DNA from: a virus
Lineage: Duplodnaviria > Caudoviricetes
Length of the DNA stretch: 55,484 nucleotides
Reading direction: 5' to 3' (one strand)
IMG/VR virus record: IMGVR_UViG_3300050331_000110
Location: 1-55,484 of that record
In this document: one piece after another, positions 1-55,484 of the stretch
Layout: every line of letters begins with the position of its first letter
Numbering within the stretch: position 1 is the stretch's first letter
Made by a program: the position numbers and the translations under genes
The notes under the pieces: model-generated
What the model was told of the DNA's origin: nothing
Database searches by the model: none
The model's input: only the letters and a program-made list of their open reading frames with translations

Positions 1-981
1 ATGGCCAGCATCAAACAGCACAACGGAAAGTGGCGGGTGTTCATTTTCAAGAATGGGGTGCGAAAGACCAAGGTGTTCGATGTCAAGGCGAAGGCGCAAG
101 CCTGGGCAGCCCAAACCGAGGCCGACATAATAGCAGGGAAACGCGGCGACGTTCCGAACAAAACCTTCGGCCAGCTTCTTGAAAAGTATCGTGACGAGGT
201 TTCGCCAACAAAGAAGGGTGAGAGGTGGGAGCGCCTGCGCCTAAACCTGATTCTGCGCGATGAAATAGCCAAGGTGAAGCTGCCCAACCTCAGCCAACCT
301 GATTTTGCCGCATGGCGCGATAGGCGGCTCGAGTCGGTGACTTCGGCCAGCGTGCGCAGGGAATGGGTACTGCTATCGTCTGCCTGCTCCATAGCCGTCA
401 AGGAATGGCACTGGCTAAAAGAACACCCGATGCACGGCGTAAAGATGCCTTCGCACGGCAAGGCGCGGGACAGGATAGCCACGCAGGACGAAATAGAGCG
501 CCTATCGGTGGCTCTCGGATACAGCAGGAAGGAGCCTCCAAGATCGGTAGGGGCGAGAGTCGGGGCGGCCATGCTATTCGCCATCGAATCAGCCATGCGC
601 GCCGGGGAAATCGCCGCGCTAGACTGGCGGAACGTGCATATTCAACGGAGATTCCTGCATGTGGAAAGCGGCAAGACGGACGCCGCCAGCCGGGACGTGC
701 CGCTATCGGAAGAGGCTATCCGGCTACTGCGGCAGATGGGAACCGAAAGCCTGGTATTCAACCTGTCCACCACGCAGATCGACGCCAATTTCCGCAAGGC
801 CAAGAAAATGGCGATGATCGACGGGCTGACATTCCACGACTTGCGCCATACCGCTATCACTCGGCTGGCCAAGAAGCTGGACGTGCTGGCACTGGCGCGC
901 ATGGTCGGGCATCGTGACCTGAAAATGCTCATGGTTTATTACAACGAGAGCGCCGAGGATATGGCCGGGCGGCTGGATTAA
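1..981 (+). CDS. int: Phage tyrosine integrase
   Basis: Catalytic motifs R (AMRAGE), HDLRH, GH and Y (MVYY); 326 aa. Confidence 0.96.
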   Translation: MASIKQHNGKWRVFIFKNGVRKTKVFDVKAKAQAWAAQTEADIIAGKRGDVPNKTFGQLLEKYRDEVSPTKKGERWERLRLNLILRDEIAKVKLPNLSQPDFAAWRDRRLESVTSASVRREWVLLSSACSIAVKEWHWLKEHPMHGVKMPSHGKARDRIATQDEIERLSVALGYSRKEPPRSVGARVGAAMLFAIESAMRAGEIAALDWRNVHIQRRFLHVESGKTDAASRDVPLSEEAIRLLRQMGTESLVFNLSTTQIDANFRKAKKMAMIDGLTFHDLRHTAITRLAKKLDVLALARMVGHRDLKMLMVYYNESAEDMAGRLD

Positions 982-1043
982 CTGCTACAGCGGTACATTA
1001 ACAACCCCATTGCCAATGCCTAAAGAATAGTGATAATGCGCAA

Positions 1044-1199
1044 ATGTACCTAACCCTCGTCATCCTTGCCATCCTGTTCTTCGCCTTCCTGGCTTACGCT
1101 CCAGAGGTGGCACTTCAGACGCTATTGGCCGGCGTGTGGCTACTGATGATTGTCGCCGGGGTTGGCAGCATTGCGTGGGAAATCGTCAAAAGGCTCTAG
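1044..1199 (+). CDS. 51-aa two-TM membrane protein (moron, possible superinfection exclusion)
   Basis: Read manually: MYLTLVILAILFFAFLAYAPEVALQTLLAGVWLLMIVAGVGSIAWEIVKRL; upstream TTGCCA(1010)-16-GATAAT(1032); overlaps the 3' end of the giant gene. Confidence 0.6.
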   Translation: MYLTLVILAILFFAFLAYAPEVALQTLLAGVWLLMIVAGVGSIAWEIVKRL

Positions 1200-4100
1200 C
1201 CTCAAACTGGTCCACCGCCTCGTTGAACTTCAGCATCTCCGCCGTGATCCTGTCTTCTATGCGCTTGATGCTTTCCCTTGTTGCATCCTTGGCAATCATT
1301 TCGCGCTTCTGCCGGCGCAGCTTTTGAACCACCCTGTCGGCATGCTCGGCACGAACGATAAGGCGATACTTGGGATTGTCGCGCTTGAACTCGTCGGTCG
1401 GGACCCCATCATCGCGCCGCCCCTTTAGCTCGGTGGCCAACAGGTTGATCTCCTTCAGGTTGCCGTAGAACTTGTTGCCCTGGCTGGACTGGTTTTCGGT
1501 ATTCCCATAGAACCGGCCGAACAGAGGGATCTTGTGCGTAGGCAAATCCTCCCCTGTGACCATGGCGCCACCGGTCTGTGCAGCCTTAGACAGTTCACGC
1601 CCAACGCCACCAGTAACCTGCCCGATCAGGTAGTCAATCTGATCCGCGGTCGGGCTGAATGCGCCCGGAGTGTAGTCTGTGCCACCAGTCGCCCAATTCA
1701 CCCCTTCGGCCATGAACTTCGCCCAAGCGCTTGCCGTGTCCTTGTTGCGCTCAAAGCCTGGGGTCGGCTTCATTGAATTGAAGTCATCCTTGTAAATCGG
1801 CTTTCCGGTCCAGTCGCGGTTTTCTGCCAGCGCTGCGAACGGGTCAATGGCGGTCGGTGCGATGGTCTGCATCGACAAGCCGGCACTTCCGATGGGGTTG
1901 AAGGCTTCGGCGAATACCGCAATCAGGCGAACCACATGCTCGGCCGGATTCTTGAATCCGCCCAGCGCAAACTCGGCCGGGATGCGCCCAAGGTTGGTTA
2001 TGGCGTGATAACCAAGTGGCATCGGGATGGAAATGTACCGCTTTCCGCCTATCGGGAAAATCAGGTTGCGCTCGCGCATGAATTCAGGCGGCTCGTCATC
2101 ATCGAACCCGGCCGCGGCCAGAGCCAAGGCCTGCGTGACTCCCAGCAACACCCCCCCACCAACAATAGCCTTGCCCATCTTGCTCAAGCGCAGCGTCTTG
2201 ATGTCGCCGCCCTTCATGTCAAACACTGTATGTCCGATGCGCGAGGTTCCCTGCATCGCAGCATTAAAGAAGGCGTACAGCGCCCCGGCCTGCTGCCCAG
2301 CCTGCCCCTTGCGGTTGAAGTTGACGGTGGTGTTCTTCGCCAGGCTGGCCGCCTGCTGCTTGGTGAGACCGTTGTCGATGGCGGTCTTGTAAATGGCCAG
2401 GCGCGTGGAACCTTCCATCATCAGGTTGTAATCAGACAGCCAGTCGAAAATAGGGGTCGCCAAGTCCTGCGCCACGGTCAGCGGCACCTTGAGCGTTCCA
2501 TCTGCCGTAAACACCTTGCCCCACTTGCTGTTCACCCACCCATGCGGATCAAGCTCATGCTCGATTGCCTTGGCGCGATCTGCGCTGTTGCGGTACAGGT
2601 CGCGGTAGCCTGTCATGCCACCCTCGTCCTGCAGCTCTTCCCATAACTGCGCCCATCTCGAGGTTGCCGGATGCCCCTTGCGCTCGGCGCGCGCATCCAG
2701 ATAGATACCCTTTGCGGCAGACAGGATATACCCCATCACCTCGGCCTTGTGTTTGGCCAGTGGGGTCGAGGTCAGATTCAGTGCCGCGCCCTGCACGTCG
2801 CGCACCAGGTTGGTAAAGCCGAAAATCGGGTTATATTGCGTATTGATCGAGGCAAAGTATCGCGTGATCTTGGCTGATACGCCCAGCACGCCGCCCAGCT
2901 CAGTAGCGTCCAGGTTCTTCATCGACTGAGCCATGCGCATTGCGCGCTCGTCGTGCTCGTTGAAAATCACCGCCCGTTCGTGAACCTGCCCGTTGCCGTC
3001 CTTGATCTTGGCGATTACCACGTTATCGCGGCTCTTGAAGGTCGGATCGATACGCTCTTCCACCAGCCCGGTCGTCTCATTCAGCACGCGCTCGGTAGGC
3101 ACCTTGCCGAACGTCCAGAAGTCAGGGTTCGGGTTGAGCTTCGCCAGCCCGGCTAGCGCCACGGCAACGCGGTTCTTTTCGCCGCGGACAATCGCCTTCT
3201 CGCGCTGCATGGCGATATTGGCGAAGATGTCCACCACGGCAGCCGTAGAACCGGTGCGATGCTTCACTTCCTTACCCTTAATCGAGAACCCCTGCCCGAT
3301 GCCCATGCTGCCATCGTGATCCTCGCGCATCAGCGGGACGTAGTGCTTGAACATCTGCGCCCAGCTATCGGCCTGGTCCTTGGAAACCAGCCCGTAGGAA
3401 ACGTACAGGTCGCGCGTCTTGGCGATGATGGAATCCACCTTCGCCGCGGTCGCGTCCAGCCGCTTGAGCTTGTCCGCCGGCAGCTTGGCGAAATAATCGT
3501 CCGCCTCCTGGTTGGTCATTCCAGAGCCGCCGTCCTGCATATTCGGGTCGCGCTGCGCGATCAGCGCATTGGCTTCCTTTGCATGGCGTGCGTGCAGGTA
3601 TTCGTCAAGTTCGTCCATGGTCAGGCCGCGCGCCTGCATCTCCACCAGCAGCGGCTTGAGTTCGGTGTTGACGAAATCCTGAGTGCGCTTTGCCGCCCGT
3701 CCGTGGAATAGCTCTTCCTGCAGGTAGGCGTTGTATTTTTCCGCCAGTTGCGCACCGGTACTGCGCACCGCCTCGACCACCCGCTTCAGGTCGATGTTCT
3801 TGTCCTGCAGCTTGTAAACCAGATCATCGAACATCGAAGGCTCTGGAGAGTCCCATGAGGCGCTGCTTCCTGCCTGACCGCCTTGAAGCGGGATACTTCT
3901 CTGCCGTGGAGGACGGATACCGGGATAGGAAAGGCCGATGTCGCCTGTTGCCGATGGCGCAACAGACGCCAGCGGAGAGTCTAGTGCTTCAGAATCCGCA
4001 GGCTTGGATTGAGCTTTTGAAAGTATGCGACGGCTTCGTTCTGCGCTTGCTGAAGCTGCCCTAGTTCGGAGTTCGTCAGTCGTTCGGAAACCAATGAGGT

Positions 4101-7100
4101 ATTGGGCTTCGTCACTGGTGAGCGCGCTTGGCTCAACGCCGAAGAGTTCTCTGATTGCTTGTCCATGACGCACCTCCAAACTGCGAACGATTTTCGCATC
4201 AGGTGTAATGTTACCAGAACGGCTGGCGTTTGTCAGCAGCACCGCGCCAGATACAACACCGCCTTGCGACTGGATGTAGCTCGCCAGGTCGGCCAGCGTA
4301 CCGCCCATCGTGGAAACATCATCGACCAGGACATACTTCTGCCCGGCCACCACTTTCCCTCCAAACTCGGAACGCGCGATCAGGCGCTCCATTGCGTCAG
4401 CTCCGGTGTGGTAGGCCTTGTTCGTCTGTAATATACCGGTTGCCAGCATACCGCCGGCCTGCTCTACATAATGCCGTGCCAGCGCATTCGGTATCTGATT
4501 CTTACCGGACGCCTCCAGTGCCATCACCGGAAGATAGGCCACATCGTCGCCGAACTTTGCACGCGCCGCCTCGATGCTCTCCGGCTTGACAAGATCGGAC
4601 ACAAGCCGCACCGCCGCGCCGATGTCGCCGCCCTTGGCCGCCTTGTAGTCGGCATGGCGTTTCAGCGTTACATCGTTACGGAAGTCGGACATCACTTCGC
4701 CTGTGAATGCGTTGCTGCGCGACGAAGCATTGTCGTTCTGAGTGCGCGATGCCATTACCGCTCCACCCGTATCTTGCACGCCTTCCTGTTCTGATTCTGA
4801 CACCGCGCGTATCTGCTCGCGGAGCATGGCGACTACATCTGCATCGCTCACACCTTCCGACTGCTTGCCTAGCATCCTGGCGACGAAGGCGCGCACCGCA
4901 TCGGCCACCCGCTTGAGCATGCCAAGCAGGTTGTTGCGCATGACTACCGGCACCTTCACACCGTAACGGCTCAGAATCGCGTCATGGTCTCCGGTCACAT
5001 AGGCGGCCGTCAGTTCGGCAATGGCTTCGTCCAGGTGGGTCTTTTCGCTGTATGTCTGGCCACGGTCGGCGGCAATGGCCTTGGCGAGCTTGCGCACAAA
5101 GCCGTTCTTTCCGGCATGATCCAGCGCCGCAGCTATGCCGCGATCCAGCATGCGGATCCCGCCATGCCCGGCCACTTCATGCACCGCCACCCATACCGCG
5201 CGTTCTGGCGTGGCGATGTTGCCCGCGATCAGATAGACGGTTTTGGTCAGCGGGTCATAGATACCCTCGGTGCCTTGGTCTATCGGCTTGGCCGCACGAA
5301 GCGCGCGCAGGTACAGCTCGGTCGGTATTTCCTTGACTGACCGCACAACCTTGACGTTCTTGAACCCTGCCCAGCTTGCGCGCAGTCTGGCGGTGGCTTG
5401 GGTGACGGACTCGACGGTTTGACCTGCATTTTGTGCCGATACGCTCTGCATCACCTCGCCGGAGTCTGACAGTTCGCGCGCCCGCTCCAGCAAGTCGGCA
5501 TTACCCTTGGTCAGCATCTCGACCTGCAAAGCCTTGGCCGGCCTGTAGCGCGCAGCAAAGTCATCGTCCGCCCGATCCAATCCGCTCAGATTATGGATGA
5601 TGTCGGCCAGCTTGATGGTCTGCGCTTCAGCACTTATTTTAGAACTGCGCTCTCGCTTGGCCGCCTCGCGCTCTTCGCGGGTGCCAGCAGTCTTTTCGTC
5701 AGTCAGTTCGGCTACAAGGTCGGCCACCTTATCACCCAGCTCGCGGCGCACGTCCTCGATGGTCGCCTTGGTATCCTCAACCGTGTCATGCACCCATGCG
5801 GCGGCCAGCATTTCCTCAGTGTGCGGAACGGTTTTCAGCACCTCAACCACCCCGGCCGGATGCGTAATGTACGGCTCGTTGGTGAACTTGCGGCGCTGGT
5901 CTATCTCGCCGTGATGCCGGTCGGCGAATGCCTTGGCCTTCTGCACCAGCTCGGAGTCAGACTTATCCTGGCCATCCCTGACCATTTCGGCCTCGAGTGC
6001 CGCTGCTTCCTTGGTCTTGTCTGCCAGTTCCTGCGCAAACTGGAACGGCGCATCCATCCTGCCTTCAAGTGAGCCGCGCTTGGACTTGGCATCGGCTATT
6101 GATTGGCGCATCTCGTCAGGCTTGCGCGCAATGGCGGTCAGTGCGTTGGTCGCGCGGATCGTCATGCCAACCGGATCTTCTATCGGGTCGCGCGCCAGGA
6201 TAACGCCATCCTCGCCCACCTTCATTTCCAGCCTTGCGTAATAGCCCAACACCTTGCCGTCATTGTTGCGGTCGATATTTCCGATGATCTCCACCGGGAA
6301 GCCGGACAACTCGCCGGCCACCTCGCGCCCCTCTTTGCTGGAATCGGTGTATTGCTTCAGCTTGGCCAGCAGCGCCTCGCCCCATTCCTTCCTCTTATCG
6401 AACACCTGCTTGCCAGCCTTTGCGGTGAACCGGTCTCCGCTCAAGTCCTGCACCTTGGCGGCCAGCTTCTCTGCTTCTGGAAGCCTGCGCTCCGAAACAT
6501 CGATGGTATTTCCGGCGAGCATGTAGGATTCCTTCATGCGCATCCGGTTGTCTTCGTGCGCCCGATAGAGCCGCTGATACTTCTCGATGTCCGCCTTGAG
6601 TCCGGCCAGTTGTACCGCCCTAGGATCTCCGGCCGTCATGGCCGTGGCCATCTCGAACTGGCTCACCTCGGAAATGTCGTCCAGCGTGCGCACCGACGAG
6701 TCTCCGGAGAGCGCCTGATCGATGAATCGCTGCTTGCTGGCCAGCATCTGCCACATCACCGTGTCGTAGCTGTCCTTTGTCGAATAGGCGAAAACCCTAA
6801 CTCGGCGGTTCTTATTCCCTTGACGGATGATGCGCCCCTCGCGCTGCTCGAGGTCGGACGGATACCATGGCGTGTCCAGGTGGTGCAAAGCGCGCAGGCG
6901 CTGCTGTGCGTTGACGCCAGTACCCATGTTCTTGCTGCTGCCTGTCAGGATGCGCACGCGCCCGGCGTTGAAATCCTTGAACAGCTTTTGCTTGGCGTCC
7001 GACTTCTTGTAGTCCGACATGAAGGCCACTTTGCTCAACGGGATGCCGGCACCCTGCAGGCGCTTCTCGAACCATGCGCGCGCATTGAACCCGCGATGTT

Positions 7101-10100
7101 CCGCCACCCCGGCACCAAAGCCAAGGTCTGAGAACACCATCTGCGTGGCACCCTTGGCCTCTTCCACCTTGCCGGTTTTTTTGTCGGTGTACTCGAAATC
7201 GGCGTATTTCTTGTATGACCTGATAACGCCATCGATCATCTGGTTCAGCTTGGAATTCGGGTCGGAAGGCAGCGACGGGTCGATGAAGCGCATGTCGATG
7301 GCCGCCAGCCTGCCATCACCGATGATCTTGATGATCGGATCGGGGTTATTCGGCTCATCCCTCGATGGCTTCCAGTCGCGCGACTTTTTGAGCCGGCTCG
7401 CCAGCACTTCCTTGTACGCGCGGTAATCCTCGACTGCTGGGGTGACGACCAGCCGGCGGTTGCCTTCCTTGAGCTTTGGCCGCTTGTCTCCAAGCATTTC
7501 CGCCAGATGGTCTGAGGTCAGGACATCGGCGAACTCGCGGAACATCTGCGTCAGTTCTGGCACGTTCACGAACTTCGAGAAGCGCGTTACCGGTGAATAC
7601 TTGCCGGAAGCATCGGCCTCGATGGCGGTATGCTCTTCGCCAAACATGGATGCCCAGGCATCGAACTCCTGCAAGCCGCGCTCTTCCAGCACCTGCGGAG
7701 CCATGAACCGCTGCACGGTATAAAGTTCGGCTATCGTGTTGGTGATCGGCGTGCCGGATGCCATGACCAGAGACCGGCCCGGCTTCTTCTGTTCCAGCCA
7801 GCGGGTTTTCATCCACAGGTCGAAGGCGCGCTCCGAACCAGTGGAGCTGATGCCCTTGACCTGCCTTGTCGTGGTGAACGCCAACTTGCGGAATTCGTGC
7901 GCCTCATCGACGTACAGCATGTCCACGCCCATTTCGTCAAAGCGCACGTTCTTGTCCTTGCCTTCGCCGGACATGGCGGCCTTGAGCTTTTCTTCCAGTT
8001 TTTCGATGCGGTTCTGGATGTCGCGCACGCGAGGGCTGCGGCTCTTCTTGGCATCGTCCACGCCTTCATCGTCCAGCATTTCCTCCATGGCCGCTTCCAT
8101 CTGGTCGAGCTGCTCTTGGATCATCTTCTGCTTGAACTCAGGGTCCAGGTCGAGCAGCTTGAATGCGGAATGCGTGATGATGACGCCATCCAGGTCGGAC
8201 ATGGCGGCGCGCGTCACGAAGCGGCGGCGGTTCTCGGTATGGAACTGCTTTTCGTCGGCAACCATCAGGCGCGCTGCCGGGTAGAGTTGCAGCCATTCCT
8301 GCGCAAACTGCTGCAGCATGTGGTTTGGAACAACCATCATTGGCTTGTTAATCAGGCCGAGGCGCTTCTGTTCCATGGCCGAAATAACCATTTGCCAGGT
8401 CTTGCCGCTCCCGACCGCGTGGGCCAGATAGGTATTGCCGGTCTGAATGACGCGCCACGCGCCGCGCTTCACATGGTCGAATACCGGGATGGTCGAGGTC
8501 GTGCCGGGCAAGGTCAGGTGCCGGCCGTCAAACTTGCGAGCGACGATGGTATTGAATTTGTCGTTATACAGCGCAACCAGCTTGTCGGTGCGCGCGCTGT
8601 CCTGCCACATCCAATCCTTGAAGGCTTGGCGCATTTCCTTGAGCTTCTGGTTTGCCGCCTCGGTGGCGTTGGCATCGAACACAGTCTTCTTGTCGGACCC
8701 GCTGCCTTCCGTCCTGGTAACGCGGATCGGCCTGCCGGTCAGCCCGGCTTCCAGAATGTCGGCGGCGTTGCGCTGCGGCGTACCCCAATCCGAGGTTGCC
8801 TGCACGGTGCTATACCCGGAAATGGCATCGACGCGCCACTGGCCGGTATGCTCGTTGTAATCCACCGTCGCCTTGACTCCCGTCTTTTCCCGCAGGAATT
8901 GCGCATATACCTCGCTGGGGATCCAGTTCATGCCCAGCGCCGCGGTAATGTCTGCCGGGGATACCGGAGCCGGCTGCGCCGCGATCAGCGCCTCCACGTT
9001 GCGCTCGAAGCGTTTGTCGGCCTTGGCGGCTTCCTTGGCTTCCTTGAGCTTCTTCTTCACGTTGCCGGACAGGTATTCGTCCTGCATCTGCCAGCCTTGC
9101 GATGGAGATTCGTAGATTGACGAGCCAAGCGCCTCGATCACTTCGCGCTCATTCAGCCCGATACGCTCTGCAATCAGCGGCAGGTTGACTGTGCCGGTGT
9201 CATTCAGGACAGACAAGAGCGCATCGTGCGGCGTGCTGATGTTGGCAACCTTGCGCATTTCCAGCACGCGCTTGTGCAGGAACTCGCCCTCCTTGATCTC
9301 GCCGGTTTCCTCGTTGAGCGATTCCAGCGCGTACAGCTTGGAATACTCCGGATCATCCATGAGCTTATTGAGCAGGTCGAAGCGGCGCGACGGCGTGACA
9401 ACCTCGACCTTTTCCCCGGTATCCTCGTCTATTTCCGTAGTGGTGCGCTCGACAACGGTGTTTTGCAGGATGTTCCCATGCTTCTTGACGAAAGACTGGT
9501 ATTCATTCCGCAGAGCTTTAAGAGAAGCCTCCCAATCCCCATCGTTCAGCTGGTCGTATTGCGCCTGATTCACCGCATCGCGCAGCTTCACGAAGTCCTT
9601 GACCATGGGGATGCTCTTGAGAGCTATGTTTGCCGGAACGCCTACGCGCCCCTCTATCTGCATCAGCCGGCCATCATCGGCAACGTAATAGTTACCCTCC
9701 TTCTTGGCCTTCGGATTCCAGTCGATCTCCCGTACCTGGGCGGCCTGTGCGGAGCTTCCCGCTTCCGGCCGGTAGGCATCCTTGGGCAGCTTGTCGATGG
9801 CGTCCGTCAGCAGCTTCTCGATAGGCACCGACTTGTTGGGCAGCACGGTGTACTGGTTCTCGGCGTACATGCCGTTCTTATCCAGAGCACCCTCGCCAAG
9901 CACCATGTCTGGATTTTTGGCGAAATACTCATTGATAAGGTGCGTGCCGCCCTTGACCTTGATCTTTTCCAGCTTCATCCAGTCGTGGCCTTCAAAGGTC
10001 TCGCCCGGAACCTTCTTGCGCAGGAACAGGATGTCCGTGACGACTTCCGTGCCGGCGTTCTTCTTGAAGGCCGTTTCCGGCAGCCGGATCGCCCCCAGCA

Positions 10101-13100
10101 GGTCGGCGCGCTCGGCAAGGTATTGCCGCGCCTTGTCGCCCTGCTTGTCCATGGTGTAGCGGCTGGTAACGAACATCACCAGGCCGCCCGGCTTTACCTT
10201 GTCCATGGTTTTGGCGAAGAAATAGTCGTGCAGCGCAAAGGCGTTTTTCTTGTAGCGCGGGTCCGACAAAACCTTGGTATCCGAGAAAGGCGGGTTTCCG
10301 ATGGCCACATCGTAGAAGTTGTCAGGCAGGGCGGTGTCGATGAACGATTCCACCAGGATGCGCTCGTCCGGCTGCAGGTGTTTCAGGATGGCACCGGTCA
10401 GCGCGTCATACTCGATGCCGGTATAGATTGAATTATTGGACACGGCGGACGGCATCAGGCCGGGGAATACCCCGTTACCGGCGCCCGGCTCAAGAATCGC
10501 GCCACCCTTGAACCCGAGGCGGTCCAGCGCGCGCCACATCTCATTGACTACTTCCTTGCCGGTGTAGTGCGCATACTGCGTGGACCGCTCGGCGGTAGCC
10601 CATTCCTCATCGGTCAACAGCCCTTTCAGGCGGTCGCGCAACTCCAGCCACTTGATCGCGTCCTTGTCCTTGAGCAAGTTTTCCAGCATGGGCTTGCTTA
10701 CTTCCTGCCCATACATGACAGGATGGCCAGCCGCATTCAGCATGGACGTGACCGTATAGTACGGGCTGGCGTAATCGTAGCGGCTCAGAGACTCCTTGCC
10801 GTTCTTTGTCAGCCATTCATGCGCGTCGTTGTAGGTATCGACCGCGCGCTTGACGCGATCAATCTGCGGGTCGAATATCTTGTTCCGGATGTCGGACGCG
10901 CCCCAGCCGATGAACCGGGCGAGCTTAGCCTGCTCTTCGCGGGTGGCCTTGCGGCCTTCTGATTCGAGATTTTTTACAATCTCGATGGCCTCGATGTTTT
11001 GCCGGGCCTTGACCAGCCAACTCCCCTTGTAATCCAGGTCGGAGTCGGTGAAGTGGTAGTTCAGTCCTGACTTGGCCGGGATGTCTCTTCCGGCGGGAAT
11101 TCCAGCTGCTCGGCCAGCACGATCTCCCTTGCTTGGTGCAGCGCGGCGTTGTAGATCGCCGTCCGCTCCATTCCCTGCACCTCGTTCATCCCCTGCTTGA
11201 CCGCTATCTGATGCGCCAGGGATGTCGTTAGCGACGATATTTCCTCCGAGCGCTCCATGATGAACGCTTCCAGATTGCCGCTCGATTGCAGTTCCGCCAT
11301 CAATTCCGGCGCCTTGTGCTTGAGTGCTTCGCGCACCAGGTTGCTCGTTTTCATGCTGCGCTCCTTGTGTGGTATTTTTGCCACTACCCGATGCTTCATT
11401 ATTGCTTATGGTTGCATTTTTTGCTATAGTGTGCTTGGAGGAACCAGAAATGAAATTACCAGATAAGTTTCCCGTAGGCACCAAGTTCTTCGAGTCGGAA
11501 GGCGGAGATGCTTTCTGCAAGATTGGCGACGACTGGTTCAGGCTGGATTGTGAGCTGGGAGATGAGCCGTCGCTTTGCCCAATGGATAACGCGCCGATCT
11601 CGTACTTATTCTCCGTGTCCGAAGAATACTTCTTGGGCGATCTTGCAAAGGCGGCAGCATAAAGCGCCTTCTGCGCGTCGTCCAATTCGGCCTTGAGCGG
11701 GTCGTCATCACGAAGCACTCTTGAGTGCTCATAAAGCTCGTGACCTAAATCTTTAGCGGCCAACATGGCGGGGATGTTAATCTGAATTTCCGCTTTCGTT
11801 CCATCCTTCAAAACCACGTTGATTAGAATGTCACGATAGCCGAGCGGATCAGGCTCTTTGAATCTGTCTTTCAGGCGCTCGCCCCTTCTATCACGGTCTA
11901 ATACAAATTTCTCGCGGATGGCTTTAATGGCAGCCTGAATATCATCAGTTGACTTGACGACAATAGTGGCGCGTAGCAGGTCGCGCATTTTTTCTGTCTC
12001 ATACCTGCGCACGCCAAACAAGTCAGGCGCAGACCTGTTTTCAATATGCAGTTTCTCAGCCGCCCGACCAATCCCTTTCACCTTCGCCAGCATTTCGCCG
12101 ATACCGACCTCATTGGCAATCTCAACAACCATCCGGTCGAACTCCGGCTTATTCTTCTCAGCCTTGGCAAGTAACGGCTTGAGTGCAGCTTCTGCAGCCG
12201 CACGGTCCTCTGCGCTGATGGTTGTATCTTTGGCCTTCGGAGCCTTGGCGATCAGGTCATGAGCGCGTTGCAGCACATCGCCAGGCACGAACTCATGCAG
12301 CGCAGGTAGCTTGAAGTTGCGGCCATCAGATTTCTTGTCCGCGTTGGTCATGCGATCCTGAACGTGACCGTCTTCGCTCTTTCTGGCTTCTGCCTCCATC
12401 CGGTCAGCGGCGGCACGCAGCAACTCGGCGGCGGACATTTCGCTTGCAGGCTTGTGCGGTGTGTTGGCGCGGATGGCTTCGGCGTATTTCCTGGATGGTT
12501 GCTCAACCAACACAGCGGCCAGTTTGTTGAAATAGACAACGGGGTACTTCGCCCCCATGTCTGAAGTAATATCTCCTGCCGCAGCTCCGATACCAGACTT
12601 GATTCCGTTGCGCTTGAGGCCGAAATGCTCGATCAGGAACGGCGAGATTTCAGGCTGACGCAGGTAGGTATGACCATCTTGAAGCTGCGGGAATGCGGCT
12701 TTCCATTCTGAGAATGTCGGGTTTTCTCCGTCCTTGATCTTATCTGCTGCAGCTTTCTGCGCCGCAACAATCTTTTCGTGCTGCGCCGCGAATCCAGATT
12801 GCGCATCCATCGTTTCGCGCAAACTCTTCGCGGCAGCACCCTTACTGTCCATCAGATTGCCAGCAAGCTCTCCGCTTTGCGCTATCCACTTGCCGCGCCC
12901 AAGCTGGCCTTTACCTTCGCTGAAAACGGTATCGGTCGGCAGGCTGTACTGCTCGATTATTGCTTGATCGCTATTTACGCTTCCTGCCTGTGCGCTTGAC
13001 GTTTTTTCCGAAGGCAGATCAAGCAGACTTGCCTGGCCATGGGCTGCGCCAACATCTGCAGGACGGTCAGAACCGGTCAGTAAGAATTCATCAGGGGATG

Positions 13101-16100
13101 GCGCAGAGTCGCGCTTTGCTTTCTCGTCAGCGGATTTCTTGGCGGCAGTTTCGCGCGCCAATACTTCGGCATTGGTGTAGCTTTGCAGAACCGGTGCTTC
13201 CTGCTCAAACAGCCCTTGATTATCAAAGAACCCTTCCGGCATGTTGCCGGCCGCATTCTTGGCTGCCTCGTCCAGCCAATCCCTTGGCAGGAATTTCGCC
13301 AGCTTTGCATCCAGCTTGGCCAGTTGATCGCGCACATAGCGCGAGGCGTCCTTCATTTCGTAGTAGCCAAGGCGGAAGGCGGCATCGAACATCTTGACCA
13401 GAACCGGCATCCACTTCGGCCTGTCCTCCGGCACGATGTTCATTACCCCGGCCATCCCGCGCAGCAGTGCGCCAGCCTCGGCAAGTGCCGATTCCATATC
13501 GGCCTGCGCCTGGGCGCGTGCATCCTGTCCTGTTGATTCGCGCGCATCCAGAATGGCTGCACGGTTGGTCTTGCTGATGAAAGCCCACCCGGCAGGCTTG
13601 ATGTCCAGCCCGGCCTTGGCAATGGCCTCCTTGCGTTGGTCGCTGGTGAGGGATTCCCACCAGGATTTTGACTCTACTTCTTGTTGCGTTCCTGCTTCGG
13701 CGGACCGGACTTCTTGAGCTGCTCGATCACCAGTTCGTCCTGCTTGGTCTTCGGCTCCCCGCTGAACATCCTGCCCAGCAGCGCCGCGCCCTGCGGACTG
13801 TCCCAAGTCTTGCGTCCCTGTGGTGTCATTGTCGAACCTCCTTAAAACATCCTCACGAACCGTACCCGTCCCGCCGAACATATCCCCGGCGGCATTGTGT
13901 GCAGCACCCTCGGCAGCGTAGTTCGCCGCTCCGTTCAGCGCCTCAGTGATGCGCTTGGCTGACCGCACGTTCTGCGCGAACATATCCAGCACCACCTGCA
14001 CACCATTAGAATGCGCCAAATCCTTCTGATTGGCAAGTTTTGTGACAGAAACACCTTGCCGGCCGGCATTCACCACGGCCGTTGCGGCCTCCACAATCAG
14101 CGGACGGATGTCCAAATCACCGGCACCTTCCAGCTTCATCATGGCCGGCGCCGCATTGGATAGCGCGGCGATCACGGTTCTGGCTTCCGGTTCGGTAGAT
14201 TGCACCGCCAGTTCTACCAGTTCCTCACTGCCATAGGCTTGATACAGACTCGCGCCGAGCACGCGATCCACGGCCTGCTTGGTCGGCACGCCATTTGGCG
14301 CCAGGTTCTGCCTTTCCCCTTCCGGCATGGCCTGAATAAAGCCGCGCATCGCCTCGGTGGTCGGCGTGCCGTTCTCGTTGAATGTCAGCGCGGCAATGTC
14401 CACCCTTCCGGCATCGTTGCGAGCCTGTTCGACCGCGGACAATCCAAGCGTGCCGGTGGTGTTGCTCTCGTCGCCGATACTTTCCGTCACATGCTCGGCA
14501 CCGATCAGGCGCACCAGTACCGGTTTTTTCATGCCGCGAATCACGCCAGCATTGATGCCATGCACGCCTTCCGCCTTGGCGATGGCCTCCTTGTATGCCA
14601 GTGCCGTGCCTTTGCTGTACGCCTCTATCACCCCGGCCGTGCGGCCGTTGTTGATCGCCACCAGCTTATAAGGATTGGCGGCATATTCCGGATTGCGCGC
14701 GCCGTCCGCAAAATTGGAAGTGGCGAGCTGGTCTGCCTCGACAACGGCATACCGGAACGGGATCTCGCGCTTCCCGGTAACTACCGCATCCTCATTGCCG
14801 ATATGCTTCACGACCCCCTTGTTTTCCAGGTCGGTCACAACAGGGGCGCCGTTCTCCATGGTTGGGGATGCCATCAGCAGGCGCGGGTTTGGATTGGCTG
14901 CGATGGCCTGCATCTGCAGCACAGAAGCCTTGCTGTTGCGATTGCGGTTTTGCAGGGATTGAATAACCGGGTTTGTTACTGCACCCCGCCCTGCGGCGGA
15001 GTCCAGTACAGCTCCACCTTGTCCAGCGCCGCCCACAGTTGCGCCGGTATCTGGTCGCAGTTCAGTTGATCGGCCAGCATCAATGCCTGCGCCTCCTGTT
15101 CGGTCAGCACTTCCAGCGGCATCCAGTACGGAAGTTCTTGGTGCAGCAGTCGTGCCATTGGCGGACTCCGGTTGTTGAGCGACATTCGCGGCCGGTTTTT
15201 TGATGGGCGCCGCGGGTTGTACCATTTCAGGCAGCTGCGGCAGACTATTAAGGTATTCGCGCTGCGCCACGTTCAGGTGCAGCACCTTCCCCTTGCTATT
15301 GACCAGTTTCTTTCCGCCTGCGGCCAGCCTGTAGCCGCCCAACAGGTATTCATCGACCTGGGCGATCTTCTGCTCAAGCGTGCGCTCCGCATTCGGCTTG
15401 GCTTGTGGATGGCCAGGAATGCCAAGATCCACGGCCGGCTCTTCCGGCATGGCATTGAACGCCTGATAAGCCTGTTCGCGCTTGGCGATGATGGCCTTCT
15501 CTTCGGGCGTGGGCATGGGATTGTTCGGGAATTCCGACTCGAGCGCGGCCAGGAATGAAATACCGGGCGTGCGCTCTTCTGGATTGGTATAGACATCATC
15601 CAGTAATTTAAGGCGTGCCGCGCGTGTTTCTTCGGCCTGCACGCCTGCGACTCTGGCATCCACAGACTCAAGCGCCGACTCGCGCTGGATACCTTGCAGG
15701 TTAATCAGGCCTGCGCGGCGCTGTTCTACATCGGCGCGCTCTTGTGCCACAAGGTCGGCCAGCTCATTGACTGCGCCGAAACCGGTTGTGCCTTGCGATA
15801 AGGCTCCGAATTCGCGCACAGGCGGCGTAGCCTCTTGCGCCGTAGCCGGATCATCCAGCAGATCGGTAGCGTCAAGCGAGGTTGCATCGTCGAACTTCTG
15901 CAGGGCCTCATCAACGGATGGCGCGGCGAGGATGTCTTCGGGGGTGGTAATTTCGTTTGCGGCAGAAATTAACCCCTTGTATTCGAGATTATTGCCTGGT
16001 GCTTTATTGTAGTTGTAGGCTGTTTCGGCGGCGCTTTGCGTGAAGCTGGATAGCGCCTCGATGGTAGCGTCAACGGCATCACCCTTTCCGGTTGCCGCCA

Positions 16101-17028
16101 TCTCGCCAAAGTATTCGCCAACACCTTCGCCAAGCGTTTCCATGCCAAGGCCGGTGCCGGCAATGCCAGCTTTTTTTCCGACCGACAGTGCGGACGTTGC
16201 AGCCTTTTCTCCGGCTGTGACTGCCGCCTTGTAGAGTGCCTTGTCTGCAGCCAATGCGGCATTGATCGTTGCGGGAGTTGACATATCCACCCCAGCATTG
16301 AGCAATACCTCGGCTTCTGCTCTTGCCCCGGCGCGTTTCGCCAACTGCCCACCAATGGCGTTAGCCGTGACTCCGCCCATTTTCAAAGTTGCAGCATCGA
16401 CCGCTGTTATCACCCCAGCCTTGACAGCACCCTCTTTAATTGCCTCGCCGCGCTCCGCCTCGGTAAATCCGCCTTCCGACTTTTCAAGAGCCTTGCCACC
16501 AGTTTCAAGCAGTGTGTTACCAAGGAACATGCCGCCAAGAAAACCAAGCGCGCCGCCTACTGCCGTTCCAACGCCAGGCGCAACCATTGTCCCAAGAGCC
16601 GCTCCCGTCTGCGCTCCAGCCAATCCGCCGCCAAGCGCAACAGCACTATTCGGCGCCTGCTCGGCAATCATTTGAACGGTTCCCATCTTATTGCGGCCGG
16701 CCGCGGCCAGCGTATCGCCGATCTGTCCAGCAACGCCTTGCTCACGGTCAATAGCGGCAATCTCTTCTTGCAGCTTGCGCTGTTCGGCTGGCGTGTTAAT
16801 GGCAGCGGATTCTTTGGATGCCGCAGCATAACCCTCTACATCGGCAAGGTCGCCGGTATAGGTATTCCCGGCCGCACCAACCATGCGCCCGGTTTGCTTG
16901 GCTCCGGTCCAAACATTTTTCACTGCACCGATCAAGCCGCTTGGAGCTTCGGATTCCTTCGGAATTAAATCGTCAAACGCTCCGGCAGATGAGGTGTTAC
17001 CAGGAATAAGATCGTCAAATGCGCCCAT
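1186..17028 (-). CDS. Giant polyvalent DarB-like virion/ejected protein (ParB-like, RelA/SpoT-like, N6-MTase, SNF2 helicase, HD hydrolase, metallopeptidase, PRTase, LPD38-like)
   Basis: 5280-aa uninterrupted ORF; motifs LQNRNR..GAPVV, RDLLRAT/GYRD/EIQI, ILEPGAGNG/GNPPF, AHAVGSGKT/DEAH/QREGRIIRQGN, PYITHP/HDTVED/KLAD, HEVAGH, VLVDDVSTMGGT; lies at the end of the structural operon. Confidence 0.92.
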   Translation of the reverse strand: MGAFDDLIPGNTSSAGAFDDLIPKESEAPSGLIGAVKNVWTGAKQTGRMVGAAGNTYTGDLADVEGYAAASKESAAINTPAEQRKLQEEIAAIDREQGVAGQIGDTLAAAGRNKMGTVQMIAEQAPNSAVALGGGLAGAQTGAALGTMVAPGVGTAVGGALGFLGGMFLGNTLLETGGKALEKSEGGFTEAERGEAIKEGAVKAGVITAVDAATLKMGGVTANAIGGQLAKRAGARAEAEVLLNAGVDMSTPATINAALAADKALYKAAVTAGEKAATSALSVGKKAGIAGTGLGMETLGEGVGEYFGEMAATGKGDAVDATIEALSSFTQSAAETAYNYNKAPGNNLEYKGLISAANEITTPEDILAAPSVDEALQKFDDATSLDATDLLDDPATAQEATPPVREFGALSQGTTGFGAVNELADLVAQERADVEQRRAGLINLQGIQRESALESVDARVAGVQAEETRAARLKLLDDVYTNPEERTPGISFLAALESEFPNNPMPTPEEKAIIAKREQAYQAFNAMPEEPAVDLGIPGHPQAKPNAERTLEQKIAQVDEYLLGGYRLAAGGKKLVNSKGKVLHLNVAQREYLNSLPQLPEMVQPAAPIKKPAANVAQQPESANGTTAAPRTSVLDAAGSADRTGGAGIDAGRSTELRPDTGATVGGAGQGGAVLDSAAGRGAVTNPVIQSLQNRNRNSKASVLQMQAIAANPNPRLLMASPTMENGAPVVTDLENKGVVKHIGNEDAVVTGKREIPFRYAVVEADQLATSNFADGARNPEYAANPYKLVAINNGRTAGVIEAYSKGTALAYKEAIAKAEGVHGINAGVIRGMKKPVLVRLIGAEHVTESIGDESNTTGTLGLSAVEQARNDAGRVDIAALTFNENGTPTTEAMRGFIQAMPEGERQNLAPNGVPTKQAVDRVLGASLYQAYGSEELVELAVQSTEPEARTVIAALSNAAPAMMKLEGAGDLDIRPLIVEAATAVVNAGRQGVSVTKLANQKDLAHSNGVQVVLDMFAQNVRSAKRITEALNGAANYAAEGAAHNAAGDMFGGTGTVREDVLRRFDNDTTGTQDLGQSAGRGAAGQDVQRGAEDQAGRTGDRAAQEVRSAEAGTQQEVESKSWWESLTSDQRKEAIAKAGLDIKPAGWAFISKTNRAAILDARESTGQDARAQAQADMESALAEAGALLRGMAGVMNIVPEDRPKWMPVLVKMFDAAFRLGYYEMKDASRYVRDQLAKLDAKLAKFLPRDWLDEAAKNAAGNMPEGFFDNQGLFEQEAPVLQSYTNAEVLARETAAKKSADEKAKRDSAPSPDEFLLTGSDRPADVGAAHGQASLLDLPSEKTSSAQAGSVNSDQAIIEQYSLPTDTVFSEGKGQLGRGKWIAQSGELAGNLMDSKGAAAKSLRETMDAQSGFAAQHEKIVAAQKAAADKIKDGENPTFSEWKAAFPQLQDGHTYLRQPEISPFLIEHFGLKRNGIKSGIGAAAGDITSDMGAKYPVVYFNKLAAVLVEQPSRKYAEAIRANTPHKPASEMSAAELLRAAADRMEAEARKSEDGHVQDRMTNADKKSDGRNFKLPALHEFVPGDVLQRAHDLIAKAPKAKDTTISAEDRAAAEAALKPLLAKAEKNKPEFDRMVVEIANEVGIGEMLAKVKGIGRAAEKLHIENRSAPDLFGVRRYETEKMRDLLRATIVVKSTDDIQAAIKAIREKFVLDRDRRGERLKDRFKEPDPLGYRDILINVVLKDGTKAEIQINIPAMLAAKDLGHELYEHSRVLRDDDPLKAELDDAQKALYAAAFARSPKKYSSDTENKYEIGALSIGQSDGSSPSSQSSLNQSSPILQKASPPSDSKNLVPTGNLSGNFISGSSKHTIAKNATISNNEASGSGKNTTQGAQHENEQPGARSTQAQGAGIDGGTAIERQSGSVHHGALGGNIVANDIPGASDSGQAGDERGAGNGADGDLQRRAAPSKGDRAGRAAGIPAGRDIPAKSGLNYHFTDSDLDYKGSWLVKARQNIEAIEIVKNLESEGRKATREEQAKLARFIGWGASDIRNKIFDPQIDRVKRAVDTYNDAHEWLTKNGKESLSRYDYASPYYTVTSMLNAAGHPVMYGQEVSKPMLENLLKDKDAIKWLELRDRLKGLLTDEEWATAERSTQYAHYTGKEVVNEMWRALDRLGFKGGAILEPGAGNGVFPGLMPSAVSNNSIYTGIEYDALTGAILKHLQPDERILVESFIDTALPDNFYDVAIGNPPFSDTKVLSDPRYKKNAFALHDYFFAKTMDKVKPGGLVMFVTSRYTMDKQGDKARQYLAERADLLGAIRLPETAFKKNAGTEVVTDILFLRKKVPGETFEGHDWMKLEKIKVKGGTHLINEYFAKNPDMVLGEGALDKNGMYAENQYTVLPNKSVPIEKLLTDAIDKLPKDAYRPEAGSSAQAAQVREIDWNPKAKKEGNYYVADDGRLMQIEGRVGVPANIALKSIPMVKDFVKLRDAVNQAQYDQLNDGDWEASLKALRNEYQSFVKKHGNILQNTVVERTTTEIDEDTGEKVEVVTPSRRFDLLNKLMDDPEYSKLYALESLNEETGEIKEGEFLHKRVLEMRKVANISTPHDALLSVLNDTGTVNLPLIAERIGLNEREVIEALGSSIYESPSQGWQMQDEYLSGNVKKKLKEAKEAAKADKRFERNVEALIAAQPAPVSPADITAALGMNWIPSEVYAQFLREKTGVKATVDYNEHTGQWRVDAISGYSTVQATSDWGTPQRNAADILEAGLTGRPIRVTRTEGSGSDKKTVFDANATEAANQKLKEMRQAFKDWMWQDSARTDKLVALYNDKFNTIVARKFDGRHLTLPGTTSTIPVFDHVKRGAWRVIQTGNTYLAHAVGSGKTWQMVISAMEQKRLGLINKPMMVVPNHMLQQFAQEWLQLYPAARLMVADEKQFHTENRRRFVTRAAMSDLDGVIITHSAFKLLDLDPEFKQKMIQEQLDQMEAAMEEMLDDEGVDDAKKSRSPRVRDIQNRIEKLEEKLKAAMSGEGKDKNVRFDEMGVDMLYVDEAHEFRKLAFTTTRQVKGISSTGSERAFDLWMKTRWLEQKKPGRSLVMASGTPITNTIAELYTVQRFMAPQVLEERGLQEFDAWASMFGEEHTAIEADASGKYSPVTRFSKFVNVPELTQMFREFADVLTSDHLAEMLGDKRPKLKEGNRRLVVTPAVEDYRAYKEVLASRLKKSRDWKPSRDEPNNPDPIIKIIGDGRLAAIDMRFIDPSLPSDPNSKLNQMIDGVIRSYKKYADFEYTDKKTGKVEEAKGATQMVFSDLGFGAGVAEHRGFNARAWFEKRLQGAGIPLSKVAFMSDYKKSDAKQKLFKDFNAGRVRILTGSSKNMGTGVNAQQRLRALHHLDTPWYPSDLEQREGRIIRQGNKNRRVRVFAYSTKDSYDTVMWQMLASKQRFIDQALSGDSSVRTLDDISEVSQFEMATAMTAGDPRAVQLAGLKADIEKYQRLYRAHEDNRMRMKESYMLAGNTIDVSERRLPEAEKLAAKVQDLSGDRFTAKAGKQVFDKRKEWGEALLAKLKQYTDSSKEGREVAGELSGFPVEIIGNIDRNNDGKVLGYYARLEMKVGEDGVILARDPIEDPVGMTIRATNALTAIARKPDEMRQSIADAKSKRGSLEGRMDAPFQFAQELADKTKEAAALEAEMVRDGQDKSDSELVQKAKAFADRHHGEIDQRRKFTNEPYITHPAGVVEVLKTVPHTEEMLAAAWVHDTVEDTKATIEDVRRELGDKVADLVAELTDEKTAGTREEREAAKRERSSKISAEAQTIKLADIIHNLSGLDRADDDFAARYRPAKALQVEMLTKGNADLLERARELSDSGEVMQSVSAQNAGQTVESVTQATARLRASWAGFKNVKVVRSVKEIPTELYLRALRAAKPIDQGTEGIYDPLTKTVYLIAGNIATPERAVWVAVHEVAGHGGIRMLDRGIAAALDHAGKNGFVRKLAKAIAADRGQTYSEKTHLDEAIAELTAAYVTGDHDAILSRYGVKVPVVMRNNLLGMLKRVADAVRAFVARMLGKQSEGVSDADVVAMLREQIRAVSESEQEGVQDTGGAVMASRTQNDNASSRSNAFTGEVMSDFRNDVTLKRHADYKAAKGGDIGAAVRLVSDLVKPESIEAARAKFGDDVAYLPVMALEASGKNQIPNALARHYVEQAGGMLATGILQTNKAYHTGADAMERLIARSEFGGKVVAGQKYVLVDDVSTMGGTLADLASYIQSQGGVVSGAVLLTNASRSGNITPDAKIVRSLEVRHGQAIRELFGVEPSALTSDEAQYLIGFRTTDELRTRAASASAERSRRILSKAQSKPADSEALDSPLASVAPSATGDIGLSYPGIRPPRQRSIPLQGGQAGSSASWDSPEPSMFDDLVYKLQDKNIDLKRVVEAVRSTGAQLAEKYNAYLQEELFHGRAAKRTQDFVNTELKPLLVEMQARGLTMDELDEYLHARHAKEANALIAQRDPNMQDGGSGMTNQEADDYFAKLPADKLKRLDATAAKVDSIIAKTRDLYVSYGLVSKDQADSWAQMFKHYVPLMREDHDGSMGIGQGFSIKGKEVKHRTGSTAAVVDIFANIAMQREKAIVRGEKNRVAVALAGLAKLNPNPDFWTFGKVPTERVLNETTGLVEERIDPTFKSRDNVVIAKIKDGNGQVHERAVIFNEHDERAMRMAQSMKNLDATELGGVLGVSAKITRYFASINTQYNPIFGFTNLVRDVQGAALNLTSTPLAKHKAEVMGYILSAAKGIYLDARAERKGHPATSRWAQLWEELQDEGGMTGYRDLYRNSADRAKAIEHELDPHGWVNSKWGKVFTADGTLKVPLTVAQDLATPIFDWLSDYNLMMEGSTRLAIYKTAIDNGLTKQQAASLAKNTTVNFNRKGQAGQQAGALYAFFNAAMQGTSRIGHTVFDMKGGDIKTLRLSKMGKAIVGGGVLLGVTQALALAAAGFDDDEPPEFMRERNLIFPIGGKRYISIPMPLGYHAITNLGRIPAEFALGGFKNPAEHVVRLIAVFAEAFNPIGSAGLSMQTIAPTAIDPFAALAENRDWTGKPIYKDDFNSMKPTPGFERNKDTASAWAKFMAEGVNWATGGTDYTPGAFSPTADQIDYLIGQVTGGVGRELSKAAQTGGAMVTGEDLPTHKIPLFGRFYGNTENQSSQGNKFYGNLKEINLLATELKGRRDDGVPTDEFKRDNPKYRLIVRAEHADRVVQKLRRQKREMIAKDATRESIKRIEDRITAEMLKFNEAVDQFEARAF
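3981..4166 (-). CDS. Nested 61-aa gene in the +1 frame, over the end of the PRTase domain
   Basis: GGAGGT RBS before ATG; MDKQSENSS...SERLTNSELGQLQQAQNEAVAYFQKLNPSLRILKH; promoter-like site upstream. Confidence 0.65.
   Translation of the reverse strand: MDKQSENSSALSQARSPVTKPNTSLVSERLTNSELGQLQQAQNEAVAYFQKLNPSLRILKH
4208..4236 (-). promoter_or_regulatory. Internal sigma70-like promoter inside the PRTase coding sequence
   Basis: CTGACA-17bp-TAACAT with extended TG, about 40 nt upstream of the nested ATG at 4166. Confidence 0.55.
11061..11354 (-). CDS. Nested 97-aa TnpV-like helical protein in the +1 frame
   Basis: AAGGAG RBS; LQSSGNLEAFIMER...KQGM...NAALHQAREIVLAEQL resembles TnpV from memory; the giant frame here is a low-complexity linker. 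Confidence 0.7.
   Translation of the reverse strand: MKTSNLVREALKHKAPELMAELQSSGNLEAFIMERSEEISSLTTSLAHQIAVKQGMNEVQGMERTAIYNAALHQAREIVLAEQLEFPPEETSRPSQD
11398..11430. promoter_or_regulatory. Overlapping divergent sigma70-like promoters inside the giant gene
   Basis: Plus strand TTGCTT(11402)-17-TATAGT(11425) with extended TG; minus strand TAGCAA-17-AATAAT; locally AT-rich. Confidence 0.65.
11450..11662 (+). CDS. Antisense nested 70-aa acidic protein, candidate antitoxin/immunity for the RelA/SpoT-like domain
   Basis: GGAGG at 11437-11441, own promoter; MKLPDKFPVGTKFFESEGGDAFCKIGDDWFRLD...; converges on the end of the synthetase domain. Confidence 0.72.
   Translation: MKLPDKFPVGTKFFESEGGDAFCKIGDDWFRLDCELGDEPSLCPMDNAPISYLFSVSEEYFLGDLAKAAA
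13674..13829 (-). CDS. Nested 51-aa basic protein in the +1 frame after the ParB-like domain
   Basis: TAAGGAGG RBS 7 nt before ATG; MTPQGRKTWDSPQGAALLGRMFSGEPKTKQDELVIEQLKKSGPPKQERNKK; below the ORF-track cutoff. Confidence 0.62.
   Translation of the reverse strand: MTPQGRKTWDSPQGAALLGRMFSGEPKTKQDELVIEQLKKSGPPKQERNKK
14976..15158 (-). CDS. Nested 60-aa protein in the +1 frame just before the ParB-like domain
   Basis: GGAG RBS; globular-looking MARLLHQELPYWMPLEVLTEQEAQALMLADQ...LDKVELYW while the giant frame is a Gly/Ala/Arg linker. Confidence 0.62.
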   Translation of the reverse strand: MARLLHQELPYWMPLEVLTEQEAQALMLADQLNCDQIPAQLWAALDKVELYWTPPQGGVQ

Positions 17029-17037
17029 GCTTTCCCT

Positions 17038-17664
17038 TTAGATTGGCTGGTATCCTGCCGCGGCAAGCCGCTTGTTTACATCGTCCCTGTTCGCCCCGCG
17101 CCGCACTGCATCCATGGCTTGCTCGCGCATTCCAGAGTTTCCACCACCTTGATTAATCTCCGACAACGGCTTCTTGTATTTGACGGTTTTGGTGCTTTCG
17201 GTGTTCGGATCAACGGTTTTCTCTTCAACATCGGCCATGCTCTCGCCCTTCACCGTATGGCCCAGCGCGGCAAGTTTGCTATCAACATCGGCGAGTGCTG
17301 TTGCGCGCCCTTCCCCGGTAAACCTCGCGGCGATACCGGCGCGCGTTTTCAGCAATCGCCCAATCTCTTCCTTGTCTTTCGCTTCTTTCTTCATCTCGTT
17401 CAGCTTGAGGCGGCGCACCTCTTCCTCCATCGGGTCGCGCTTTGCGGCAGAAATCAGCCCTTCCTGCCTGATTCTTTCCGGCAGGCGCTCCTTCTCCTTG
17501 CTGAACTTGTACTCGTCGATGGCCTTGGCCTTCTCCATCTCCATATCAAGAAGCTCTTTTTTTAGGTCGCGCTCCATCTGCGCCTTCTCTTCCATTGCGC
17601 CGGTTTCGGCCAGCCCCCTACCGGCTCCACCCAGCCCGGCGAAGATCAGACCCAAGCCGCTCAT
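17038..17664 (-). CDS. Putative internal virion/ejection protein
   Basis: Gly-rich N-terminus then coiled coil; directly upstream of the giant gene. Confidence 0.6.
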   Translation of the reverse strand: MSGLGLIFAGLGGAGRGLAETGAMEEKAQMERDLKKELLDMEMEKAKAIDEYKFSKEKERLPERIRQEGLISAAKRDPMEEEVRRLKLNEMKKEAKDKEEIGRLLKTRAGIAARFTGEGRATALADVDSKLAALGHTVKGESMADVEEKTVDPNTESTKTVKYKKPLSEINQGGGNSGMREQAMDAVRRGANRDDVNKRLAAAGYQPI

Positions 17665-18230
17665 TTTTGCGCCCCTTGTGCAATCAGCCCTTGCGCCTGC
17701 TGACCGCTGCCCTGGGTGAGCTGCACCATCGCCTGCTCGGCTTGTTGCGGATCAACCCCGAATGCGCTCATCAGGCCGAAGATGGTCTTCTCCATCGCAT
17801 CGCCTATCTCTTCATCGGAAATCTCAGCGATACCGGCGCGCTTCACGAAGTCTGCGGCGTGCATCAACAGCTCAAGCGCTACGGGGATAATCAGTTGCGG
17901 AGGGAGTGTGTTGTTGGATTCTTTCCAGATGTAGGTCATGATGCGCACCATGCCCACGCCCAACTTGTCGCCCATTGCGGCTGGATCGCCGGCAAGTTCC
18001 TTGACGATCAGGCTCCGGGTTTCTGGCGAGAACATGATTTTCATGCCAGCCAAGACCATTTTCTGATACGGCTTCTCCATTTCAGGAGGGATCTGCATCT
18101 TGGCGCGTACCGTTTCGATGTCCAACTTTCCCGCTCCTTGGCCTGGCGATTGCTCGGATGCGGAAATTTTACCCTCTTCCGTTTCCTGCATCAGTCCTGC
18201 ACCTTGCACTTCTGGCTGTTGTGGCTGCAT
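17661..18230 (-). CDS. Hypothetical virion-associated protein
   Basis: 189-aa ORF coupled within the structural operon. Confidence 0.6.
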   Translation of the reverse strand: MQPQQPEVQGAGLMQETEEGKISASEQSPGQGAGKLDIETVRAKMQIPPEMEKPYQKMVLAGMKIMFSPETRSLIVKELAGDPAAMGDKLGVGMVRIMTYIWKESNNTLPPQLIIPVALELLMHAADFVKRAGIAEISDEEIGDAMEKTIFGLMSAFGVDPQQAEQAMVQLTQGSGQQAQGLIAQGAQK

Positions 18231-18246
18231 GTTGTATCCCCTTGGA

Positions 18247-19122
18247 TTAAGCGACTCGCGGCATGTTTATCAGGCCGGGCGTAGGTGTTGCGGTAACGGT
18301 ACTGACGTTTACCGGCGGCACGGCATACGGGTTTGGCGCGTTCGGGTTGATTGCGCTGGTCACAGGCTGCGCGGCAAGGCTCTGGTTGTAGAGCTGGCGC
18401 AGCCGGTTAGCCTCGGCGATGTTGCCATTCTGCAAGGCGGTTCTCATTTCAGCCTCCATCTGCGCCTTTTCAGTTTCCCCGAAGTACCCAGCAACCCCTT
18501 GAACACTCTGGCCAAGCATCATCTTGGTTCCTGAATCTAGCCGCTTTATCTTGTCCCATGCTCCGCCTGCGGAATTCTTTGCTGTATCCAGCACACCTCC
18601 GGCCGCATTCCCCGTGTTTGCCGCGGCATTCTTCACCCCTGTGTTGATTAACCCGTCGGTCATGGACGATGGGTTTCCGCCCATGGCCAATTCCTTGGCA
18701 ACGCTCTGGTTGAGCGCGTTCGTTCCTGGCGTGGCGGCATTTAGCATATTGCCGGTATCGGCCACGTTCACGGCATCCATCACGCCCTTTTCCGCAGCCA
18801 TTGCATCAGCAGCTGCGCCGCTTGCCGTGCCTGCCGCGCTTCCGGCCTTGCCGACCGTATCTGCCGCCTTACCCCAATTCGCCACCCCTTCACCGAAGAA
18901 ACCGGAGCTACCAAGCGCTCCGGCACCAGCGGCGATGCCGCCCAGCATGGTGAGTTTTTTGTTGCCAGTGACAGACCCGGCAACCATCGCCACACCTCCG
19001 GCCATCTGCAATCCTGCCATGAGGCCAAGGCTTGCCCCGCCGGTGGGGATCGCCCCAGCAATCGCTACCGCACCCCCTACAATTCCCGCTACTGAACTCA
19101 TTTTTGCCCCCACTTTCTGCAT
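18247..19122 (-). CDS. Gly/Ala-rich DNA ejection (pilot-like) protein
   Basis: Hydrophobic Gly/Ala N-terminus typical of podophage ejection proteins; position. Confidence 0.65.
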   Translation of the reverse strand: MQKVGAKMSSVAGIVGGAVAIAGAIPTGGASLGLMAGLQMAGGVAMVAGSVTGNKKLTMLGGIAAGAGALGSSGFFGEGVANWGKAADTVGKAGSAAGTASGAAADAMAAEKGVMDAVNVADTGNMLNAATPGTNALNQSVAKELAMGGNPSSMTDGLINTGVKNAAANTGNAAGGVLDTAKNSAGGAWDKIKRLDSGTKMMLGQSVQGVAGYFGETEKAQMEAEMRTALQNGNIAEANRLRQLYNQSLAAQPVTSAINPNAPNPYAVPPVNVSTVTATPTPGLINMPRVA

Positions 19123-19125
19123 GAT

Positions 19126-19509
19126 TTATTTTGCTGGTAATGTTTTTGCATAAGGCGCCTCTGTCAAAATGAAGTAGTTAAAGGTTGCGTCCTGCCAGGT
19201 CTGCCTGAACCCGCACCGCTCGATAAAGCGGCGCTCTGCATCGTGACCATGGAATAGCCTGGTAGTCAGGAAGCCGTGCTTCTCCAGCAAGACGGAAAGC
19301 GTGTCAGCGATATTCTTGCGGGTGATCGCACTGCCGATATACTCCGGCTTTGCGCAAACGTGCATCTCGGTGCCGCGCAGCATTACCACCCCGCACAGGT
19401 CGCCTTCTCGATAAGCCGGGATCAACTCCCACTTGGCAAGCTCCGCTTCTATTTGCGCTGGCAGGATGCCGTTGTCTGCAAGGTGCTTGCGCAGGAAGTC
19501 ATACACCAT
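19126..19509 (-). CDS. Phage GNAT-like protein
   Basis: EMHVC, RRFIERCGFR; usual position before ejection genes. Confidence 0.55.
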   Translation of the reverse strand: MVYDFLRKHLADNGILPAQIEAELAKWELIPAYREGDLCGVVMLRGTEMHVCAKPEYIGSAITRKNIADTLSVLLEKHGFLTTRLFHGHDAERRFIERCGFRQTWQDATFNYFILTEAPYAKTLPAK

Positions 19510-20471
19510 TACAGCTTGTTCAGCCGGGTATATCGCTTAGCTGGAGCTGGCGCCGGAGCCGGAGCCGTTACCGGAGCTGCGGTAGTGGCAGGAGCCGCTG
19601 CCGGAGACGATGCCGCGGATTGGGCTGGGGCTGGGGTAACGTCTGCAAGCACACCACGGATATTGATGTTCGATATTGCAGACAGCAAAGCCATACCATC
19701 CTTGGCGCGTTGCAGCGAACCTGCAATCATGCTGGCGCGCGCCGCAGGATCGGTGATATTCGTGTCGGCGTTGATCTTGTAGATTTCATTCATGTGCGTA
19801 TCCCACAACTTCGCCGCATCACCGCTGGCCTGTATTTGGTTGTTGTACGCCGCCTGGATGTTGGCCAGTTCAACCTTGTTTGCCGCGTCAAGTGATGTGA
19901 TATTGGAGCGCGTTACGGCATCCAGATTGGCGAAGATCGCCTTGTTTGCGGTCTCGGCATTGATCTGCTTCGCCTGTTCCTCGGCTGAGAACTTGGCTTG
20001 CGCAGCCTGGTTGGACGCTTGCGCGTTGTTCTGGTTTACGCTGGTCGTCAGGTTGGCATTGGTCTGACTTGCCTGATTGGCTGCCCCAGCATTGAATTGC
20101 GCCGAACCGGCATTGGTTGATGCGTCCTGCTGGGCAATCGGAAGCGCCGCGCGAATTACCGCATCCTGCCCAGCACCCACCGCCATGCTGCTGTTAATCA
20201 ACCCGATGCGGTTTGCCGATTGTTTGGCAGTTGTCTCGGCCTGCTGCATTAGCGGCGAGTTGGAATCGATGATGGTCTTAATCTGTCCTTGCACGGTCTG
20301 CGGGGCATCCACCTTCCAGTTATTCGTCGTCGCCAAAGATGCCGCGGCCGCAGTCGGAGTGTAACCGGCAGGCGCGGCAATGTCGGTAGTATTGCCTATC
20401 GTCGCAGCCTGGCCGGCAACCGGAGGCTTCGGAATTGTCGGCAAGTCGATCAGTCCTGGGATGGTCGCCAT
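19509..20471 (-). CDS. Putative internal virion protein
   Basis: Ala/Asn/Gln-rich, GLINSSMAVGA motif, Pro/Ala tail. Confidence 0.6.
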   Translation of the reverse strand: MATIPGLIDLPTIPKPPVAGQAATIGNTTDIAAPAGYTPTAAAASLATTNNWKVDAPQTVQGQIKTIIDSNSPLMQQAETTAKQSANRIGLINSSMAVGAGQDAVIRAALPIAQQDASTNAGSAQFNAGAANQASQTNANLTTSVNQNNAQASNQAAQAKFSAEEQAKQINAETANKAIFANLDAVTRSNITSLDAANKVELANIQAAYNNQIQASGDAAKLWDTHMNEIYKINADTNITDPAARASMIAGSLQRAKDGMALLSAISNINIRGVLADVTPAPAQSAASSPAAAPATTAAPVTAPAPAPAPAKRYTRLNKL

Positions 20472-20520
20472 AAAATTTACTCCATTCGTTGATTTAACTT
20501 TTGCGATGCCAGCCAGCTCA

Positions 20521-20901
20521 TCATAACGTTGCGGCCAGCGTAAACATGTTGTCGAGCTGGGCTTCTGTCAGGCTAAGCTGCACAGCGAGCGATTGTACAA
20601 GTGGGCTACTGCGCTCCACCGTACTTGCAAATTCCCACTCGATGCGGGCAGCATCGCCTTCTACACCGGCCATGCCTGCGATAGCCGTATTGACTATGGC
20701 CAGCAAACCAGACTGGAGCAGGGCAAGCCGCGCCTGCCGCATATTAACCACGCTGGGGGCTGGCTTTGGGTCTGCTGGCTGTAGCGTATTGCCTGCCGCA
20801 AGCCAGTCAGTAACCTCGGCATAAGCCTCAGACCCCTCTGGTAAAAACCACATGTCGGAGAGCCTTATTGCTCCGTCCGAATTCGGTGCTTGTTTGTACA
20901 T
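20521..20901 (-). CDS. Tail fibre assembly/chaperone-like protein
   Basis: AAGGAG RBS before MYKQ; WLAAGN, RQARLAL, IEWEFA motifs; follows the fibre gene. Confidence 0.6.
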   Translation of the reverse strand: MYKQAPNSDGAIRLSDMWFLPEGSEAYAEVTDWLAAGNTLQPADPKPAPSVVNMRQARLALLQSGLLAIVNTAIAGMAGVEGDAARIEWEFASTVERSSPLVQSLAVQLSLTEAQLDNMFTLAATL

Positions 20902-20911
20902 TGTTTTCTCC

Positions 20912-21946
20912 TTACAGTATCTTAAAAAATACCCAGTTGATGTTTGTTGTCCCACCAGAAACCTGTTTTCCTTGCACGTCCATCCCTGAAACCTGCAAGG
21001 CAGCACTTGCACCATTTGCAGTCTGGAGCATTGTTCCCGCCAGTGTGTCGAACATGGCTATACCTTCCGCCACATAAAGAGTACCGGAATCAGTGAGGCG
21101 CATAGAAATCAAATACATCCCTGCGGTTGCCGTGAAAAGCGTTGTGAATGTGTTGCTTAATGCAGATGTAGTCCCTGACGAGCTTCTAAACCTAGGAGCC
21201 TCTACGTAAGTCCCTGCAATAATTGCCTTCGCCACAGCCAATCCGCCAGAGACAACCGTGCCGCCTACCGTAGAACTCGACGCATCCGTTGTGTCGGAGA
21301 AGGTCTTAATTCCGGCGATGCTTTGATTGCCGGTTAACATGCACGCAGTAGAAGCTGTAGCTATATTCACGCCTTCAACAGCAATAACGCCAGCAGATAC
21401 CCTGGATAGAGTAGTGTCTGAGGCGTGGCCTAATTCGATTGTGGCTGCTGAGAAGGCCTGCGAGACTGAACCGGCTATGGCTGCAAAGGTGCTGCCGAGC
21501 GTAGTTTTAAGATTTGCCCATGTCAGCTTTTTACCAACGAAAGACGCTGCACTATCCGACAGCAACAACTCGTCTGCATCGACCGGGGTAGCCTTGCTGG
21601 TTGCAGCATGCACCTTAGATACGATCCATGCCCACAGGTTTGCGAAGGTCAGCTCCTTCAGGACACTGGATGCCTCGCTATCTATCATCGGCAGCGTGTC
21701 GGCATCCACCGGGGTGGTCTTCCCCGAGGCGGCCACGATGGTCTCTGCGATCAGGGTACTGGCAGCAACTGCCTCTTGCGCCGTCCCTCCTGAGTTGATG
21801 CGCACCACCTTTGAACCGTTCCCGGTAAGCGCAGGCAGTTTGTCGAAGCCATCAGAAACCAGCGCGAGTTCAGAGCGCATTGACGCGCTCGATCCTTGCG
21901 CACCTGTTGATGGGTAGCCAGATTCTGAATAATAGTCATTTGCCAT
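20912..21946 (-). CDS. Tail fibre protein
   Basis: N-terminal anchor (ELALVSDGFDKLP), Ser/Thr/Gly-rich, QSIAGIKTFS fibre motif, internal repeat. Confidence 0.75.
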   Translation of the reverse strand: MANDYYSESGYPSTGAQGSSASMRSELALVSDGFDKLPALTGNGSKVVRINSGGTAQEAVAASTLIAETIVAASGKTTPVDADTLPMIDSEASSVLKELTFANLWAWIVSKVHAATSKATPVDADELLLSDSAASFVGKKLTWANLKTTLGSTFAAIAGSVSQAFSAATIELGHASDTTLSRVSAGVIAVEGVNIATASTACMLTGNQSIAGIKTFSDTTDASSSTVGGTVVSGGLAVAKAIIAGTYVEAPRFRSSSGTTSALSNTFTTLFTATAGMYLISMRLTDSGTLYVAEGIAMFDTLAGTMLQTANGASAALQVSGMDVQGKQVSGGTTNINWVFFKIL

Positions 21947-21955
21947 GCCAACTCC

Positions 21956-23992
21956 TTAACGTACGCCACGCCTGTGCGAGTAGTGAAAAATCAAGCTGTT
22001 TACCGTGTACGGCATGATGTAATCCGTGCCGGACGTGATCGTGACCTGCACGTTTTCTGCGGTGCCTTCCATCTGCACCTCGGTGGGCGACAACGTGCGG
22101 CCGTCCCATGTGAATGAATCCCATACAAACGAATCCCACGCGGATCCGGAAAAGTTCGACTCATAAGACCTGTTGTTCGGCTGCATTTCCTCGGTGGATC
22201 CGTAGGCCAGGCTGTATCCGAACGAAATAGAGGCATAAGCCGTCCCCTGAATTTCAATGCTACCCTTGCGCCAGCGCTTCAAGATGCGAGGCGTTCCGGC
22301 ATGATTCCAGTTGAACTTGATGTAGGCGCTCAATGCGGCCCCGTCGAAGCTCGACCCCTTGTCCAGTTGGTACACCATGCCGTTGGTCGAGCCGAAGAAC
22401 AGCGCCTCGTCGCCGTTGCTCATTTCCGCTTCGCAGGCACACACCACCGGGTTGTCGAAGTAGATTTGCGTTCCGCCGAGATATTTGCCGTTGACCACCG
22501 TCGCGTACAGCGCATAGCCGTTGGTGAAGAACAGACGGTACTGGCTGCGCTCTCGGCTCAGTGACGAATAGGCAACACTGTTCTTGTTGGATGCTATGAA
22601 TGTCCTGATGTTGTTGGTCAGCGTTGCCTGGTCGAAATTGCCGAATGCCTGCGATGTCTGTAGCGTGTTTACGCCGCGGTCATCGAGAAAGTGCGTCTGC
22701 GCCATCTGCTGCGCCGTGTAGTGCATCGCTCCAACGCCGTGCGCGTAGGTGGTGAAGTTCCAGTCCGAAGAGCTGGTGCCGTACAGCAAGAAGATGTTGT
22801 TGCGCCCGAAAACCGCCAGCGTGCCGACCGTCTGCGCGCCTGGTTGCACGATGAACCCGGTTACAGTGTCGCCAGTGGCTATCTCGGAGCCGCCTGCCGT
22901 GCTTGTGTAGTTGTATGGCTGGGCTATCCCTGAATGTATAACCGAACTGCCTATCGAGCAAAACAAGTGATTCTTGAATGCGGTGATGTGCTTCGGGGTG
23001 TCCGGCGAGCTGCCGGTGGCAATCGGCACGAAATAAGTGCCGTCGAACTCGAACATGCGATTCACGCCGTCGCATCCGTACAGGCGCATCCCGCTGGCGG
23101 ATCCGAAGAAATTGGCCTGATCGAACTCAAACTTTCCGCCAACCGACATCGTGATTGCCGTCTGCGCACCTGACAGCGTGAGCGCGCCGGCACCTGTAGT
23201 TGTGGCCGCGCCTGCTGCAAAGTTACCGCCGGCCGCAACAGAGATCACCAGCCGCCCGGTATTGGTCCCCGATACCAGCGTTCCGGTCTGCACCAGCACG
23301 CGCCGGATCGTTGCCGTCACACCTCCCTGCGTTAGCGTGTCGCCATCCCCCACACTGGTATTCGCGTTGCTGAACGATACCTCGTACTCGAAAGCCACTT
23401 GGGTCCAGCCCGACGTGGTGGACTTATACATATCCACGGCCGTCCCGCCGGCATTGGCGCGGAAGGCGTAAACGACATCGTTGTATGCGGCCACGCCCAG
23501 CACCGACCCGCTACCAGGAACGGCGGTAATATCTGCGCGATAGATGTCTGCCGCCGCATTGATGTACTGCGCGTTCTGCAGCGAAGTGATGCTTGCTGTT
23601 TGAGTCTCGGTCGTGCCTATCGATGTTGCGCCTACCCTGACTTCCTCCGGAATCGTGAACGCCAAGGAAGTCTTGGTCAGGATCATGTAGTTCGCGCCCA
23701 GCGCAGCAATTACGCCGGTCGCGCCGGAAGAAACGCCGGTAAGCGTCTGCCCCACGCTGGGGGTATTGGTGAAGCTGGCCACCTGCACCACCGAATAGAC
23801 CGCATCGCTGGGTTTTGATCTCCCGTCGAAACGCTCATACCCTCCGATGCGTGAATACCCTCCGTTCGCCGAGCATTCAAAATTCTGGCATTCCTTCAAC
23901 ACCCCAGGCTTGAGCGATAGCGTAGGCGTGATCTGATCCAGTCCGCCCTCGCAACGCACCATCTGGTAATTGACGGGCGTGAACTGCCTCAT
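21956..23992 (-). CDS. Tail tubular/nozzle protein
   Basis: 678-aa beta-rich protein following the adaptor; podophage gene order. Confidence 0.7.
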   Translation of the reverse strand: MRQFTPVNYQMVRCEGGLDQITPTLSLKPGVLKECQNFECSANGGYSRIGGYERFDGRSKPSDAVYSVVQVASFTNTPSVGQTLTGVSSGATGVIAALGANYMILTKTSLAFTIPEEVRVGATSIGTTETQTASITSLQNAQYINAAADIYRADITAVPGSGSVLGVAAYNDVVYAFRANAGGTAVDMYKSTTSGWTQVAFEYEVSFSNANTSVGDGDTLTQGGVTATIRRVLVQTGTLVSGTNTGRLVISVAAGGNFAAGAATTTGAGALTLSGAQTAITMSVGGKFEFDQANFFGSASGMRLYGCDGVNRMFEFDGTYFVPIATGSSPDTPKHITAFKNHLFCSIGSSVIHSGIAQPYNYTSTAGGSEIATGDTVTGFIVQPGAQTVGTLAVFGRNNIFLLYGTSSSDWNFTTYAHGVGAMHYTAQQMAQTHFLDDRGVNTLQTSQAFGNFDQATLTNNIRTFIASNKNSVAYSSLSRERSQYRLFFTNGYALYATVVNGKYLGGTQIYFDNPVVCACEAEMSNGDEALFFGSTNGMVYQLDKGSSFDGAALSAYIKFNWNHAGTPRILKRWRKGSIEIQGTAYASISFGYSLAYGSTEEMQPNNRSYESNFSGSAWDSFVWDSFTWDGRTLSPTEVQMEGTAENVQVTITSGTDYIMPYTVNSLIFHYSHRRGVR

Positions 23993-24669
23993 ACCAGCGG
24001 CCCCGACATTCCGAATTCAGGCAGGTAATCCGCCTCCATGCGCCGCATCAGGCGCTTGTATTCGCGCTCGCCCTTGCTGAACACCTCGGGAGCAGACTCG
24101 AATTCGCCGTACATCATCATGGCGCGGTAGATGATGATGAGTTCGTAGTGCGTCGGAATGACGTGCGTGCTGGCATCCGCCACGGTCATCTCGACCGGGC
24201 AGGTGAAGTAATCCGCCGTTACGGTGTATCCAGCAGGCGGGACGGGACCGAGGCCGATGGCCTTGGCTGGAGTGATGCAGAACTCGGAAGGCTGCGAGTA
24301 AGAGGTGCGGCTTGACCCGAATTGGTAGCGTGCGCGCCATACCTCATATTCGATCTCGTCCATTTCGATTTCGGCAGATGTTCCTGTGGCGGTCGGATAG
24401 TTCCGGAACGAGTCGCATATCCACTTGCCGAAGTTCGTTGTCCCAGCCTGTGCAGGCGTGTAGCTTGCCTGTGCGGCAACCGTGGTAAACGATGTCGAGG
24501 TGCGCAAGAAGCCCCAATCCTGATGCGCGCCTAGAATGTCCAGGTAGGCCGCATTCGCCCACTCGATCATGCGCAGCGCCTCTCCGCTCTGGCCGACAAC
24601 GGTGGTCATGTTGTCGCTGGAAACCCCGCATTCGCGGCACAGGCGCTTTGCCAGTTGGAGAAAATTCAT
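23989..24669 (-). CDS. Head-tail adaptor (tail tubular A-like)
   Basis: MNFLQLAKRL start, DWGFL, IPTHYELIIIYRA; position. Confidence 0.7.
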   Translation of the reverse strand: MNFLQLAKRLCRECGVSSDNMTTVVGQSGEALRMIEWANAAYLDILGAHQDWGFLRTSTSFTTVAAQASYTPAQAGTTNFGKWICDSFRNYPTATGTSAEIEMDEIEYEVWRARYQFGSSRTSYSQPSEFCITPAKAIGLGPVPPAGYTVTADYFTCPVEMTVADASTHVIPTHYELIIIYRAMMMYGEFESAPEVFSKGEREYKRLMRRMEADYLPEFGMSGPLV

Positions 24670-24689
24670 GCGCCACCCCTTGAGAAATG

Positions 24690-24711
24690 AAAAAACCCGC
24701 CGAAGCGGGTT
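24690..24711 (-). terminator. Intrinsic terminator
   Basis: AACCCGC-TTCG-GCGGGTT plus T run. Confidence 0.7.
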
Positions 24712-24771
24712 GAGAAAAAGCTAATCAGGACAGCCGCCTCGTTGGAAGCGGCTGTGTTAATCGCCTGCTGG

Positions 24772-25854
24772 TTAAGCCACAGTATTGGTGAACGGAGTTG
24801 CCTCGGTGCCGGCTGCGTCGCCGACGATCTTGACGAACCACAGATTTGCGGCAAGGCCTTCGATCTCGATTTCCTGACCAGCCATACCGCCTGTACTGTT
24901 GGCGGTGCCGAGCATGTCGATGGTATCTGCGGTATCAGCAGCGATGGAAGGCCAGCGAACCACGGTGTTGTCGGAGTCATTACCCATCAGCGCGTAGCCA
25001 ACCATGATGTCGGCGCCGGTGGCCGACTTGATCGTTGCAGCACTTGTGAAAGTGGTTTTGACGATGAATCGGAACTTGAGGCCAGCACTTGCAGCCGGAA
25101 GGGTGACGGCAATACCGGCAGCACGATCCAGCACGATAGTCTTCCCGCTATGCTCGGCTTCGGTAACGGTCAGGGTCGATGCCGTGCAATCGACAATGCG
25201 GGTGGAAACATCGCATTCGCGGTTGATTTCGGTAACGGTTGCCAGCCGCCCGTCCATATCCTGCTCGGTCGGAGTTCCGACAACGGCTGCATCGCCTGTC
25301 ACATACCACTGCGTTGCCGATGTCGGGATGAACCAGGCGGCGCGCCCCGGCCCCATCGTGAATACGCCAGTACCAGCCGTCAGGCTGTTGATCTGGTCAT
25401 TCCCGCCATTGACCGGAGCTACCGGCAGCGTGTTGGTCTGGCTGGTATTGATGACCAGGATTGCGCGCCCGGCGGATGCGGCCGGAAGGGCTACGCCAAC
25501 AGTGTTATCGGCACCGGTGACCGCGTTTACCTGGTCGGCCAATGCCGTATAGGTAGCCTGACCAGCCCCTGCCGCAGCAACCGCAGCGTTCGACAGGTTG
25601 ATGAAGCCTCCGTCAGGCATGGCGACATTACCGCTGGAATCCAGCACCAGCGCCTTACCTGCCGCGCCAGTGCCGTTGGTAATGCTGTCGATCTTCGCCA
25701 GGTCTGCCGCGGCGAGTCCATCCAGCGCGGCCAGTTCGGTCAGGTCAACCGTGCTTTCGGTGTTGTCGGAATTGACGATCTTGATGACTGCGCCACGCGC
25801 CATGCGCAGCGTTTTACCTACAACGAGGTTTGTGATGTTTCTCCAGAGGTTCAT
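24772..25854 (-). CDS. Putative head decoration/fibre protein with duplicated domain
   Basis: Two LPAASAG-containing repeats; located near the capsid gene. Confidence 0.55.
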   Translation of the reverse strand: MNLWRNITNLVVGKTLRMARGAVIKIVNSDNTESTVDLTELAALDGLAAADLAKIDSITNGTGAAGKALVLDSSGNVAMPDGGFINLSNAAVAAAGAGQATYTALADQVNAVTGADNTVGVALPAASAGRAILVINTSQTNTLPVAPVNGGNDQINSLTAGTGVFTMGPGRAAWFIPTSATQWYVTGDAAVVGTPTEQDMDGRLATVTEINRECDVSTRIVDCTASTLTVTEAEHSGKTIVLDRAAGIAVTLPAASAGLKFRFIVKTTFTSAATIKSATGADIMVGYALMGNDSDNTVVRWPSIAADTADTIDMLGTANSTGGMAGQEIEIEGLAANLWFVKIVGDAAGTEATPFTNTVA

Positions 25855-25915
25855 TTTGATTCTCCTTTACGGTAGTTGCCTTGCGGCTTTGATTGTGGTT
25901 TCGGGAGTTGCTGAT

Positions 25916-26587
25916 TTACTGCTGGCTGCGCAAGATGTCCTTGAGCCATGCCTCACCCTTTGGCGAGTCGCCGATCACAGTGAACGGATAGACTTCTGCT
26001 GTGGATGGCGGGTAGATGTACTTGTCCTCGCCGTCCGGTCCTTTCACTTTGACGTTCCCGTAGGTGGTGGCCATCGCCCTGGCAAGGCGCTCGACATAGC
26101 AGCGGCGAACCTGTATCTCTTCGCCGCGCGGGAAGCGCTGCACCCGGCCGTTGATGAAAACGTCCGGCAGCGGGTGAGCGTTCTTGTCGGTCGATTGGTG
26201 GATGCGAACCGTGACAATCTCGTTCGCAAACGCCATTTCGTCATGCCATTTCTTGCCGCGAATGCGCTTGCCATTGGCGTCGAACCCCAGCCGTTCCAGT
26301 TCCCCGCCAAGGTGATGACCTTCCTGGGTTGGGATCTTTGACGGAGCGCCGAGCAATTCACCGCCGGGGCCGAACTCGCGCGCCGGCTGCGTTGCAGGGG
26401 TGTGCTCCTGCGATTCAACCATCTTGCGAATAATTGCCGGGGCGCCGATGGATTCTGCTTGCGCCTTCATTTCGGCCTCGACCTTGGCGCGCTCATCGGC
26501 ACGAATACGCGCCTCTTCTGCTGCCTTGATCTCGTCCGCTTTTGCTGTACTTTCAGGGTTCTTTCTTACGCCTCTTGGCACGATCAT
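25916..26587 (-). CDS. Hypothetical phage head-region protein
   Basis: 223 aa with AAGGAG RBS. Confidence 0.6.
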   Translation of the reverse strand: MIVPRGVRKNPESTAKADEIKAAEEARIRADERAKVEAEMKAQAESIGAPAIIRKMVESQEHTPATQPAREFGPGGELLGAPSKIPTQEGHHLGGELERLGFDANGKRIRGKKWHDEMAFANEIVTVRIHQSTDKNAHPLPDVFINGRVQRFPRGEEIQVRRCYVERLARAMATTYGNVKVKGPDGEDKYIYPPSTAEVYPFTVIGDSPKGEAWLKDILRSQQ

Positions 26588-26641
26588 TCTCCTTTAATGA
26601 AAAAAGCCGCCCGAAGGCGGCCTCAGATTTGAGCTATTTGA

Positions 26642-27142
26642 TTAGCTCGATTGCGGACGGGTAGGCATGACGCATACGTTCTTGAATGTGTGCGTTGTGC
26701 CGGTTGCATTCCATGCAGAAGTTCCCAACGTCCATGCCGATGCAGATGGCGCGCAGCGATGAATGCTGTAGCCAATCGGGCAGAAGTCGTCAGGCAGATG
26801 CGGGAATTGTGGATAGTTAATAAACGCGCCAGCGGTGGTCGTCACACCGACTTGCGTATCCTCAATGCTGCCTTGGCATACAGCAATCGCACCAGCGGCA
26901 GTAACGCCCCAGACGTACACGGTCGCTTGGTTATTGCCCAGCGCGATAAATGCGGCACCAGTATTCGCATCGGTGGTTGGCGATGCGGTATTGGTTTGAG
27001 CGGCAAGCGTCGTACCAAACAGGCCATTGATGACATGCGCAGTGGTTGCGGTGGTGGTGTAAGTCGATCCACTGGCAGTGCCGGATGTTAATCCGGCATT
27101 AGTCAGGTTGAACGTCGCACCTGGAAGGGACAGATTTTCCAT
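26642..27142 (-). CDS. Putative capsid decoration protein
   Basis: Thr/Ala-rich 166 aa immediately after the capsid gene. Confidence 0.55.
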   Translation of the reverse strand: MENLSLPGATFNLTNAGLTSGTASGSTYTTTATTAHVINGLFGTTLAAQTNTASPTTDANTGAAFIALGNNQATVYVWGVTAAGAIAVCQGSIEDTQVGVTTTAGAFINYPQFPHLPDDFCPIGYSIHRCAPSASAWTLGTSAWNATGTTHTFKNVCVMPTRPQSS

Positions 27143-27206
27143 ATTGTTTCTCCTTGAAATGAAAAACCCCGCTCAAGGCGGGGCTAAAGGTTGCGTTGCG
27201 TCAGTC

Positions 27207-28250
27207 TTACGACAGGCTCGATACGCCGGCCTCGACCACTGCCATCCAGCCGTTGTTCACGACCAGAGCGGCAGACCAGAACGAAGCGCCGCAATAGCCG
27301 CGTTGGCCCAGCACGTCGTTCTTGTCAGTCTGAGTGTGCGGGATCACGTTCATGTCGAACGAATCCTCACCTTTCAGGCCGATGTCGAATACGGCGTTTT
27401 CACCGCAGACGATGAACGGATATACGTCGATGTTGGCCGCCGCGTTGGTGGTCGCGTACAGTGCAGAGTTCGCACCGCCTGCATCGGCATAAGCCGACAG
27501 TTCCGGGCTGAGAATGAAGCGGAACTCTTCGCAGGAACCGATTTCCTTGGGGCTGATGATCTTGGTGCCGGCATACTTGGAAACAGGAACGAAGCCAGGC
27601 AGGTCGCGCACGTCAGCAGCCGCATCGGTATGCACCATGACGATGAACGCTTCCTCGATTGCCGAGGTGTCATAGTCAGGGCCGGGACGGATGATGCTGG
27701 ACTTCTTGCCGGCATGGTTCGCCAGCAGGCCTCGGGCAGCACGGCGCAGCACGGTCAGGCTGATCGCCTCGTCGGTGGTGGCGCGGGTCGTGCCTCCAGC
27801 GTAAAAGACATTGGTACATGCCTTCATCACGCCGTAGCGGATCATTTCCTGCACCAGACCCATGCGCTTGCCCATGATGCTGGACATATCCTTGGGGATA
27901 TTGTCTTCATGCAGGTCGGCGGTCTTGTTCGTCCAGCCGTAGATAGCGCCGTACTGGTTGAGCTGCACGTTGACGTACTGATCGGTCAGCGATTCGGCTG
28001 CCGGCGTCACGCCTTCCTGCAGCAGATGCGAGGCTGCCGATGCAGACCAGCGGTTGATCGTGTTGGCGTTGGTGGTTGCGCCGCCGGTCGGGATGATGCG
28101 GCGGTAGCTGATGTTGTCGCCCTTGTTCTTGGGGATTTTTTTCAGTTCGCAGCCCAGGCCGAGCACGATAGTCGGCTCAGCGTATGCCAGGGTTTCACCC
28201 AGGATTTCATTCACGCGCCCTGCGGACGCGCCGTAAAGTTGAACAGGCAT
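27207..28250 (-). CDS. Major capsid protein, N4-gp56 family
   Basis: IPKNKGD, LQEGVTP, QYG, EIGS..EFRFI, DVLGQRG motifs; 347 aa. Confidence 0.88.
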   Translation of the reverse strand: MPVQLYGASAGRVNEILGETLAYAEPTIVLGLGCELKKIPKNKGDNISYRRIIPTGGATTNANTINRWSASAASHLLQEGVTPAAESLTDQYVNVQLNQYGAIYGWTNKTADLHEDNIPKDMSSIMGKRMGLVQEMIRYGVMKACTNVFYAGGTTRATTDEAISLTVLRRAARGLLANHAGKKSSIIRPGPDYDTSAIEEAFIVMVHTDAAADVRDLPGFVPVSKYAGTKIISPKEIGSCEEFRFILSPELSAYADAGGANSALYATTNAAANIDVYPFIVCGENAVFDIGLKGEDSFDMNVIPHTQTDKNDVLGQRGYCGASFWSAALVVNNGWMAVVEAGVSSLS

Positions 28251-28271
28251 GATTTGCTCCTTATGGATTGA

Positions 28272-29150
28272 TTACATTCGTTTGCCGGCTACCTTTTCGT
28301 AGCCAGCCCAAATTGATGCCTTGGCGTCCGGCTCCCCCTTGGGGGCTGCCTTCGTGCCGTTTGGAACTGTTGCCGCCGCCAGCCGCCTGTTTGGTTGCGA
28401 GGCTGGTTGTTGCGCCGCTGGTGCGCTTGGTTGTTTCGCTCTGGAGTTGAGCCAGTCCTTGTGTTGATCCAGCATCTCCGACACATAGAACGGATCTTGA
28501 GACCTCTCGAACCTCGCCCTCACCCGGTCCGGAAGGGTTGCCTTCCATTCCTGAAATTCAGGCTTTGCTCGAACCTCGATCCAGTCGGGGTGCGCCTCGG
28601 TTAGCTGCTCGAGAGCCGCTTCCTGATCCTTTTGCCTTGCGGCTTCCAGTCGCTCGGAAACGAGCTTTTCGATACCGCCAGGGTCAATGCCACCCCTTGA
28701 AGCCATGACTTTCGAGAATGCGCCTTGCAACTTGTCGGCAAGCTCCGGAAACTCGTCCCGAAGGTCAGCCAGCAATTCACCTGCATCGGCACTGTTCGCC
28801 GCCACCTCTCCGGCCGTTGTCGCCGTTGCGATACGCTCCTGAAGCTGCTCGATCTGCTGCTTGAGCGCCCCATAACGTCCGCCTTCATCGCGCAACCGCT
28901 TTTCAAGGTCAGGGATGCGTGCCACCTGCGTCAGCAACTCCTGCGCCCTTTCGTTCGTCAAAACAGATTCCGGCGGCGTTCCCGCGGTCGGCGCTGCTTC
29001 GCTTTCGTCTTTGGCTTTTTCAGGATTGGCAATACGGTCATAGGCCGCTTGCACTTCGCTTGCTGCAGGTTCTGCACCTACCGCTTCGGTGGTTTCCGGT
29101 TGATGGGTCCCTACTTCCGCGACTGTTGCTTCTCCGTTTTCTGTGGTCAT
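28272..29150 (-). CDS. Putative scaffolding protein
   Basis: Acidic coiled coil with HPDW motif, upstream of capsid; start set at MTTENG. Confidence 0.65.
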   Translation of the reverse strand: MTTENGEATVAEVGTHQPETTEAVGAEPAASEVQAAYDRIANPEKAKDESEAAPTAGTPPESVLTNERAQELLTQVARIPDLEKRLRDEGGRYGALKQQIEQLQERIATATTAGEVAANSADAGELLADLRDEFPELADKLQGAFSKVMASRGGIDPGGIEKLVSERLEAARQKDQEAALEQLTEAHPDWIEVRAKPEFQEWKATLPDRVRARFERSQDPFYVSEMLDQHKDWLNSRAKQPSAPAAQQPASQPNRRLAAATVPNGTKAAPKGEPDAKASIWAGYEKVAGKRM

Positions 29151-29288
29151 GTCCTCGTTATCTCCAAAACAAAAAATCCGCACTAGGCGGACACACGGCG
29201 AGCGGCAATAAAAAAGCCTGCACAGGGCAGGCTATTGCGGTTCACCACTTCACATCGGAGGTCGGGTTTCCCCGGCGTCCAGAATTCT

Positions 29289-29489
29289 TTACTCGATCTC
29301 GATTTCCTCTTGAGGTGTTCCGAGTGCGATGGTTTTCTTCACCTCTTCGATCCGGCCGCGCAGCTTTGCGGTGTCGGTATCGTTAAGGCTCTTGTCGTTT
29401 TCAGCGCGCAGGATTTGCAGGCGCTCCTTAAAATGCTTCTCCAGCTTTTCCCACAACGGGCTGCTGAGTTCGGCTTCGGTTAGCTTCAT
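29289..29489 (-). CDS. Small conserved head-region protein
   Basis: TAKLRGRIEEVK; lies between portal and scaffold. Confidence 0.55.
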   Translation of the reverse strand: MKLTEAELSSPLWEKLEKHFKERLQILRAENDKSLNDTDTAKLRGRIEEVKKTIALGTPQEEIEIE

Positions 29490-29635
29490 GCGTGCCGTTT
29501 CCTGATATACAGCGGGATCACCCCAAACAGAAACCATCCATCGCACGCCATTGTTCCAATAACCGGCTCCATACCTGGACGTAGGACATACAACTTTGAT
29601 TCGCCTTTTTCATCCCATTGTTTGTAGATAATCAT
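29486..29635 (-). CDS. 49-aa hypothetical protein
   Basis: Read manually MIIYKQW...GWFLFGVIPLYIRKRHA; ATGA coupling to the next gene. Confidence 0.45.
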   Translation of the reverse strand: MIIYKQWDEKGESKLYVLRPGMEPVIGTMACDGWFLFGVIPLYIRKRHA

Positions 29636-29646
29636 CCGTCAGTCCT

Positions 29647-32076
29647 TCACTGTTGAAACGCCATACCCGGCTGCGCCCTGCCGGCAGGCTCCATGGCCGG
29701 TGTAGCTACTTGCGGTGCTGCCTGCGCCGACTTCATGGCGAGCTGCATCTGTGTGCGCAGCTTGGCGCTTTCGCGTGCCAATGCCACCTTCAGCTCGTCG
29801 GCATTCATGGCCTGTTCGCCGGAAAGCTGCGCCTGGGCGATCTGTGCATCAATGCTTTTCTCCCATTGAGCCAGGGCGCGGTCAAGCTCTGCCTGCTGCG
29901 CTTCATGCGCCAGCTTGGCCTGCAATTCCTGCCCCCTTGCCTGAACATTCATCTGTGCAACCTGCATCCGTGGGTCATTCCCGCCGCCCTGTGCGGCCGC
30001 TTGCGCTGCCTGTAGCATCTGCTGCTTCTTCTCGTCCGACAAGTCCAGCTTCTCGGCATCGATGCGCTGCGACTTCAAAAACTCGTTCATCACCAGCTCG
30101 GGGTCTTTGCCGAACGCCGGATTCAACGATAAGGTAATCATCTGCATCAGGATTTGCGACTGGCCATCGCGCTCCACCAGCGCCGAAGAGCCGCGCGCAT
30201 CGATGGTGAAGTCGCCCTTCATCGAATCATCATCGCCGTGCATCAGCAACCACTCGTAATACCTGCCGATATGCGCTTCCGTCACCATGTCGTAGTTGCG
30301 CGCGATCCGGCGCAGCACGCTGGATGCGTTGTTGTAAAGCATGGTCATGCCGCCGACCGTATCAGGCGCGCGGCCAAGTTGCCCCTGCAGCAGCATCGGC
30401 AGGCCTGTTTCATCCTCGGCGCGCTGCATCCAGAACTGGATAATGTTCATCAGCTCCGCCTGCATGGATGGGGCAATGATCCAGGTAAAAGCCTCGCGGA
30501 TATTGCCGATTTCCACACCGTCCGCGGTGTAATAGACCTTGTGCGAGCCGATATTCCACTTCCCATCCGCCGGCACGATCTTGCTGCGGTCGATAATCAG
30601 GATAGGCGCACCGGAAACCCCGGCGTTGTCCATCATATTGCGCGTGGCAGCGTTCACCCCGTCCTGGCTGGTGCGCATCTGCCGCGCCACGCCGATGCCG
30701 GCCCAATGCCCTGCGCGGCGCTGCCAGCAGAAAACGTCATACGGGTACTCGCCGGAATCCAGAGGCTGCAAGGTGGCCTTGATGATAGTGTCGTTGACCA
30801 TCACAACAAGGGCCGGATACTGAGTATTCCCGTCCTCGTCCTCTTCTTCGCAGCCGCAATCTTTAGCCCCTGCGCCTTCCAGCTCCAGAGACTCGTCTTC
30901 GCCTGCTTCGTCCTCTCCGGCGCCGATCAAGCCCTGCTCTTCGCCAATCTCTTCCTCTTCCGGCTCTTCATCGAACTTGTACCCGGCAACTTCCAAGTCA
31001 TTCCTGGACAGATACCCGGTGAAATACCAGATGTCGTACATCTCCTTGTCGCTCGGCTTGTCTCCGTCCTTGCGACCAGACTTCCCGGTGTAACAGCTCT
31101 TCGGGCCTTCCTCGATGATGCGGTCGATGTATTTGGCCAAGTAGGACGGGTCGCGCTTCAAGTCCTGAAGCTGGCGCGAATTAACCCGGTCCTTCTCAAA
31201 AATGTACTTCCCGTGGTGGATGTTCTCGCCGCATGACGGGTCCGGGTAAAAGTTCCAGACCGAGATCCGCTTGCTCTTCGGCACCAGCTCGTCCTTGATG
31301 ACAACGCCAATACCCTGCAGCGCACGCACCACGGCGCGCTTCCTGACGTTCTCCGGGAATGGCCCCTTGATTACGCCAGTGCCAATCCGGGCGGCTTCCT
31401 CGATGATCTGCCTGCCCTCGTTGTGGTAGCCACACTGAACCAGCCAGTCATCGATCTGTTTGTTCGCCCTCTCGCAAGCCTTCTTGGCCTGCTCCATTTC
31501 TTCCTTGGCCACATCGGCATTTGTCGCCTGCGCGCGCACCGGGGCAAGCATGGTCTGCCCGTTCTGCTCCTTCTGCTCCATGACCGGCTGCCCATCTTCG
31601 CCCATCAAGGTCTTCATGACCGGATTGCCGCTACCATCGACGGCCGGGCTGTGGTCAGATTCCTTCTGGATCAGGTCAGGAATCGGCGTCGGGCGCATCG
31701 CATAATTGCTGTCATCGGTCGGGAACAGCATGTCCGCGCACTTTGCCGATGCCGCGTTCACATAAGGGCGCGTGATGTTCACGAACACCGTAGAGCGCGA
31801 TTTCTTCTTCTCTTTCGGCTTCTCGATCCGAACCCGTCCGTCAACCGAAGTGGGCTTGATGAACCGCTCGTCGCGGTTTGCGTCGTCAATCCCCTCGTAA
31901 TACTCTTCGTCCTCCAGCCATTCCGCCTCGATGCCTGAATCCGCGCGCCCCTTTACCGCCTCGTCGCGCAGTCCTTTCAGCGTGTTCGCCAGCGCAGAAA
32001 GCTGCTGATCGCGCATCACTTCTTCTTGGCGTGCATCATCCTCGCCATGGCCGGCGAACCCGTCATTCATGAGCAT
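29647..32076 (-). CDS. Portal protein
   Basis: 809 aa after terminase; FVNITRP, GTGVIKGP, NFYPDP; Gln/Ala-rich C-terminal barrel-like region. Confidence 0.88.
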   Translation of the reverse strand: MLMNDGFAGHGEDDARQEEVMRDQQLSALANTLKGLRDEAVKGRADSGIEAEWLEDEEYYEGIDDANRDERFIKPTSVDGRVRIEKPKEKKKSRSTVFVNITRPYVNAASAKCADMLFPTDDSNYAMRPTPIPDLIQKESDHSPAVDGSGNPVMKTLMGEDGQPVMEQKEQNGQTMLAPVRAQATNADVAKEEMEQAKKACERANKQIDDWLVQCGYHNEGRQIIEEAARIGTGVIKGPFPENVRKRAVVRALQGIGVVIKDELVPKSKRISVWNFYPDPSCGENIHHGKYIFEKDRVNSRQLQDLKRDPSYLAKYIDRIIEEGPKSCYTGKSGRKDGDKPSDKEMYDIWYFTGYLSRNDLEVAGYKFDEEPEEEEIGEEQGLIGAGEDEAGEDESLELEGAGAKDCGCEEEDEDGNTQYPALVVMVNDTIIKATLQPLDSGEYPYDVFCWQRRAGHWAGIGVARQMRTSQDGVNAATRNMMDNAGVSGAPILIIDRSKIVPADGKWNIGSHKVYYTADGVEIGNIREAFTWIIAPSMQAELMNIIQFWMQRAEDETGLPMLLQGQLGRAPDTVGGMTMLYNNASSVLRRIARNYDMVTEAHIGRYYEWLLMHGDDDSMKGDFTIDARGSSALVERDGQSQILMQMITLSLNPAFGKDPELVMNEFLKSQRIDAEKLDLSDEKKQQMLQAAQAAAQGGGNDPRMQVAQMNVQARGQELQAKLAHEAQQAELDRALAQWEKSIDAQIAQAQLSGEQAMNADELKVALARESAKLRTQMQLAMKSAQAAPQVATPAMEPAGRAQPGMAFQQ

Positions 32077-32080
32077 CTAA

Positions 32081-32674
32081 TCAGCCCTCGACCTGATAGC
32101 CGGTCAGCGTAACGCCGCCGGCCGCGGCGAACATCAGCCGGATCCCTGCCACCGGGCTGGTATAGGTTCCTTCCTGCGAGGTCGTTTCGGCTGCCACTGA
32201 AGCATGGTTGTACCAGGTGATGCCGTCATACGTTTGCTGCACGGTATAGGTCGGCGTGCCGGATTCCACCGAGCAGCCAAAGCCGATGTTGAAGGACGGA
32301 ACACGGGACAGCTTCGGGTTGACCTGTGCGGAAACGCTGCCGGCCGCCCAGCCGATGTCCATTGTGTCGCCGCCGATGGTTGCGCTCGGCACCACCGAGG
32401 TGACGGTCAGGAAATACTTTGTGCTGGTCACGGTTGCGGTCCCGTTTGGCAGGTTGACAGTCTCGGTCTGCGCCTGCCCATCCGGCGCGGTGCCGGTTAT
32501 CACTGCCGTCTTGGCGCTGTGATCGGTCGCCGCATCGCCCTTGATAGTGATGAGGTGAGCCAGCGAATCACCGCTATCGTTCGCGGTTAGCGTCCAGGTT
32601 GCCCCGGTTGCGTTTGAAAGCAACCCTGTTACGTTGGCCGCTACCGATACCGCTGGGATGTAAATTTTAAGCAT
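32081..32674 (-). CDS. Hypothetical beta-rich structural protein
   Basis: Thr/Ala/Gly-rich 197 aa. Confidence 0.55.
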   Translation of the reverse strand: MLKIYIPAVSVAANVTGLLSNATGATWTLTANDSGDSLAHLITIKGDAATDHSAKTAVITGTAPDGQAQTETVNLPNGTATVTSTKYFLTVTSVVPSATIGGDTMDIGWAAGSVSAQVNPKLSRVPSFNIGFGCSVESGTPTYTVQQTYDGITWYNHASVAAETTSQEGTYTSPVAGIRLMFAAAGGVTLTGYQVEG

Positions 32675-32717
32675 GTTCTACCCCTGAATGAAAAAACCGC
32701 CTCGAGGGCGGTTGAAA

Positions 32718-32802
32718 TGGTTGTTGGCGGCTTGGACTGTCCATCCCAAACGACCTCATGGTTTTACCCATGCGCTCTATCTAGATTCTGAGCTACACCA
32801 AC
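32718..32802 (-). ncRNA. Degenerate tRNA-like element
   Basis: Acceptor GTTGGTG/CGCCAAC, TAGCTCAG..GAGC D-arm, CATGG/CCATG stem, AGGTC variable loop, aberrant T arm, terminal ACCA. Confidence 0.55.
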
Positions 32803-32903
32803 AAGGGAGGCGATTGGAGCCACTGGCGGATGGCGTTGCTGCCAATTTACCCACTCGCTCTGCTACCCGTAAACGGGCGACCAATCGCCTTGCTTCTTGG
32901 TGC

Positions 32904-33665
32904 TCAATACCCCATCGAACCGGACAGCGGCTCGAATTCGTAGGTTGCCTGCTGCTTCCTGATCTGTACCGTGGCTTTGCGCTTCATCATCAGGCCATAT
33001 CTCGAGGCGGAAATCAGGTCGTCAAACTCCTTGATAACCTTCCCATCCTTGCGGTGGTACAGGCGGAACTCGTCAAACCAATCGGTCACGGTCGAGAACA
33101 CCTTGAAGCGTCCAGTCTCCATGCGCTCCAGCATGTCCATCAGCCCAGCCTCAACCCCGTTCGTGCCATCCTCGAACGTCGCGCGCTCGGGTAGCATGTT
33201 CAGCCCGGCCGACTTGTACTGCTTGGCAAGCTGTTCTCCGCTGCCTTTGTCGTGCTGCAGCCCGTCATGCGGCCACGCCACCGGCACCCATGCGCCCCAT
33301 GGCTTCACAGCCGCGGCAACGATTGCCGGTATTGCCTCGCTCTTCTTGTATCCATTGACCACATAGAACACATCGTTGTCACGGTCCCATGCGCATCCAG
33401 CCGCGGCTGTCGGGTGATCCCATCCGAAGTCCAGCCCGGTGATGCGTGGCCAGAAGTCCGGTATTGGAAACGGCGCAACCTTGATCGACTCTTCATCCAC
33501 CGGGAATATCGCCCCACTTCCCAGCGTCGGAATACCCTTTGAGCGCGCATCGCGCAGGTGCGGCGGGGTAGAAGCCAGCAGCTGCCGCTTGGTTGACTCG
33601 TCCAAGTGAGGCACATCATCCCAGCCGGCCATTACCAGGTATTTCGATTCGCTGATTTCCGGCAT
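32904..33665 (-). CDS. Terminase large subunit, C-terminal nuclease part
   Basis: GWDDVPHL, GLDFGWDHPTA, DDLISASRY; starts MPEISE by TAATG overlap. Confidence 0.85.
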   Translation of the reverse strand: MPEISESKYLVMAGWDDVPHLDESTKRQLLASTPPHLRDARSKGIPTLGSGAIFPVDEESIKVAPFPIPDFWPRITGLDFGWDHPTAAAGCAWDRDNDVFYVVNGYKKSEAIPAIVAAAVKPWGAWVPVAWPHDGLQHDKGSGEQLAKQYKSAGLNMLPERATFEDGTNGVEAGLMDMLERMETGRFKVFSTVTDWFDEFRLYHRKDGKVIKEFDDLISASRYGLMMKRKATVQIRKQQATYEFEPLSGSMGY

Positions 33666-34408
33666 TATTTCGGCACCTTCCCGCCCGGCAGGAACGAAAG
33701 CGCTGTTGGGGTCATCCCATCCAGCGGCGTAAACGTGATGTAAATCAGCCCGTCCGTGGTCGCGGTGCGGATCAGGCACTCGCCGTATATCTCCAGCGGA
33801 GGTTCCTCATCCAGCCAGATCCCGTCCTGCTCCGTCCCCTCGAACGCGCCGCGCCCTTGCTGGTAGCTCTTCAGTCCCAGTACAGACCAGCCGTCAAACT
33901 TGCCATCTGTGTAGTGCTTGACCTTTATCGTGTCGATCAGGTCCTGCACACCCTGCTTCCATGTGATGCTGCCGATGTCATCCCCAGGAACAAGGCCGGT
34001 TCCAGAAACTCCCTTGCGCGCGCTATCGAATTCAATGGCGCCGAACAGCTTGGCCTGCACGATGTCTCGCGTCGTTTCGTTGGTCTTGCCTGCCGCCCAA
34101 AACTTCACCGGGGCATCGTAGATCGATCCTTCCCACCAGTCCGGGTATCTGCCCGTCAGATGCAGGGCAGTCTCATACCCGCCGGCACCCTCGGTCTTGC
34201 CGATACGATTAGCGGCCATGAAACACCGCTCGCGGTATGTCGCGCCAGCCCGGAAAAACTCCATGTGCTTCGGGTACAACTCGCGGCGCAGCGGACCGGC
34301 CTCGGGGTAATAGTTAAACAGCTTGCTGCGGCTCAGTTTTAGCGCCGCCTCCTTCAGCAGCGCATCGCGCGCCGACTCAGGCAAGCCATCCAGCCAGCTC
34401 AAGTCCAT
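33665..34408 (-). CDS. Terminase large subunit, N-terminal ATPase part (P22-like)
   Basis: Walker A AANRIGKT, Walker B WLDEE, coupling motif TFTP. Confidence 0.9.
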   Translation of the reverse strand: MDLSWLDGLPESARDALLKEAALKLSRSKLFNYYPEAGPLRRELYPKHMEFFRAGATYRERCFMAANRIGKTEGAGGYETALHLTGRYPDWWEGSIYDAPVKFWAAGKTNETTRDIVQAKLFGAIEFDSARKGVSGTGLVPGDDIGSITWKQGVQDLIDTIKVKHYTDGKFDGWSVLGLKSYQQGRGAFEGTEQDGIWLDEEPPLEIYGECLIRTATTDGLIYITFTPLDGMTPTALSFLPGGKVPK

Positions 34409-35031
34409 CAGCTCTTTTGTGCGCTCAGTCGATCAACAATCGCCACCAACATCTCCCGCGGCAATCCATCCAGCGGGTTAGCCTTCTGCTCGTTGTCCTT
34501 CTCGAACATCCCCAAGTGCTTCATGGCCTGCTCTCGCGCGCCCTGTTTGGCCGCCCACTTGAACTTGCGCACGAATACCGGCGCATCCTGGCTGCCCAAC
34601 TGCTCGAACTCCACTGCGGTCAGCGCCGCGCGTGTATCCTCGTCCAGCTCGGTAATGTCCTTGAGCTGTCCGCCTGCCAGATACAGCTTGGCCGGGTCGA
34701 ACGTCAACTCCTGCACGATGCTCTTCACCACCAAATCAGTGGTCAACTCGTACTTTTTCGCCACCGATTTAGACCGTTCAGCGATTGAACGCTGAATTTC
34801 AACATCCTTCAACAGCCTTCCGCCTTGGCTGTATGCGGTTTTCTCGCTGTATCCGGCCTCCTTTGCGGCCTCCGTAGCATTCCCGCCATTGGCGATATAT
34901 GCCTCAACGAAGATAGCTTTGCGCGCCGCCGCGGCATCTTTCGATGTTCCCTGCTTGCTAGGAAGCGCTACAACCGATTTTTTTCCCTTGCCTGATACCT
35001 TGGCCTTGGGGTCTTTCTTGATATTTGTCAT
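34408..35031 (-). CDS. terS: Terminase small subunit
   Basis: NATEAAKEAGYSEKTAYSQGGRLL signature. Confidence 0.92.
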   Translation of the reverse strand: MTNIKKDPKAKVSGKGKKSVVALPSKQGTSKDAAAARKAIFVEAYIANGGNATEAAKEAGYSEKTAYSQGGRLLKDVEIQRSIAERSKSVAKKYELTTDLVVKSIVQELTFDPAKLYLAGGQLKDITELDEDTRAALTAVEFEQLGSQDAPVFVRKFKWAAKQGAREQAMKHLGMFEKDNEQKANPLDGLPREMLVAIVDRLSAQKS

Positions 35032-35035
35032 GTTT

Positions 35036-35425
35036 TCAGCGAATGATAAGGCTCACTACGGCTACTCCCAGGATGCTGAGGATCCCGAGTACGCCCGTAA
35101 TCACCCAGCCGCGCACCAGCTTGAGGGTGGGCATCTCGCTCTCTATGCTGGAAATGCGCTCATCCCCCTTCTTGGGGGCGCTCAGTTCCATGGCGCGGAT
35201 GCGTCCCTCATGGTCCTCGATCTCTTGGAATGCGCGATTAAGTCCGTTCCTGGTCTCTTCGTGCTTGACCTCGAGCGCTGCCAGAATCTTGAGGCTTGAG
35301 TCTATGGACTGGACCGCGATCTTTACTTCCTGCACAACCACTTCCAAAGCAGTCACCCTTTCGGAAACCCTCGAATACAGGATTTCTCCGTCGTGATGTC
35401 TTTCTTTTTCTTGTTCGCCGCCCAT
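35036..35425 (-). CDS. Coiled-coil protein with C-terminal TM (XhlA-like, lysis-associated)
   Basis: Coiled coil plus a single hydrophobic C-terminal segment. Confidence 0.5.
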   Translation of the reverse strand: MGGEQEKERHHDGEILYSRVSERVTALEVVVQEVKIAVQSIDSSLKILAALEVKHEETRNGLNRAFQEIEDHEGRIRAMELSAPKKGDERISSIESEMPTLKLVRGWVITGVLGILSILGVAVVSLIIR

Positions 35426-35427
35426 TG

Positions 35428-35643
35428 TTATTTCCCTGCACCTAATGCTGCGGCCCGGCACTTCTTGTACTGACCTGCCTGTTGGACCAGCGTGTAAGTG
35501 GTGGCGCCGAACGATGGGTCGGATGGAGGCTGTATCTCAGGACAGCTTGCAGCGGCCAATGGACTCGGATCAGGCTTCGGGCAAGTTGTCGGGCAGCCTG
35601 CCAGCAACAGGCAGAACGGCAGAATGGCAAAGAGCTTCTTCAC
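35428..35643 (-). CDS. o-spanin (Rz1-like lipoprotein)
   Basis: GTG start, lipobox LAGC, Pro-rich, Cys residues. Confidence 0.7.
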   Translation of the reverse strand: MKKLFAILPFCLLLAGCPTTCPKPDPSPLAAASCPEIQPPSDPSFGATTYTLVQQAGQYKKCRAAALGAGK

Positions 35644-35930
35644 TTGTACGCCTCCTGAATGGTTTTCCATGCGTCAGGGCTATGCTGGCACTCGGAATAG
35701 ACCGTTTCGGTGCGCACATGCTCGATAACCTTGCCTTGCACCGTGACATTCTTCACGTCGATCTTGGCAATCTCGGCTGCCGCGGCCTGCAGCCCTTCCT
35801 TGCGCGCCTTATCTTCCGCCGCTATCTCGGCAACATGGCGGTCATACCCCAAGCCGAAGCCGTACCACCCGGCGCCACCGATTGAGATGAGCAGCGCCAA
35901 CAGGCCGGCAAGGATTACAGTCGGGTTCAT
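35640..35930 (-). CDS. i-spanin (Rz-like)
   Basis: N-terminal TM, helical periplasmic part, C-terminal Cys. Confidence 0.7.
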   Translation of the reverse strand: MNPTVILAGLLALLISIGGAGWYGFGLGYDRHVAEIAAEDKARKEGLQAAAAEIAKIDVKNVTVQGKVIEHVRTETVYSECQHSPDAWKTIQEAYK

Positions 35931-36160
35931 TTACGCGCATCCGAATAGGTGGAGAAGGCAAACCCCTGAAGGGCAGCCGTTGGGGCGAGTATCGCAGCGA
36001 TCACGGCCGCGGTGCCGAGTCCGTCAAAAGTCGATGCCTTGGCAAAAACCCAAGCCTGGTAGGTCGAAAGCCATGTCATGTAGAGGGTGAAGACCAGCAC
36101 AAAGCGCCGCACCACCGCCCGGTTGTCGATAAAGTCGAGCAAGTCCTTGATGAGTTTCAT
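35927..36160 (-). CDS. Putative holin
   Basis: 77 aa with two TM segments, inside the lysis cassette. Confidence 0.55.
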   Translation of the reverse strand: MKLIKDLLDFIDNRAVVRRFVLVFTLYMTWLSTYQAWVFAKASTFDGLGTAAVIAAILAPTAALQGFAFSTYSDARK

Positions 36161-36173
36161 AACTACCCTCTCT

Positions 36174-36695
36174 CTATACCTTGACCATGGCCGGGATAGG
36201 CTTCTGCCCGATCAGTGCTGGCGCCTTCGGCGGAGTGATGCTCGGAATGTAGATGCGCTTGCCCGACTTGGGCGGGACCGTCTGCAGATGCACCCAATAA
36301 TCCCAGCGCTGCGCTTTCTCGTTCCACTTCGCACACCAGCGCGGGTCTTCCATCCACAAGCCGCACTCGGCCAGCTTGCCGGGGTTGTTTACGCACCATT
36401 GCGCAAAGGCGCGGTCGCAATCCCCAACCTCACCGGTTGAGTTATCCCCGACATCACCAGCATTTGCCGTCAGGTGGTTGCTACTCTTGCCGGCGTTAGC
36501 CGTCGCATCGTTCACCGACTTCGGGCGCCACCCGCTTGTGCATGAGTCCCGTTTAAGCCCGGTCTCTTCCTCAAACATCGCCACCAGATTGTTGATCTGC
36601 CCGACCGTGCGAAGCGCATTTGCCTGGATTGCTTCGGTGCATTCCAGCCGGTAGCGGCTATCGCGGTCGTTCCAGTAGGCGGTTAGGGTAATCAT
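36174..36695 (-). CDS. Endolysin, peptidase M15-like
   Basis: SGWRP, SNH..A..D and WVHLQ zinc-binding pattern. Confidence 0.75.
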   Translation of the reverse strand: MITLTAYWNDRDSRYRLECTEAIQANALRTVGQINNLVAMFEEETGLKRDSCTSGWRPKSVNDATANAGKSSNHLTANAGDVGDNSTGEVGDCDRAFAQWCVNNPGKLAECGLWMEDPRWCAKWNEKAQRWDYWVHLQTVPPKSGKRIYIPSITPPKAPALIGQKPIPAMVKV

Positions 36696-36761
36696 CCGTT
36701 GGGCAATAAAAAACCCGCCGGAGCGGGTTGCGTTTATTCAGGGGGCACTAGCCCGTGCGAT

Positions 36762-37190
36762 TTAAATCCACTGACCTAGCGGCGTTGCTCGTCCATACTG
36801 TTGTTCGCCAAACCAAGTTTCATCTTTCTCATCTTCTGGAACTATGGGATTCCCATACACATCAACATCAGCGGCCACCAGAACACTTGGCTGACGGTTC
36901 AATGGCTCCCTCACATATCCTAAAGCAATCAATGCTTCAGTCCTGAGCTTACTCTGCTCATTCGCAGTTGCCGCATTTTGTGCAGGCGTTCCTTTTACGA
37001 TATTCCCAAGAGCGTAAGGGCCGGTATCATTAAATCGCTGCATTTGCAGTTGATTTGCCCCGCGCCCACGCTTATCAATATCATCACCCCACCAATCCCG
37101 CCATTCACGGAATGTCAACTTCCATTCAATCCCACGACGAATAGCACCACTTTTCTGCGCCTGATAGGATTTGAAATATTTATTGAACAT
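36762..37190 (-). CDS. HNH-like nuclease-family protein (possible moron)
   Basis: RRGIEWKLTFREW, MQRFNDTGPYALGN; AT-rich; followed by a terminator hairpin at ~36706-36729. Confidence 0.55.
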   Translation of the reverse strand: MFNKYFKSYQAQKSGAIRRGIEWKLTFREWRDWWGDDIDKRGRGANQLQMQRFNDTGPYALGNIVKGTPAQNAATANEQSKLRTEALIALGYVREPLNRQPSVLVAADVDVYGNPIVPEDEKDETWFGEQQYGRATPLGQWI

Positions 37191-37268
37191 GCCGGTCACT
37201 TATATGAGCTTAAAAACTCTGGACGCACCTGTGGAGGTGCTTAATCTTACACTTTTGCTTGCACTTTG

Positions 37269-37556
37269 CTATTGGTGAATCTGGCACTTTAAAAGCATGG
37301 CAGGTATAAGTCCTAGCGCCTGCTGCGCTTCCTCGATAGTCACGACCATCGGCGCAGGCGGTCGCCTCGCGTGAATATCCACCAGCCTGTCGATATATGG
37401 CTTCGCGGCCTTCGCGTAGCTCTCTTGCAGATTCGCCAGTATCTCGCGCAGGTAGCGTTCTTCGGCGGCATCGGCGCACTCACGGAAGGCATACCGTTGT
37501 TCGCACGGCTTTGGTGGGTTGTCGCCTGAGTGGCAGGTGCATTGCCGGCTGCTCAT
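37269..37556 (-). CDS. Hypothetical protein
   Basis: Coupled ORF in the nin-like region. Confidence 0.45.
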   Translation of the reverse strand: MSSRQCTCHSGDNPPKPCEQRYAFRECADAAEERYLREILANLQESYAKAAKPYIDRLVDIHARRPPAPMVVTIEEAQQALGLIPAMLLKCQIHQ

Positions 37557-37978
37557 AATTTTTCCCTTTCCGGTGGCGTTATGTATTGCCTGTAGTATTC
37601 ATCTGCGAGCCGTTTTCTTTTTTTGTCCCGCTGGAGTCCGGGCGGATACATCAAAGACGCATCGGCCATAGCGCGCGCTTCGGCTTTCTCACTCAATGCC
37701 TTGTAGTCTAGCTGCACGAATTTATGCACCGCATTCGCTTCATTCCACTTCTCTCGGCACAACCCATAGACATCTTTATCGGACATGAAGTCATCCACCA
37801 AAACGGGGATAATCTTGTCTCTGCAATCACCACACTGAACGATAAGCAGCCTCTCTCTGAATCCGGTGTAAACGTGTTGAATCTGATACTGCGTGCTGCC
37901 ACACGCCCGGCATTTGCGAACTTCGTCCATCGTTCCATCCGGTGCATAACTTAAGCCTTGGTCACGGGGCATCACCAT
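37553..37978 (-). CDS. Hypothetical zinc-ribbon protein
   Basis: CRAC...CGDC. Confidence 0.5.
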   Translation of the reverse strand: MVMPRDQGLSYAPDGTMDEVRKCRACGSTQYQIQHVYTGFRERLLIVQCGDCRDKIIPVLVDDFMSDKDVYGLCREKWNEANAVHKFVQLDYKALSEKAEARAMADASLMYPPGLQRDKKRKRLADEYYRQYITPPEREKL

Positions 37979-38256
37979 AAATCCTCGCTATAAAGCCGCG
38001 GCGGATGCGCCAGTTCCTTTATCTGCCCAGCTTCAATAGCGCATCGTCCAGCCTCTTCACGATCTGCAAACGTGCCATCGCTCATCACAAAGCCCTGTTC
38101 GCCTCGCGCCACGATAAATTCTCCGTTGTCCCGGTGTAGCGCGTGGACAGTGTGATGGTGCCGGTGCGGTGGCGGCATGAAATGGATCACGCCGTCCTCC
38201 GTTCGCACCGCCGCGGCAATCGCTCGTTTATCATTCATTTCGGCACCCATCATCAA
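37972..38256 (-). CDS. Conserved phage hypothetical protein
   Basis: RHH, EQGFV..DG.F.DREEA, LYSEDLW. Confidence 0.6.
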   Translation of the reverse strand: MMMGAEMNDKRAIAAAVRTEDGVIHFMPPPHRHHHTVHALHRDNGEFIVARGEQGFVMSDGTFADREEAGRCAIEAGQIKELAHPPRLYSEDLW

Positions 38257-38468
38257 AGGAATTATTGATTAAGTCGATCATGGTGTTTTCTCGCTCCAGC
38301 CAGCCATACCATGCCGTAATTGCCAACACCAAAAACATATAAACCATCCGACTGTAACTTCCTGTCGCGCCAAGTTCAGATACAGGAATGTAGATCAGAA
38401 TAAACGCAAGCATCCCCCTGACACATATCTTTCTTATCAGCATGTTCCAATCTCCTTTATGTTTTCCG

Positions 38469-38696
38469 TCATTTCCACCTGTAAGAAGCAAACCCACCCT
38501 GGCACCGGTGCGGCCGGCGCATAACCGAACCGGCATCGATCAGCGCGCACACAACCACCCTCACCTGTTCGCGCACACGGCTGCGCTCCTTTTGATCGTT
38601 TGGCGCCGGGCATACGAACTTGACCAGTTCCTTCATGCGAAAATCCCTGCCGGGGAATGCTGACATCAGGTTGATGATCTCTGGTGCAAATTTCAT
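38469..38696 (-). CDS. Small winged-helix-like hypothetical protein
   Basis: 75 aa coupled downstream of the Q-like gene. Confidence 0.5.
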   Translation of the reverse strand: MKFAPEIINLMSAFPGRDFRMKELVKFVCPAPNDQKERSRVREQVRVVVCALIDAGSVMRRPHRCQGGFASYRWK

Positions 38697-39116
38697 TCAC
38701 TTCCCTCCAATGGCCTGCTCAACTCGATAAATCGCCGCACTCAGCGCAGCCTCGTACTCGCTGGCGCGCATCCCCAGCCAGCGCGCTGCAGCTGCTACAC
38801 CATGCTCCGCGCGCCCCGATTCGCGCCGCTGCGGGTATTCCGCCCTCAATACTTGCTGCGCCACATGCGGCAAGGTGTCATATACCGCCTGCACGCGCCT
38901 GGCGTTCTCTTCGCATACCGGGATGGGCTTGTCGTCAACCGACTCGGTGGTAGAGTCATCGCCGAACCGCCTGTAATTCCCCTCCAGCGAGACGCATTGC
39001 TGTTTTGGCAATGGGTGGGGCCACGCGCCAAGCCAACACCAGCGGCTCCAATTTTGAAGCTCAAAATGAATATGGTCAGAACAGGTGCGCACGTCGATTG
39101 GTTTGATTTTGCTCAT
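38697..39116 (-). CDS. Antitermination Q-like late regulator
   Basis: LQNWSRW N-terminal motif and C-terminal HTH-like segment; upstream of lysis genes. Confidence 0.6.
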   Translation of the reverse strand: MSKIKPIDVRTCSDHIHFELQNWSRWCWLGAWPHPLPKQQCVSLEGNYRRFGDDSTTESVDDKPIPVCEENARRVQAVYDTLPHVAQQVLRAEYPQRRESGRAEHGVAAAARWLGMRASEYEAALSAAIYRVEQAIGGK

Positions 39117-39361
39117 AGCGATCTCTTTCGTATGACATCAGCACACTCAGATGCTCCGTCTCGAAAACGATCCAACCAAGCCGTGTCGTTGGCAAGTGAA
39201 TCGCATATTTTAACGCACGCCTCGCGCTCTTCCGTAATGGCTGCATCCCATGCCTTACGCGCAAACGTTTCGTATTCAGATCCTAACGGAACATGTCCAG
39301 TTTGGCGCATCTTAGCCAACCAACCTTCAAATCGCGCCGTCTTCGGATCATCGCTTCCCAT
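39113..39361 (-). CDS. Hypothetical protein
   Basis: EEREAC...CADVIR motif common in phage proteins. Confidence 0.5.
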   Translation of the reverse strand: MGSDDPKTARFEGWLAKMRQTGHVPLGSEYETFARKAWDAAITEEREACVKICDSLANDTAWLDRFRDGASECADVIRKRSL

Positions 39362-39705
39362 ATATCCGCCCTCCTAGTTGTTTCACGAACTCCGCATCAG
39401 CCCAGCTCAACCGAACATCGTGCCGCGAGATAATCAAAATCCCCTGCTCCCGCCACGCTGCCGCCTTAATCGCCTCAGCATCCACCGGCAAAGGCTGGAT
39501 TGACCCTAATGAGCTGCGCGGTTTCTGTGGGCGGTGGCCGGTCTTCACTTCTTCACCTTCTGCCGACGCTCGAGCGTCGCATCCTTGCAGGAGTTGCAGC
39601 ACCGAACCCAGCTCTTCCCATCGTCGGTAAGCATCTTGGTTATTTCAGATCGGTGAACGAAATGGCTTCCTCGCTGGCAATAGCTAACGTCTTTTACGTC
39701 ATTTT

Positions 39706-39996
39706 TCATCGCTCCAACCCTTTCACCAATGCAATAGCATCGCTTATGCTTTCAACCACGAACAGGCTTCCTTGCCAGTCTCCGTGAAACTTCTCTTCGT
39801 CCTTAGTTAAAGCCCTAGCACTTGGCGGCTTTGTTCCGTCCTTGATTTCGACCAATACTGTCTTGCGGTTCTTCCCTACCGCTATATCAGGGCATCCTCC
39901 GCCTACCGTATGCAAAGGCAGCACAGAACAGCCGAGCTTGCGGAATGCTTCAACAATCTCTCCATGATTACGGTCAACTTTTGCTGCCCTTCTCAT
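39706..39996 (-). CDS. PD-(D/E)XK nuclease (VRR-NUC/resolvase-like)
   Basis: GCPDIAVG...LVEIK motif. Confidence 0.75.
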   Translation of the reverse strand: MRRAAKVDRNHGEIVEAFRKLGCSVLPLHTVGGGCPDIAVGKNRKTVLVEIKDGTKPPSARALTKDEEKFHGDWQGSLFVVESISDAIALVKGLER

Positions 39997-40192
39997 TCCA
40001 ACCTCGCTATTCCACGATCATCAAACACAACGCACCGAACCGTCCTTGCGCGCACCATGTCCATTGCTGCCAGCTTCCAGTCCGCACACTCGCGCCGATC
40101 CAGCAACCCATGAACCTCGCCTGTCTTGCCGCATAGCCCCTTGCCTTTGGGCTGCTGGAATGTGTTGGTGTGTAGGCAGGACAGGCATTGGC

Positions 40193-40555
40193 TCACAGAT
40201 GTGTCTGTTCGTCATCGATTGCCAGCTTGTTGCGCAGCGCGTATCCCATCAGCGGCCAGATTTTCTGCACCGCATTCTGGCGCGCGATCTTGCGTCCCAG
40301 CTCGGCGTCGAAGTTCTCCGGGCTGGCGCAGGCGCTTTCGCCGGTCACGGTAAACCCGTTCTTCAACACCAATACACAGAACGTCAGCAGACGTTCCGGC
40401 GCACGGTCATCAGCAATTCCGGTTGCACCACGAATACCGTCATTTGCGGTAAAGAAGTGTTCGCGGTCGATGTTCGACTCGATGTCTGCCGGCGTAATGC
40501 GCGGCGCGGTCAGCCCTTTGGCCTGGATTTCTTTCTCTATTGCTGCGTCAGTCAT
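40193..40555 (-). CDS. N4 Gp49/Sf6 gp66 family protein
   Basis: LTFCVLVLKNGFTVTGESACASPENFDAELGRKIA signature; AAGGAG RBS. Confidence 0.85.
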   Translation of the reverse strand: MTDAAIEKEIQAKGLTAPRITPADIESNIDREHFFTANDGIRGATGIADDRAPERLLTFCVLVLKNGFTVTGESACASPENFDAELGRKIARQNAVQKIWPLMGYALRNKLAIDDEQTHL

Positions 40556-40572
40556 GCTTTTCTCCTTGGTTA

Positions 40573-40887
40573 TCACTTCAAAACTACCAGCCCGACATCG
40601 AGCCAATACTGCTGCGTTCGTGCCATCCCCTCCATGTGCGCCAACTTGACGTAATCCGCATTGCACAGCATGGTGCGGCGGTCTATCTCGTCGTGGCAGG
40701 ATGAGCAGGCAAACGCGCCCATCAGGTCGGAATGCTTCGTTCCTGCGCCGCCGCCGTTCAGGTGTGCCAGTACGGTCGTGCTGTTGTCGTGGTTGCATAT
40801 TCCCGGCAACCTAACAAGGCAAGGCTGGCCGCGTGCGCTGTCTCGGAGGTGTTTGCTTTCGTGGCGGCGTTGTTTTTGCAGGTTCAT
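40573..40887 (-). CDS. DUF1364/YbcO-like nuclease-fold protein
   Basis: SARGQPC..R.PGICN...TTVLAH...ACSSCHD. Confidence 0.8.
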   Translation of the reverse strand: MNLQKQRRHESKHLRDSARGQPCLVRLPGICNHDNSTTVLAHLNGGGAGTKHSDLMGAFACSSCHDEIDRRTMLCNADYVKLAHMEGMARTQQYWLDVGLVVLK

Positions 40888-40999
40888 GCCAGACCTCTCT
40901 TGAAAGTAAAATTCCTCACCGCTCCGCAGCGCCGACATTTCAAAACCACTTTTCTGTAATTCCCGTCAATCTGCTGGAACTGGTGTCTGCATGGATCAC

Positions 41000-41434
41000 T
41001 CATGCTTCCTCCGGAAACTGCAAATAAACTCCACGCTGCTCAAAGTCGGCCTGCATCGTTTCCAGATACTTCGATAGTTGCGGCTTGGTCATAATCGAAG
41101 TCACCGGCCAGCACTTCATCGCTTCCAGCTTGCTTTCATACGGAAGCGGCTTGATAACCTTGTCGTAGGTTTCGCGGAACTCGGCATCGTCGGCGCGCAG
41201 GATCGGAACGCCGTGATGCAGCTTGCAGTAGCATTTCCATCCAAGCGCATCATCCTCGCGCAACTCTCGCGCAAGTTGCTCGTACCACGCATGACTGATG
41301 GAATTCTGGTCAAGGCTGCGCGCCTTGCCGACCTTCGCGCTTACCTTCAGGTACTTGTTCTGACGGTATGCCTCGCGGATGTCGCCAATGAACGACTGTA
41401 AAGACATTTCACTGTTCACAGTCCAGGAACTCAT
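41000..41434 (-). CDS. NinB-like protein
   Basis: RSLDQN..HAW and TS.MTK.QLS.YL motifs. Confidence 0.65.
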   Translation of the reverse strand: MSSWTVNSEMSLQSFIGDIREAYRQNKYLKVSAKVGKARSLDQNSISHAWYEQLARELREDDALGWKCYCKLHHGVPILRADDAEFRETYDKVIKPLPYESKLEAMKCWPVTSIMTKPQLSKYLETMQADFEQRGVYLQFPEEA

Positions 41435-42798
41435 GCGAATAGCCTCTGCTGCGCGCTCTCTTGCTCTACCATCTTCACAGCATGAGTGATGCGCGCCACA
41501 GCCACAGGGAAATAATCCAGCGGTTTACCATCCTTGTCCTCGTCCAATTCGGTACCGATGTAATTAAACCCTTCGAGAATCGCCGCCTTGCCTCCGCTCC
41601 CACTACCCATGAACAGATCCAGTCCGGTACCGCCCGGTGGTGTAACAAGCCGCCACAGGTAGCGCATCAATTCTGTTGGTTTGACAGTGGGGTGATGGTT
41701 GCTGTTGCTGTTGCTGTTGCTGTTGCGTTGGTATGCGTTGTCGATTGGCGTGTCACGTCCATCGTGACTGTATTGGCGCGGCGCAAGATGTTCGCAACCT
41801 TCGCTGCGGTCTTGCTTGGTGGTTTTGGCGCAGTAGAAGAAACGTGCAGCACTTTTTTCAGTTTCAATGCGCGCACGGTGGTCAAGTGCTGGGCGCATAC
41901 CGCCGAATATTCCATTCGGTGACTGCCTGCATTTCCCATGGTTTACCAAATCTCCTTGCTGTCCGTTTGCATCAGGAAACACATCCAGCACTTCGTCGCT
42001 TCCATCATGGATTAGATTGGCCGGCCAACGTCCAAGAATATTCGGCGCAGAACGCTCTACGGTTTCGCCTTCTTGCCCCGGCACAACCGTGAGCTTCTTT
42101 GCCGCTCCTCCCCATTCAGGAGTTCCAATCTGTGGTGCTTTCCCATCCGGCCATTCAACTCGGCATCCGTCGATATTTAGCGCGCCTGTACCAAACCGCA
42201 GCACGTTGTCAGCCACGGTACCGATCAGCGGCTTTCTGGCGACGACAATAGGCTCGTGCGCCGGCTTGAGTGCAGTACCAAAGCCTTGCCATTGTTTCGC
42301 CGCATCAGTCGTTGGTTCGGTGACCTCTTTCCATTTCAATTCCTCAATCGGTTCGCTTCCAACAAGCTCGCTTCCTCCTCGAGCAGCGCGGCATCCACCC
42401 CGCACCATTTCCCCGGTACCAGAACGCTCTGCGCCAGCCATCTTGTCCAGCGCCTTGCTCACATCCATAGACTTCGGAAACCCAGACCCATACACCCACA
42501 TGATTTGATCGCGGATCTCGAACCCCGCATCCTCGATGGCGCAGGTCATGCGGTGATAGGTGCGGCTGCCAGAGAAGGCCAATAAATGTCCGCCAGGTTT
42601 CAATACTCGCAGCGCCTCGCGCCACATATCCACGTTGTATGCAATTCCAGTACTATCCCAGCTTTTCCCCATGAATCCCAACTCATACGGAGGATCAGTT
42701 ACGATTGAATCTACACTGCAGTCAGGCATGGAGCGCATAACTTCCACGCAGTTTGCGCGGTATAAAGTTGCATTTCCAATAATCACCTTGTCGCTCAT
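41431..42798 (-). CDS. Orphan DNA N6A/N4C methyltransferase (beta class)
   Basis: DPPY precedes HPTVKP and DLFMGSGS; true start probably MSDKVII. Confidence 0.88.
   Translation of the reverse strand: MSDKVIIGNATLYRANCVEVMRSMPDCSVDSIVTDPPYELGFMGKSWDSTGIAYNVDMWREALRVLKPGGHLLAFSGSRTYHRMTCAIEDAGFEIRDQIMWVYGSGFPKSMDVSKALDKMAGAERSGTGEMVRGGCRAARGGSELVGSEPIEELKWKEVTEPTTDAAKQWQGFGTALKPAHEPIVVARKPLIGTVADNVLRFGTGALNIDGCRVEWPDGKAPQIGTPEWGGAAKKLTVVPGQEGETVERSAPNILGRWPANLIHDGSDEVLDVFPDANGQQGDLVNHGKCRQSPNGIFGGMRPALDHRARIETEKSAARFFYCAKTTKQDRSEGCEHLAPRQYSHDGRDTPIDNAYQRNSNSNSNSNHHPTVKPTELMRYLWRLVTPPGGTGLDLFMGSGSGGKAAILEGFNYIGTELDEDKDGKPLDYFPVAVARITHAVKMVEQESAQQRLFA
41698..41726. repeat. Hexamer tandem repeat (GTTGCT)x4.8 inside the methyltransferase
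   Basis: Seen directly; encodes NSNSNSNSN. Confidence 0.9.
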
Positions 42799-43112
42799 GC
42801 CGCCTTCCTCTCCCGCAACTCGAACAGCCCGGCCTTGTCCTCGTTCAACAGCAGATACAGCCGCGCCATGTCCGGCGTCCTGTGATCGTTGAGCTTCCAT
42901 TCGCCGGCAGTCTCGCGCACCGCCGAACGATGGCGCATGACCTCCACAATCGTCCTCGCCGAATACCGGCGCCATCCGTGTGACCAAACAGAGTTTGCCG
43001 AGCGCGCGAAATACTCGAATACATGCCAGTTTTCCACCAGCCAGTCTGAGAAGTCGGCGCGGAATTTCCCGGGATGCAGAGATACCAGGGCAACGGCTTG
43101 GGTGATGTTCAT
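42795..43112 (-). CDS. Conserved phage hypothetical protein
   Basis: RYSARTIVEVMRH...KLND...ARLY...LFELR; start MNITQ. Confidence 0.6.
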   Translation of the reverse strand: MNITQAVALVSLHPGKFRADFSDWLVENWHVFEYFARSANSVWSHGWRRYSARTIVEVMRHRSAVRETAGEWKLNDHRTPDMARLYLLLNEDKAGLFELRERKAA

Positions 43113-43756
43113 GCCTCGACTCCTTCCACGATCCGCGACTTGCCGATGATTTCGTGCAGCTTGGCGATATTTGCGGCGGCCTGCTCCGCATCTACGCTCT
43201 GCCTTCCAGGTGCCGGCAACGACTCGCGCCTGATCGGAACTTCGTTTGGCAGCTCGCCGCTGCGGATGCGCTTCTCGGCAAAGTCCAGCGCAGCCGCCCA
43301 GCGCTTGCTGATCGCCTGATACGGGAAGTTGCGCAAGTCCTGCCCGATGGAGGCTGCCGCCCAATACACTACCGGGCTGCTCCAGCGGTCTTTCCCGGCA
43401 TCGCGCAGGCGCATCTGCTCGGTTGCCTCGATGAAGGCGCGCTCCGGGTCGATGGCCGGGCGGCAGGCTTTCAGGAATTCCGGCAGCGAGGGCGGCCAGT
43501 CGTACAGCTTTCGGCAAGTGACGATACCGGCCTTCACCTCGTCCAGCGTCAGCCCTTCCTCGTCGAACGCTTCCGCCCACGCCTCGCGCCAGTTCTGGAT
43601 CGCCTGCGCATTGGCGAACGCGCTGCGCCACTTGTGCGGGTAGCTGCCGTCCAGCCGATTGAACAGCCGATCCATCATCGTCAGCGGCTTGGCGCTGTCG
43701 GCGAATTGGCGCGGCGTCAGCCAGGCCGAGCTATGCGTGTTCGATAACGCGCCCAT
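43109..43756 (-). CDS. Replication protein P-like helicase loader
   Basis: WPPSLPEFLKAC motif; follows the initiator gene. Confidence 0.7.
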   Translation of the reverse strand: MGALSNTHSSAWLTPRQFADSAKPLTMMDRLFNRLDGSYPHKWRSAFANAQAIQNWREAWAEAFDEEGLTLDEVKAGIVTCRKLYDWPPSLPEFLKACRPAIDPERAFIEATEQMRLRDAGKDRWSSPVVYWAAASIGQDLRNFPYQAISKRWAAALDFAEKRIRSGELPNEVPIRRESLPAPGRQSVDAEQAAANIAKLHEIIGKSRIVEGVEA

Positions 43757-44480
43757 GATCCCCCCCGTTGGTTGCTTGCTGATCCCCGTTTACGTACGCC
43801 ACAGGGTCGAACTTGGCCGGCTTTGCGGTTGACGGCTGGCGCGCCGGCGGTTCAGCGTCGGCGCGCAGCCTGCGGTGTTTGGCAGACTGCATCAGCGACT
43901 TATCCCATTCGGCCTGCGTGCGCCGGGTGTCAGGCTGCGTCAGCCAGTAGGCGACGAACTCAGGCCTGTCGCTGTCGATCAGTGGTGCGCCGGATTGCCT
44001 GGCCATATCGGCAACATGATCCGAAGGAATCCAGTCGGCGTGCATCGCAAACTGCGCGCCTAGTTGACTGGCAGGTTTTATATCTTCTCTTCTCTTCTCT
44101 TCTCTGGTCCGCTTTTTGTCCGTATTTGGTGCGGACATTTTGCGCGCCTCTCTTTTACGCTGCGTTTCCTGCGCGCGACGCTTGGCGCATTGGCCGTTAT
44201 GCTCGTCAAACTCAGGCATGGAAAGGCTTTCGCCGTTATTTATCAGCCATCCAATAGCGATCATTGCAGCCGAAAATCCATTCCACCCAAGATATTCATC
44301 CATAACTTCCGGACTATATCCGTCCAGCTGTCCGTCATCGGTGTGCGCATCAAACAGACACCAGACCGCGTGCAATCCGCCGATTACGCGCAGCTTGTCC
44401 GCCTTCAATGCGGACATCATGCGGACAACCTTTGGATGGGTGTGCAGGTCGGCGCGCATCTTGATCCAGTCGCCGGCCAT
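43731..44480 (-). CDS. Replication initiator with C-terminal DnaT-like domain
   Basis: MAGDWIKMR..L..HPKV start; FAMHADW.P..EF.AYW..QAEW. Confidence 0.78.
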   Translation of the reverse strand: MAGDWIKMRADLHTHPKVVRMMSALKADKLRVIGGLHAVWCLFDAHTDDGQLDGYSPEVMDEYLGWNGFSAAMIAIGWLINNGESLSMPEFDEHNGQCAKRRAQETQRKREARKMSAPNTDKKRTREEKRREDIKPASQLGAQFAMHADWIPSDHVADMARQSGAPLIDSDRPEFVAYWLTQPDTRRTQAEWDKSLMQSAKHRRLRADAEPPARQPSTAKPAKFDPVAYVNGDQQATNGGDHGRVIEHA

Positions 44481-44740
44481 TATTCGTGTCCTATTCCAGC
44501 CACGCGCGCTAGGCGCTCTTGGTATATCTTGGCCACCATGTCCAGACCAAGCACCTTCACCATGACCATTTCGCGCAGGAGTTCCGATTCCGTCATCCCC
44601 ATTTCGTTGGCGATGCGCTGGAACCCCTCCTTGATCTCGTACGGGATGCGTGCCTTGACCTCTTCGGTACACTTGCCGAATGGATTTGACGTGACCGATC
44701 TAGATTCCAGCGGCACGCCATTATTTAAGTCGTCATCCAT
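44480..44740 (-). CDS. Small DNA-binding regulator (CII position)
   Basis: RHH-like 86 aa between cro and the replication gene. Confidence 0.5.
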   Translation of the reverse strand: MDDDLNNGVPLESRSVTSNPFGKCTEEVKARIPYEIKEGFQRIANEMGMTESELLREMVMVKVLGLDMVAKIYQERLARVAGIGHE

Positions 44741-45028
44741 TTACCCTCCCATCAAAAAGAAAACCACCCTCGGCTCTTCGCATTTTTTCAACCCGGTTAA
44801 GGGCGCCATGGATGGTTTTGTTTTTCATTCCCTACAGTCTTTCCCCTCATCAAATACAGTGCTTGCCGTATCGAGCCATTTACAGCAACGCGCTAATGTT
44901 CAAACTGCGGGAACTGCACACCCCAAAAATCGGAGCGACGTAATAAAAAAGCCAGCGCGTAAATGCGCTGGCGAAGGCCGACCAGTGAAACTGAGAGGTA
45001 AAAGGCTGGTCAGCAAGGAAGTCATGGT

Positions 45029-45232
45029 TTAGGCGGATTTCCTGTTGGATCGCCGCATTACGCGCCTGTGCAACATCGAAATGGCACGCACGTTATCGAA
45101 GCGAGGGTTAGCATGGTTTCCACCAAGTATCCGCGACACAGTTCCTTGAGGGATTCCGGTCTCATCTGAAATGGCAGCCTGCGTAAATCCAAGCTCTTGC
45201 AAATCCGAAAGCATGTCTTTGGGGGATTTCAT
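45029..45232 (-). CDS. cro: Cro-like HTH repressor
   Basis: TQAAISDETGIPQGTVSRI HTH; divergent from cI. Confidence 0.8.
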   Translation of the reverse strand: MKSPKDMLSDLQELGFTQAAISDETGIPQGTVSRILGGNHANPRFDNVRAISMLHRRVMRRSNRKSA

Positions 45233-45239
45233 GCCAGCA

Positions 45240-45299
45240 ATGATACGAGTTCGTATAGGCGATGTCAATACGCAATCGTTAATTTCGCAAACGTATAAT
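45240..45299. promoter_or_regulatory. Immunity switch: PR, PRM and three operator-like sites
   Basis: Minus strand TTGACA(45268)-17-TATCAT; plus strand TATAAT 45294-45299; ATACG-N4-CGTAT at 45243 with variants at 45268 and 45283. Confidence 0.8.
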
Positions 45300-45305
45300 C
45301 AAAAC

Positions 45306-45737
45306 ATGGATTTCAAACAATGGCTGGCAAGTGAGATTGAGGCGCGTGGGATTTCCCAGGCCGAACTTGCGCGCTTATCGAAAGTGCCACAGCCAACCAT
45401 TCAAAGAATCTTGAGCGGAGAAACTGGCGATCCTAGAGGTTCTACGATTGATAAGTTAAGGCACGCTCTTGGAGCGTCTAATGGGGGGGCGACAAAGCTG
45501 ATAAGCAATATAAGCAAAATAGCACCACTAGACCCTGTAATAGCAGACCTGTCCACTCTTGAGCCTGAGCAGGCTGATATGTGGCGGGATCGTTTAATAG
45601 AAGCTGAGGCGCGAATCAAGCGCATAAAATCAGAAATAAGAGCCGCCGCAAAACAGGCGCGCCAGCAACAGGAGGCAGGAAAAGCAGGTATTGCTGATCC
45701 ACCTCCGTTATACGAAGAGCGGCGCATCCAGAATTGA
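45306..45737 (+). CDS. CI-like repressor (XRE HTH, no S24 peptidase)
   Basis: SQAELARLSKVPQPTIQRI HTH; coiled-coil C-terminus. Confidence 0.82.
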   Translation: MDFKQWLASEIEARGISQAELARLSKVPQPTIQRILSGETGDPRGSTIDKLRHALGASNGGATKLISNISKIAPLDPVIADLSTLEPEQADMWRDRLIEAEARIKRIKSEIRAAAKQARQQQEAGKAGIADPPPLYEERRIQN

Positions 45738-45908
45738 AACTCGTTGCCCGAGACGGGGTGCGCCTATGCTTGAATGCTGGCAACGATGCCACGCAGCTTC
45801 ACCTACCGCTATATGATGTTAGGTAGAACGATGCAGGATGATACCGAGAGCGCGAACGCGCCATTTAACCAGGAGGATTTTTTCAACTTAACCAAAGGAC
45901 AAACCACC

Positions 45909-46202
45909 ATGAAACGCATTATCTTGATCGCAGCACTTGCCGCATTCAGCACTGCAGCGATGGCTGATAAGTACGTCAAGGGCTACACCCGCAGCGATGG
46001 GTCGTATGTGGCTCCGCATTACCGATCTGACGCTAATTCCAACCGCTACGACAACTACAGCAGCAGCGGAAATAGCAACCCGTACACCGGCCAGCGCGGA
46101 AGCCAGCGCAACGAGTACAGCACCACGCCGCAATATAACGACAGCTTCAATAATGGATACGGCAAGACGCTGAACCGCATTTACGGCAACGACAACGACT
46201 AA
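45909..46202 (+). CDS. Secreted moron protein (VKGYTRSDG..V.PHYR family)
   Basis: Signal peptide ending AMA, AAGGA RBS, followed by a terminator. Confidence 0.75.
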   Translation: MKRIILIAALAAFSTAAMADKYVKGYTRSDGSYVAPHYRSDANSNRYDNYSSSGNSNPYTGQRGSQRNEYSTTPQYNDSFNNGYGKTLNRIYGNDND

Positions 46203-46220
46203 AGTCGCCCACCCCATCAA

Positions 46221-46243
46221 GCCGCCTTCGGGCGGTTTTTTTT
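46221..46243 (+). terminator. Intrinsic terminator
   Basis: GCCGCC-TTCG-GGCGGT plus T run. Confidence 0.8.
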
Positions 46244-46282
46244 CGCCAAAAAAACACCCCATAGTAAAAAATGCAAATAAAT

Positions 46283-46324
46283 ATGCATTCTCGTATTGAC
46301 TTATGCAATACGTTTGCGTATAGT
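46283..46324 (+). promoter_or_regulatory. PL-like early promoter with operator
   Basis: TTGACT(46296)-17-TATAGT(46319); ATACGTTTGCGTAT at 46308-46321. Confidence 0.82.
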
Positions 46325-46754
46325 TCACTCAATCCCGCAGTTCACCGCTGGATACCAGCAACAAGCGACCGCTAGACGAGTGTGAGCCGAAGCGAATGGT
46401 CAGCAACCCAAAGACTCATGGGGCTTGGTTGAAAGAATGCAGCCGGGAGGCTACCAAACGAGTAAACGCGCTGGAACGTAGTAGCAGCAACAGTCGGCAG
46501 CATGGAAGCGTGTGGATCAATAGCTCCGTGAGCATGAAGAAGCGAGCCGTCGGCAGCCGGATTTCCCCGGATTGCAAGCCGGATGAGGTTCAGATGCTTC
46601 CATACTGCCGATTGTGAAGTGGCAATTACGGAATTGCGCGACCAATCACGCCTCGGCCTGATAAGCGCAAAGCAGCCTGAGAGCTTTACAGGCCGACCGC
46701 TGGTAGTGCGATAGAAACCAGCCCAGCTCTAGGTCGAGCATGGACAACTAAACG

Positions 46755-47048
46755 ATGGAGGCAGTCATGATCGCTAAACATACACCTGGGCGCTGGGGCG
46801 AGTTGAATGGGGAAATTCTAGCCGGAGATGATGATGTATTTATTTGTGATGCGTCGGAAGGTAAAACGGCAACAGGATTGCTACCGATTGACGAACGCAC
46901 CGCCAACGCTCGATTGATTGCAGCCGCTCCTGAACTGCTGGCGGCGCTTGAGGCGATGTTCGACAAGTACGGCAACAAGAATCCGAAATTAGATTGCGAA
47001 GTATTGGCTAACGCCAGAGCCGCAATCGCAAAAGCAACTAACCAGTAA
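46755..47048 (+). CDS. Conserved phage early protein
   Basis: KHTPG.W and ANARLIAAAPELL motifs. Confidence 0.7.
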   Translation: MEAVMIAKHTPGRWGELNGEILAGDDDVFICDASEGKTATGLLPIDERTANARLIAAAPELLAALEAMFDKYGNKNPKLDCEVLANARAAIAKATNQ

Positions 47049-47059
47049 CGGAGGCAATT

Positions 47060-47416
47060 ATGCACGCCCACTTACTACGCGCAGAGAGCAACGCATTCAA
47101 CGCAGAACTCAACGCCTATTTCCGCAAGGAACAGCAAGCAGATGCGCGTGATGAGGCTGTAAATGATGCACTGAAATACAGGATGAACGAAGCCCTGACC
47201 GATGAGGCGATATTTGAAACGCTCGACCAAGGCTATGAGGTTGTATCGGCCTACAAGTCGCAAGTAATGAGCGCCCTGCTCCACCTGGACGATGCGCGCA
47301 AAGGCAAGCCGGAGGCGATGACTGCGGTACTGGATGCTCTGAAACAAATGAAAGACAACATCGAGCGAGTCCTGCGCGATGAAGCCGAAGCGGAATATGA
47401 CGGGAGGATGGAATGA
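47060..47416 (+). CDS. Hypothetical protein
   Basis: GGAGG RBS; in the early operon. Confidence 0.55.
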   Translation: MHAHLLRAESNAFNAELNAYFRKEQQADARDEAVNDALKYRMNEALTDEAIFETLDQGYEVVSAYKSQVMSALLHLDDARKGKPEAMTAVLDALKQMKDNIERVLRDEAEAEYDGRME

Positions 47417-47647
47417 GCAGCCAAGAGCAGATGATGAGCGCCGTTGATTCCGCGATGGATCGGATATTCGGACGCAAGCAGCAGACGCGAGAAGAGATAC
47501 AGGAGCAGCTTGAGCGAGCGGAGGATGAGTTCATCGCGCGCAAGGAAGCGGAGGCCGAATAATGCACCCGCTGACCAAATTCCTATGCCTTGTGCTGCTT
47601 CTGGATGCGTCCTTTTTGACTGTGCTTTCCTTGTATTCGGGGATCCT

Positions 47648-47950
47648 ATGACTCTCACCTACCAACACATAGCAGTAAAACAGAACCGCCGGGCTGCTGT
47701 CGAACTTGAGCAGCAGTGCATGGACTTGCTGTCGAAACAAGCTGCACCGTTCTTCGTGATCGTGATGCTGGCAGCAGCAGCTACGGTTCTTTGGTACATC
47801 ACGGCAGACTACCGCATCAACGCTGCCGAGAAGCAGCGCGAGAACGAAATCATCAGCGCGAAGCTGGCAGCGTGTGCTAACGGTCATGCGGTAAAGCTGG
47901 GCGATGCTTGGCTGACATGCAAGGTTAAACGCTACGAGGTGAAGAAATGA
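47648..47950 (+). CDS. Hypothetical single-TM protein
   Basis: Hydrophobic segment; start uncertain. Confidence 0.45.
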   Translation: MTLTYQHIAVKQNRRAAVELEQQCMDLLSKQAAPFFVIVMLAAAATVLWYITADYRINAAEKQRENEIISAKLAACANGHAVKLGDAWLTCKVKRYEVKK

Positions 47951-48603
47951 AAGAGGCGCGCGTGGTTGTGGACAGTTGCCGGGAATGTCCTTTTTCAGAA
48001 GAAAGTACTATATCGCCAAGGATTAAACTTTGCTGCCATCAAGATGATAAACAGGTTCGTGCTGATGAAATTGACGAATCATGCCCGTTGGACGATTTCA
48101 GTCTGGAGTTAACTAAATGAGACACATCATCCGCTTCATTCAGGCGCAGATCGACAAACTAGTGCGCGCCTACCAGTTCATCAACGATGTTCTGTACTAC
48201 TGGCAGCGTCACGGTGATTTCAGGCTTGCGGTTGACTTAGCTCATTCGGTTATCAAGAAATGAACGCCTTACACGCCAGAATCGATGCGCACGCCGAGCG
48301 CGCACACGAAGAACTTAGGCAGATGGCGCAGCAGGCCAAGGACGCGATAGCCGTCAAGGTTGGATGGATGGTTCGGAGTAATGGGCAGATCCGGCGCTAC
48401 CGCAATGCGCGAAAGAATGAGCATGCGAGTTAATCCACCACCACAACAGCCTGACTTGGCGAAACGCGCAGCAAGGCAGGCTGGGCTGACAAAGTTCCAA
48501 GGAAGCCCCTGCAAGAACGGCCATAACGGCATCAGATACACCAGCACCGGGCAATGCGTCGATTGCATCCCGTTTTACAGACAGAGAAAAAAGGAGAATT
48601 GAA

Positions 48604-49530
48604 ATGAATGCACCAGCAGTAGCAGAAAAGAACCATGTAGCCGCATTTAGCGGTTTCATGGACAAGCTGAAGCCTCAACTTGCGAGAGCCTTGCCTTCGC
48701 ACATGAACGCCGACCGCATGGCGCGCCTGGCGCTTACGCAGTTCAGCACGACACCAGCTCTGCAGCAGTGCGATCCGAAAAGTATTGCCGGGGCGATTAT
48801 GACGGCTGCGCAGCTTGGGCTTGAGCCTGGTATTAACGGCCAAGGCTACCTGATCCCGTACAAGGAAACCTGCACCTTCGTTCCGGGATGGAAGGGGCTG
48901 GTCGATCTGGTTGCGCGCAGCGGAAGGGCAACCGTCTGGACTGGCGCGGTGCGTCCAGGCGACGAGTTCGAGTACCAGCTGGGCGATACGCCTTTCTGCA
49001 AGCACAAGCCTGGCGACGAGGACGACGACGCGCCATTCACCCATGTCTATGCCATCGGTCGGGTGCGCGATGCCGCCATGCCGGTGATCGAGGTATGGAG
49101 CCGCGCGAAGGTGCTGAAACACCTCAAGAAATACAACAAGGTCGGCAATCGCCACTATGCGAACACGGACGAAAACAACCTGGAAATGTACGCCCGGAAG
49201 TGCGCGCTGCTGCAGGTGCTGAAATACATGCCTTCAAGCATCGAACTGGCAAACGCCATCACCGCCAGCAACGCCGCCGAGGAAGGCCACGGAGTCACAA
49301 TCGAGAACGGCATCATTGTGGATATGGGTGGCAACGAAGAGCGCCATGTGCGTGCCGAGATCGCAGAATGCACGCCAGAGCAGTTCGCAGAGCTGGCGAA
49401 GGAATGGGAGCCGCTGGTGCGAGGCAAGAAGAAAACCGCCAAGCAGGCCATCACAGCAATGAACACCATCGCAAAGCTGACTGACGAGCAGCAGATGCAA
49501 GTCGATGCCTGGATGCAGGAGGGGCAATAA
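48604..49530 (+). CDS. recT: RecT-family single-strand annealing protein
   Basis: AAQLGLEPG..GQGYLIPY, GWKGLVDL..RSG. Confidence 0.9.
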   Translation: MNAPAVAEKNHVAAFSGFMDKLKPQLARALPSHMNADRMARLALTQFSTTPALQQCDPKSIAGAIMTAAQLGLEPGINGQGYLIPYKETCTFVPGWKGLVDLVARSGRATVWTGAVRPGDEFEYQLGDTPFCKHKPGDEDDDAPFTHVYAIGRVRDAAMPVIEVWSRAKVLKHLKKYNKVGNRHYANTDENNLEMYARKCALLQVLKYMPSSIELANAITASNAAEEGHGVTIENGIIVDMGGNEERHVRAEIAECTPEQFAELAKEWEPLVRGKKKTAKQAITAMNTIAKLTDEQQMQVDAWMQEGQ

Positions 49531-49531
49531 C

Positions 49532-51190
49532 ATGGAACAGCACGATCTGATTCAAGGAACGCCGGAATGGCACTCTCACCGCGCTACACACTTCAACGCC
49601 AGCGATGCACCGGCCATGCTCGGGATTAGCCCGTACAAGTCGCGCAGCCAATTGCTGCATGAAATGGCTACCGGAATCACGCAGGAAGTCGATGCGCAGA
49701 CTCAACGCCGATTCGATGACGGCCACCGCTTCGAGGCTCTTGCCCGACCGCTGGCCGAGAAGATTATCGGCAAGAAGCTCTACCCGGTTATCGGATCGGA
49801 AGGTAAGCTGTCTGCGTCTTTCGACGGCCTGACCGCCGACGATACTATCTGCTTTGAGCATAAGACGCTGAACGACTCCCTGCGCGCAATCGAGCATTCC
49901 GAGATCCCGGAACACTACCGCGTCCAGATGGAGCAGCAGCTTCTTGTTTCCGGTGCTGTGCGCTGCCTATTCATGGCCTCGCGATGGGATGGCGAAGAAC
50001 TGGTCGCGGAAGTTCATTGCGAGTACGAGCCGGACATGGAAATGCGCGCCCGCATTGTCGCCGGATGGGCGCAGTTCGAGAAAGACCTCGGAAACTACAA
50101 GCATGTTGAACATGCAGAGAAGCCCAAGGCCGAAGCCATCATGGACTTGCCTGCCCTCTCCGTACAGGCCACCGGCATGGTGACATATTCCAACCTGCCG
50201 GAATTCAAGGCCGCAGCAGAGCAATACATCGCCAACATCAATACCGAACTGGTGACGGACGAGGACTTTGCCAACGGCGAAGCCACGGTCAAGTTCTGCA
50301 AGTCCACCGAGGAACGGCTGGAAGTGACGAAGAAAGCCATCCTCGCGCAGACCGCCAGCATCGACGAAGTAATCCGCACGGTTGACCACATCCAGGCGCA
50401 GCTCCGCGACAAGCGGCTGATGCTGGACAAGCTGGTGAAATCGGAGAAGGAGGCGCGCAAGGCAGCCATGTGCGATAAAGCACGAGTCGCATTCAACGAC
50501 CACTTCAACGCGCTGCAATCGGAAATATCAGGGGTTCGCCTCGTTGTTCAACATCCGGACTTCGGCGGCGCGATCAAGGGGCTTAAATCGCTGGCCTCGA
50601 TGCAGGATGCGCTGGATACCGCGCTGGCAAACGGGAAGATCGAGACGGATTCCATTGCGCGCGACATACGCGCAAAGCTGGACTGGTGCAAAGAGAACGC
50701 AGCCGGTCACAGCGCCCTCTTCCACGACCTGCAGCAGATCATCAGCAAGCCTATGGAGGACTTCGCGCTGACCATCACCAGCCGGATCGAGAAGGCCAAG
50801 GCCGACGAAGCGGCACGGATGGAAGCCGAAAAACAGCGCATCGAGGCAGAAGCCAAAGCCAAGGCAGAGCGCGAAGCCGCAGCCAAGCTGGCCGCAGAAG
50901 AGGCACGCATCCGGGCAGAGGAACGCGCAAAGGCCGAGGAAGAGGCCAAGGCGCGCGCCACGGTTGAGGCAGAGAAATACGCAACAGATCCAGAATACCA
51001 GCCTAATACGCCTGACCGCGCAACGACTCTCAAGGCCGCGATTGCGGACGCCAAAGACGGCGTGAAGCCAACTACTGCTCGCCGCCCTACCCGCGTCCAA
51101 ATGATCGAGGTGATCGCGCTCAATTACTGCGTTTCGGAAGAGACGGCATTCAACTGGCTGCGCGCCGAGTTCGCGGAGGTGGCAGCATGA
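49532..51190 (+). CDS. YqaJ-family exonuclease with long coiled-coil tail
   Basis: QGTPEW, ASDAP, GHRFE, ASFDG, FEHK, QMEQQ. Confidence 0.88.
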   Translation: MEQHDLIQGTPEWHSHRATHFNASDAPAMLGISPYKSRSQLLHEMATGITQEVDAQTQRRFDDGHRFEALARPLAEKIIGKKLYPVIGSEGKLSASFDGLTADDTICFEHKTLNDSLRAIEHSEIPEHYRVQMEQQLLVSGAVRCLFMASRWDGEELVAEVHCEYEPDMEMRARIVAGWAQFEKDLGNYKHVEHAEKPKAEAIMDLPALSVQATGMVTYSNLPEFKAAAEQYIANINTELVTDEDFANGEATVKFCKSTEERLEVTKKAILAQTASIDEVIRTVDHIQAQLRDKRLMLDKLVKSEKEARKAAMCDKARVAFNDHFNALQSEISGVRLVVQHPDFGGAIKGLKSLASMQDALDTALANGKIETDSIARDIRAKLDWCKENAAGHSALFHDLQQIISKPMEDFALTITSRIEKAKADEAARMEAEKQRIEAEAKAKAEREAAAKLAAEEARIRAEERAKAEEEAKARATVEAEKYATDPEYQPNTPDRATTLKAAIADAKDGVKPTTARRPTRVQMIEVIALNYCVSEETAFNWLRAEFAEVAA

Positions 51191-51453
51191 CTATCATCAT
51201 CGGATCGGGGGCGAATTTCACAATCACAGAAATCGACGGAAAGCCTGCCGCGCAAGTAGAAGCGATCCTGATATGCAGCAGGGTTAAATATATCTCTGAC
51301 GCATCAGGACTGCAAAAGACATACGACAACTTCGATTTCCGCTTCACGGCCAGCCCGAAAGCATTAAAGCTGCTTGCAAAGCAACTGCACGAAATGGCTG
51401 ATGAAGCAGAAGAGCTTGAAGGACGCACGAAATTTTCTCCGGAGGAAGAATGA
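51187..51453 (+). CDS. Hypothetical protein
   Basis: ATGA-coupled ORF. Confidence 0.55.
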   Translation: MTIIIGSGANFTITEIDGKPAAQVEAILICSRVKYISDASGLQKTYDNFDFRFTASPKALKLLAKQLHEMADEAEELEGRTKFSPEEE

Positions 51454-52001
51454 CCGACATTATCAGGGTAGTTCGCCAGTTCACCGAGGCGGTAGGCTGC
51501 ACCACCGATCAATTCAACGTGCGGCAGACTGCGCTGTACACAGGGCTTCAAGCGGAAGAATTCTGCGAGAAGATACAGGCTTTACTGGATGGGCTTGATT
51601 TCAACGAAAGAACACATATTCAAACGATGCGGCTTATGCACTTGCGAGATGTGTTGCATGACGTTCAGCATGGAATGAAGGCCGGTGAATTTGACGAGGC
51701 TTTCAAGATGGCCGACCGCGCCGCCATGCTCGATGCGGACATCGATCTAGCCTGGGTGACTATCGGCAGCGCACTATCCCAAGGCGCGGACGTTGAAGGC
51801 GCTGCCGGTGAGGTGGCTCGGGCGAATCTGGACAAACTGGTGGAGTGCGAAGAACAGCACCTCGGAATAGATAGACCGCTTAAAGATTGTCCGAAGTGCA
51901 ACGGTAATTTGCGCTACCCAATCAAAGACGCCAACGGCAAGGTTCGCAAGCCGGAAGGCTGGACTCCGCCGAACATTGAGCCGTTTGTGTGCAAGGTATA
52001 G
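51450..52001 (+). CDS. MazG-like/PRA-PH NTP pyrophosphohydrolase
   Basis: AEEFCE, DADIDLAWV, EV.RAN.DK, GKVRKPEGW..P. Confidence 0.78.
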   Translation: MTDIIRVVRQFTEAVGCTTDQFNVRQTALYTGLQAEEFCEKIQALLDGLDFNERTHIQTMRLMHLRDVLHDVQHGMKAGEFDEAFKMADRAAMLDADIDLAWVTIGSALSQGADVEGAAGEVARANLDKLVECEEQHLGIDRPLKDCPKCNGNLRYPIKDANGKVRKPEGWTPPNIEPFVCKV

Positions 52002-52007
52002 ACCGAA

Positions 52008-52811
52008 ATGACTGACCATACCGCACTAGCAACAAAGATTCTTTCGCAGCTTGGATTTTGCACTGGCGAAAGCATGGAGCGCGGAGTTGACACGCGCCGA
52101 GACAAGATTGTTGAAATGCTCGAAGCAGCCACCGCACAAAGCCAGCAGCGGATTGCGGAGCTTGAGGCTAATGCTATGGACTTAGCCCGTATTCACGGTG
52201 AGGGCTTTGCTAATTCGGTGACTCCACTCTTGAAAGAGGTTTCAGAACTGAGGGCGCAACTTGCAGCATCAAACGAGAAGCTGGCAGCGCAGCAGGCAGC
52301 ATTTCATGTGAACATGCTGCGCGCATGGCCTGAGAAATCGCACGACGAAATAGCGGCAGCCATTGACAAGGTAATGCCTTGTGGAGAACTCACCGCCATC
52401 AAGGCAGCGGAGTATGAGCGGGGCTATGCAGAATCACAGGAACGCTACCAATACGACGATGAGGATATGCAAGCGTGCCACGAAAAAGCATATAAGTTAG
52501 GCAAGCAAGCCGGACGCGCAGAGGCTGAGAAGGCAGCGATGGAGCAGGAGTGCATCGGGCGCGTAGTGCATGGCAGCGTAATTTTGAATTGCGATACACC
52601 GCCAGAGGGCGCTATTTACACCAAGCCCTTCTCGCAGCAGAAGCCGCTGAGTGAAGTGCAGCTTGAGACATTGCTTTATGCAGTTGAGCGCAAGTTTCCG
52701 AATGAAACAAGATATGAAACCGCATTGCGCTACATACGCCAAGTAGAAAGTGGCGCGGCATGTAAAAGCGAAGCCTCCCACGGAATAACAGGAGATAAGA
52801 ATGCCAACTAA
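52008..52811 (+). CDS. Hypothetical mosaic coiled-coil protein
   Basis: 267-aa ORF in the early operon. Confidence 0.55.
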   Translation: MTDHTALATKILSQLGFCTGESMERGVDTRRDKIVEMLEAATAQSQQRIAELEANAMDLARIHGEGFANSVTPLLKEVSELRAQLAASNEKLAAQQAAFHVNMLRAWPEKSHDEIAAAIDKVMPCGELTAIKAAEYERGYAESQERYQYDDEDMQACHEKAYKLGKQAGRAEAEKAAMEQECIGRVVHGSVILNCDTPPEGAIYTKPFSQQKPLSEVQLETLLYAVERKFPNETRYETALRYIRQVESGAACKSEASHGITGDKNAN

Positions 52812-53448
52812 GTCAGGAGACATGACTTCCGCAGAGCGTGAAGTTAAATGCGCAGAAGAACTGTGTAAACTAGCGAATCAGCGATTCGCCCTGCAACAGC
52901 AACTCACCGAAGCCAAGGCCAAGAACGAGCGATATGCGGCAAACCTACGCGCAGCGATTGGCGCTTTGACAGAAGAGAACGAGCAGCTGCAAGCGCATAA
53001 TGCGATGCTGGAGGATGCTTTGCAAGCAATGGCTGATGATGGATGGCTGTATCATGGTGCTGAAGGCATGAGCGAACCACAGCAGAAAGTTTACGCAGCA
53101 ATCAATGCCACCGCCGAATCCACTCAGCAATGGCTCGATGGCGTGAAGGCGCAGGCAAGAGCGGCGGCGCTGGGTAAGTACGCTCCGCCTTGCGGGTGGA
53201 AGATGCTGCATAGGCTGTTCACGCAAAGCGCAGCAACCTTAGTCAAGTCAGTACAGGGTTATCCAGATCCTGAATACACGGCCACTCAAAAGCGCGAACA
53301 GTATGAAACCATGCTTGCATCAGCACAGCACGTTATCGACTACGGCGACTCGGCACTAAAGGCGATTCTTCGCACGTCCTTAGAGAATGGCGTCAGCGTT
53401 TTCGTTGACCAAAAAAAGCATGACTTGATGGGGGTGCGGCATGACTGA
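52801..53448 (+). CDS. Hypothetical protein
   Basis: 215-aa coupled ORF. Confidence 0.55.
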   Translation: MPTKSGDMTSAEREVKCAEELCKLANQRFALQQQLTEAKAKNERYAANLRAAIGALTEENEQLQAHNAMLEDALQAMADDGWLYHGAEGMSEPQQKVYAAINATAESTQQWLDGVKAQARAAALGKYAPPCGWKMLHRLFTQSAATLVKSVQGYPDPEYTATQKREQYETMLASAQHVIDYGDSALKAILRTSLENGVSVFVDQKKHDLMGVRHD

Positions 53449-53650
53449 CTCATTCCTCACCCAGCACCAAGTGGCCGAATACATCGCCAAAAAGCTGGCC
53501 GTGTCCGAGCGCCAGGTTTACGACAGGTGGGTTCACTTCCCGTCATTCCCCAAGCCGATCCTACTGCCGACCATCGGCAAGACCCCGCGCAAACGGTACA
53601 ACCAAGCGGAGATCATCGAGTGGACGGAGAATCAAAGGAGGGCGGCGTAA
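53441..53650 (+). CDS. Excisionase/AlpA-like protein
   Basis: FPKP motif, winged HTH size, near att. Confidence 0.75.
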   Translation: MTDSFLTQHQVAEYIAKKLAVSERQVYDRWVHFPSFPKPILLPTIGKTPRKRYNQAEIIEWTENQRRAA

Positions 53651-54006
53651 TGAGTTTGTTTCAATGCGAGGAATGCGGTTGTGTCGAGAATACTGCAACA
53701 GCAAGCCAAGGTTTTGTAGTCCTAGCGGATTGCTTCGACTGGAGCGGCATGGAAGAAAAGCGCGGAAAACTACTTTGTAGCGCGTGCGGCCCAACGCGCT
53801 ACGCCGACGGGAAGCAAACCAGGTACGGCAAATGGCACGAACGGTTCCCGCGAACCTTTCTACCAAAAGGAATGTTCAGGACGGCAAGAAACGGGAACCT
53901 TGAGCACAAAGAAACAGGTGAGCAGGACTACCACAAGTACGCATTGCATAAGGATGCAGTCATATCTCAGCAATCACACACTTCCGCCATAAAGCCTTTG
54001 TTTTAA
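53650..54006 (+). CDS. Cys-rich conserved phage protein
   Basis: MSLFQCEECGCVENTA...CSAC. Confidence 0.6.
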   Translation: MSLFQCEECGCVENTATASQGFVVLADCFDWSGMEEKRGKLLCSACGPTRYADGKQTRYGKWHERFPRTFLPKGMFRTARNGNLEHKETGEQDYHKYALHKDAVISQQSHTSAIKPLF

Positions 54007-54015
54007 GCCGCTATC

Positions 54016-54035
54016 GGTGCCTCTTCTGGGCACCA
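54016..54035 (+). other. attR core: duplicated tRNA-Leu 3' end
   Basis: CCTCTTCTGGGCACCA resembles a betaproteobacterial tRNA-Leu(CAG) 3' end as I recall it; GGTGCC-7bp-GGCACC inverted repeat. Confidence 0.8.
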
Positions 54036-54045
54036 ATCATAAATC

Positions 54046-54073
54046 GGCTCGCGCAAGCGGGCCTTTTTATTTT
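54046..54073 (+). terminator. Intrinsic terminator, probably the original tRNA terminator
   Basis: GGCTCGC-GCAA-GCGGGCC then TTTTTATTTT. Confidence 0.75.
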
Positions 54074-54173
54074 CATGCCCCAGCTCTCTTCCGGGCTGTA
54101 AATCCCGGCCGAAAACAAAAACGCAGTGTACATCTGACACTGCGTTTTCAGTGTTGTCCATGCCGCTATCGGC

Positions 54174-55484
<1,311 letters not shown>

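Follow-up and report, generated by a model that had tools for sequence, protein, structure and literature searches.

A giant prophage-encoded polyvalent protein combines DdrB- and DarB-like modules with a Tas1/Apk-like synthetase domain and a MESH1/SpoT-type HD domain

The stretch of DNA that we analyzed, an IMG/VR provirus record of 55,484 nucleotides (the window), carries one gene whose product appears to join, in a single polypeptide, homologues of two anti-restriction proteins that phage P1 packages in its head, together with swappable enzyme cargo. A ParB module of the DdrB type and an N6-methyltransferase/SNF2 helicase of the DarB type would hang on a conserved C-terminal module of 881 residues that relatives carry in virions, and the cargo includes an alarmone synthetase domain and an HD hydrolase domain. 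We consider it probable that the protein is a polyvalent DdrB-DarB fusion with exchangeable cargo that is injected from the virion, and that its Tas1/Apk-type synthetase has the HD domain as its partner. Most likely, the giant protein would be made late, packed into the capsid, and enter the next host alongside the DNA. The coordinates of the gene and its modules are given in Table 1.

Table 1. Modules of the giant protein and the evidence used to place them
Feature	Residues	Position in window (nt)	Strand	Basis
Giant polyvalent (DdrB/DarB-like) protein, whole gene		1186..17028	-	838 relatives, E≤0.001
N-terminal region	1-400	15829..17028	-	Gly/Ala-rich, GAFDDLIP repeats, Gly-zipper
DdrB-like ParB module	673-1085	13774..15012	-	Pfam, P1 DdrB, phrog_2299/5143
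Tas1/Apk-like RelA-SpoT-homologue synthetase domain	1590-1795	11644..12261	-	Profile, AF2, Foldseek
N6-adenine DNA methyltransferase module	1990-2500	9529..11061	-	Pfam Eco57I, P1 DarB
SNF2/SF2 helicase module	2850-3480	6589..8481	-	Pfam ResIII, SNF2-rel_dom, Helicase_C
MESH1/SpoT-type HD hydrolase (small alarmone hydrolase-like)	3680-3840	5509..5991	-	Pfam, PDB, TIGR00691
Candidate zincin-like metallopeptidase, HEXXXH	3860-4110	4699..5451	-	Motif, weak fold match
Phosphoribosyltransferase-like module	4131-4340	4009..4638	-	Pfam, profile A2, phrog_22413
C-terminal 881-aa module	4400-5280	1189..3831	-	LPD38, Atlas, phage records

The gene is a single open reading frame (ORF) with an ATG start, 5,280 codons and a stop, and its translation contains no internal stops. 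It occupies 15,843 of the 55,484 bases (28.6%); a sequence-only reading of the window had described it as one polyvalent ORF making up about 29% of the prophage. The sequence AGGGAA lies 4 nt 5′ of the ATG, and the stop codon of the upstream gene is only 9 nt away. Among 1,204 candidates scored, 838 giant relatives of 2,904-9,240 aa matched at E≤0.001. Since the frame is this long in DNA of 57-60% G+C and has hundreds of full-length relatives, it is not a chance ORF. The element is flanked by an integrase gene and host purA. The giant gene closes the structural module, and the genes for the terminase, portal, capsid, and tail precede it in the same orientation. For the ORFs immediately upstream (17038-21946), Pfam and PHROGs gave no informative names and revealed no homologues of DarA, Hdf, or DdrA adjoining the giant gene.

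As the sequence-only reading had noted, phage polyvalent proteins are already described as a class, in which many unrelated enzymatic domains are combined in one late-gene product (Iyer et al., 2017; PMC5512222). The giant protein belongs to this class: it is phage-encoded among late/virion genes and carries at least two disparate activities on one polypeptide (ParB, RelA/SpoT-homologue [RSH] synthetase, methyltransferase, SNF2, HD, phosphoribosyltransferase [PRTase], and LPD38). Among these are signature domains that were described in polyvalent proteins in 2017, namely ddrB-ParB, LPD38, RelA/SpoT, and PRTase; HEXXXH zincin peptidases, for which the giant protein has a candidate, were described there as well. 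The main text of that paper assigns the acquisition of RelA/SpoT to Spirochaetes and to prophages of epsilon-proteobacteria and does not use the terms “HD domain,” “phosphohydrolase,” or “hydrolase,” and its supplementary lists may already hold the present architecture.

Profile or structure searches supported all of the domain calls of the sequence-only reading except the HExxxH peptidase, and its interpretation as a whole was partly supported. A lack of profile support, which it had named as grounds for refutation, was thus not what we observed. Every domain that it named lies within the range assigned to it, and the order it gave is correct. The ParB, methyltransferase, SNF2, HD, and LPD38 domains passed directly, while the RelA/SpoT and PRTase domains fell below the Pfam cut-offs and passed after profile or structure work.

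The N-terminal region was expected to be hydrophobic and rich in glycine and alanine. It contains a hydrophobic stretch (aa 152-174), a Gly-zipper (aa 133-171) with a weak Pfam match below cut-off (Gly-zipper_Omp, E 0.0033), and two copies of GAFDDLIP, at aa 2 and aa 16. Common to only 7 of 119 relatives, this region is possibly membrane-active. The core of the ParB module (aa 690-840; nt 14509-14961) matches the Pfam family ddrB-ParB (E 5.6e-20), and the module aligns with residues 51-437 of P1 DdrB at 26% identity (E 8e-25) and matches phrog_2299/5143 in PHROGs. Depending on the 100-aa bin examined, it is present in 95-109 of the 119 relatives. Residues 1-672 and ~1160-1590 matched no family in Pfam, PHROGs, or NCBIfam, and phmmer searches of the PDB with the protein halves returned no match for residues 1-2700.

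The methyltransferase module matches Eco57I-type N6-methyltransferases at aa 2228-2310 (Pfam E 1.2e-7), contains the motifs EPGAGNG and NPPF (the latter at aa 2245), and is 30% identical to the N-terminal methyltransferase of P1 DarB. The helicase module has Pfam matches to ResIII, SNF2, and Helicase_C at aa 2864-3404, with GSGKT at aa 2873 and DEAH at aa 3041, and is found in all 119 relatives. Three BLASTP segments, corresponding to the methyltransferase and to the N- and C-terminal helicase parts, match P1 DarB in order (E 4e-22, 3e-15, and 5e-15). The N6-adenine methyltransferase is thus fused to an SF2 helicase colinearly with P1 DarB, in agreement with the DarB-like core proposed earlier. 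Anti-restriction proteins of the DarB type guard incoming DNA from type I restriction, and their packaging needs DarA/Hdf. The methyltransferase-helicase core would shield the incoming DNA against restriction. Identity to P1 DarB and DdrB is low (23-30%), and in P1 the two proteins are encoded by separate genes (2,255 and 995 aa), whereas here they form one polypeptide with the synthetase in between.

The C-terminal module contains an LPD38 domain (aa 4978-5169; nt 1522-2097; Pfam E 4.6e-42) and a hydrophobic helix at aa 4952-4975, and it matches phrog_14770/616/10691/10089. We found it in 346 phage records, with at least 80% of its length covered in 293, and it is common to Bcep22-like and 933W-like phages. 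Stand-alone viral LPD38 proteins of ~870 aa are present in the Atlas. From these sequence relationships, the module is likely a chassis for virion association.

Podophages of the Bcep22-like (Lessievirus) group and of Ralstonia encode giant “DarB-like” proteins that are 35-49% identical to our protein, with 43-49% identity in the methyltransferase-SNF2 core and ~35% in the C-terminal region with LPD38, and the genes for these proteins likewise end the structural module. One such protein, JC1 gp69 (4,515 aa), was detected in purified virions by mass spectrometry, with 51 unique peptides (PMC9144972). The JC1-type match begins only near residue ~1871 of the giant protein. JC1 gp69 carries LPD3 and, at its N-terminus, an SLT lysozyme, and it lacks the ParB, Tas1-like, HD, HEXXXH, and PRTase modules; virion association is known only for relatives without the ParB, synthetase, HD, and PRTase modules. 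By analogy with JC1 gp69, and from the position of the gene, we infer that the giant protein would be packaged and injected.

The sequence-only reading had considered the combination of domains particular to this protein. Instead, the metagenomic cluster P0002 has the complete series of modules, ParB through LPD38, arranged as in the giant protein. PF28553, PF28554, and PF28555 are also listed for giant relatives.

Between the DdrB- and DarB-like parts lies a domain that Pfam detects only below its threshold (RelA_SpoT, PF04607; aa 1654-1762, nt 11743-12069; E 4.6e-5, 24.1 bits against a cut-off of 27 bits). Searches of the PDB with the protein halves by phmmer missed this domain, and matches were found only with a family profile (A1). 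The best was Tas1 (6ox6; E 2.1e-15); four other RSH synthetases among the matches listed scored 8.9e-4 or weaker. Foldseek searches with an AF2 model (pLDDT 89.6) gave 68 matches at E≤0.001, and all those displayed were alarmone synthetase or Rel/RelA/SpoT structures. The best folds were SaEAS (8vx3; 5.2e-8) and Tas1 (1.9e-7), with TM scores of 0.65-0.69 and 17-23% identity across the fold alignment. All of the residues that are invariant in the family (K, R, K, D-L-x-R-x-T, GY, EIQIN-P-M, K, and GH) are kept in the giant protein. In A1 numbering, the invariants include K62, K70, D94, R97, T99, G141, Y142, and E158; the invariant D corresponds to aa 1683, and EIQIN is at aa 1747. In the printed alignment, DLxRxT, EIQ[IV]NxPEM, and GHKxYE are common to this domain and Tas1. 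Judged by profile and predicted fold, the RelA/SpoT domain is specifically Tas1/Apk-like, and the closest solved structures are those of toxins that synthesize (p)ppApp or mixed alarmones.

The Tas1-like domain is widespread among the giant proteins. It is present in 88 of 119 relatives, although Pfam flags RelA_SpoT in no more than 5 of 120. Of the 150 best library representatives, 77 have a length of 1,500 aa or more. When viral contigs were scanned, a single-sequence query recovered 3 loci and an alignment query 52. The domain occurs in just 2 of 50,697 GenBank phage records. A scan of genome contigs with one narrow pattern yielded 13 loci, in Azospirillum, Nitrosomonas, Micavibrio, and alphaproteobacterial MAGs, which are too few to describe the host range. 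Phage proteins of 4,000-5,500 residues form a large and mostly uncultured clade in which this domain is a conserved core, one that standard Pfam annotation misses. So far, (p)ppApp synthetase toxins have been known from type VI secretion, toxin-antitoxin modules, exported enzymes, and MuF fusions. Tas1 (Apk1), a type VI secretion (p)ppApp effector, and SaEAS share motifs with the giant protein's synthetase and, unlike the giant protein, are delivered by PAAR or a Sec signal.

The HD domain was identified more directly. Pfam HD_4 matches aa 3698-3821 (nt 5566-5937) with an E of 1.7e-15 and 57.5 bits (cut-off 27.2), and TIGR00691 (spoT_relA; NCBIfam) and phrog_990 (PHROGs) also match. In the PDB, the best matches were Lmo0812 (1.2e-18) and MESH1 (4e-18), together with Rel/SpoT hydrolase domains; 6z3n and 6z3o, whose chains are named small alarmone hydrolase or hydrolase, matched much more weakly (E 0.036-0.092). 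The domain aligns over the entire MESH1 core, with the H, HD, ED, and D..N motifs intact relative to 4yf1, 3nr1, and 5vxa, and contains ITHP, HDTVED (at 3747), and KLADIIHN.

Long RSH enzymes (Rel and SpoT) likewise join the two activities on one polypeptide, with the HD hydrolase at the N-terminus and the SYNTH domain next to it. In the giant protein, the order of these domains is reversed, they are separated by ~1,885 residues, and the synthetase belongs to the toxin clade. Long RSH enzymes carry TGS/ACT regulatory domains, whereas Pfam gave no TGS or ACT matches in the giant protein.

In the giant family, the HD domain is rare and was seen only with the synthetase. Only 12 of 265 stored proteins have an HD domain, and the synthetase is present in all 12. 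In P0010, P0025, P0033, and P0034, the HD domain begins about 65-80 residues past the end of the synthetase, while in the giant protein and in P0002-P0008 it sits after the helicase; thus, two different insertions have occurred. Of 54 viral contigs with the synthetase, 11 had HD_4 (in cis in 2 and as small ORFs in 9), as did none of 21 related contigs without the synthetase (Fisher p 0.0195, a value from small numbers that ignores shared ancestry). A control drawn through P0016 provided only 15 loci, several of which were already in the synthetase set; one drawn through the SNF2 alignment provided 34 loci, and the final control was small, at 25 contigs. Since 77 of 88 synthetase-bearing relatives lack a cis hydrolase and 43 of 54 synthetase-bearing contigs, many of them fragments, lack any hydrolase in the recorded sequence, the hydrolase is not an obligate partner of the synthetase.

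A precedent for such a pair comes from temperate phages, in which the synthetase Apk2 is paired with immunity from the hydrolase Aph1 and with Tis1-like immunity (PMC10083569; PMC12226406). As proposed here, a Tas1-like synthetase on a virion-associated scaffold occurs with a small alarmone hydrolase (SAH) of the HD family. Apk2 and Aph1 are encoded by neighboring genes, whereas both domains here are in one polypeptide; Apk2 carries an N-terminal MuF domain (Phage_Mu_F) for which Pfam found no match in the giant protein, which is therefore not a member of that group. Among PDB structures, the hydrolase here is nearest MESH1/Lmo0812. The sequence-only reading had included the alarmone synthetase and hydrolase in a toolkit for DNA protection and nucleotide-signal manipulation. 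Both domains were found, and they are better read as a toxin-type Tas1/Apk-like enzyme and its partner than as separate tools for manipulating signals. In this arrangement, the HD domain would act as Aph1 does against Apk2, though fused in cis, removing the synthetase product either to guard the producer cell before packaging or to limit the burst after injection.

Alternatively, the HD domain may be a counter-defense against the host that degrades host (p)ppGpp or (p)ppApp or reverses pyrophosphorylation by toxSAS defense systems of the host, its place near a synthetase being incidental to cargo shuffling. Among the 50,697 GenBank phage records, 299, including those of jumbo phages and SSU5, have HD/SAH-like genes, counted by tblastn and not by HMM as for the contigs, and a Tas1-like domain is nearly absent from these. 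Since stand-alone hydrolases exist in many phages that lack this domain, a role against host alarmones is equally natural. Also in line with this alternative are the resemblance of the HD domain to MESH1/Lmo0812 and to the (p)ppGpp hydrolase domains of Rel/SpoT, much closer than that to 6z3n and 6z3o, and the highly mosaic cargo positions of the giant family. Against it stand the synthetase in 12 of 12 HD-bearing giants, in two independent arrangements of which one is a direct tandem, the uneven split of HD_4 among contigs, and the Apk2-Aph1 precedent, in which SAHs act as immunity to phage-borne synthetases. We regard the counter-defense role as unlikely.

We also considered which nucleotide the synthetase makes. 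As a Tas1/Apk-type nucleotide 3′-pyrophosphokinase, it would consume ATP in making (p)ppApp or related alarmones. It is distinctly unlikely, in our view, that it instead makes (p)ppGpp, causing a stringent-like shutdown, or pyrophosphorylates tRNA 3′ ends as FaRel2 and CapRel do. Alarmone-triggered host shutdown by polyvalent RelA/SpoT domains was proposed by Iyer et al. (2017), and since SaEAS, the nearest fold, produces both (p)ppApp and (p)ppGpp (PMC12691689) and motif swaps left Apk2 specificity unchanged (PMC12226406), products are not readable from motifs. However, the sole strong PDB match of the A1 profile is a (p)ppApp synthetase, the four others listed being at 9e-4 or weaker, and the signature motifs are held in common with it.

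A bolder proposal, to which we give little credence, is that the synthetase and HD domain are more than a toxin with its antidote and together form a self-limiting nucleotide drain delivered by the virion. ATP would be converted by the Tas1-like domain to (p)ppApp plus AMP, and hydrolysis of (p)ppApp by the HD domain would regenerate ATP/ADP and release PPi, so that the net conversion would be ATP to AMP and PPi with only a transient alarmone pulse. Such a device would briefly starve ATP-dependent host defenses as the DNA enters, and its PPi/PRPP side would be adjusted by accessory cargo such as the pyrophosphatase of P0002-P0005 or the PRTase of the giant protein. If true, this would mark the first case in which a toxin and its enzymatic immunity share a single injected polypeptide, and a cryptic Tas1-like domain would be core to a large clade of giant phage proteins. 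Our literature searches found no paper joining ppApp with a polyvalent protein, and those on small alarmone hydrolases injected with phage virions found nothing on giant proteins.

The finding adds to two strands of recent research. The occasional fusion or co-carriage of an SAH offers a testable idea of how a phage copes with a fast, ATP-draining enzyme whose synthesis must first take place in the phage's own host. With active domains, such proteins would represent natural alarmone chemistry at infection and a source of compact synthetase/hydrolase pairs; otherwise, the giant protein would be an ordinary, very large member of the class described in 2017.

We consider it very unlikely that the prophage is defective and the gene a remnant with some modules decaying. 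The coding sequence of the large terminase subunit is broken by a frameshift and lies in two frames that overlap (33668-34408 and 32904-33779), so that this prophage's giant protein may never be packaged or injected. However, misassembly or programmed frameshifting could account for the break, the record is 94% complete by CheckV, and a 15.8-kb stop-free frame that keeps every family-invariant catalytic residue suggests recent or ongoing selection.

The remaining cargo lies between the HD domain and the C-terminal module. For the HExxxH peptidase proposed earlier, the motif was confirmed, as HEVAGH at aa 3950 (nt 5164-5181), and is invariant in five of five aligned sequences, as are E142 and E146 downstream (model numbering). 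In the model, a helix (H13-26) and three strands (E33-36, E63-66, and E71-75) precede the helix that carries the motif (H82-102), and the best fold match (VIA) was to 3e11, a zincin-like protein, with a weak Z of 5.9 that is below the tool's safe level. Pfam gave no match, the profile search of the PDB one irrelevant match, and Foldseek nothing at E≤0.001; zincin-named Foldseek rows at E~1 were rejected as evidence. The assignment as a peptidase is only consistent with these data. As such, the domain may cleave the polyprotein into units.

The PRTase may be independent cargo. Its Pfam match (Pribosyltran, aa 4197-4285; E 3.8e-4) is under cut-off, at 20.2 against 26.3 bits. Among 29 PDB matches to its profile (A2), 25 were PRTases, the best at 3.2e-4, with alignments spanning only ~35-60 residues. 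The PRPP loop, VLVDDVSTMGGT at aa 4233-4244 (VDDVSTMGGT at 4235), has an acidic pair followed by T/S-G-x-T and aligns with the APRT loop. The module also matches phrog_22413, a phage family of 242 aa, with an E of 1.8e-65.

The giant gene is a single ORF of 5,280 codons (1186-17028, minus strand) occupying 28.6% of the record, confirming the sequence-only reading, which had placed about 29% of the prophage in one gene. The ORF has an AGGGAA ribosome-binding site and starts 9 nt past the stop of the upstream gene. Small nested or antisense ORFs around the synthetase (11061-12262) and at the 3' end of the gene (1010-1199) have been proposed as antitoxins or immunity genes; dozens of small frames fall inside the gene, and at this G+C many are expected by chance. 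The window is an entire IMG/VR provirus record (55,484 bases; rated 94% complete) and, since an integrase gene lies at one end and host purA at the other, covers almost all of the integrated element. The large terminase and tail genes, like the other virion genes in the table, are on the minus strand ahead of the giant gene. The large terminase subunit (32904-34408, minus strand) is divided between two ORFs that overlap but are not in the same frame; a frameshift, a misassembly, or programmed frameshifting could explain this. This split bears on inducibility, and because of it this particular prophage copy may be defective. Besides the methyltransferase module of the giant protein, the phage encodes a second, separate methyltransferase.

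Features of the prophage and of the giant protein (aa, residues of the giant protein)
Feature	Position	Strand	Remarks
Tyrosine-integrase gene	1-981	+	directly beside giant gene 3' end; one record end
Major head protein	27210-28250	-	upstream of giant gene
Portal	29650-32076	-	upstream of giant gene
Large terminase ORF	32904-33779	-	phrog_2 positions 425-604, phrog_5653
Large terminase ORF	33668-34408	-	phrog_2 positions 265-402
Small terminase	34411-35031	-	upstream of giant gene
Free-standing DNA methyltransferase, 586 aa	41431-43191	-	phrog_67, E 2.3e-71; early region
Host purA (adenylosuccinate synthetase)	54174-55484	-	other record end
Gly-zipper, weak	aa 133-171		Pfam
ddrB-ParB	aa 690-840		Pfam E 5.6e-20
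RelA_SpoT	aa 1654-1762		Pfam E 4.6e-5, below cut-off
Eco57I MTase	aa 2228-2310		Pfam
ResIII/SNF2/Helicase_C	aa 2864-3404		Pfam
Motifs NPPF; GSGKT; DEAH	aa 2245; 2873; 3041		
HD_4	aa 3698-3821		Pfam E 1.7e-15
Motifs HDTVED; HEVAGH; VDDVSTMGGT	aa 3747; 3950; 4235		
Pribosyltran	aa 4197-4285		Pfam E 3.8e-4, below cut-off
LPD38	aa 4978-5169		Pfam E 4.6e-42
933W counterpart of C-terminal module	NC_000924.1 54749-57199		large 'LPD5 domain-containing protein' of 933W-like Stx-converting phages

The modules of the giant protein are set apart by low-complexity linkers, and hydrophobic stretches occur at aa 152-174 and 4952-4975. Searches of PHROGs and NCBIfam yielded no further domain within aa 1-672 or approximately 1160-1590. 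The giant protein is a polyvalent, probably virion-borne protein in which DdrB-like modules, DarB-like modules, and variable cargo sit on a conserved C-terminal chassis. The class is already known: polyvalent proteins were defined by Iyer et al. (2017; PMC5512222), who described RelA/SpoT, PRTase, ddrB-ParB, LPD38, and HEXXXH zincin domains in phage-type members and proposed autoprocessing and injection. A homologue, JC1 gp69, is present in virions (PMC9144972). For our protein, we infer the enzymatic product, the moment at which it acts, its cleavage by a protease, and its delivery.

The most informative refinement concerns the synthetase: it falls within the toxin-type Tas1/Apk clade and is one of the core modules of the giant-protein clade. 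Because the Pfam RelA_SpoT score was sub-threshold, we built a profile, A1, from aa 1590-1795 aligned with 20 diverse relatives. Against the PDB, A1 matched Tas1 (6ox6) at E 2.1e-15; four other RSH synthetases were listed at 8.9e-4 to 0.25, and RSH synthetases made up five of the nine matches at E≤10. The alignment revealed motifs common to A1 and Tas1 (K..R...K, DLxRxT, GY, EIQ[IV]NxPEM..AK, and GHKxYE), and the giant protein retains every family-invariant synthetase residue. An AlphaFold model was confident (pLDDT 89.6, pTM 0.84), and among its 68 Foldseek matches at E≤0.001, the exported alarmone synthetase SaEAS (8vx3; E 5.2e-8, TM 0.69) ranked first, followed by Tas1 (E 1.9e-7) and then by RelP/RelQ and long Rel enzymes. 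Thus, the RelA/SpoT-like domain noted earlier is upheld and is, on profile and model, a predicted Tas1/Apk-like RelA-SpoT homologue synthetase. Both a Tis1-like binder and the hydrolase Aph1 neutralise Apk2, a MuF-fused (p)ppApp synthetase toxin of a temperate phage, and whether toxins of this type are injected has been raised as a question (Ahmad et al., 2023; PMC10083569). Paulet et al. (2025; PMC12226406) extended this work, finding the hydrolase immunities interchangeable. The SaEAS paper (PMC12691689) surveys Apk1 homologues, and its main text makes no mention of giant or polyvalent proteins.

Searched directly with aa 1580-1800, 88 of 119 relatives proved to have the synthetase (33-83% identity); precomputed Pfam lists flagged PF04607 in only 5 of 120 proteins. 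Against 1.84 billion sequences, A1 matched 4,737 representatives at E≤0.001, 1,784 at ≤1e-10, and 99 at ≤1e-30. Among the best 150, 77 had at least 1,500 residues and 56 had fewer than 1,000. Pfam RelA_SpoT was also found in 17 of these 56, and a few carried ART-PolyVal (2), SLT (2), MuF (1), portal (1), InPase (1), ddrB-ParB (1), or NUDIX (1) domains. Since GenBank phages yielded the synthetase in only 2 of 50,697 records, one Bordetella phage entered twice, the synthetase-bearing clade is essentially uncultured. In one viral record with direct terminal repeats (G052), the Tas1-like domain is split between 51-422 and 56890-57132 (both minus strand), because the record of this circularly permuted genome begins at an arbitrary point inside the giant gene.

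The claimed HD alarmone hydrolase also held up as a predicted domain. Residues 3680-3840 matched Lmo0812 (1.2e-18), human MESH1 (4e-18), and Rel/RelA/SpoT hydrolase domains, with the alignment spanning the whole core, including the H, HD, ED, and D..N motifs. In the main text of Iyer et al. (PMC5512222), the terms 'HD domain', 'phosphohydrolase', and 'hydrolase' do not occur. An HMM of the domain was positive in 12 of 265 proteins, all 12 of which contain the synthetase. The HD domain starts approximately 65-80 residues past the synthetase end in four relatives (P0010, P0025, P0033, and P0034), and follows the helicase in the giant protein and P0002-P0008. In P0003-P0008, the HMM also gave a second, short partial match at approximately residues 3920-4160 (P0005, 4665-4736), 450-1,000 residues past the main domain, which may be a degenerate extra copy or chance.

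We found 52 viral contigs with the synthetase and searched 50 for HD_4, detecting it in 11 (10 above cut-off): within giant ORFs in two and as separate ORFs of 162-247 residues in nine. HDxxED was present in eight of these nine small ORFs, and eight of nine matched the HD domain of the giant protein (30-42% identity). For records at least 90% complete, HD_4 occurred in 5 of 19 synthetase contigs. Twenty-five further related contigs contained four synthetases and no HD_4. Overall, HD_4 was found in 11 of 54 contigs with the synthetase versus 0 of 21 without (one-sided Fisher p 0.0195, ignoring shared ancestry); cis fusions alone gave 11 of 88 versus 0 of 31 (p 0.030, likewise ignoring shared ancestry). 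The GenBank background, HD-like sequences in 299 of 50,697 records, was measured by a different method from the HD_4 counts. As with Apk2-Aph1, the hydrolase probably behaves as an optional synthetase partner, in cis or in trans.

Two further predicted enzymes fared differently. A six-sequence profile of the PRTase (aa 4131-4340) had 29 PDB matches at E≤10 (best 3.2e-4), aligned over the PRPP loop; 25 were adenine or orotate phosphoribosyltransferases. The module also matched phrog_22413, a 242-residue phage family (E 1.8e-65), supporting the proposed PRTase. For the proposed HExxxH peptidase, the motif is present, but aa 3860-4110 had no sequence match in the PDB, and a model (pLDDT 77.5; one helix, then three strands, the helix that bears the motif, and more helices) had no Foldseek match at E≤0.001. 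With an exhaustive structural aligner, no chain reached Z 8; the best was the predicted zincin-like protease 3e11 (Z 5.9, rmsd 2.9, 73 residues), a weak match. The region is consistent with the HEXXXH variant of zincins known from polyvalent proteins.

From 5.8 billion proteins, 838 of 1,204 scored candidates (2,904-9,240 residues) matched the giant protein at E≤0.001. When it was compared by BLAST in 100-residue bins with 119 listed relatives, the MTase-SNF2 core (aa 1900-3700) was covered in 117-119, the ParB block in 95-109, and aa 1600-1900 in 87-90. Coverage was 11-12 of 119 for the HD region, 9 for the peptidase, 7-8 for the N-terminal 400 residues, 5 for the PRTase, and 3 for the C-terminal module. 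The described module order was borne out, but the combination is not particular to this protein: nearly the same architecture occurs in the metagenomic cluster P0002 (4,695 aa; 10 members, found on 7 contigs), whose modules run from ParB to LPD38 in identical order with none missing, at 24% to 85% identity per module, but without the first ~680 residues.

Among known proteins, P1 DarB aligns colinearly with the core, and P1 DdrB, through its residues 51-437, with aa 673-1085. Bcep22-like and Ralstonia 'DarB-like' giants have the core and C terminus in common with our protein, whereas JC1 gp69 has SLT and LPD3 in place of the ParB, synthetase, HD, and PRTase modules. The 4,203-aa polyvalent protein of 'Bacillus phage vB_BspP_Dartukuta' (MW749009.1) shares ParB and a 56% identical C terminus but differs in cargo (InPase, GNAT, and ART). 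Annotations of the Dartukuta genome include an 'outer membrane lytic protein'; this is unexpected in a phage infecting a Gram-positive bacterium, so the host label may be doubtful.

The last 881 residues resemble stand-alone viral LPD38 proteins of ~870 residues. They also have matches in 346 phage records, 933W-like Stx-converting phages and Vibrio phages among them; in 293 records the match extends over at least 80% of the module. The module (1189-3831, minus strand) aligns across 91% of its length with part of the 933W protein at ~30% identity, and it matches a protein family of ~100 Vibrio phages as well. In these podophages, cargo may have been fused onto one shared virion chassis.

Follow-up and report, generated by a model that had tools for sequence, protein, structure and literature searches.

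A giant phage gene containing five short open reading frames

The window analysed here is a stretch of viral DNA of 55,484 nucleotides that includes a single minus-strand ORF of 5280 codons. The phage context of this ORF includes integrase, portal and RecT/RecE genes, and its source is a temperate phage. Matches to the Pfam families ddrB-ParB, RelA_SpoT, Eco57I, SNF2/Helicase_C, HD_4, Pribosyltran and LPD38 give the domain order ddrB-ParB (residues 690-840), RelA/SpoT-like (RSH; 1654-1762), Eco57I-type MTase (2228-2310), SNF2/helicase, HD, PRTase (about 4197-4285) and LPD38. A polyvalent protein is defined as a single polypeptide, from a phage or a conjugative element, that combines at least two effector or enzymatic domains with associated LPD-type domains, and the protein here fits this definition. 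As a phage polyvalent protein gene, the ORF falls in the DarB-like class; it resembles DarB of phage P1, and the homologous genes of Ralstonia phages carry DarB-like annotation. DarB-like polyvalent proteins are thought to be packaged and injected by phages. In its many effector domains, RelA/SpoT, PRTase, MTase-helicase and LPD38 among them, the giant protein is like those described for phages and conjugative elements in the main text of Iyer et al. 2017 (PMC5512222).

A first-pass annotation had picked out five short ORFs inside this gene, each at a domain edge and preceded by a Shine-Dalgarno (SD)-like string. All five, here N1 to N5, were confirmed with their ends and start codons, as were the strings (GGAG, TAAGGAGG, AAGGAG, GGAGGT and GGAGG), and their placement against the Pfam matches agrees with that description. 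The four sense ORFs all lie in the +1 frame, offset by one from the giant frame; the fifth is antisense.

1186..17028, minus strand: giant polyvalent-protein ORF, 5280 aa
14976-15158, minus strand: N1, 60 aa, +1 frame, SD-like GGAG; giant residues 624-685
13674-13829, minus strand: N2, 51 aa, +1 frame, SD-like TAAGGAGG; giant residues 1067-1119
11659..12351, minus strand: Tas1-like RelA/SpoT (RSH) domain, alignment with invariant catalytic-type residues; giant residues 1560-1790
11450-11662, plus strand: N5, 70 aa, antisense, its stop abutting the end of the RSH-coding stretch; giant residues 1789-1860
11061-11354, minus strand: N3, TnpV-like, 97 aa, +1 frame, ending at the start of the MTase module; giant residues 1892-1990
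10039..11058, minus strand: N-terminal part of the DarB-like MTase module, directly downstream of N3
4012..4428, minus strand: PRTase domain core and tail, aligned region
3981-4166, minus strand: N4, 61 aa, +1 frame, overlying the conserved tail at the C terminus of the PRTase domain; giant residues 4288-4350

The first point to note is that ORF length by itself is no evidence for nested genes: 135 ORFs of at least 40 aa overlap positions 3500-20000. Given the giant protein sequence and codon usage, the probability of the nested frame being open is 0.62 for N1, 0.87 for N2, 0.59 for N3 and 0.35 for N5, and falls to 0.033 for N4. The combination of an SD 5-mer, an ATG and an ORF of at least 45 codons occurs seven times in the non-giant frames, whereas 300 versions with resampled codons gave 2.63 ± 1.62 (P = 0.027); N2, N3, N4 and N5 are among the seven and N1 is absent. 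To tell the ORFs apart, relatives at 64 loci were compared.

N3 belongs to a TnpV-like family and is maintained in its own frame

Homologues of N3 occur both as stand-alone gene calls (seven, 58-67% identical) and in the +1 frame inside a far longer, giant ORF, the latter at all 20 loci compared (17 distinct sequences); the third frame is broken at every one of the 20. Among the 17 distinct sequences the start column reads ATG in 16 and GTG in one. An SD-like motif precedes the start at the six loci checked, and a stop codon lies directly 5' of the ATG at four distinct loci, the others having one a few codons further up.

In a set of 15 non-redundant sequences, amino-acid identity reaches 42.6% when the N3 frame is read, whereas the giant frame gives 32.3% and the third frame 32.5%. 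Counted by N3 codon position in the same set, differences are 0.417 (position 1), 0.377 (position 2) and 0.484 (position 3), and therefore the third positions of the giant frame vary least. When 191 alternative-frame runs are ranked by conservation of the alternative over the giant frame, N3 comes first. Conversely, the probability of the giant frame being open given the N3 protein is 0.0002-0.09 over the 10 loci computed. At the level of sequence, this comparison establishes N3 as a real nested gene whose frame is under selection, with the giant frame across it actively kept free of stops; selection would thus maintain both frames, the nested one being the more conserved and the openness of the giant one being improbable.

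The protein is modelled by AlphaFold2 as four helices (pLDDT 86.8). Pfam TnpV is matched at E ≤ 0.01 by 16 of 19 family members (best 1.4e-7), and the database homologue P0006 has a precomputed PF14198 hit. The family is also of similar size to TnpV (97-129 aa). Unlike TnpV, N3 lies within a giant phage gene and out of its frame, and the copy in the window scores 19.6 bits against PF14198, under the cut-off of 27 bits. To our knowledge TnpV has no known function. The name goes back to Tn4451, and a role in excision was postulated from homology to lambda Xis (discussed in PMC3158075). The tie between N3 and the adjacent MTase module is one of position alone.

N5 is an antisense gene sharing a divergent spacer with N3

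N5 lies antisense inside the giant ORF at 16 distinct loci, with both frames open at each, and has 38 database homologues, mostly of 65-89 aa. Modelled from 11 sequences, it is a small beta-rich protein (AlphaFold2 pLDDT 86.6, pTM 0.72); no Pfam family was found for it. Only 1.4% of N5 residues are tyrosine, histidine or glutamine, the sole ones whose codons can introduce stops into the giant frame. The frame test is nearly tied, with 40.3% identity in the N5 frame and 38.1% in the giant frame and with position 2 slightly more variable than position 1, because N5 and the giant frame share their third codon positions. Judged by its conserved sequence and predicted fold, N5 is a real folded protein family encoded by an antisense nested gene.

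N3 and N5 diverge from a common spacer, 95 nt long in the window and 74-95 nt across loci, which holds a conserved SD and an extended -10-like element for N5:

11402-11407, plus strand: TTGCTT, -35-like element of N5, sequence read
11422-11423, plus strand: TG of the extended -10-like element of N5
11425-11430, plus strand: TATAGT, -10-like element of N5, sequence read; no promoter returned at this site by the consensus scan
11437-11441, plus strand: GGAGG, conserved SD of N5
11403-11398, minus strand: AATAAT, -10-like element of N3
11366-11361, minus strand: AAGGAG, SD of N3

Read by eye, TAnnnT is conserved in 13 of 13 distinct loci and TGn in 11 of 13. Sigma-70-like promoters had previously been proposed for three of the five ORFs; in the N3/N5 region they were not reproduced, the consensus scan of 10900-11900 returning none. 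A search for RNA runs containing the sequence found none.

N5 as a candidate inhibitor of the RSH domain

The RSH domain aligns with invariant K/R/D/GY.D/E.Q/GH residues. Its closest solved relative in a profile search against PDB sequences is Tas1 (6ox6_A, E 5.7e-16), other SAS/Rel proteins following at 1e-5 to 0.035. With an RSH synthetase fold and motifs and Tas1 as its nearest relative, the domain is of Tas1 type by sequence and hence toxin-like, toxicity and (p)ppApp synthesis being predicted properties only. Tas1–Tis1 of Pseudomonas aeruginosa is a solved complex (PDB 6OX6), and Tis1 antitoxin domains are known from (pp)pApp-making toxSAS (as treated in PMC11782079).

It had been suggested that each nested gene supplies a partner or immunity protein for the neighbouring domain, and co-occurrence bears this out for N5. 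The gene follows the RSH domain tail-to-tail in 12 of 13 N5-carrying loci, the exception (L031) having no detectable RSH domain, and no locus has the domain without N5. Three loci lack both and carry a Zeta_toxin domain instead. At another locus, L018, N5 stays beside the RSH domain, 1.7 kb from N3.

A model of the N5–RSH complex, built with our own alignments as input, scored 0.85 (best of three controls, 0.20) and passed a mark that 58 of 80 solved complexes attain but just 2 of 110 mismatched pairs, although this pass may reflect memory of the solved Tas1–Tis1 complex. Contact agreement between runs was at least 96%, and the pLDDT of the partner was 89 or more. On the RSH domain, the predicted interface takes in the invariant K100, D124, Y172, D174, N178, E188 and H204. 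The top fold match of N5 is the Tas1 immunity protein (6ox6_B; rmsd 3.5, 57 of 76 aligned), with a Z of 4.8 that is within the chance range; Foldseek of N5 against PDB and BFVD gave no match at E ≤ 0.001. Taken together, the sequence comparisons and the model suggest that N5 probably inhibits the RSH domain or serves as its immunity protein.

The pair resembles Tas1–Tis1 in having an RSH domain closest by sequence to Tas1 and an adjacent small partner predicted to sit on the active site. It differs in that the N5 gene is antisense and wholly within the toxin-domain ORF rather than a separate downstream gene, and in that the RSH domain sits in the interior of a phage protein of 5280 aa whereas Tas1 is a secreted effector. 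N5 also lacks sequence similarity to Tis1: its profile gave no hits at E ≤ 10 among all PDB chain sequences, and membership of Tis1 by sequence homology was rejected on that account. In type II toxSAS modules an RSH-type toxin is neutralised by a small protein encoded next to it (as outlined in PMC7229694), and here too a small protein is encoded beside an RSH-type toxin-like domain. A type II toxin–antitoxin operon is ruled out, since N5 is antisense and lies wholly inside the toxin-bearing ORF; unlike such bicistronic modules, N5 has the opposite orientation and promoter-like elements of its own, and the toxin-like part is a domain of a virion-type polyprotein.

N4 is probably a third nested gene; N1 and N2 are weaker cases

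An ATG-started N4 ORF of 55-91 codons is present at 25 of 26 loci, where the probability of its frame being open given the giant protein has a median of 0.097 (range 0.006-0.39). Only 4 of 137 leucine codons in the region are CTG or TTG, compared with 26-81% elsewhere, a choice that exceeds what stop avoidance needs. Synonymous change in the giant frame drops to 0.65 of expectation, with its onset at the N4 start (Mann-Whitney p 9e-9); p-values for N4 are optimistic because the loci are phylogenetically related. The SD lies here:

4173..4177, minus strand: GGAGG, 6 nt before the ATG at 4166-4164

In relatives the equivalent SD is built from the rare arginine codons AGG and AGA, which account for 20 of 27 arginine codons at the SD site and 13 of 144 before it. 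On these codon-level signals N4 is probably a nested gene as well, the third, written across the PRTase tail in the +1 frame. The giant frame is here the better conserved (57%, as against 43% for the N4 frame); the synonymous constraint could stem from an RNA or DNA element instead of a protein. The tie to the PRTase domain is again positional alone.

Chance is the best reading for N1, which is most likely a random ORF in stop-poor linker sequence; no conserved relatives were found among the compared loci. It is also a live reading for N2, for which no conserved relatives of its own were found. At the position of N2, relatives carry a fourth conserved nested family ('NPKMRR'); N2 failed similarity tests against this family and may be a decayed copy of it.

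Alternative explanations

One alternative is that all five are chance ORFs. The gene is 58-60% GC with low-complexity, T-poor and therefore stop-poor linkers, and its purine-rich codons mimic SDs; ORFs of this length abound, four of the five (N1, N2, N3 and N5) have a probability of 0.35-0.87 of being open given the giant protein, about 2.6 SD–ATG–ORF combinations are expected at random, and N1 and N2 lack conserved relatives. Composition does not account for frame-specific conservation of N3 at 20 of 20 loci, for a family of at least 38 N5 proteins with a confident fold, or for the stop avoidance, codon bias and synonymous constraint at N4, and as an explanation of the whole set we regard chance as highly improbable. 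Equally hard to credit is that the giant protein uses N3 and N4 as alternative C-termini, programmed +1 frameshifting then yielding truncated isoforms that end in a TnpV-like domain or a short tail. Both do lie on the same strand, in the +1 frame and at domain borders, and with the giant frame open one mRNA could yield both products; the stops directly or a few codons before the N3 ATG and the conserved start and SD argue against it, and antisense N5 would be left unexplained.

A function of the nucleic acid itself (internal promoters, RNA structure, or an antisense transcript regulating the giant gene in place of the N5 protein) would fit the conserved -10-like hexamers in the spacer, the nearly tied N5 test, and the N4 region, where the giant frame is better conserved as protein and the extra constraint falls on synonymous sites only. 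It is nevertheless unlikely, given the coding-type pattern of N3 (position 3 > 1 > 2) and its higher amino-acid identity, the folding of N3 and N5 at pLDDT of about 87, the conservation of start codons, SDs and ORF lengths, and the excess in N4 leucine codon choice over stop avoidance. Somewhat less improbable, if still doubtful, is that N5 is a real protein with another task, such as packaging chaperone, transcription factor of the divergent spacer or partner of a host target. The missing Tis1 similarity, the weak fold match, the locus with N5 but no detectable RSH domain and the possible role of memory in the complex model all leave room for this; its adjacency to RSH in 12 of 13 loci, even where N3 is 1.7 kb away, its absence where Zeta_toxin replaces RSH, and an interface covering invariant active-site residues speak for an inhibitor.

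A layer of small genes within the giant gene

We therefore think it likely that N3 and N5 are nested genes, with N4 a probable third, N5 a neutraliser of RSH, N1 a product of chance and N2 perhaps decayed. On the sequence evidence, the giant gene contains at least two, and probably three, small genes in other frames; part of its 'linker' DNA would then double as coding DNA. With one of them a likely antidote, ordinary annotation would miss a layer of genes. The proposal of such a layer thus stands for N3 and N5 by comparison, and probably for N4; it finds no support at N1, and N2 is doubtful.

N5 would bind over the RSH active site and neutralise the domain, as Tis1 does to Tas1. Because N5 is antisense and would have a host-type promoter of its own, its production could be independent of the giant gene, whether in the lysogen, soon after entry or in the cell that produces the phage. 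Such independent production would confine the action of the toxin-like domain to the places and times at which the phage requires it. N3 and N4 may be partners of the MTase-helicase and PRTase modules, respectively, their link, in contrast to that of N5 (co-occurrence, Tas1 match, complex model), being position only. Capture of whole effector-plus-partner cassettes, also proposed at first, is plausible for N3, as a Pfam family, and for N5; N4, which overlies the conserved tail of a domain, is more suggestive of overprinting, a process that has been reviewed for viruses (e.g. PMC8227390).

More tentatively, and with the balance somewhat against it, there may be a design rule by which each dangerous or regulated module (RSH, MTase-helicase, PRTase, ParB-like) brings its own partner gene in linker DNA, expressed on its own schedule as a built-in timer. 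Placement in another frame or strand would keep the polyprotein in one piece, and partners expressed from their own signals would follow a schedule unlike that of the giant protein. An injected toxin domain would act first, and antidote from the incoming or resident genome would then switch it off. There would be at least four nested families in this lineage alone.

A literature search found no paper describing such nested genes inside a giant phage gene. They differ from the polyvalent-protein architecture described in the main text of PMC5512222, where 'overlapping', 'antisense', 'TnpV' and 'immunity protein' do not occur. Out-of-frame embedded genes are themselves known, as with lambda Rz/Rz1 and comS in srfAB. 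Like these, N3 and N4 are complete small genes with their own SD in the +1 frame of a larger one; unlike them, several nested genes of different families share one host gene, one of them antisense, and the host frame over N3 and N5 is mere stop-free read-through.

The giant gene and its nested ORFs

The window has a GC content of ∼58% and a length of 55.5 kb, and it carries an integrase gene, a portal-like gene, a DNA methyltransferase and RecT/RecE, indicating a temperate phage. The features used in the analysis are as follows.

1-981, integrase gene, adjoining the 3′ end of the giant gene
1186-17028, minus strand, giant ORF of 5280 residues
14976-15158, minus strand, +1 frame relative to the giant ORF, N1
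13674-13829, minus strand, +1 frame, N2
11061-11354, minus strand, +1 frame, N3
3981-4166, minus strand, +1 frame, N4
11450-11662, plus strand, antisense to the giant ORF, N5

The position of the integrase beside the giant gene likewise speaks for a temperate phage, and expression of nested genes in the lysogen is conceivable.

Pfam matches run along the giant protein in the order ddrB-ParB, RelA_SpoT, Eco57I-type methylase, SNF2/helicase, HD, phosphoribosyltransferase and LPD38, and it is a polyvalent protein as Iyer et al. 2017 (PMC5512222) define the term. By analogy with the proteins described there, it would be packaged and then injected. Homologues of the giant gene in Ralstonia phages carry the annotation ‘DarB-like antirestriction’; in a DNA search with 10400-12400, the start of the methyltransferase (MTase) module alone matched, in 21 Ralstonia phage records.

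An ORF listing of the window contained all five of the ORFs proposed in the first-pass annotation, in the frames and with the SD-like strings it had described. However, 135 ORFs of at least 40 aa overlap the giant-gene region, and the probability that the nested frame is open, given the giant protein and its codon usage, is 0.62 for N1, 0.87 for N2, 0.59 for N3 and 0.35 for N5, so that ORF length is no evidence of a gene. N4 alone is improbable on this measure (0.033; 0.03–0.06 across calculations); a first null, based on block codon shuffles and the run length over the ORF midpoint, was weak (P 0.36 for N4) and was superseded. The combination of an SD 5-mer, an ATG and an ORF of at least 45 codons occurs seven times in the non-giant frames, against 2.63 ± 1.62 expected (P = 0.027, 300 codon-resampled versions), and N2, N3, N4 and N5 are among the seven. 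In 15 other giant genes the count was 43 against 26.9 expected, and singly only that of locus L007 stands out. The nested-gene layer of the first-pass annotation holds in part: N3 has the marks of dual coding, N5 those of a conserved antisense gene and N4 probably belongs with them, whereas N1 is without conserved relatives.

Other ORFs with an SD and an ATG in non-giant frames lie at 15969-16298 (minus, 109 aa), 13077-13337 (minus, 86 aa) and 2671-2877 (plus, 68 aa); the alternative-frame screen described below found no alternative-frame conservation in them, and ∼2.6 such ORFs are expected by chance. Long ORFs opposite the helicase region on the plus strand (7630-9120, 9226-10431 and 6103-7131; 496, 401 and 342 aa) lie in a frame that is generally stop-poor, and codon shuffles yield similar lengths. 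A PHROGs search with the five nested peptides gave nothing below E 0.2, and tblastn of N3, N5 and N4 against GenBank phages gave no match. Contigs of four sequencing runs were compared with the giant gene and supplied no close relative that was usable for N1, N2 or N4; X3 is the same strain as the window, whose sequence was listed in no RNA run, and the contigs of X5 and X6 are short and diverse fragments.

N3 is a dual-coded, TnpV-like nested gene

Seven homologues of N3 (58–67% identity, 97–108 aa) were present in the protein collection, as gene calls on short contigs. Scans with an N3 alignment yielded 19 loci, of which four are viral, one is from a Hyphomicrobiales MAG and 14 are metagenomic. 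Including the window, all 20 of 20 loci (17 distinct sequences) have the N3 homologue inside a far longer ORF and in its +1 frame, the enclosing ORF extending to as many as 4894 codons or reaching the contig end, and the third frame is broken across N3 in all 20. The start column is conserved (ATG in 16 of the 17, GTG in the other), with an SD-like motif upstream in all six loci examined. In four distinct loci a stop codon immediately precedes the ATG, which rules out entry by frameshift there.

Amino acid identity over N3 was calculated for 15 non-redundant sequences, after removal of L003 and L007 as near-identical partners and of L008, L012 and L016 as duplicates. The N3 frame reaches 42.6%, the giant frame 32.3% and the broken third frame 32.5%. 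By N3 codon position, the differences amount to 0.417 (first), 0.377 (second) and 0.484 (third), so that the third positions of the giant frame vary least, whereas a control stretch in the MTase shows the usual pattern in the giant frame (0.40/0.34/0.57). When the N3 codons were resampled, the giant frame remained open with P between 0.0002 and 0.09 (10 of the 17 loci computed). Taken with the higher identity in the N3 frame, this points to constraint on N3 and to a giant frame that is actively kept free of stops. An alternative-frame screen of 191 runs of at least 45 codons ranked N3 first, with 1493 against 1242 summed bits and the alternative frame ahead of the giant frame in 15 of 18 loci. 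The alternative frame was ahead in only eight of 139 comparable runs, and four of those eight fall within the N3/N5 stretch. On these comparisons, N3 is a real nested gene and the region is dual coding.

Modelling of N3 gave a four-helix protein (pLDDT 86.8). Pfam TnpV matched 16 of the 19 family members at E ≤ 0.01 (best 1.4e-7); N3 of the window scored 19.6 bits, under the 27-bit cut-off. Foldseek against the PDB gave no match to the model at E ≤ 0.001, and the best hit of a wide VIA fold search (2apl_A, Z 6.3) did not exceed what helical models usually score. In every locus found by way of N3, the N-terminal region of the MTase lies within ∼1 kb downstream of it. We infer that N3 would serve this neighbouring module. 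MTase modules without N3 exist in the Ralstonia phage genes, which matched at the start of the MTase and not in N3.

N5 is a conserved antisense gene

Of the 17 distinct N3 loci, 12 have a small antisense ORF, beginning M[KR]xP[DE]xFP, immediately upstream of N3. A scan with the N5 alignment added three more distinct loci, each antisense within an ORF of 2775–3630 or more codons, and a diverged copy in L018, recognised by eye, brings the total to 16. In the protein collection 38 homologues were found, most of them 65–89 aa long, and they form a well-defined family with no match in Pfam. An AlphaFold2 model built from only 11 sequences has five strands and one helix (pLDDT 86.6, pTM 0.72); Foldseek against the PDB found no match to it at E ≤ 0.001, nor did a BFVD fold search.

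Frame comparisons were nearly tied for N5 (identity 40.3% in the N5 frame versus 38.1% in the giant frame; BLOSUM 1.84 versus 1.47), because the third codon positions of the two frames coincide. Giant-frame stops can arise only from the N5 codons for Tyr, His and Gln, and these residues together make up only 1.4% of the family; this scarcity fits the prediction for dual coding, although an older giant frame would produce it too. N5 and N3 start 74–95 nt apart, with spacer lengths that vary among loci in multiples of three. By eye, the SDs of N5 (GGAGG) and N3 are conserved in the spacer, as are a −10-like TAnnnT, present in all 13 distinct loci with TGn before it in 11, and a second −10-like hexamer facing N3 (12 of 12). 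In the window, the −10-like element of N5 is TATAGT at 11425-11430 on the plus strand. A strict consensus promoter scan of 10900-11900 found no sites. As a conserved ORF with conserved start signals, N5 is by this evidence a real antisense gene.

N5 is a probable partner of the RelA/SpoT-like domain

Co-occurrence of a nested ORF with its adjacent domain, named as a check in the first-pass annotation, was found for N5. N5 and the stretch coding for the RelA/SpoT-like (RSH) domain, residues 1560–1790 of the giant protein in the window, meet tail-to-tail in 12 distinct loci, and no locus has RSH without N5. In L018, N5 stays with RSH while ParB_N and RadC-like domains part both from N3, indicating that N5 travels with RSH and not with N3. 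The diverged N5-like ORF of this locus (starting MKLPSKLL..., L018:3564-4300) follows RSH and lies 1.7 kb upstream of N3; the RadC-like domain is JAB. L027 (6001-6905) has a giant ORF with RSH and antisense N5, and no N3 or MTase module in the fetched 12 kb. Three loci are without N5 (L005, L009 and L016), and there the place of RSH ahead of N3 is taken by a Zeta_toxin domain, for which no conserved nested partner was found. One locus, L031, has N5 and no detectable RSH domain.

The best solved relative of the RSH profile is Tas1, the toxin of the Pseudomonas aeruginosa Tas1–Tis1 pair (E 5.7e-16; ordinary alarmone synthetases 1e-5 or weaker). The top row of a wide fold search with the N5 model was the Tis1 chain 6ox6_B (Z 4.8, rmsd 3.5, 57 aligned), a match that alone is within chance, and N5 has no sequence similarity to Tis1. 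A modelled RSH–N5 complex scored 0.85, against 0.20 for the best of three controls, with runs agreeing in at least 96% of contacts and partner pLDDT of at least 89. Of 80 solved complexes 58 attain the mark used, as do two of 110 mismatched pairs, counts that apply only roughly here because custom alignments were used; the pass may also reflect a like complex that has already been solved. The predicted interface includes the invariant RSH residues K100, D124, Y172, D174, N178, E188 and H204.

In (pp)pApp-producing toxSAS, Tis1 domains inhibit by occluding the acceptor site, according to PMC11782079. We propose that N5 works like Tis1, yet do not assign it to the Tis1 family. N5 is a probable partner of RSH, and we infer that it would neutralise this domain. 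A promoter of its own would allow N5 to be produced at other times than the giant protein, whether in the lysogen, in early infection or in the producer cell. Placing an immunity gene antisense within the ORF of its own toxin would solve a design problem, as the cassette is kept in the middle of the polyprotein and the polyprotein is left unbroken. The arrangement also offers a directly testable model of timed control of injected toxin domains by phages.

N4 is laid over the tail of the phosphoribosyltransferase domain

With six loci, the giant frame looked to be the only selected frame over N4 (identity 57% versus 43% in the nested frame; position differences 0.33/0.24/0.45), though a synonymous drop was already visible. 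A larger set comprised 32 phosphoribosyltransferase (PRTase) loci, of which 26 were used; L061, L063 and L064 (distant, with indels) and the duplicate L040 were left out. An ATG-started +1 ORF of 55–91 codons occupies the N4 site in 25 of the 26, where the probability of an open frame given the giant protein has a median of 0.097 (range 0.006–0.39). CTG and TTG account for four of 137 Leu codons in the N4 region, against 26–81% elsewhere in the same genes. In the window itself, the giant frame over 3981-4166 has atypical usage with many A-ending codons, and none of its six Leu codons is CTG or TTG, compared with 70% elsewhere in the giant gene.

Giant-frame synonymous differences were counted in 22 non-redundant loci, with L033, L038, L046 and L051 also left out. 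They are 0.96–1.06 of expectation per ten-column bin in the PRTase core and fall to 0.33–0.78 from the N4 start on (0.65 overall; column-wise Mann–Whitney p 9e-9, which is optimistic, the sequences being related). Such constraint may come from an RNA- or DNA-level element. The drop begins at the N4 start, and the N4 SD is formed from rare Arg codons, AGG/AGA making up 20 of 27 at two columns versus 13 of 144 upstream. The encoded peptides have in common a half rich in Ser and Pro and a motif resembling LTPSE(L/I)EQLRQ...Y..KAF; the Protein Atlas gave scores of 0.86 or less and no lead. We therefore regard N4, a conserved ORF with conserved start signals, as probably a third nested gene, which would serve the neighbouring PRTase module.

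The first-pass annotation had explained the nested ORFs by capture of whole cassettes, which does not suit N4: the giant frame here is a conserved domain tail, so that N4 looks overprinted. N3 and N5 are the clean cases, in which the long frame is merely a stop-free read-through of the short gene, and N4 is the reverse, a short frame laid over a conserved domain. The giant gene thus holds both routes to dual coding.

A fourth nested family, N2 and N1

The SD, ATG and ORF count in other giant genes brought up a further nested family, NPKMRR, in the +1 frame of 10 distinct loci. Its members are 47–67 aa long, with the consensus MxxLPKTPSGESxEKxxxLMxKxxGNPKMRRA..AAxKAM, and include the following.

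L001:8060-8203
L002:6112-6273
L005:4303-4443
L007:57-200
L009:3233-3406
L013:4036-4215
L027:7751-7933, minus strand
L031:5443-5625, minus strand
L034:227-427

Over nine unique sequences the nested frame has 48.8% identity, compared with 29.5% for the giant frame and 30.0% for the third, with position differences of 0.41/0.318/0.534. Pfam gave weak HEAT_2 matches only (three of nine members, best E 0.0084).

The family follows the ParB-like module inside giant ORFs, and N2 occupies the same place in the window. N2 had no match to the NPKMRR HMM at E ≤ 0.05, an hhalign probability of 0.1% and a BLASTP match at E 0.031 that is out of register. Only a DNA alignment agrees, in which N2 and its two nearest relatives have the SD–ATG context and a PKTK motif in common; no homologue was found in the word-indexed protein collection.

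N1 is read as a chance ORF. No fetched locus contains a conserved relative, its SD is only four bases, and among 1.84 billion representatives it had one weak match (E 2.3e-4), to a 1083-aa protein in five stretches.

Nested genes and annotation

Literature searches at the level of main texts and abstracts, PMC5512222, PMC3158075 and PMC11782079 among them, turned up no description of genes nested within polyvalent proteins. Since gene callers forbid nested genes, proteins of this kind will be missing from phage annotations, or the giant gene will have been cut to accommodate them. Gene callers report N3 and N5 where the giant ORF is fragmentary, and a 1320-base contig is the only source of those of the window (P0002 and P0024) in the public protein collection.

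Follow-up and report, generated by a model that had tools for sequence, protein, structure and literature searches.

The DNA analyzed here, a 55,484-nt stretch from a tailed phage (hereafter the window), raises the question of whether a RelA/SpoT-like synthetase domain buried within a giant phage protein is accompanied by its own immunity gene, read from the opposite strand of the same gene. An earlier note, made from the sequence alone, had proposed an embedded toxSAS-antitoxin pair at this position. The evidence is presented below, beginning with the domain, followed by the antisense open reading frame (ORF) and the linkage between the two.

A RelA/SpoT-like domain within a polyvalent protein

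The following features are located on the minus strand of the window:

1186-17028, minus strand: giant ORF of 5280 aa, a phage polyvalent protein
11638-12219, minus strand: predicted Tas1-like RelA/SpoT synthetase (toxSYNTH-type) domain, giant aa 1604-1797
12081-12052, minus strand: VKGIGRAAEK motif, giant aa 1650
11985-11965, minus strand: RDLLRAT motif, giant aa 1682
giant aa 1730, minus strand: GYRD motif
giant aa 1747, minus strand: EIQIN motif
11742-11725, minus strand: HELYEH motif, giant aa 1763
5566-5937, minus strand: HD_4 / Mesh1-SAH-like alarmone hydrolase domain, giant aa 3698-3821

The genes for the major head protein (27207-28250) and the portal/adaptor (29647-32076) are encoded on the same strand as the giant ORF, which follows them downstream. 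Its domains are ddrB-ParB, RelA/SpoT-like, Eco57I-type MTase, SNF2/Helicase_C, HD_4, PRTase and LPD38 (E 4.6e-42). Many unrelated effector domains and LPD domains are combined in one polypeptide with a phage structural module around it, which is the hallmark of polyvalent proteins. The same kind of architecture, with LPD38, ddrB-ParB and an MTase-SNF2 core, is described by Iyer et al. (2017; PMC5512222), who had already reported RelA/SpoT domains in polyvalent proteins. Nested genes are apparently not described there, as the terms “overlapping” and “TnpV” are absent from the main text of that paper. An InPase domain was found in the polyvalent protein of one relative. A blastn search of positions 10800-12800 against a phage GenBank collection returned no match, and PHROGs contains no family for the RelA/SpoT-like domain, the 70-aa antisense ORF or the TnpV-like ORF introduced below.

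All synthetase-like motifs named in the earlier note were found in the frame of the giant ORF. Pfam RelA_SpoT (PF04607) aligned to giant aa 1654-1762 with an E-value of 4.6e-5 and 24.1 bits, below the curated cut-off of 27; relatives scored between 17.5 and 27.1 bits, and the cut-off was reached by a single one (L008). Nine residues (K1659, D1683, R1686, G1730, Y1731, E1747, Q1749, N1751, and H1763) are invariant in all eight aligned relatives (alignment A2). The A2 profile, compared with PDB sequences, matched Tas1 (6ox6_A) at E 8.8e-13, whereas housekeeping small alarmone synthetases (RelQ/YwaC-type chains) were matched only at E 0.046-0.61. An AlphaFold2 (AF2) model of the domain (pLDDT 82.0, pTM 0.74) gave a consistent picture: Foldseek placed 6ox6_A on top (E 2.7e-7) and small alarmone synthetases next. 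There were 60 matches at E ≤ 0.001, and among the matches listed, all are Tas1 or SAS/Rel/RelA/SpoT enzymes. Profile and model thus predict a RelA/SpoT-synthetase fold for giant aa 1604-1797, with Tas1 as the closest solved relative.

In a different interpretation, the domain would be a signaling (p)ppGpp synthetase or a tRNA 3'-end pyrophosphokinase that reprograms the host, and the small protein its regulatory subunit. Alarmone-type host reprogramming was indeed proposed for polyvalent RelA/SpoT domains (Iyer et al., 2017; PMC5512222), and the Mesh1-like HD_4 domain of the same polypeptide matches (p)ppGpp hydrolases more closely (E 1e-18, compared with E 0.0026 for the (p)ppApp hydrolase Aph1). 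This hydrolase domain is variable, being present in the window and two relatives and absent from five complete records that contain both the RelA/SpoT-like domain and the small ORF. The interpretation is nevertheless quite unlikely, given that Tas1 is the nearest relative, its E-value lying about 10 orders of magnitude below those of RelQ/RelP-type enzymes, and that Zeta_toxin occupies the same slot in sister loci. Moreover, (pp)pApp-making toxSAS enzymes are described as being neutralized by Tis1-like domains (PMC11782079), and it is a Tis1-like rather than a zinc-finger-like partner that accompanies such enzymes according to this source.

A conserved gene antisense to the linker

Two nested ORFs and the associated signals are located at or beside the end of the domain:

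11402-11407, plus strand: -35-like TTGCTT, weak, three of six matches to TTGACA
11422-11430, plus strand: extended -10 box TGcTATAGT, identified by comparison
11437-11441, plus strand: Shine-Dalgarno (SD) motif GGAGG, 8 nt 5' of the ATG
11450-11662, plus strand: nested antisense ORF of 70 aa plus stop, encoding the candidate immunity protein
11969-11995, plus strand: terminator-like hairpin and T-run, about 300 nt 3' of the antisense ORF
11061-11354, minus strand: TnpV-like nested ORF in the +1 frame of the giant gene, 97 aa plus stop

The acidic 70-aa ORF on the opposite strand, as described in the earlier note, was confirmed; with 14 D+E versus 6 K+R, its product is acidic. It was said to follow immediately after the domain, which it does adjoin, but it lies wholly within the 5280-aa ORF and overlaps the end of the domain with its final 25 nt. 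The giant protein opposite this ORF (aa 1789-1860) consists of a Ser/Pro/Asn-rich, low-complexity linker. The proposed promoter TTGCTT-17-TATAGT can be found letter by letter, with TATAGT at 11425-11430 and a spacer of 17 nt; however, TTGCTT is a weak element and the conserved part is the extended -10 box. The GGAGG motif is likewise present as reported. A consensus promoter scan of positions 10500-12500 yielded 0 promoters and, consequently, the promoter assignment is retained on comparative grounds only. A look-up of sequencing runs listed no RNA data set containing the sequence. Six terminator-like sites occur in the region, compared to 2.6 expected, and the hairpin at 11969-11995 may, though with little certainty, end the antisense transcript.

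A search of 1.84 billion proteins identified 59 database representatives matching the 70-aa ORF at E ≤ 1e-3, most of them 62-90 aa in length and aligned from residue 1. Of 31 distinct relatives, 29 start with ATG and one each with TTG and GTG, and 30 keep an SD-like motif. All 31 have a TAnnnT box, which in 27 cases ends exactly 19 nt 5' of the start codon; the TGn extension is found in 24. As random 45-nt windows contain TAnnnT at a rate of 4.2% and its TGn-extended form at 0.3%, the conservation of the -10 box in 31 of 31 relatives is beyond chance.

Ordinary dN/dS analysis cannot separate the two frames because their third codon positions coincide. For this reason, and because the first nine sequences are saturated, a dN/dS and BLOSUM comparison within the overlap was dropped; over all 36 pairs of these nine sequences, identity in the two frames was 0.36 and 0.35. 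Discordant substitutions were counted instead in closer pairs. In eight independent pairs, 38 substitutions were silent in the small frame and replacing in the giant frame, while 14 showed the reverse pattern (expected share 0.44, binomial P 3.2e-5), which favors the small frame. The openness of the antisense frame was rejected as evidence: in trials with the giant protein residues fixed and synonymous codons chosen at random, the frame stayed open in 6-59% of trials per locus, which makes this observation too weak.

Both the latter result and the apparent constraint on both frames, which follows from the coinciding third positions, would suit the notion that the ORF merely shadows the giant frame. 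The conserved island would then serve the linker of the giant protein, or act only as DNA or RNA, for instance as an antisense RNA that dampens the giant gene, and no small protein would be made. This notion is very unlikely in view of the discordant substitutions and of the start codon, SD motif and -10 box, which are kept at fixed spacing in 27-31 of 31 relatives. The low complexity of the giant-frame stretch also argues against it. As shown by computation, the 70-aa antisense ORF is a real, conserved gene under selection. In the overlap, the giant frame would merely be kept open as a low-complexity linker, with selection acting on the frame of the small protein.

The second nested ORF is divergent from the antisense ORF, and the two have a control region of about 50 nt in common. 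AAGGAG is located 7 nt 5' of its ATG, and an alternative start at 11399 is open in frame. Pfam TnpV (PF14198) matched three divergent members with 19.4, 20.6, and 16.3 bits (cut-off 27), covering profile positions ~28-110 of 111, and a PF14198 label is precomputed for one homologue in the database. The profile of this family found nothing below E 0.02 among PDB sequences.

Linkage to the domain and the modelled complex

If the small protein acts on the RelA/SpoT-like domain, the two would be expected to travel together. In loci identified via the TnpV-like gene, the small ORF was present in all nine with a RelA/SpoT-like domain and in none of the three in which a Zeta_toxin (two) or RadC-like domain (one) replaces it. 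Candidate antidote ORFs following the latter domains (L012, L017, and L015) did not match any Pfam family. Conversely, 60 viral loci were identified via the domain itself; 35 contain the 70-aa family and 20 a second family, A5, and neither model matched in the remaining five. In all 55 loci with a small ORF, the gene is located on the opposite strand, directly past the domain. The proportion of 55 in 60 overstates the number of independent lineages, as many of the loci are near-duplicates.

The A5 gene stands free in six near-identical loci (L066-L071), where it is convergent with a toxin ORF of 304 to 312 aa and shares just 43 nt with it. That this sister family is mostly free-standing in L066-L071 provides a further argument against a mere shadow of the giant frame. 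An hhalign comparison of profiles A4 and A5 (probability 20.6%, E 0.0011 over 62 columns) is suggestive only, and homology of these two is not claimed.

The antisense protein could also be real and serve a purpose other than immunity, for example by regulating, together with the TnpV-like gene, the divergent promoter region nested here, as a chaperone or packaging adaptor for the giant protein, or as an independent “moron” expressed in the lysogen. Its divergent arrangement with the TnpV-like gene across a common control region would fit such a role, as would its lack of sequence similarity to any known immunity protein. The distribution of the ORF speaks against this possibility: it tracks the RelA/SpoT-like domain, occurs in 13 of 35 domain-bearing loci without the TnpV-like gene and is missing from all three TnpV-bearing loci with Zeta_toxin or RadC-like domains. 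Together with the coverage of catalytic residues in the modelled interface described below, this renders a non-immunity role unlikely.

From nine sequences, AF2 predicted five strands and a C-terminal helix for the 70-aa protein (pLDDT 84.7, pTM 0.70), and a confident fold obtained from so few sequences is difficult to reconcile with a chance frame. Foldseek with this model returned nothing at E < 0.68 from the PDB; Tis1 was the second-best structural match, with no sequence likeness beside it. Profile searches were similarly unproductive. Neither small-family profile (9 and 47 sequences) matched 6ox6_B at E ≤ 10, the best PDB chain for the 47-sequence profile was unrelated (E 0.54), and profiles A3, A4, and A5 gave no meaningful match to PDB sequences. 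Pfam assigned no family to the 47 members, with single chance rows only, and the ESM Atlas offered only viral clusters at 0.79-0.83, which is under the lead level.

Modelling of the domain together with the 70-aa protein resulted in an ipSAE of 0.87, compared to 0.02 for the best of three controls. Among 80 solved complexes, 58 attained this mark, as did 2 of 110 mismatched pairs; these counts are approximate, as the complex was modelled with its own alignments. The runs agreed in at least 95% of contacts, with a partner pLDDT of at least 89. The modelled interface takes in the invariant residues D80, Y128, N134, E144, and H160 of the domain (giant D1683, Y1731, N1737, E1747, and H1763). On the domain side it spans residues 55-65, 77-80, 109-134, 144 and 160-167 (A2 numbering). 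The score may partly reflect memory, as the similar complex Tas1-Tis1 (6OX6) has already been solved.

Taken together, sequence comparison and modelling indicate that the locus probably encodes a toxin-immunity pair of the Tas1/Tis1 kind, with the immunity gene placed antisense inside the giant gene. The embedded pair of the earlier note is upheld in its outline by co-occurrence, selection, fold, modelled interface and the conserved promoter, SD motif and start codon. Its assignment has to be revised, since the nearest system is Tas1/Tis1 and not a tRNA-pyrophosphorylating toxSAS. We infer a (p)ppApp product, toxicity, binding, the timing of immunity-gene expression and entry of the giant protein along with the virion. 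Virion delivery, expression in the lysogen and a damping of the giant gene by the antisense RNA, all proposed in the earlier note, are conjectural. In this model, giant aa 1604-1797 would act as a nucleotide pyrophosphokinase, most likely converting ATP to (p)ppApp, so that ATP would be drained and growth blocked. The 70-aa ORF would constitute an independent gene, read from an extended -10 promoter and equipped with an SD motif and ATG of its own, and its expression would take place in either the producer cell or the lysogen. Its small, beta-rich, acidic product would cover the catalytic face of the domain and silence it, providing Tis1-type immunity. Toxin domain and immunity gene would move as one cassette.

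Relation to known systems and implications

Among solved structures, both profile and fold place the domain closest to Tas1-Tis1 (6OX6), the (p)ppApp-synthetase effector of the Pseudomonas aeruginosa type VI secretion system (T6SS) with its immunity protein. The partner is small in both cases (~70-76 aa), and its placement over the active site is seen here in the model only. The small cognate immunity gene that belongs beside a Tas1/Apk-type toxin has its counterpart in the linked antisense ORF as a candidate. However, Tas1 is PAAR-fused and secreted by the T6SS, whereas the present domain is internal to a 5280-aa phage protein. In addition, tis1 is described as a separate, adjacent gene (PMC10083569) while the partner gene is nested and antisense here, and Tis1 and the 70-aa protein share no detectable sequence similarity.

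A phage-borne example is Apk2 (BcTas1)-BcTis1-Aph1 from a temperate phage of Bacteroides caccae (Ahmad et al., 2023; PMC10083569). As described there, it likewise combines a Tas1-like toxin with a constant small immunity protein and a variable HD-type hydrolase. Apk2 forms the C-terminal domain of a MuF protein, and its two immunity genes are separate and located downstream. In the window, by contrast, the toxin-like domain is internal, the predicted immunity gene runs antisense inside the giant gene, and the hydrolase forms part of the same polypeptide and is nearer to Mesh1 than to Aph1.

In toxSAS modules (FaRel/ATfaRel/AT2faRel, FaRel2, CapRel, and PhRel), a small structured protein also neutralizes a RelA/SpoT-type synthetase. 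Unlike these, the locus has no two- or three-gene operon and no zinc-finger-like or Panacea antitoxin, and its toxin-like domain belongs to a giant multidomain protein. The arrangement that defines type II toxSAS, with toxin and antitoxin as individual genes of a common operon, was not found here.

Embedded ORFs under purifying selection are described for bacterial antisense overlapping genes (Ardern et al., 2020; PMC7457138; Kreitmeier et al., 2022; PMC8850804). The ORFs in question are treated as evolutionarily novel, or their function as an open question, whereas the present ORF belongs to a wide family and has a specific predicted partner, encoded by the host gene itself. A literature search with supplements outside its scope found no report of an immunity gene nested antisense in its own toxin gene and no paper joining ppApp with a polyvalent protein. 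Phage toxin and immunity are already known from MuF-Apk2/Tis1-like systems, and it is the nested antisense layout that appears to be new, likewise the nested +1-frame TnpV-like gene.

It is still debated whether antisense ORFs within bacterial and phage genes yield working proteins. The value of this case lies in the combination of a family-wide signal, a predicted structure, an own promoter and a specific predicted function that is open to a co-expression test. A whole family of predicted immunity genes escapes gene callers, at least 55 of 60 related viral loci, near-duplicates included, having one. Beyond T6SS and MuF proteins, (p)ppApp toxin-immunity would then also occur in polyvalent proteins, which are presumably injected.

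Phage polyvalent proteins might even be built with nested antidote genes as a general rule, a dangerous domain being imported in each case as a cassette of toxin and convergent immunity gene, although this generalization is tentative and somewhat doubtful. If it were true, the giant frame would be threaded through the antisense strand of the immunity gene, or through another frame of a partner gene, and the “disordered linkers” would in reality be passenger frames belonging to hidden genes with promoters of their own. Such genes would shield producer cell and lysogen alike and render kin phages mutually immune to injected weapons. The present locus suggests that the linkers of polyvalent proteins can code on two strands or in two frames, and points to a possible way for a prophage to arm its virion and immunize its host at once.

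The giant reading frame and its synthetase-like domain

The window is a provirus record of 55,484 bp, in which portal/adaptor and major head genes precede, on the same strand, one giant open reading frame (ORF) that harbors the following features:

17028 to 1186, minus strand: giant ORF, a single frame of 5280 codons
5566-5937, minus strand: Mesh1/SAH-like HD hydrolase domain, giant residues 3698-3821
11061-11399, minus strand: TnpV-like ORF, oriented divergently to the small ORF and read in the giant gene's +1 frame
11422-11430: extended -10 box TGcTATAGT of the small ORF
11450-11662, plus strand: small 70-aa ORF, wholly within the giant ORF and opposite giant residues 1789-1860

Pfam searches of the giant protein identified ddrB-ParB, Eco57I-type methylase, SNF2/Helicase_C, HD_4 and LPD38 (E 4.6e-42) domains, a set that makes it a “polyvalent protein” as Iyer et al. 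2017 (PMC5512222) use the term. Weak matches were found to a phosphoribosyltransferase and, at residues 1654-1762, to RelA_SpoT (24.1 bits against a cut-off of 27). Upstream of the toxin slot, relatives differ in the domains they carry: in the close relative L008, giant-frame residues 327-463 form an inorganic pyrophosphatase (InPase) domain (E 6.5e-52), which Pfam did not report in the window's giant protein.

The RelA/SpoT-like domain was aligned with its homologs from related viral contigs (alignment A2, eight domains; A2 residue number plus 1603 gives the giant-protein number). The window's domain is 39-67% identical to the other members, and 32 columns are invariant, including K56, D80, R83, G127, Y128, E144, Q146, N148 and H160. 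The best solved relative of the A2 profile is the toxin Tas1 (6ox6_A; E 8.8e-13 over 173 profile positions), while RelQ/YwaC-type synthetases reached only E 0.046-0.61. Similarly, the best Foldseek match of an AlphaFold2 model of the domain (pLDDT 82.0, pTM 0.74) was 6ox6_A (E 2.7e-7), with small alarmone synthetases and Rel/RelA/SpoT enzymes next in rank. Profile, model and structural search point to a RelA/SpoT synthetase fold, most closely related to a toxin that makes (p)ppApp, which is also the predicted product of the domain.

The antisense gene and its linkage to the domain

The earlier note had proposed that the synthetase motifs and the antisense 70-aa ORF form a toxin-antitoxin pair, and the motifs, ORF, promoter hexamers and Shine-Dalgarno sequence are all located where it had placed them. 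In the giant frame, the residues opposite the small ORF form a Ser/Pro/Asn-rich low-complexity stretch, and GC content drops to 0.43-0.48 around the upstream region of the small ORF. When synonymous codons were redrawn under a constant giant-protein sequence, 6-59% of trials per locus left the antisense frame open, and its openness alone is weak evidence for a gene. Ordinary dN/dS is unable to separate the two frames because they share third codon positions.

Apart from openness, the evidence for a gene is strong. Single changes were compared in eight non-overlapping pairs (73-98% nucleotide identity): 38 leave the small protein unaltered but replace a residue of the giant protein, versus 14 of the reverse kind (expected share from mutational opportunity 0.44; binomial P 3.2e-5). 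Among 31 distinct copies, the start codon is ATG in 29, TTG in one and GTG in one, and GGAG, GAGG or AGGA is found 5-16 nt upstream of the start in 30. All 31 carry a TAnnnT box; in 27 the distance from its end to the start codon is exactly 19 nt, and in 24 it has a TGn extension, compared to 4.2% (TAnnnT) and 0.3% (TGn-extended) of random 45-nt windows from the same loci. The hexamer TTGCTT, suggested as the -35 element 17 nt from TATAGT, is at its stated place but weak: it matches only three of six positions, and a consensus scan called nothing. In a search of 1.84 billion proteins with a profile of nine copies, 59 representatives matched at E<=1e-3, of which 21 reached <=1e-10; most are 62-90 aa long and align from residue 1. 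An AlphaFold2 model built from only nine sequences exhibits five strands and a C-terminal helix (pLDDT 84.7, pTM 0.70). Taken together, these results show that selection acts on the small protein; across it, the giant frame is mostly a passenger.

A first set of loci was found through the neighboring TnpV-like gene, and all share the same giant-ORF layout. The slot before the linker is occupied by a RelA/SpoT-like domain in nine (the window, L006, L007, L008, L009, L010, L013, L014 and L016), by Zeta_toxin in L012 and L017 and by a RadC-like domain in L015. The small ORF is present in all nine of the former and in none of the three latter loci. In a second set of 60 viral loci found via the domain, many of which are near-duplicates so that counts overstate independent lineages, the same small-ORF family was identified in 35, in every case antisense to a host ORF that encloses it and is open over the entire locus. 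Thirteen loci have the small ORF without a TnpV-like gene and, therefore, the small ORF tracks the domain and not its TnpV-like neighbor.

A second antisense family, named after its alignment A5 (F.DVEG.PV...AWD..PR.FP..SA.RNG), was found in 20 of the 60 loci, directly after more distant Tas1-like domains; hhalign gave no more than a hint of kinship with the first family (probability 20.6%). Fourteen of the 20 are nested. In the six near-identical loci L066-L071 the A5 gene is nearly free-standing: it is convergent to a toxin ORF of 304 to 312 aa and overlaps it by only 43 nt. Neither family matched in five of the 60 loci, and inspection by eye of four of these revealed a like-sized ORF with a start codon in the same place in three (L029, L036 and L064), with an ambiguous picture in L072. 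The antisense ORFs of L029 and L036 are alike (MF.VP.GATVW...).

L057-L078, antisense: A5-family ORFs of ~70 aa, e.g., L066 3025-3237 and L057 3055-3261
L029 3025-3315, L036 3061-3291 and L064 2989-3216, all minus strand: antisense ORFs that may represent further immunity families
L012 2782-3060 and L017 2707-2982, plus strand: ORFs of ~91 aa in the +1 frame relative to the giant gene, located between Zeta_toxin and the TnpV-like gene; they differ from the small ORF, had no Pfam match and may be nested antidotes of another kind

A second nested gene

The TnpV-like ORF probably starts at 11354, after AAGGAG. Pfam TnpV matched this ORF and two divergent homologs below the cut-off over nearly the whole profile, and seven database homologs (58-67% identity) are called as separate genes of 97-108 aa. 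In 11 pairs, omega is 0.39-0.82 for the TnpV-like frame versus 0.90-1.76 for the giant frame; selection acts on the former. When the TnpV-like protein was held constant and its synonymous codons were randomized, the expected rate of an open giant frame was only 0.2-1.7% per locus. Every locus examined nevertheless has this frame open, which is therefore actively maintained across the other-frame gene.

The sequence AGTATA is conserved 40-60 nt upstream of the small-ORF ATG in L006, L009, L010, L013, L014 and L016, ~21 nt from the TAYAnT box that it mirrors. Its complement, TATACT, sits where a -10 box of the divergent TnpV-like gene would be expected. Translated in the giant frame, the mirrored boxes yield G-Y-T/S and S-V/I-A, and no other linker residues are conserved. 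A Pseudomonadota MAG contains a distant TnpV-like ORF (L018 1563-1982; 27% identity) that is located outside any giant ORF and may show the free-standing state of the gene.

The modeled complex and published systems

Modeling of the domain with the small protein yielded an ipSAE of 0.87 (three runs, 0.86-0.88), compared to 0.02 for the best of three controls; the ipSAE mark, passed by 58 of 80 solved complexes and two of 110 mismatched pairs, is a rough guide here, where our own alignments were used. At least 95% of contacts agree between runs, with a partner pLDDT of at least 89. The interface (A2 residues 55-65, 77-80, 109-125, 128-134, 144 and 160-167) includes the invariant catalytic residues and the loop 111-115, which has a pLDDT below 50 in the free domain model. 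The model supports binding, though the score may partly stem from the predictor having learned the similar, already solved Tas1-Tis1 complex (6OX6). Since sequence profiles of the small-ORF family gave no Tis1 match, the suggestion that the small protein works like Tis1 concerns its mode of action and not family membership.

Ahmad et al. 2023 (PMC10083569) reported MuF-fused Tas1-like toxins from temperate phages and occlusion of the active site by Tis1. According to Dominguez-Molina et al. 2024 (PMC11782079), Tis1-like domains generally block enzymes that make (pp)pApp, whereas those that target tRNA are blocked by zinc-finger-like domains. The triad of Ahmad et al. recurs here in a different arrangement: the predicted toxin lies within a polyvalent protein as an internal domain instead of being MuF-fused, the predicted immunity gene is nested antisense, and the hydrolase is fused into the toxin's own polypeptide. 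The best PDB match of this HD hydrolase domain is Lmo0812/MESH1 (E 1e-18; Aph1, 0.0026). It was found in only three of the related records examined (the window, the contig of L004 and record G002) and not in five complete records with domain and small ORF; it is variably present, as is the hydrolase of the compared triad. RelA/SpoT domains in polyvalent proteins were already noted by Iyer et al. (PMC5512222), whose main text makes no mention of overlapping or TnpV, and our literature search found no work treating ppApp and polyvalent proteins together.

The cassette, its signals, the selection on it and the modeled interface were established by computation. In the proposed model, the domain would make (p)ppApp and poison any cell accumulating the giant protein, while the nested gene, from its own extended -10 promoter, would supply the blocker in the producing cell and perhaps also in the lysogen. 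Once ejected into a naive host, the domain would be free of its blocker and would act. The antisense transcript may also lower giant-gene expression, as the earlier note suggested; its reading as a toxin with antisense immunity largely stands, albeit in need of refinement, and the finding itself is real. The predicted toxin and immunity protein are of a known kind, in the unusual and widely conserved layout of a nested antisense gene.
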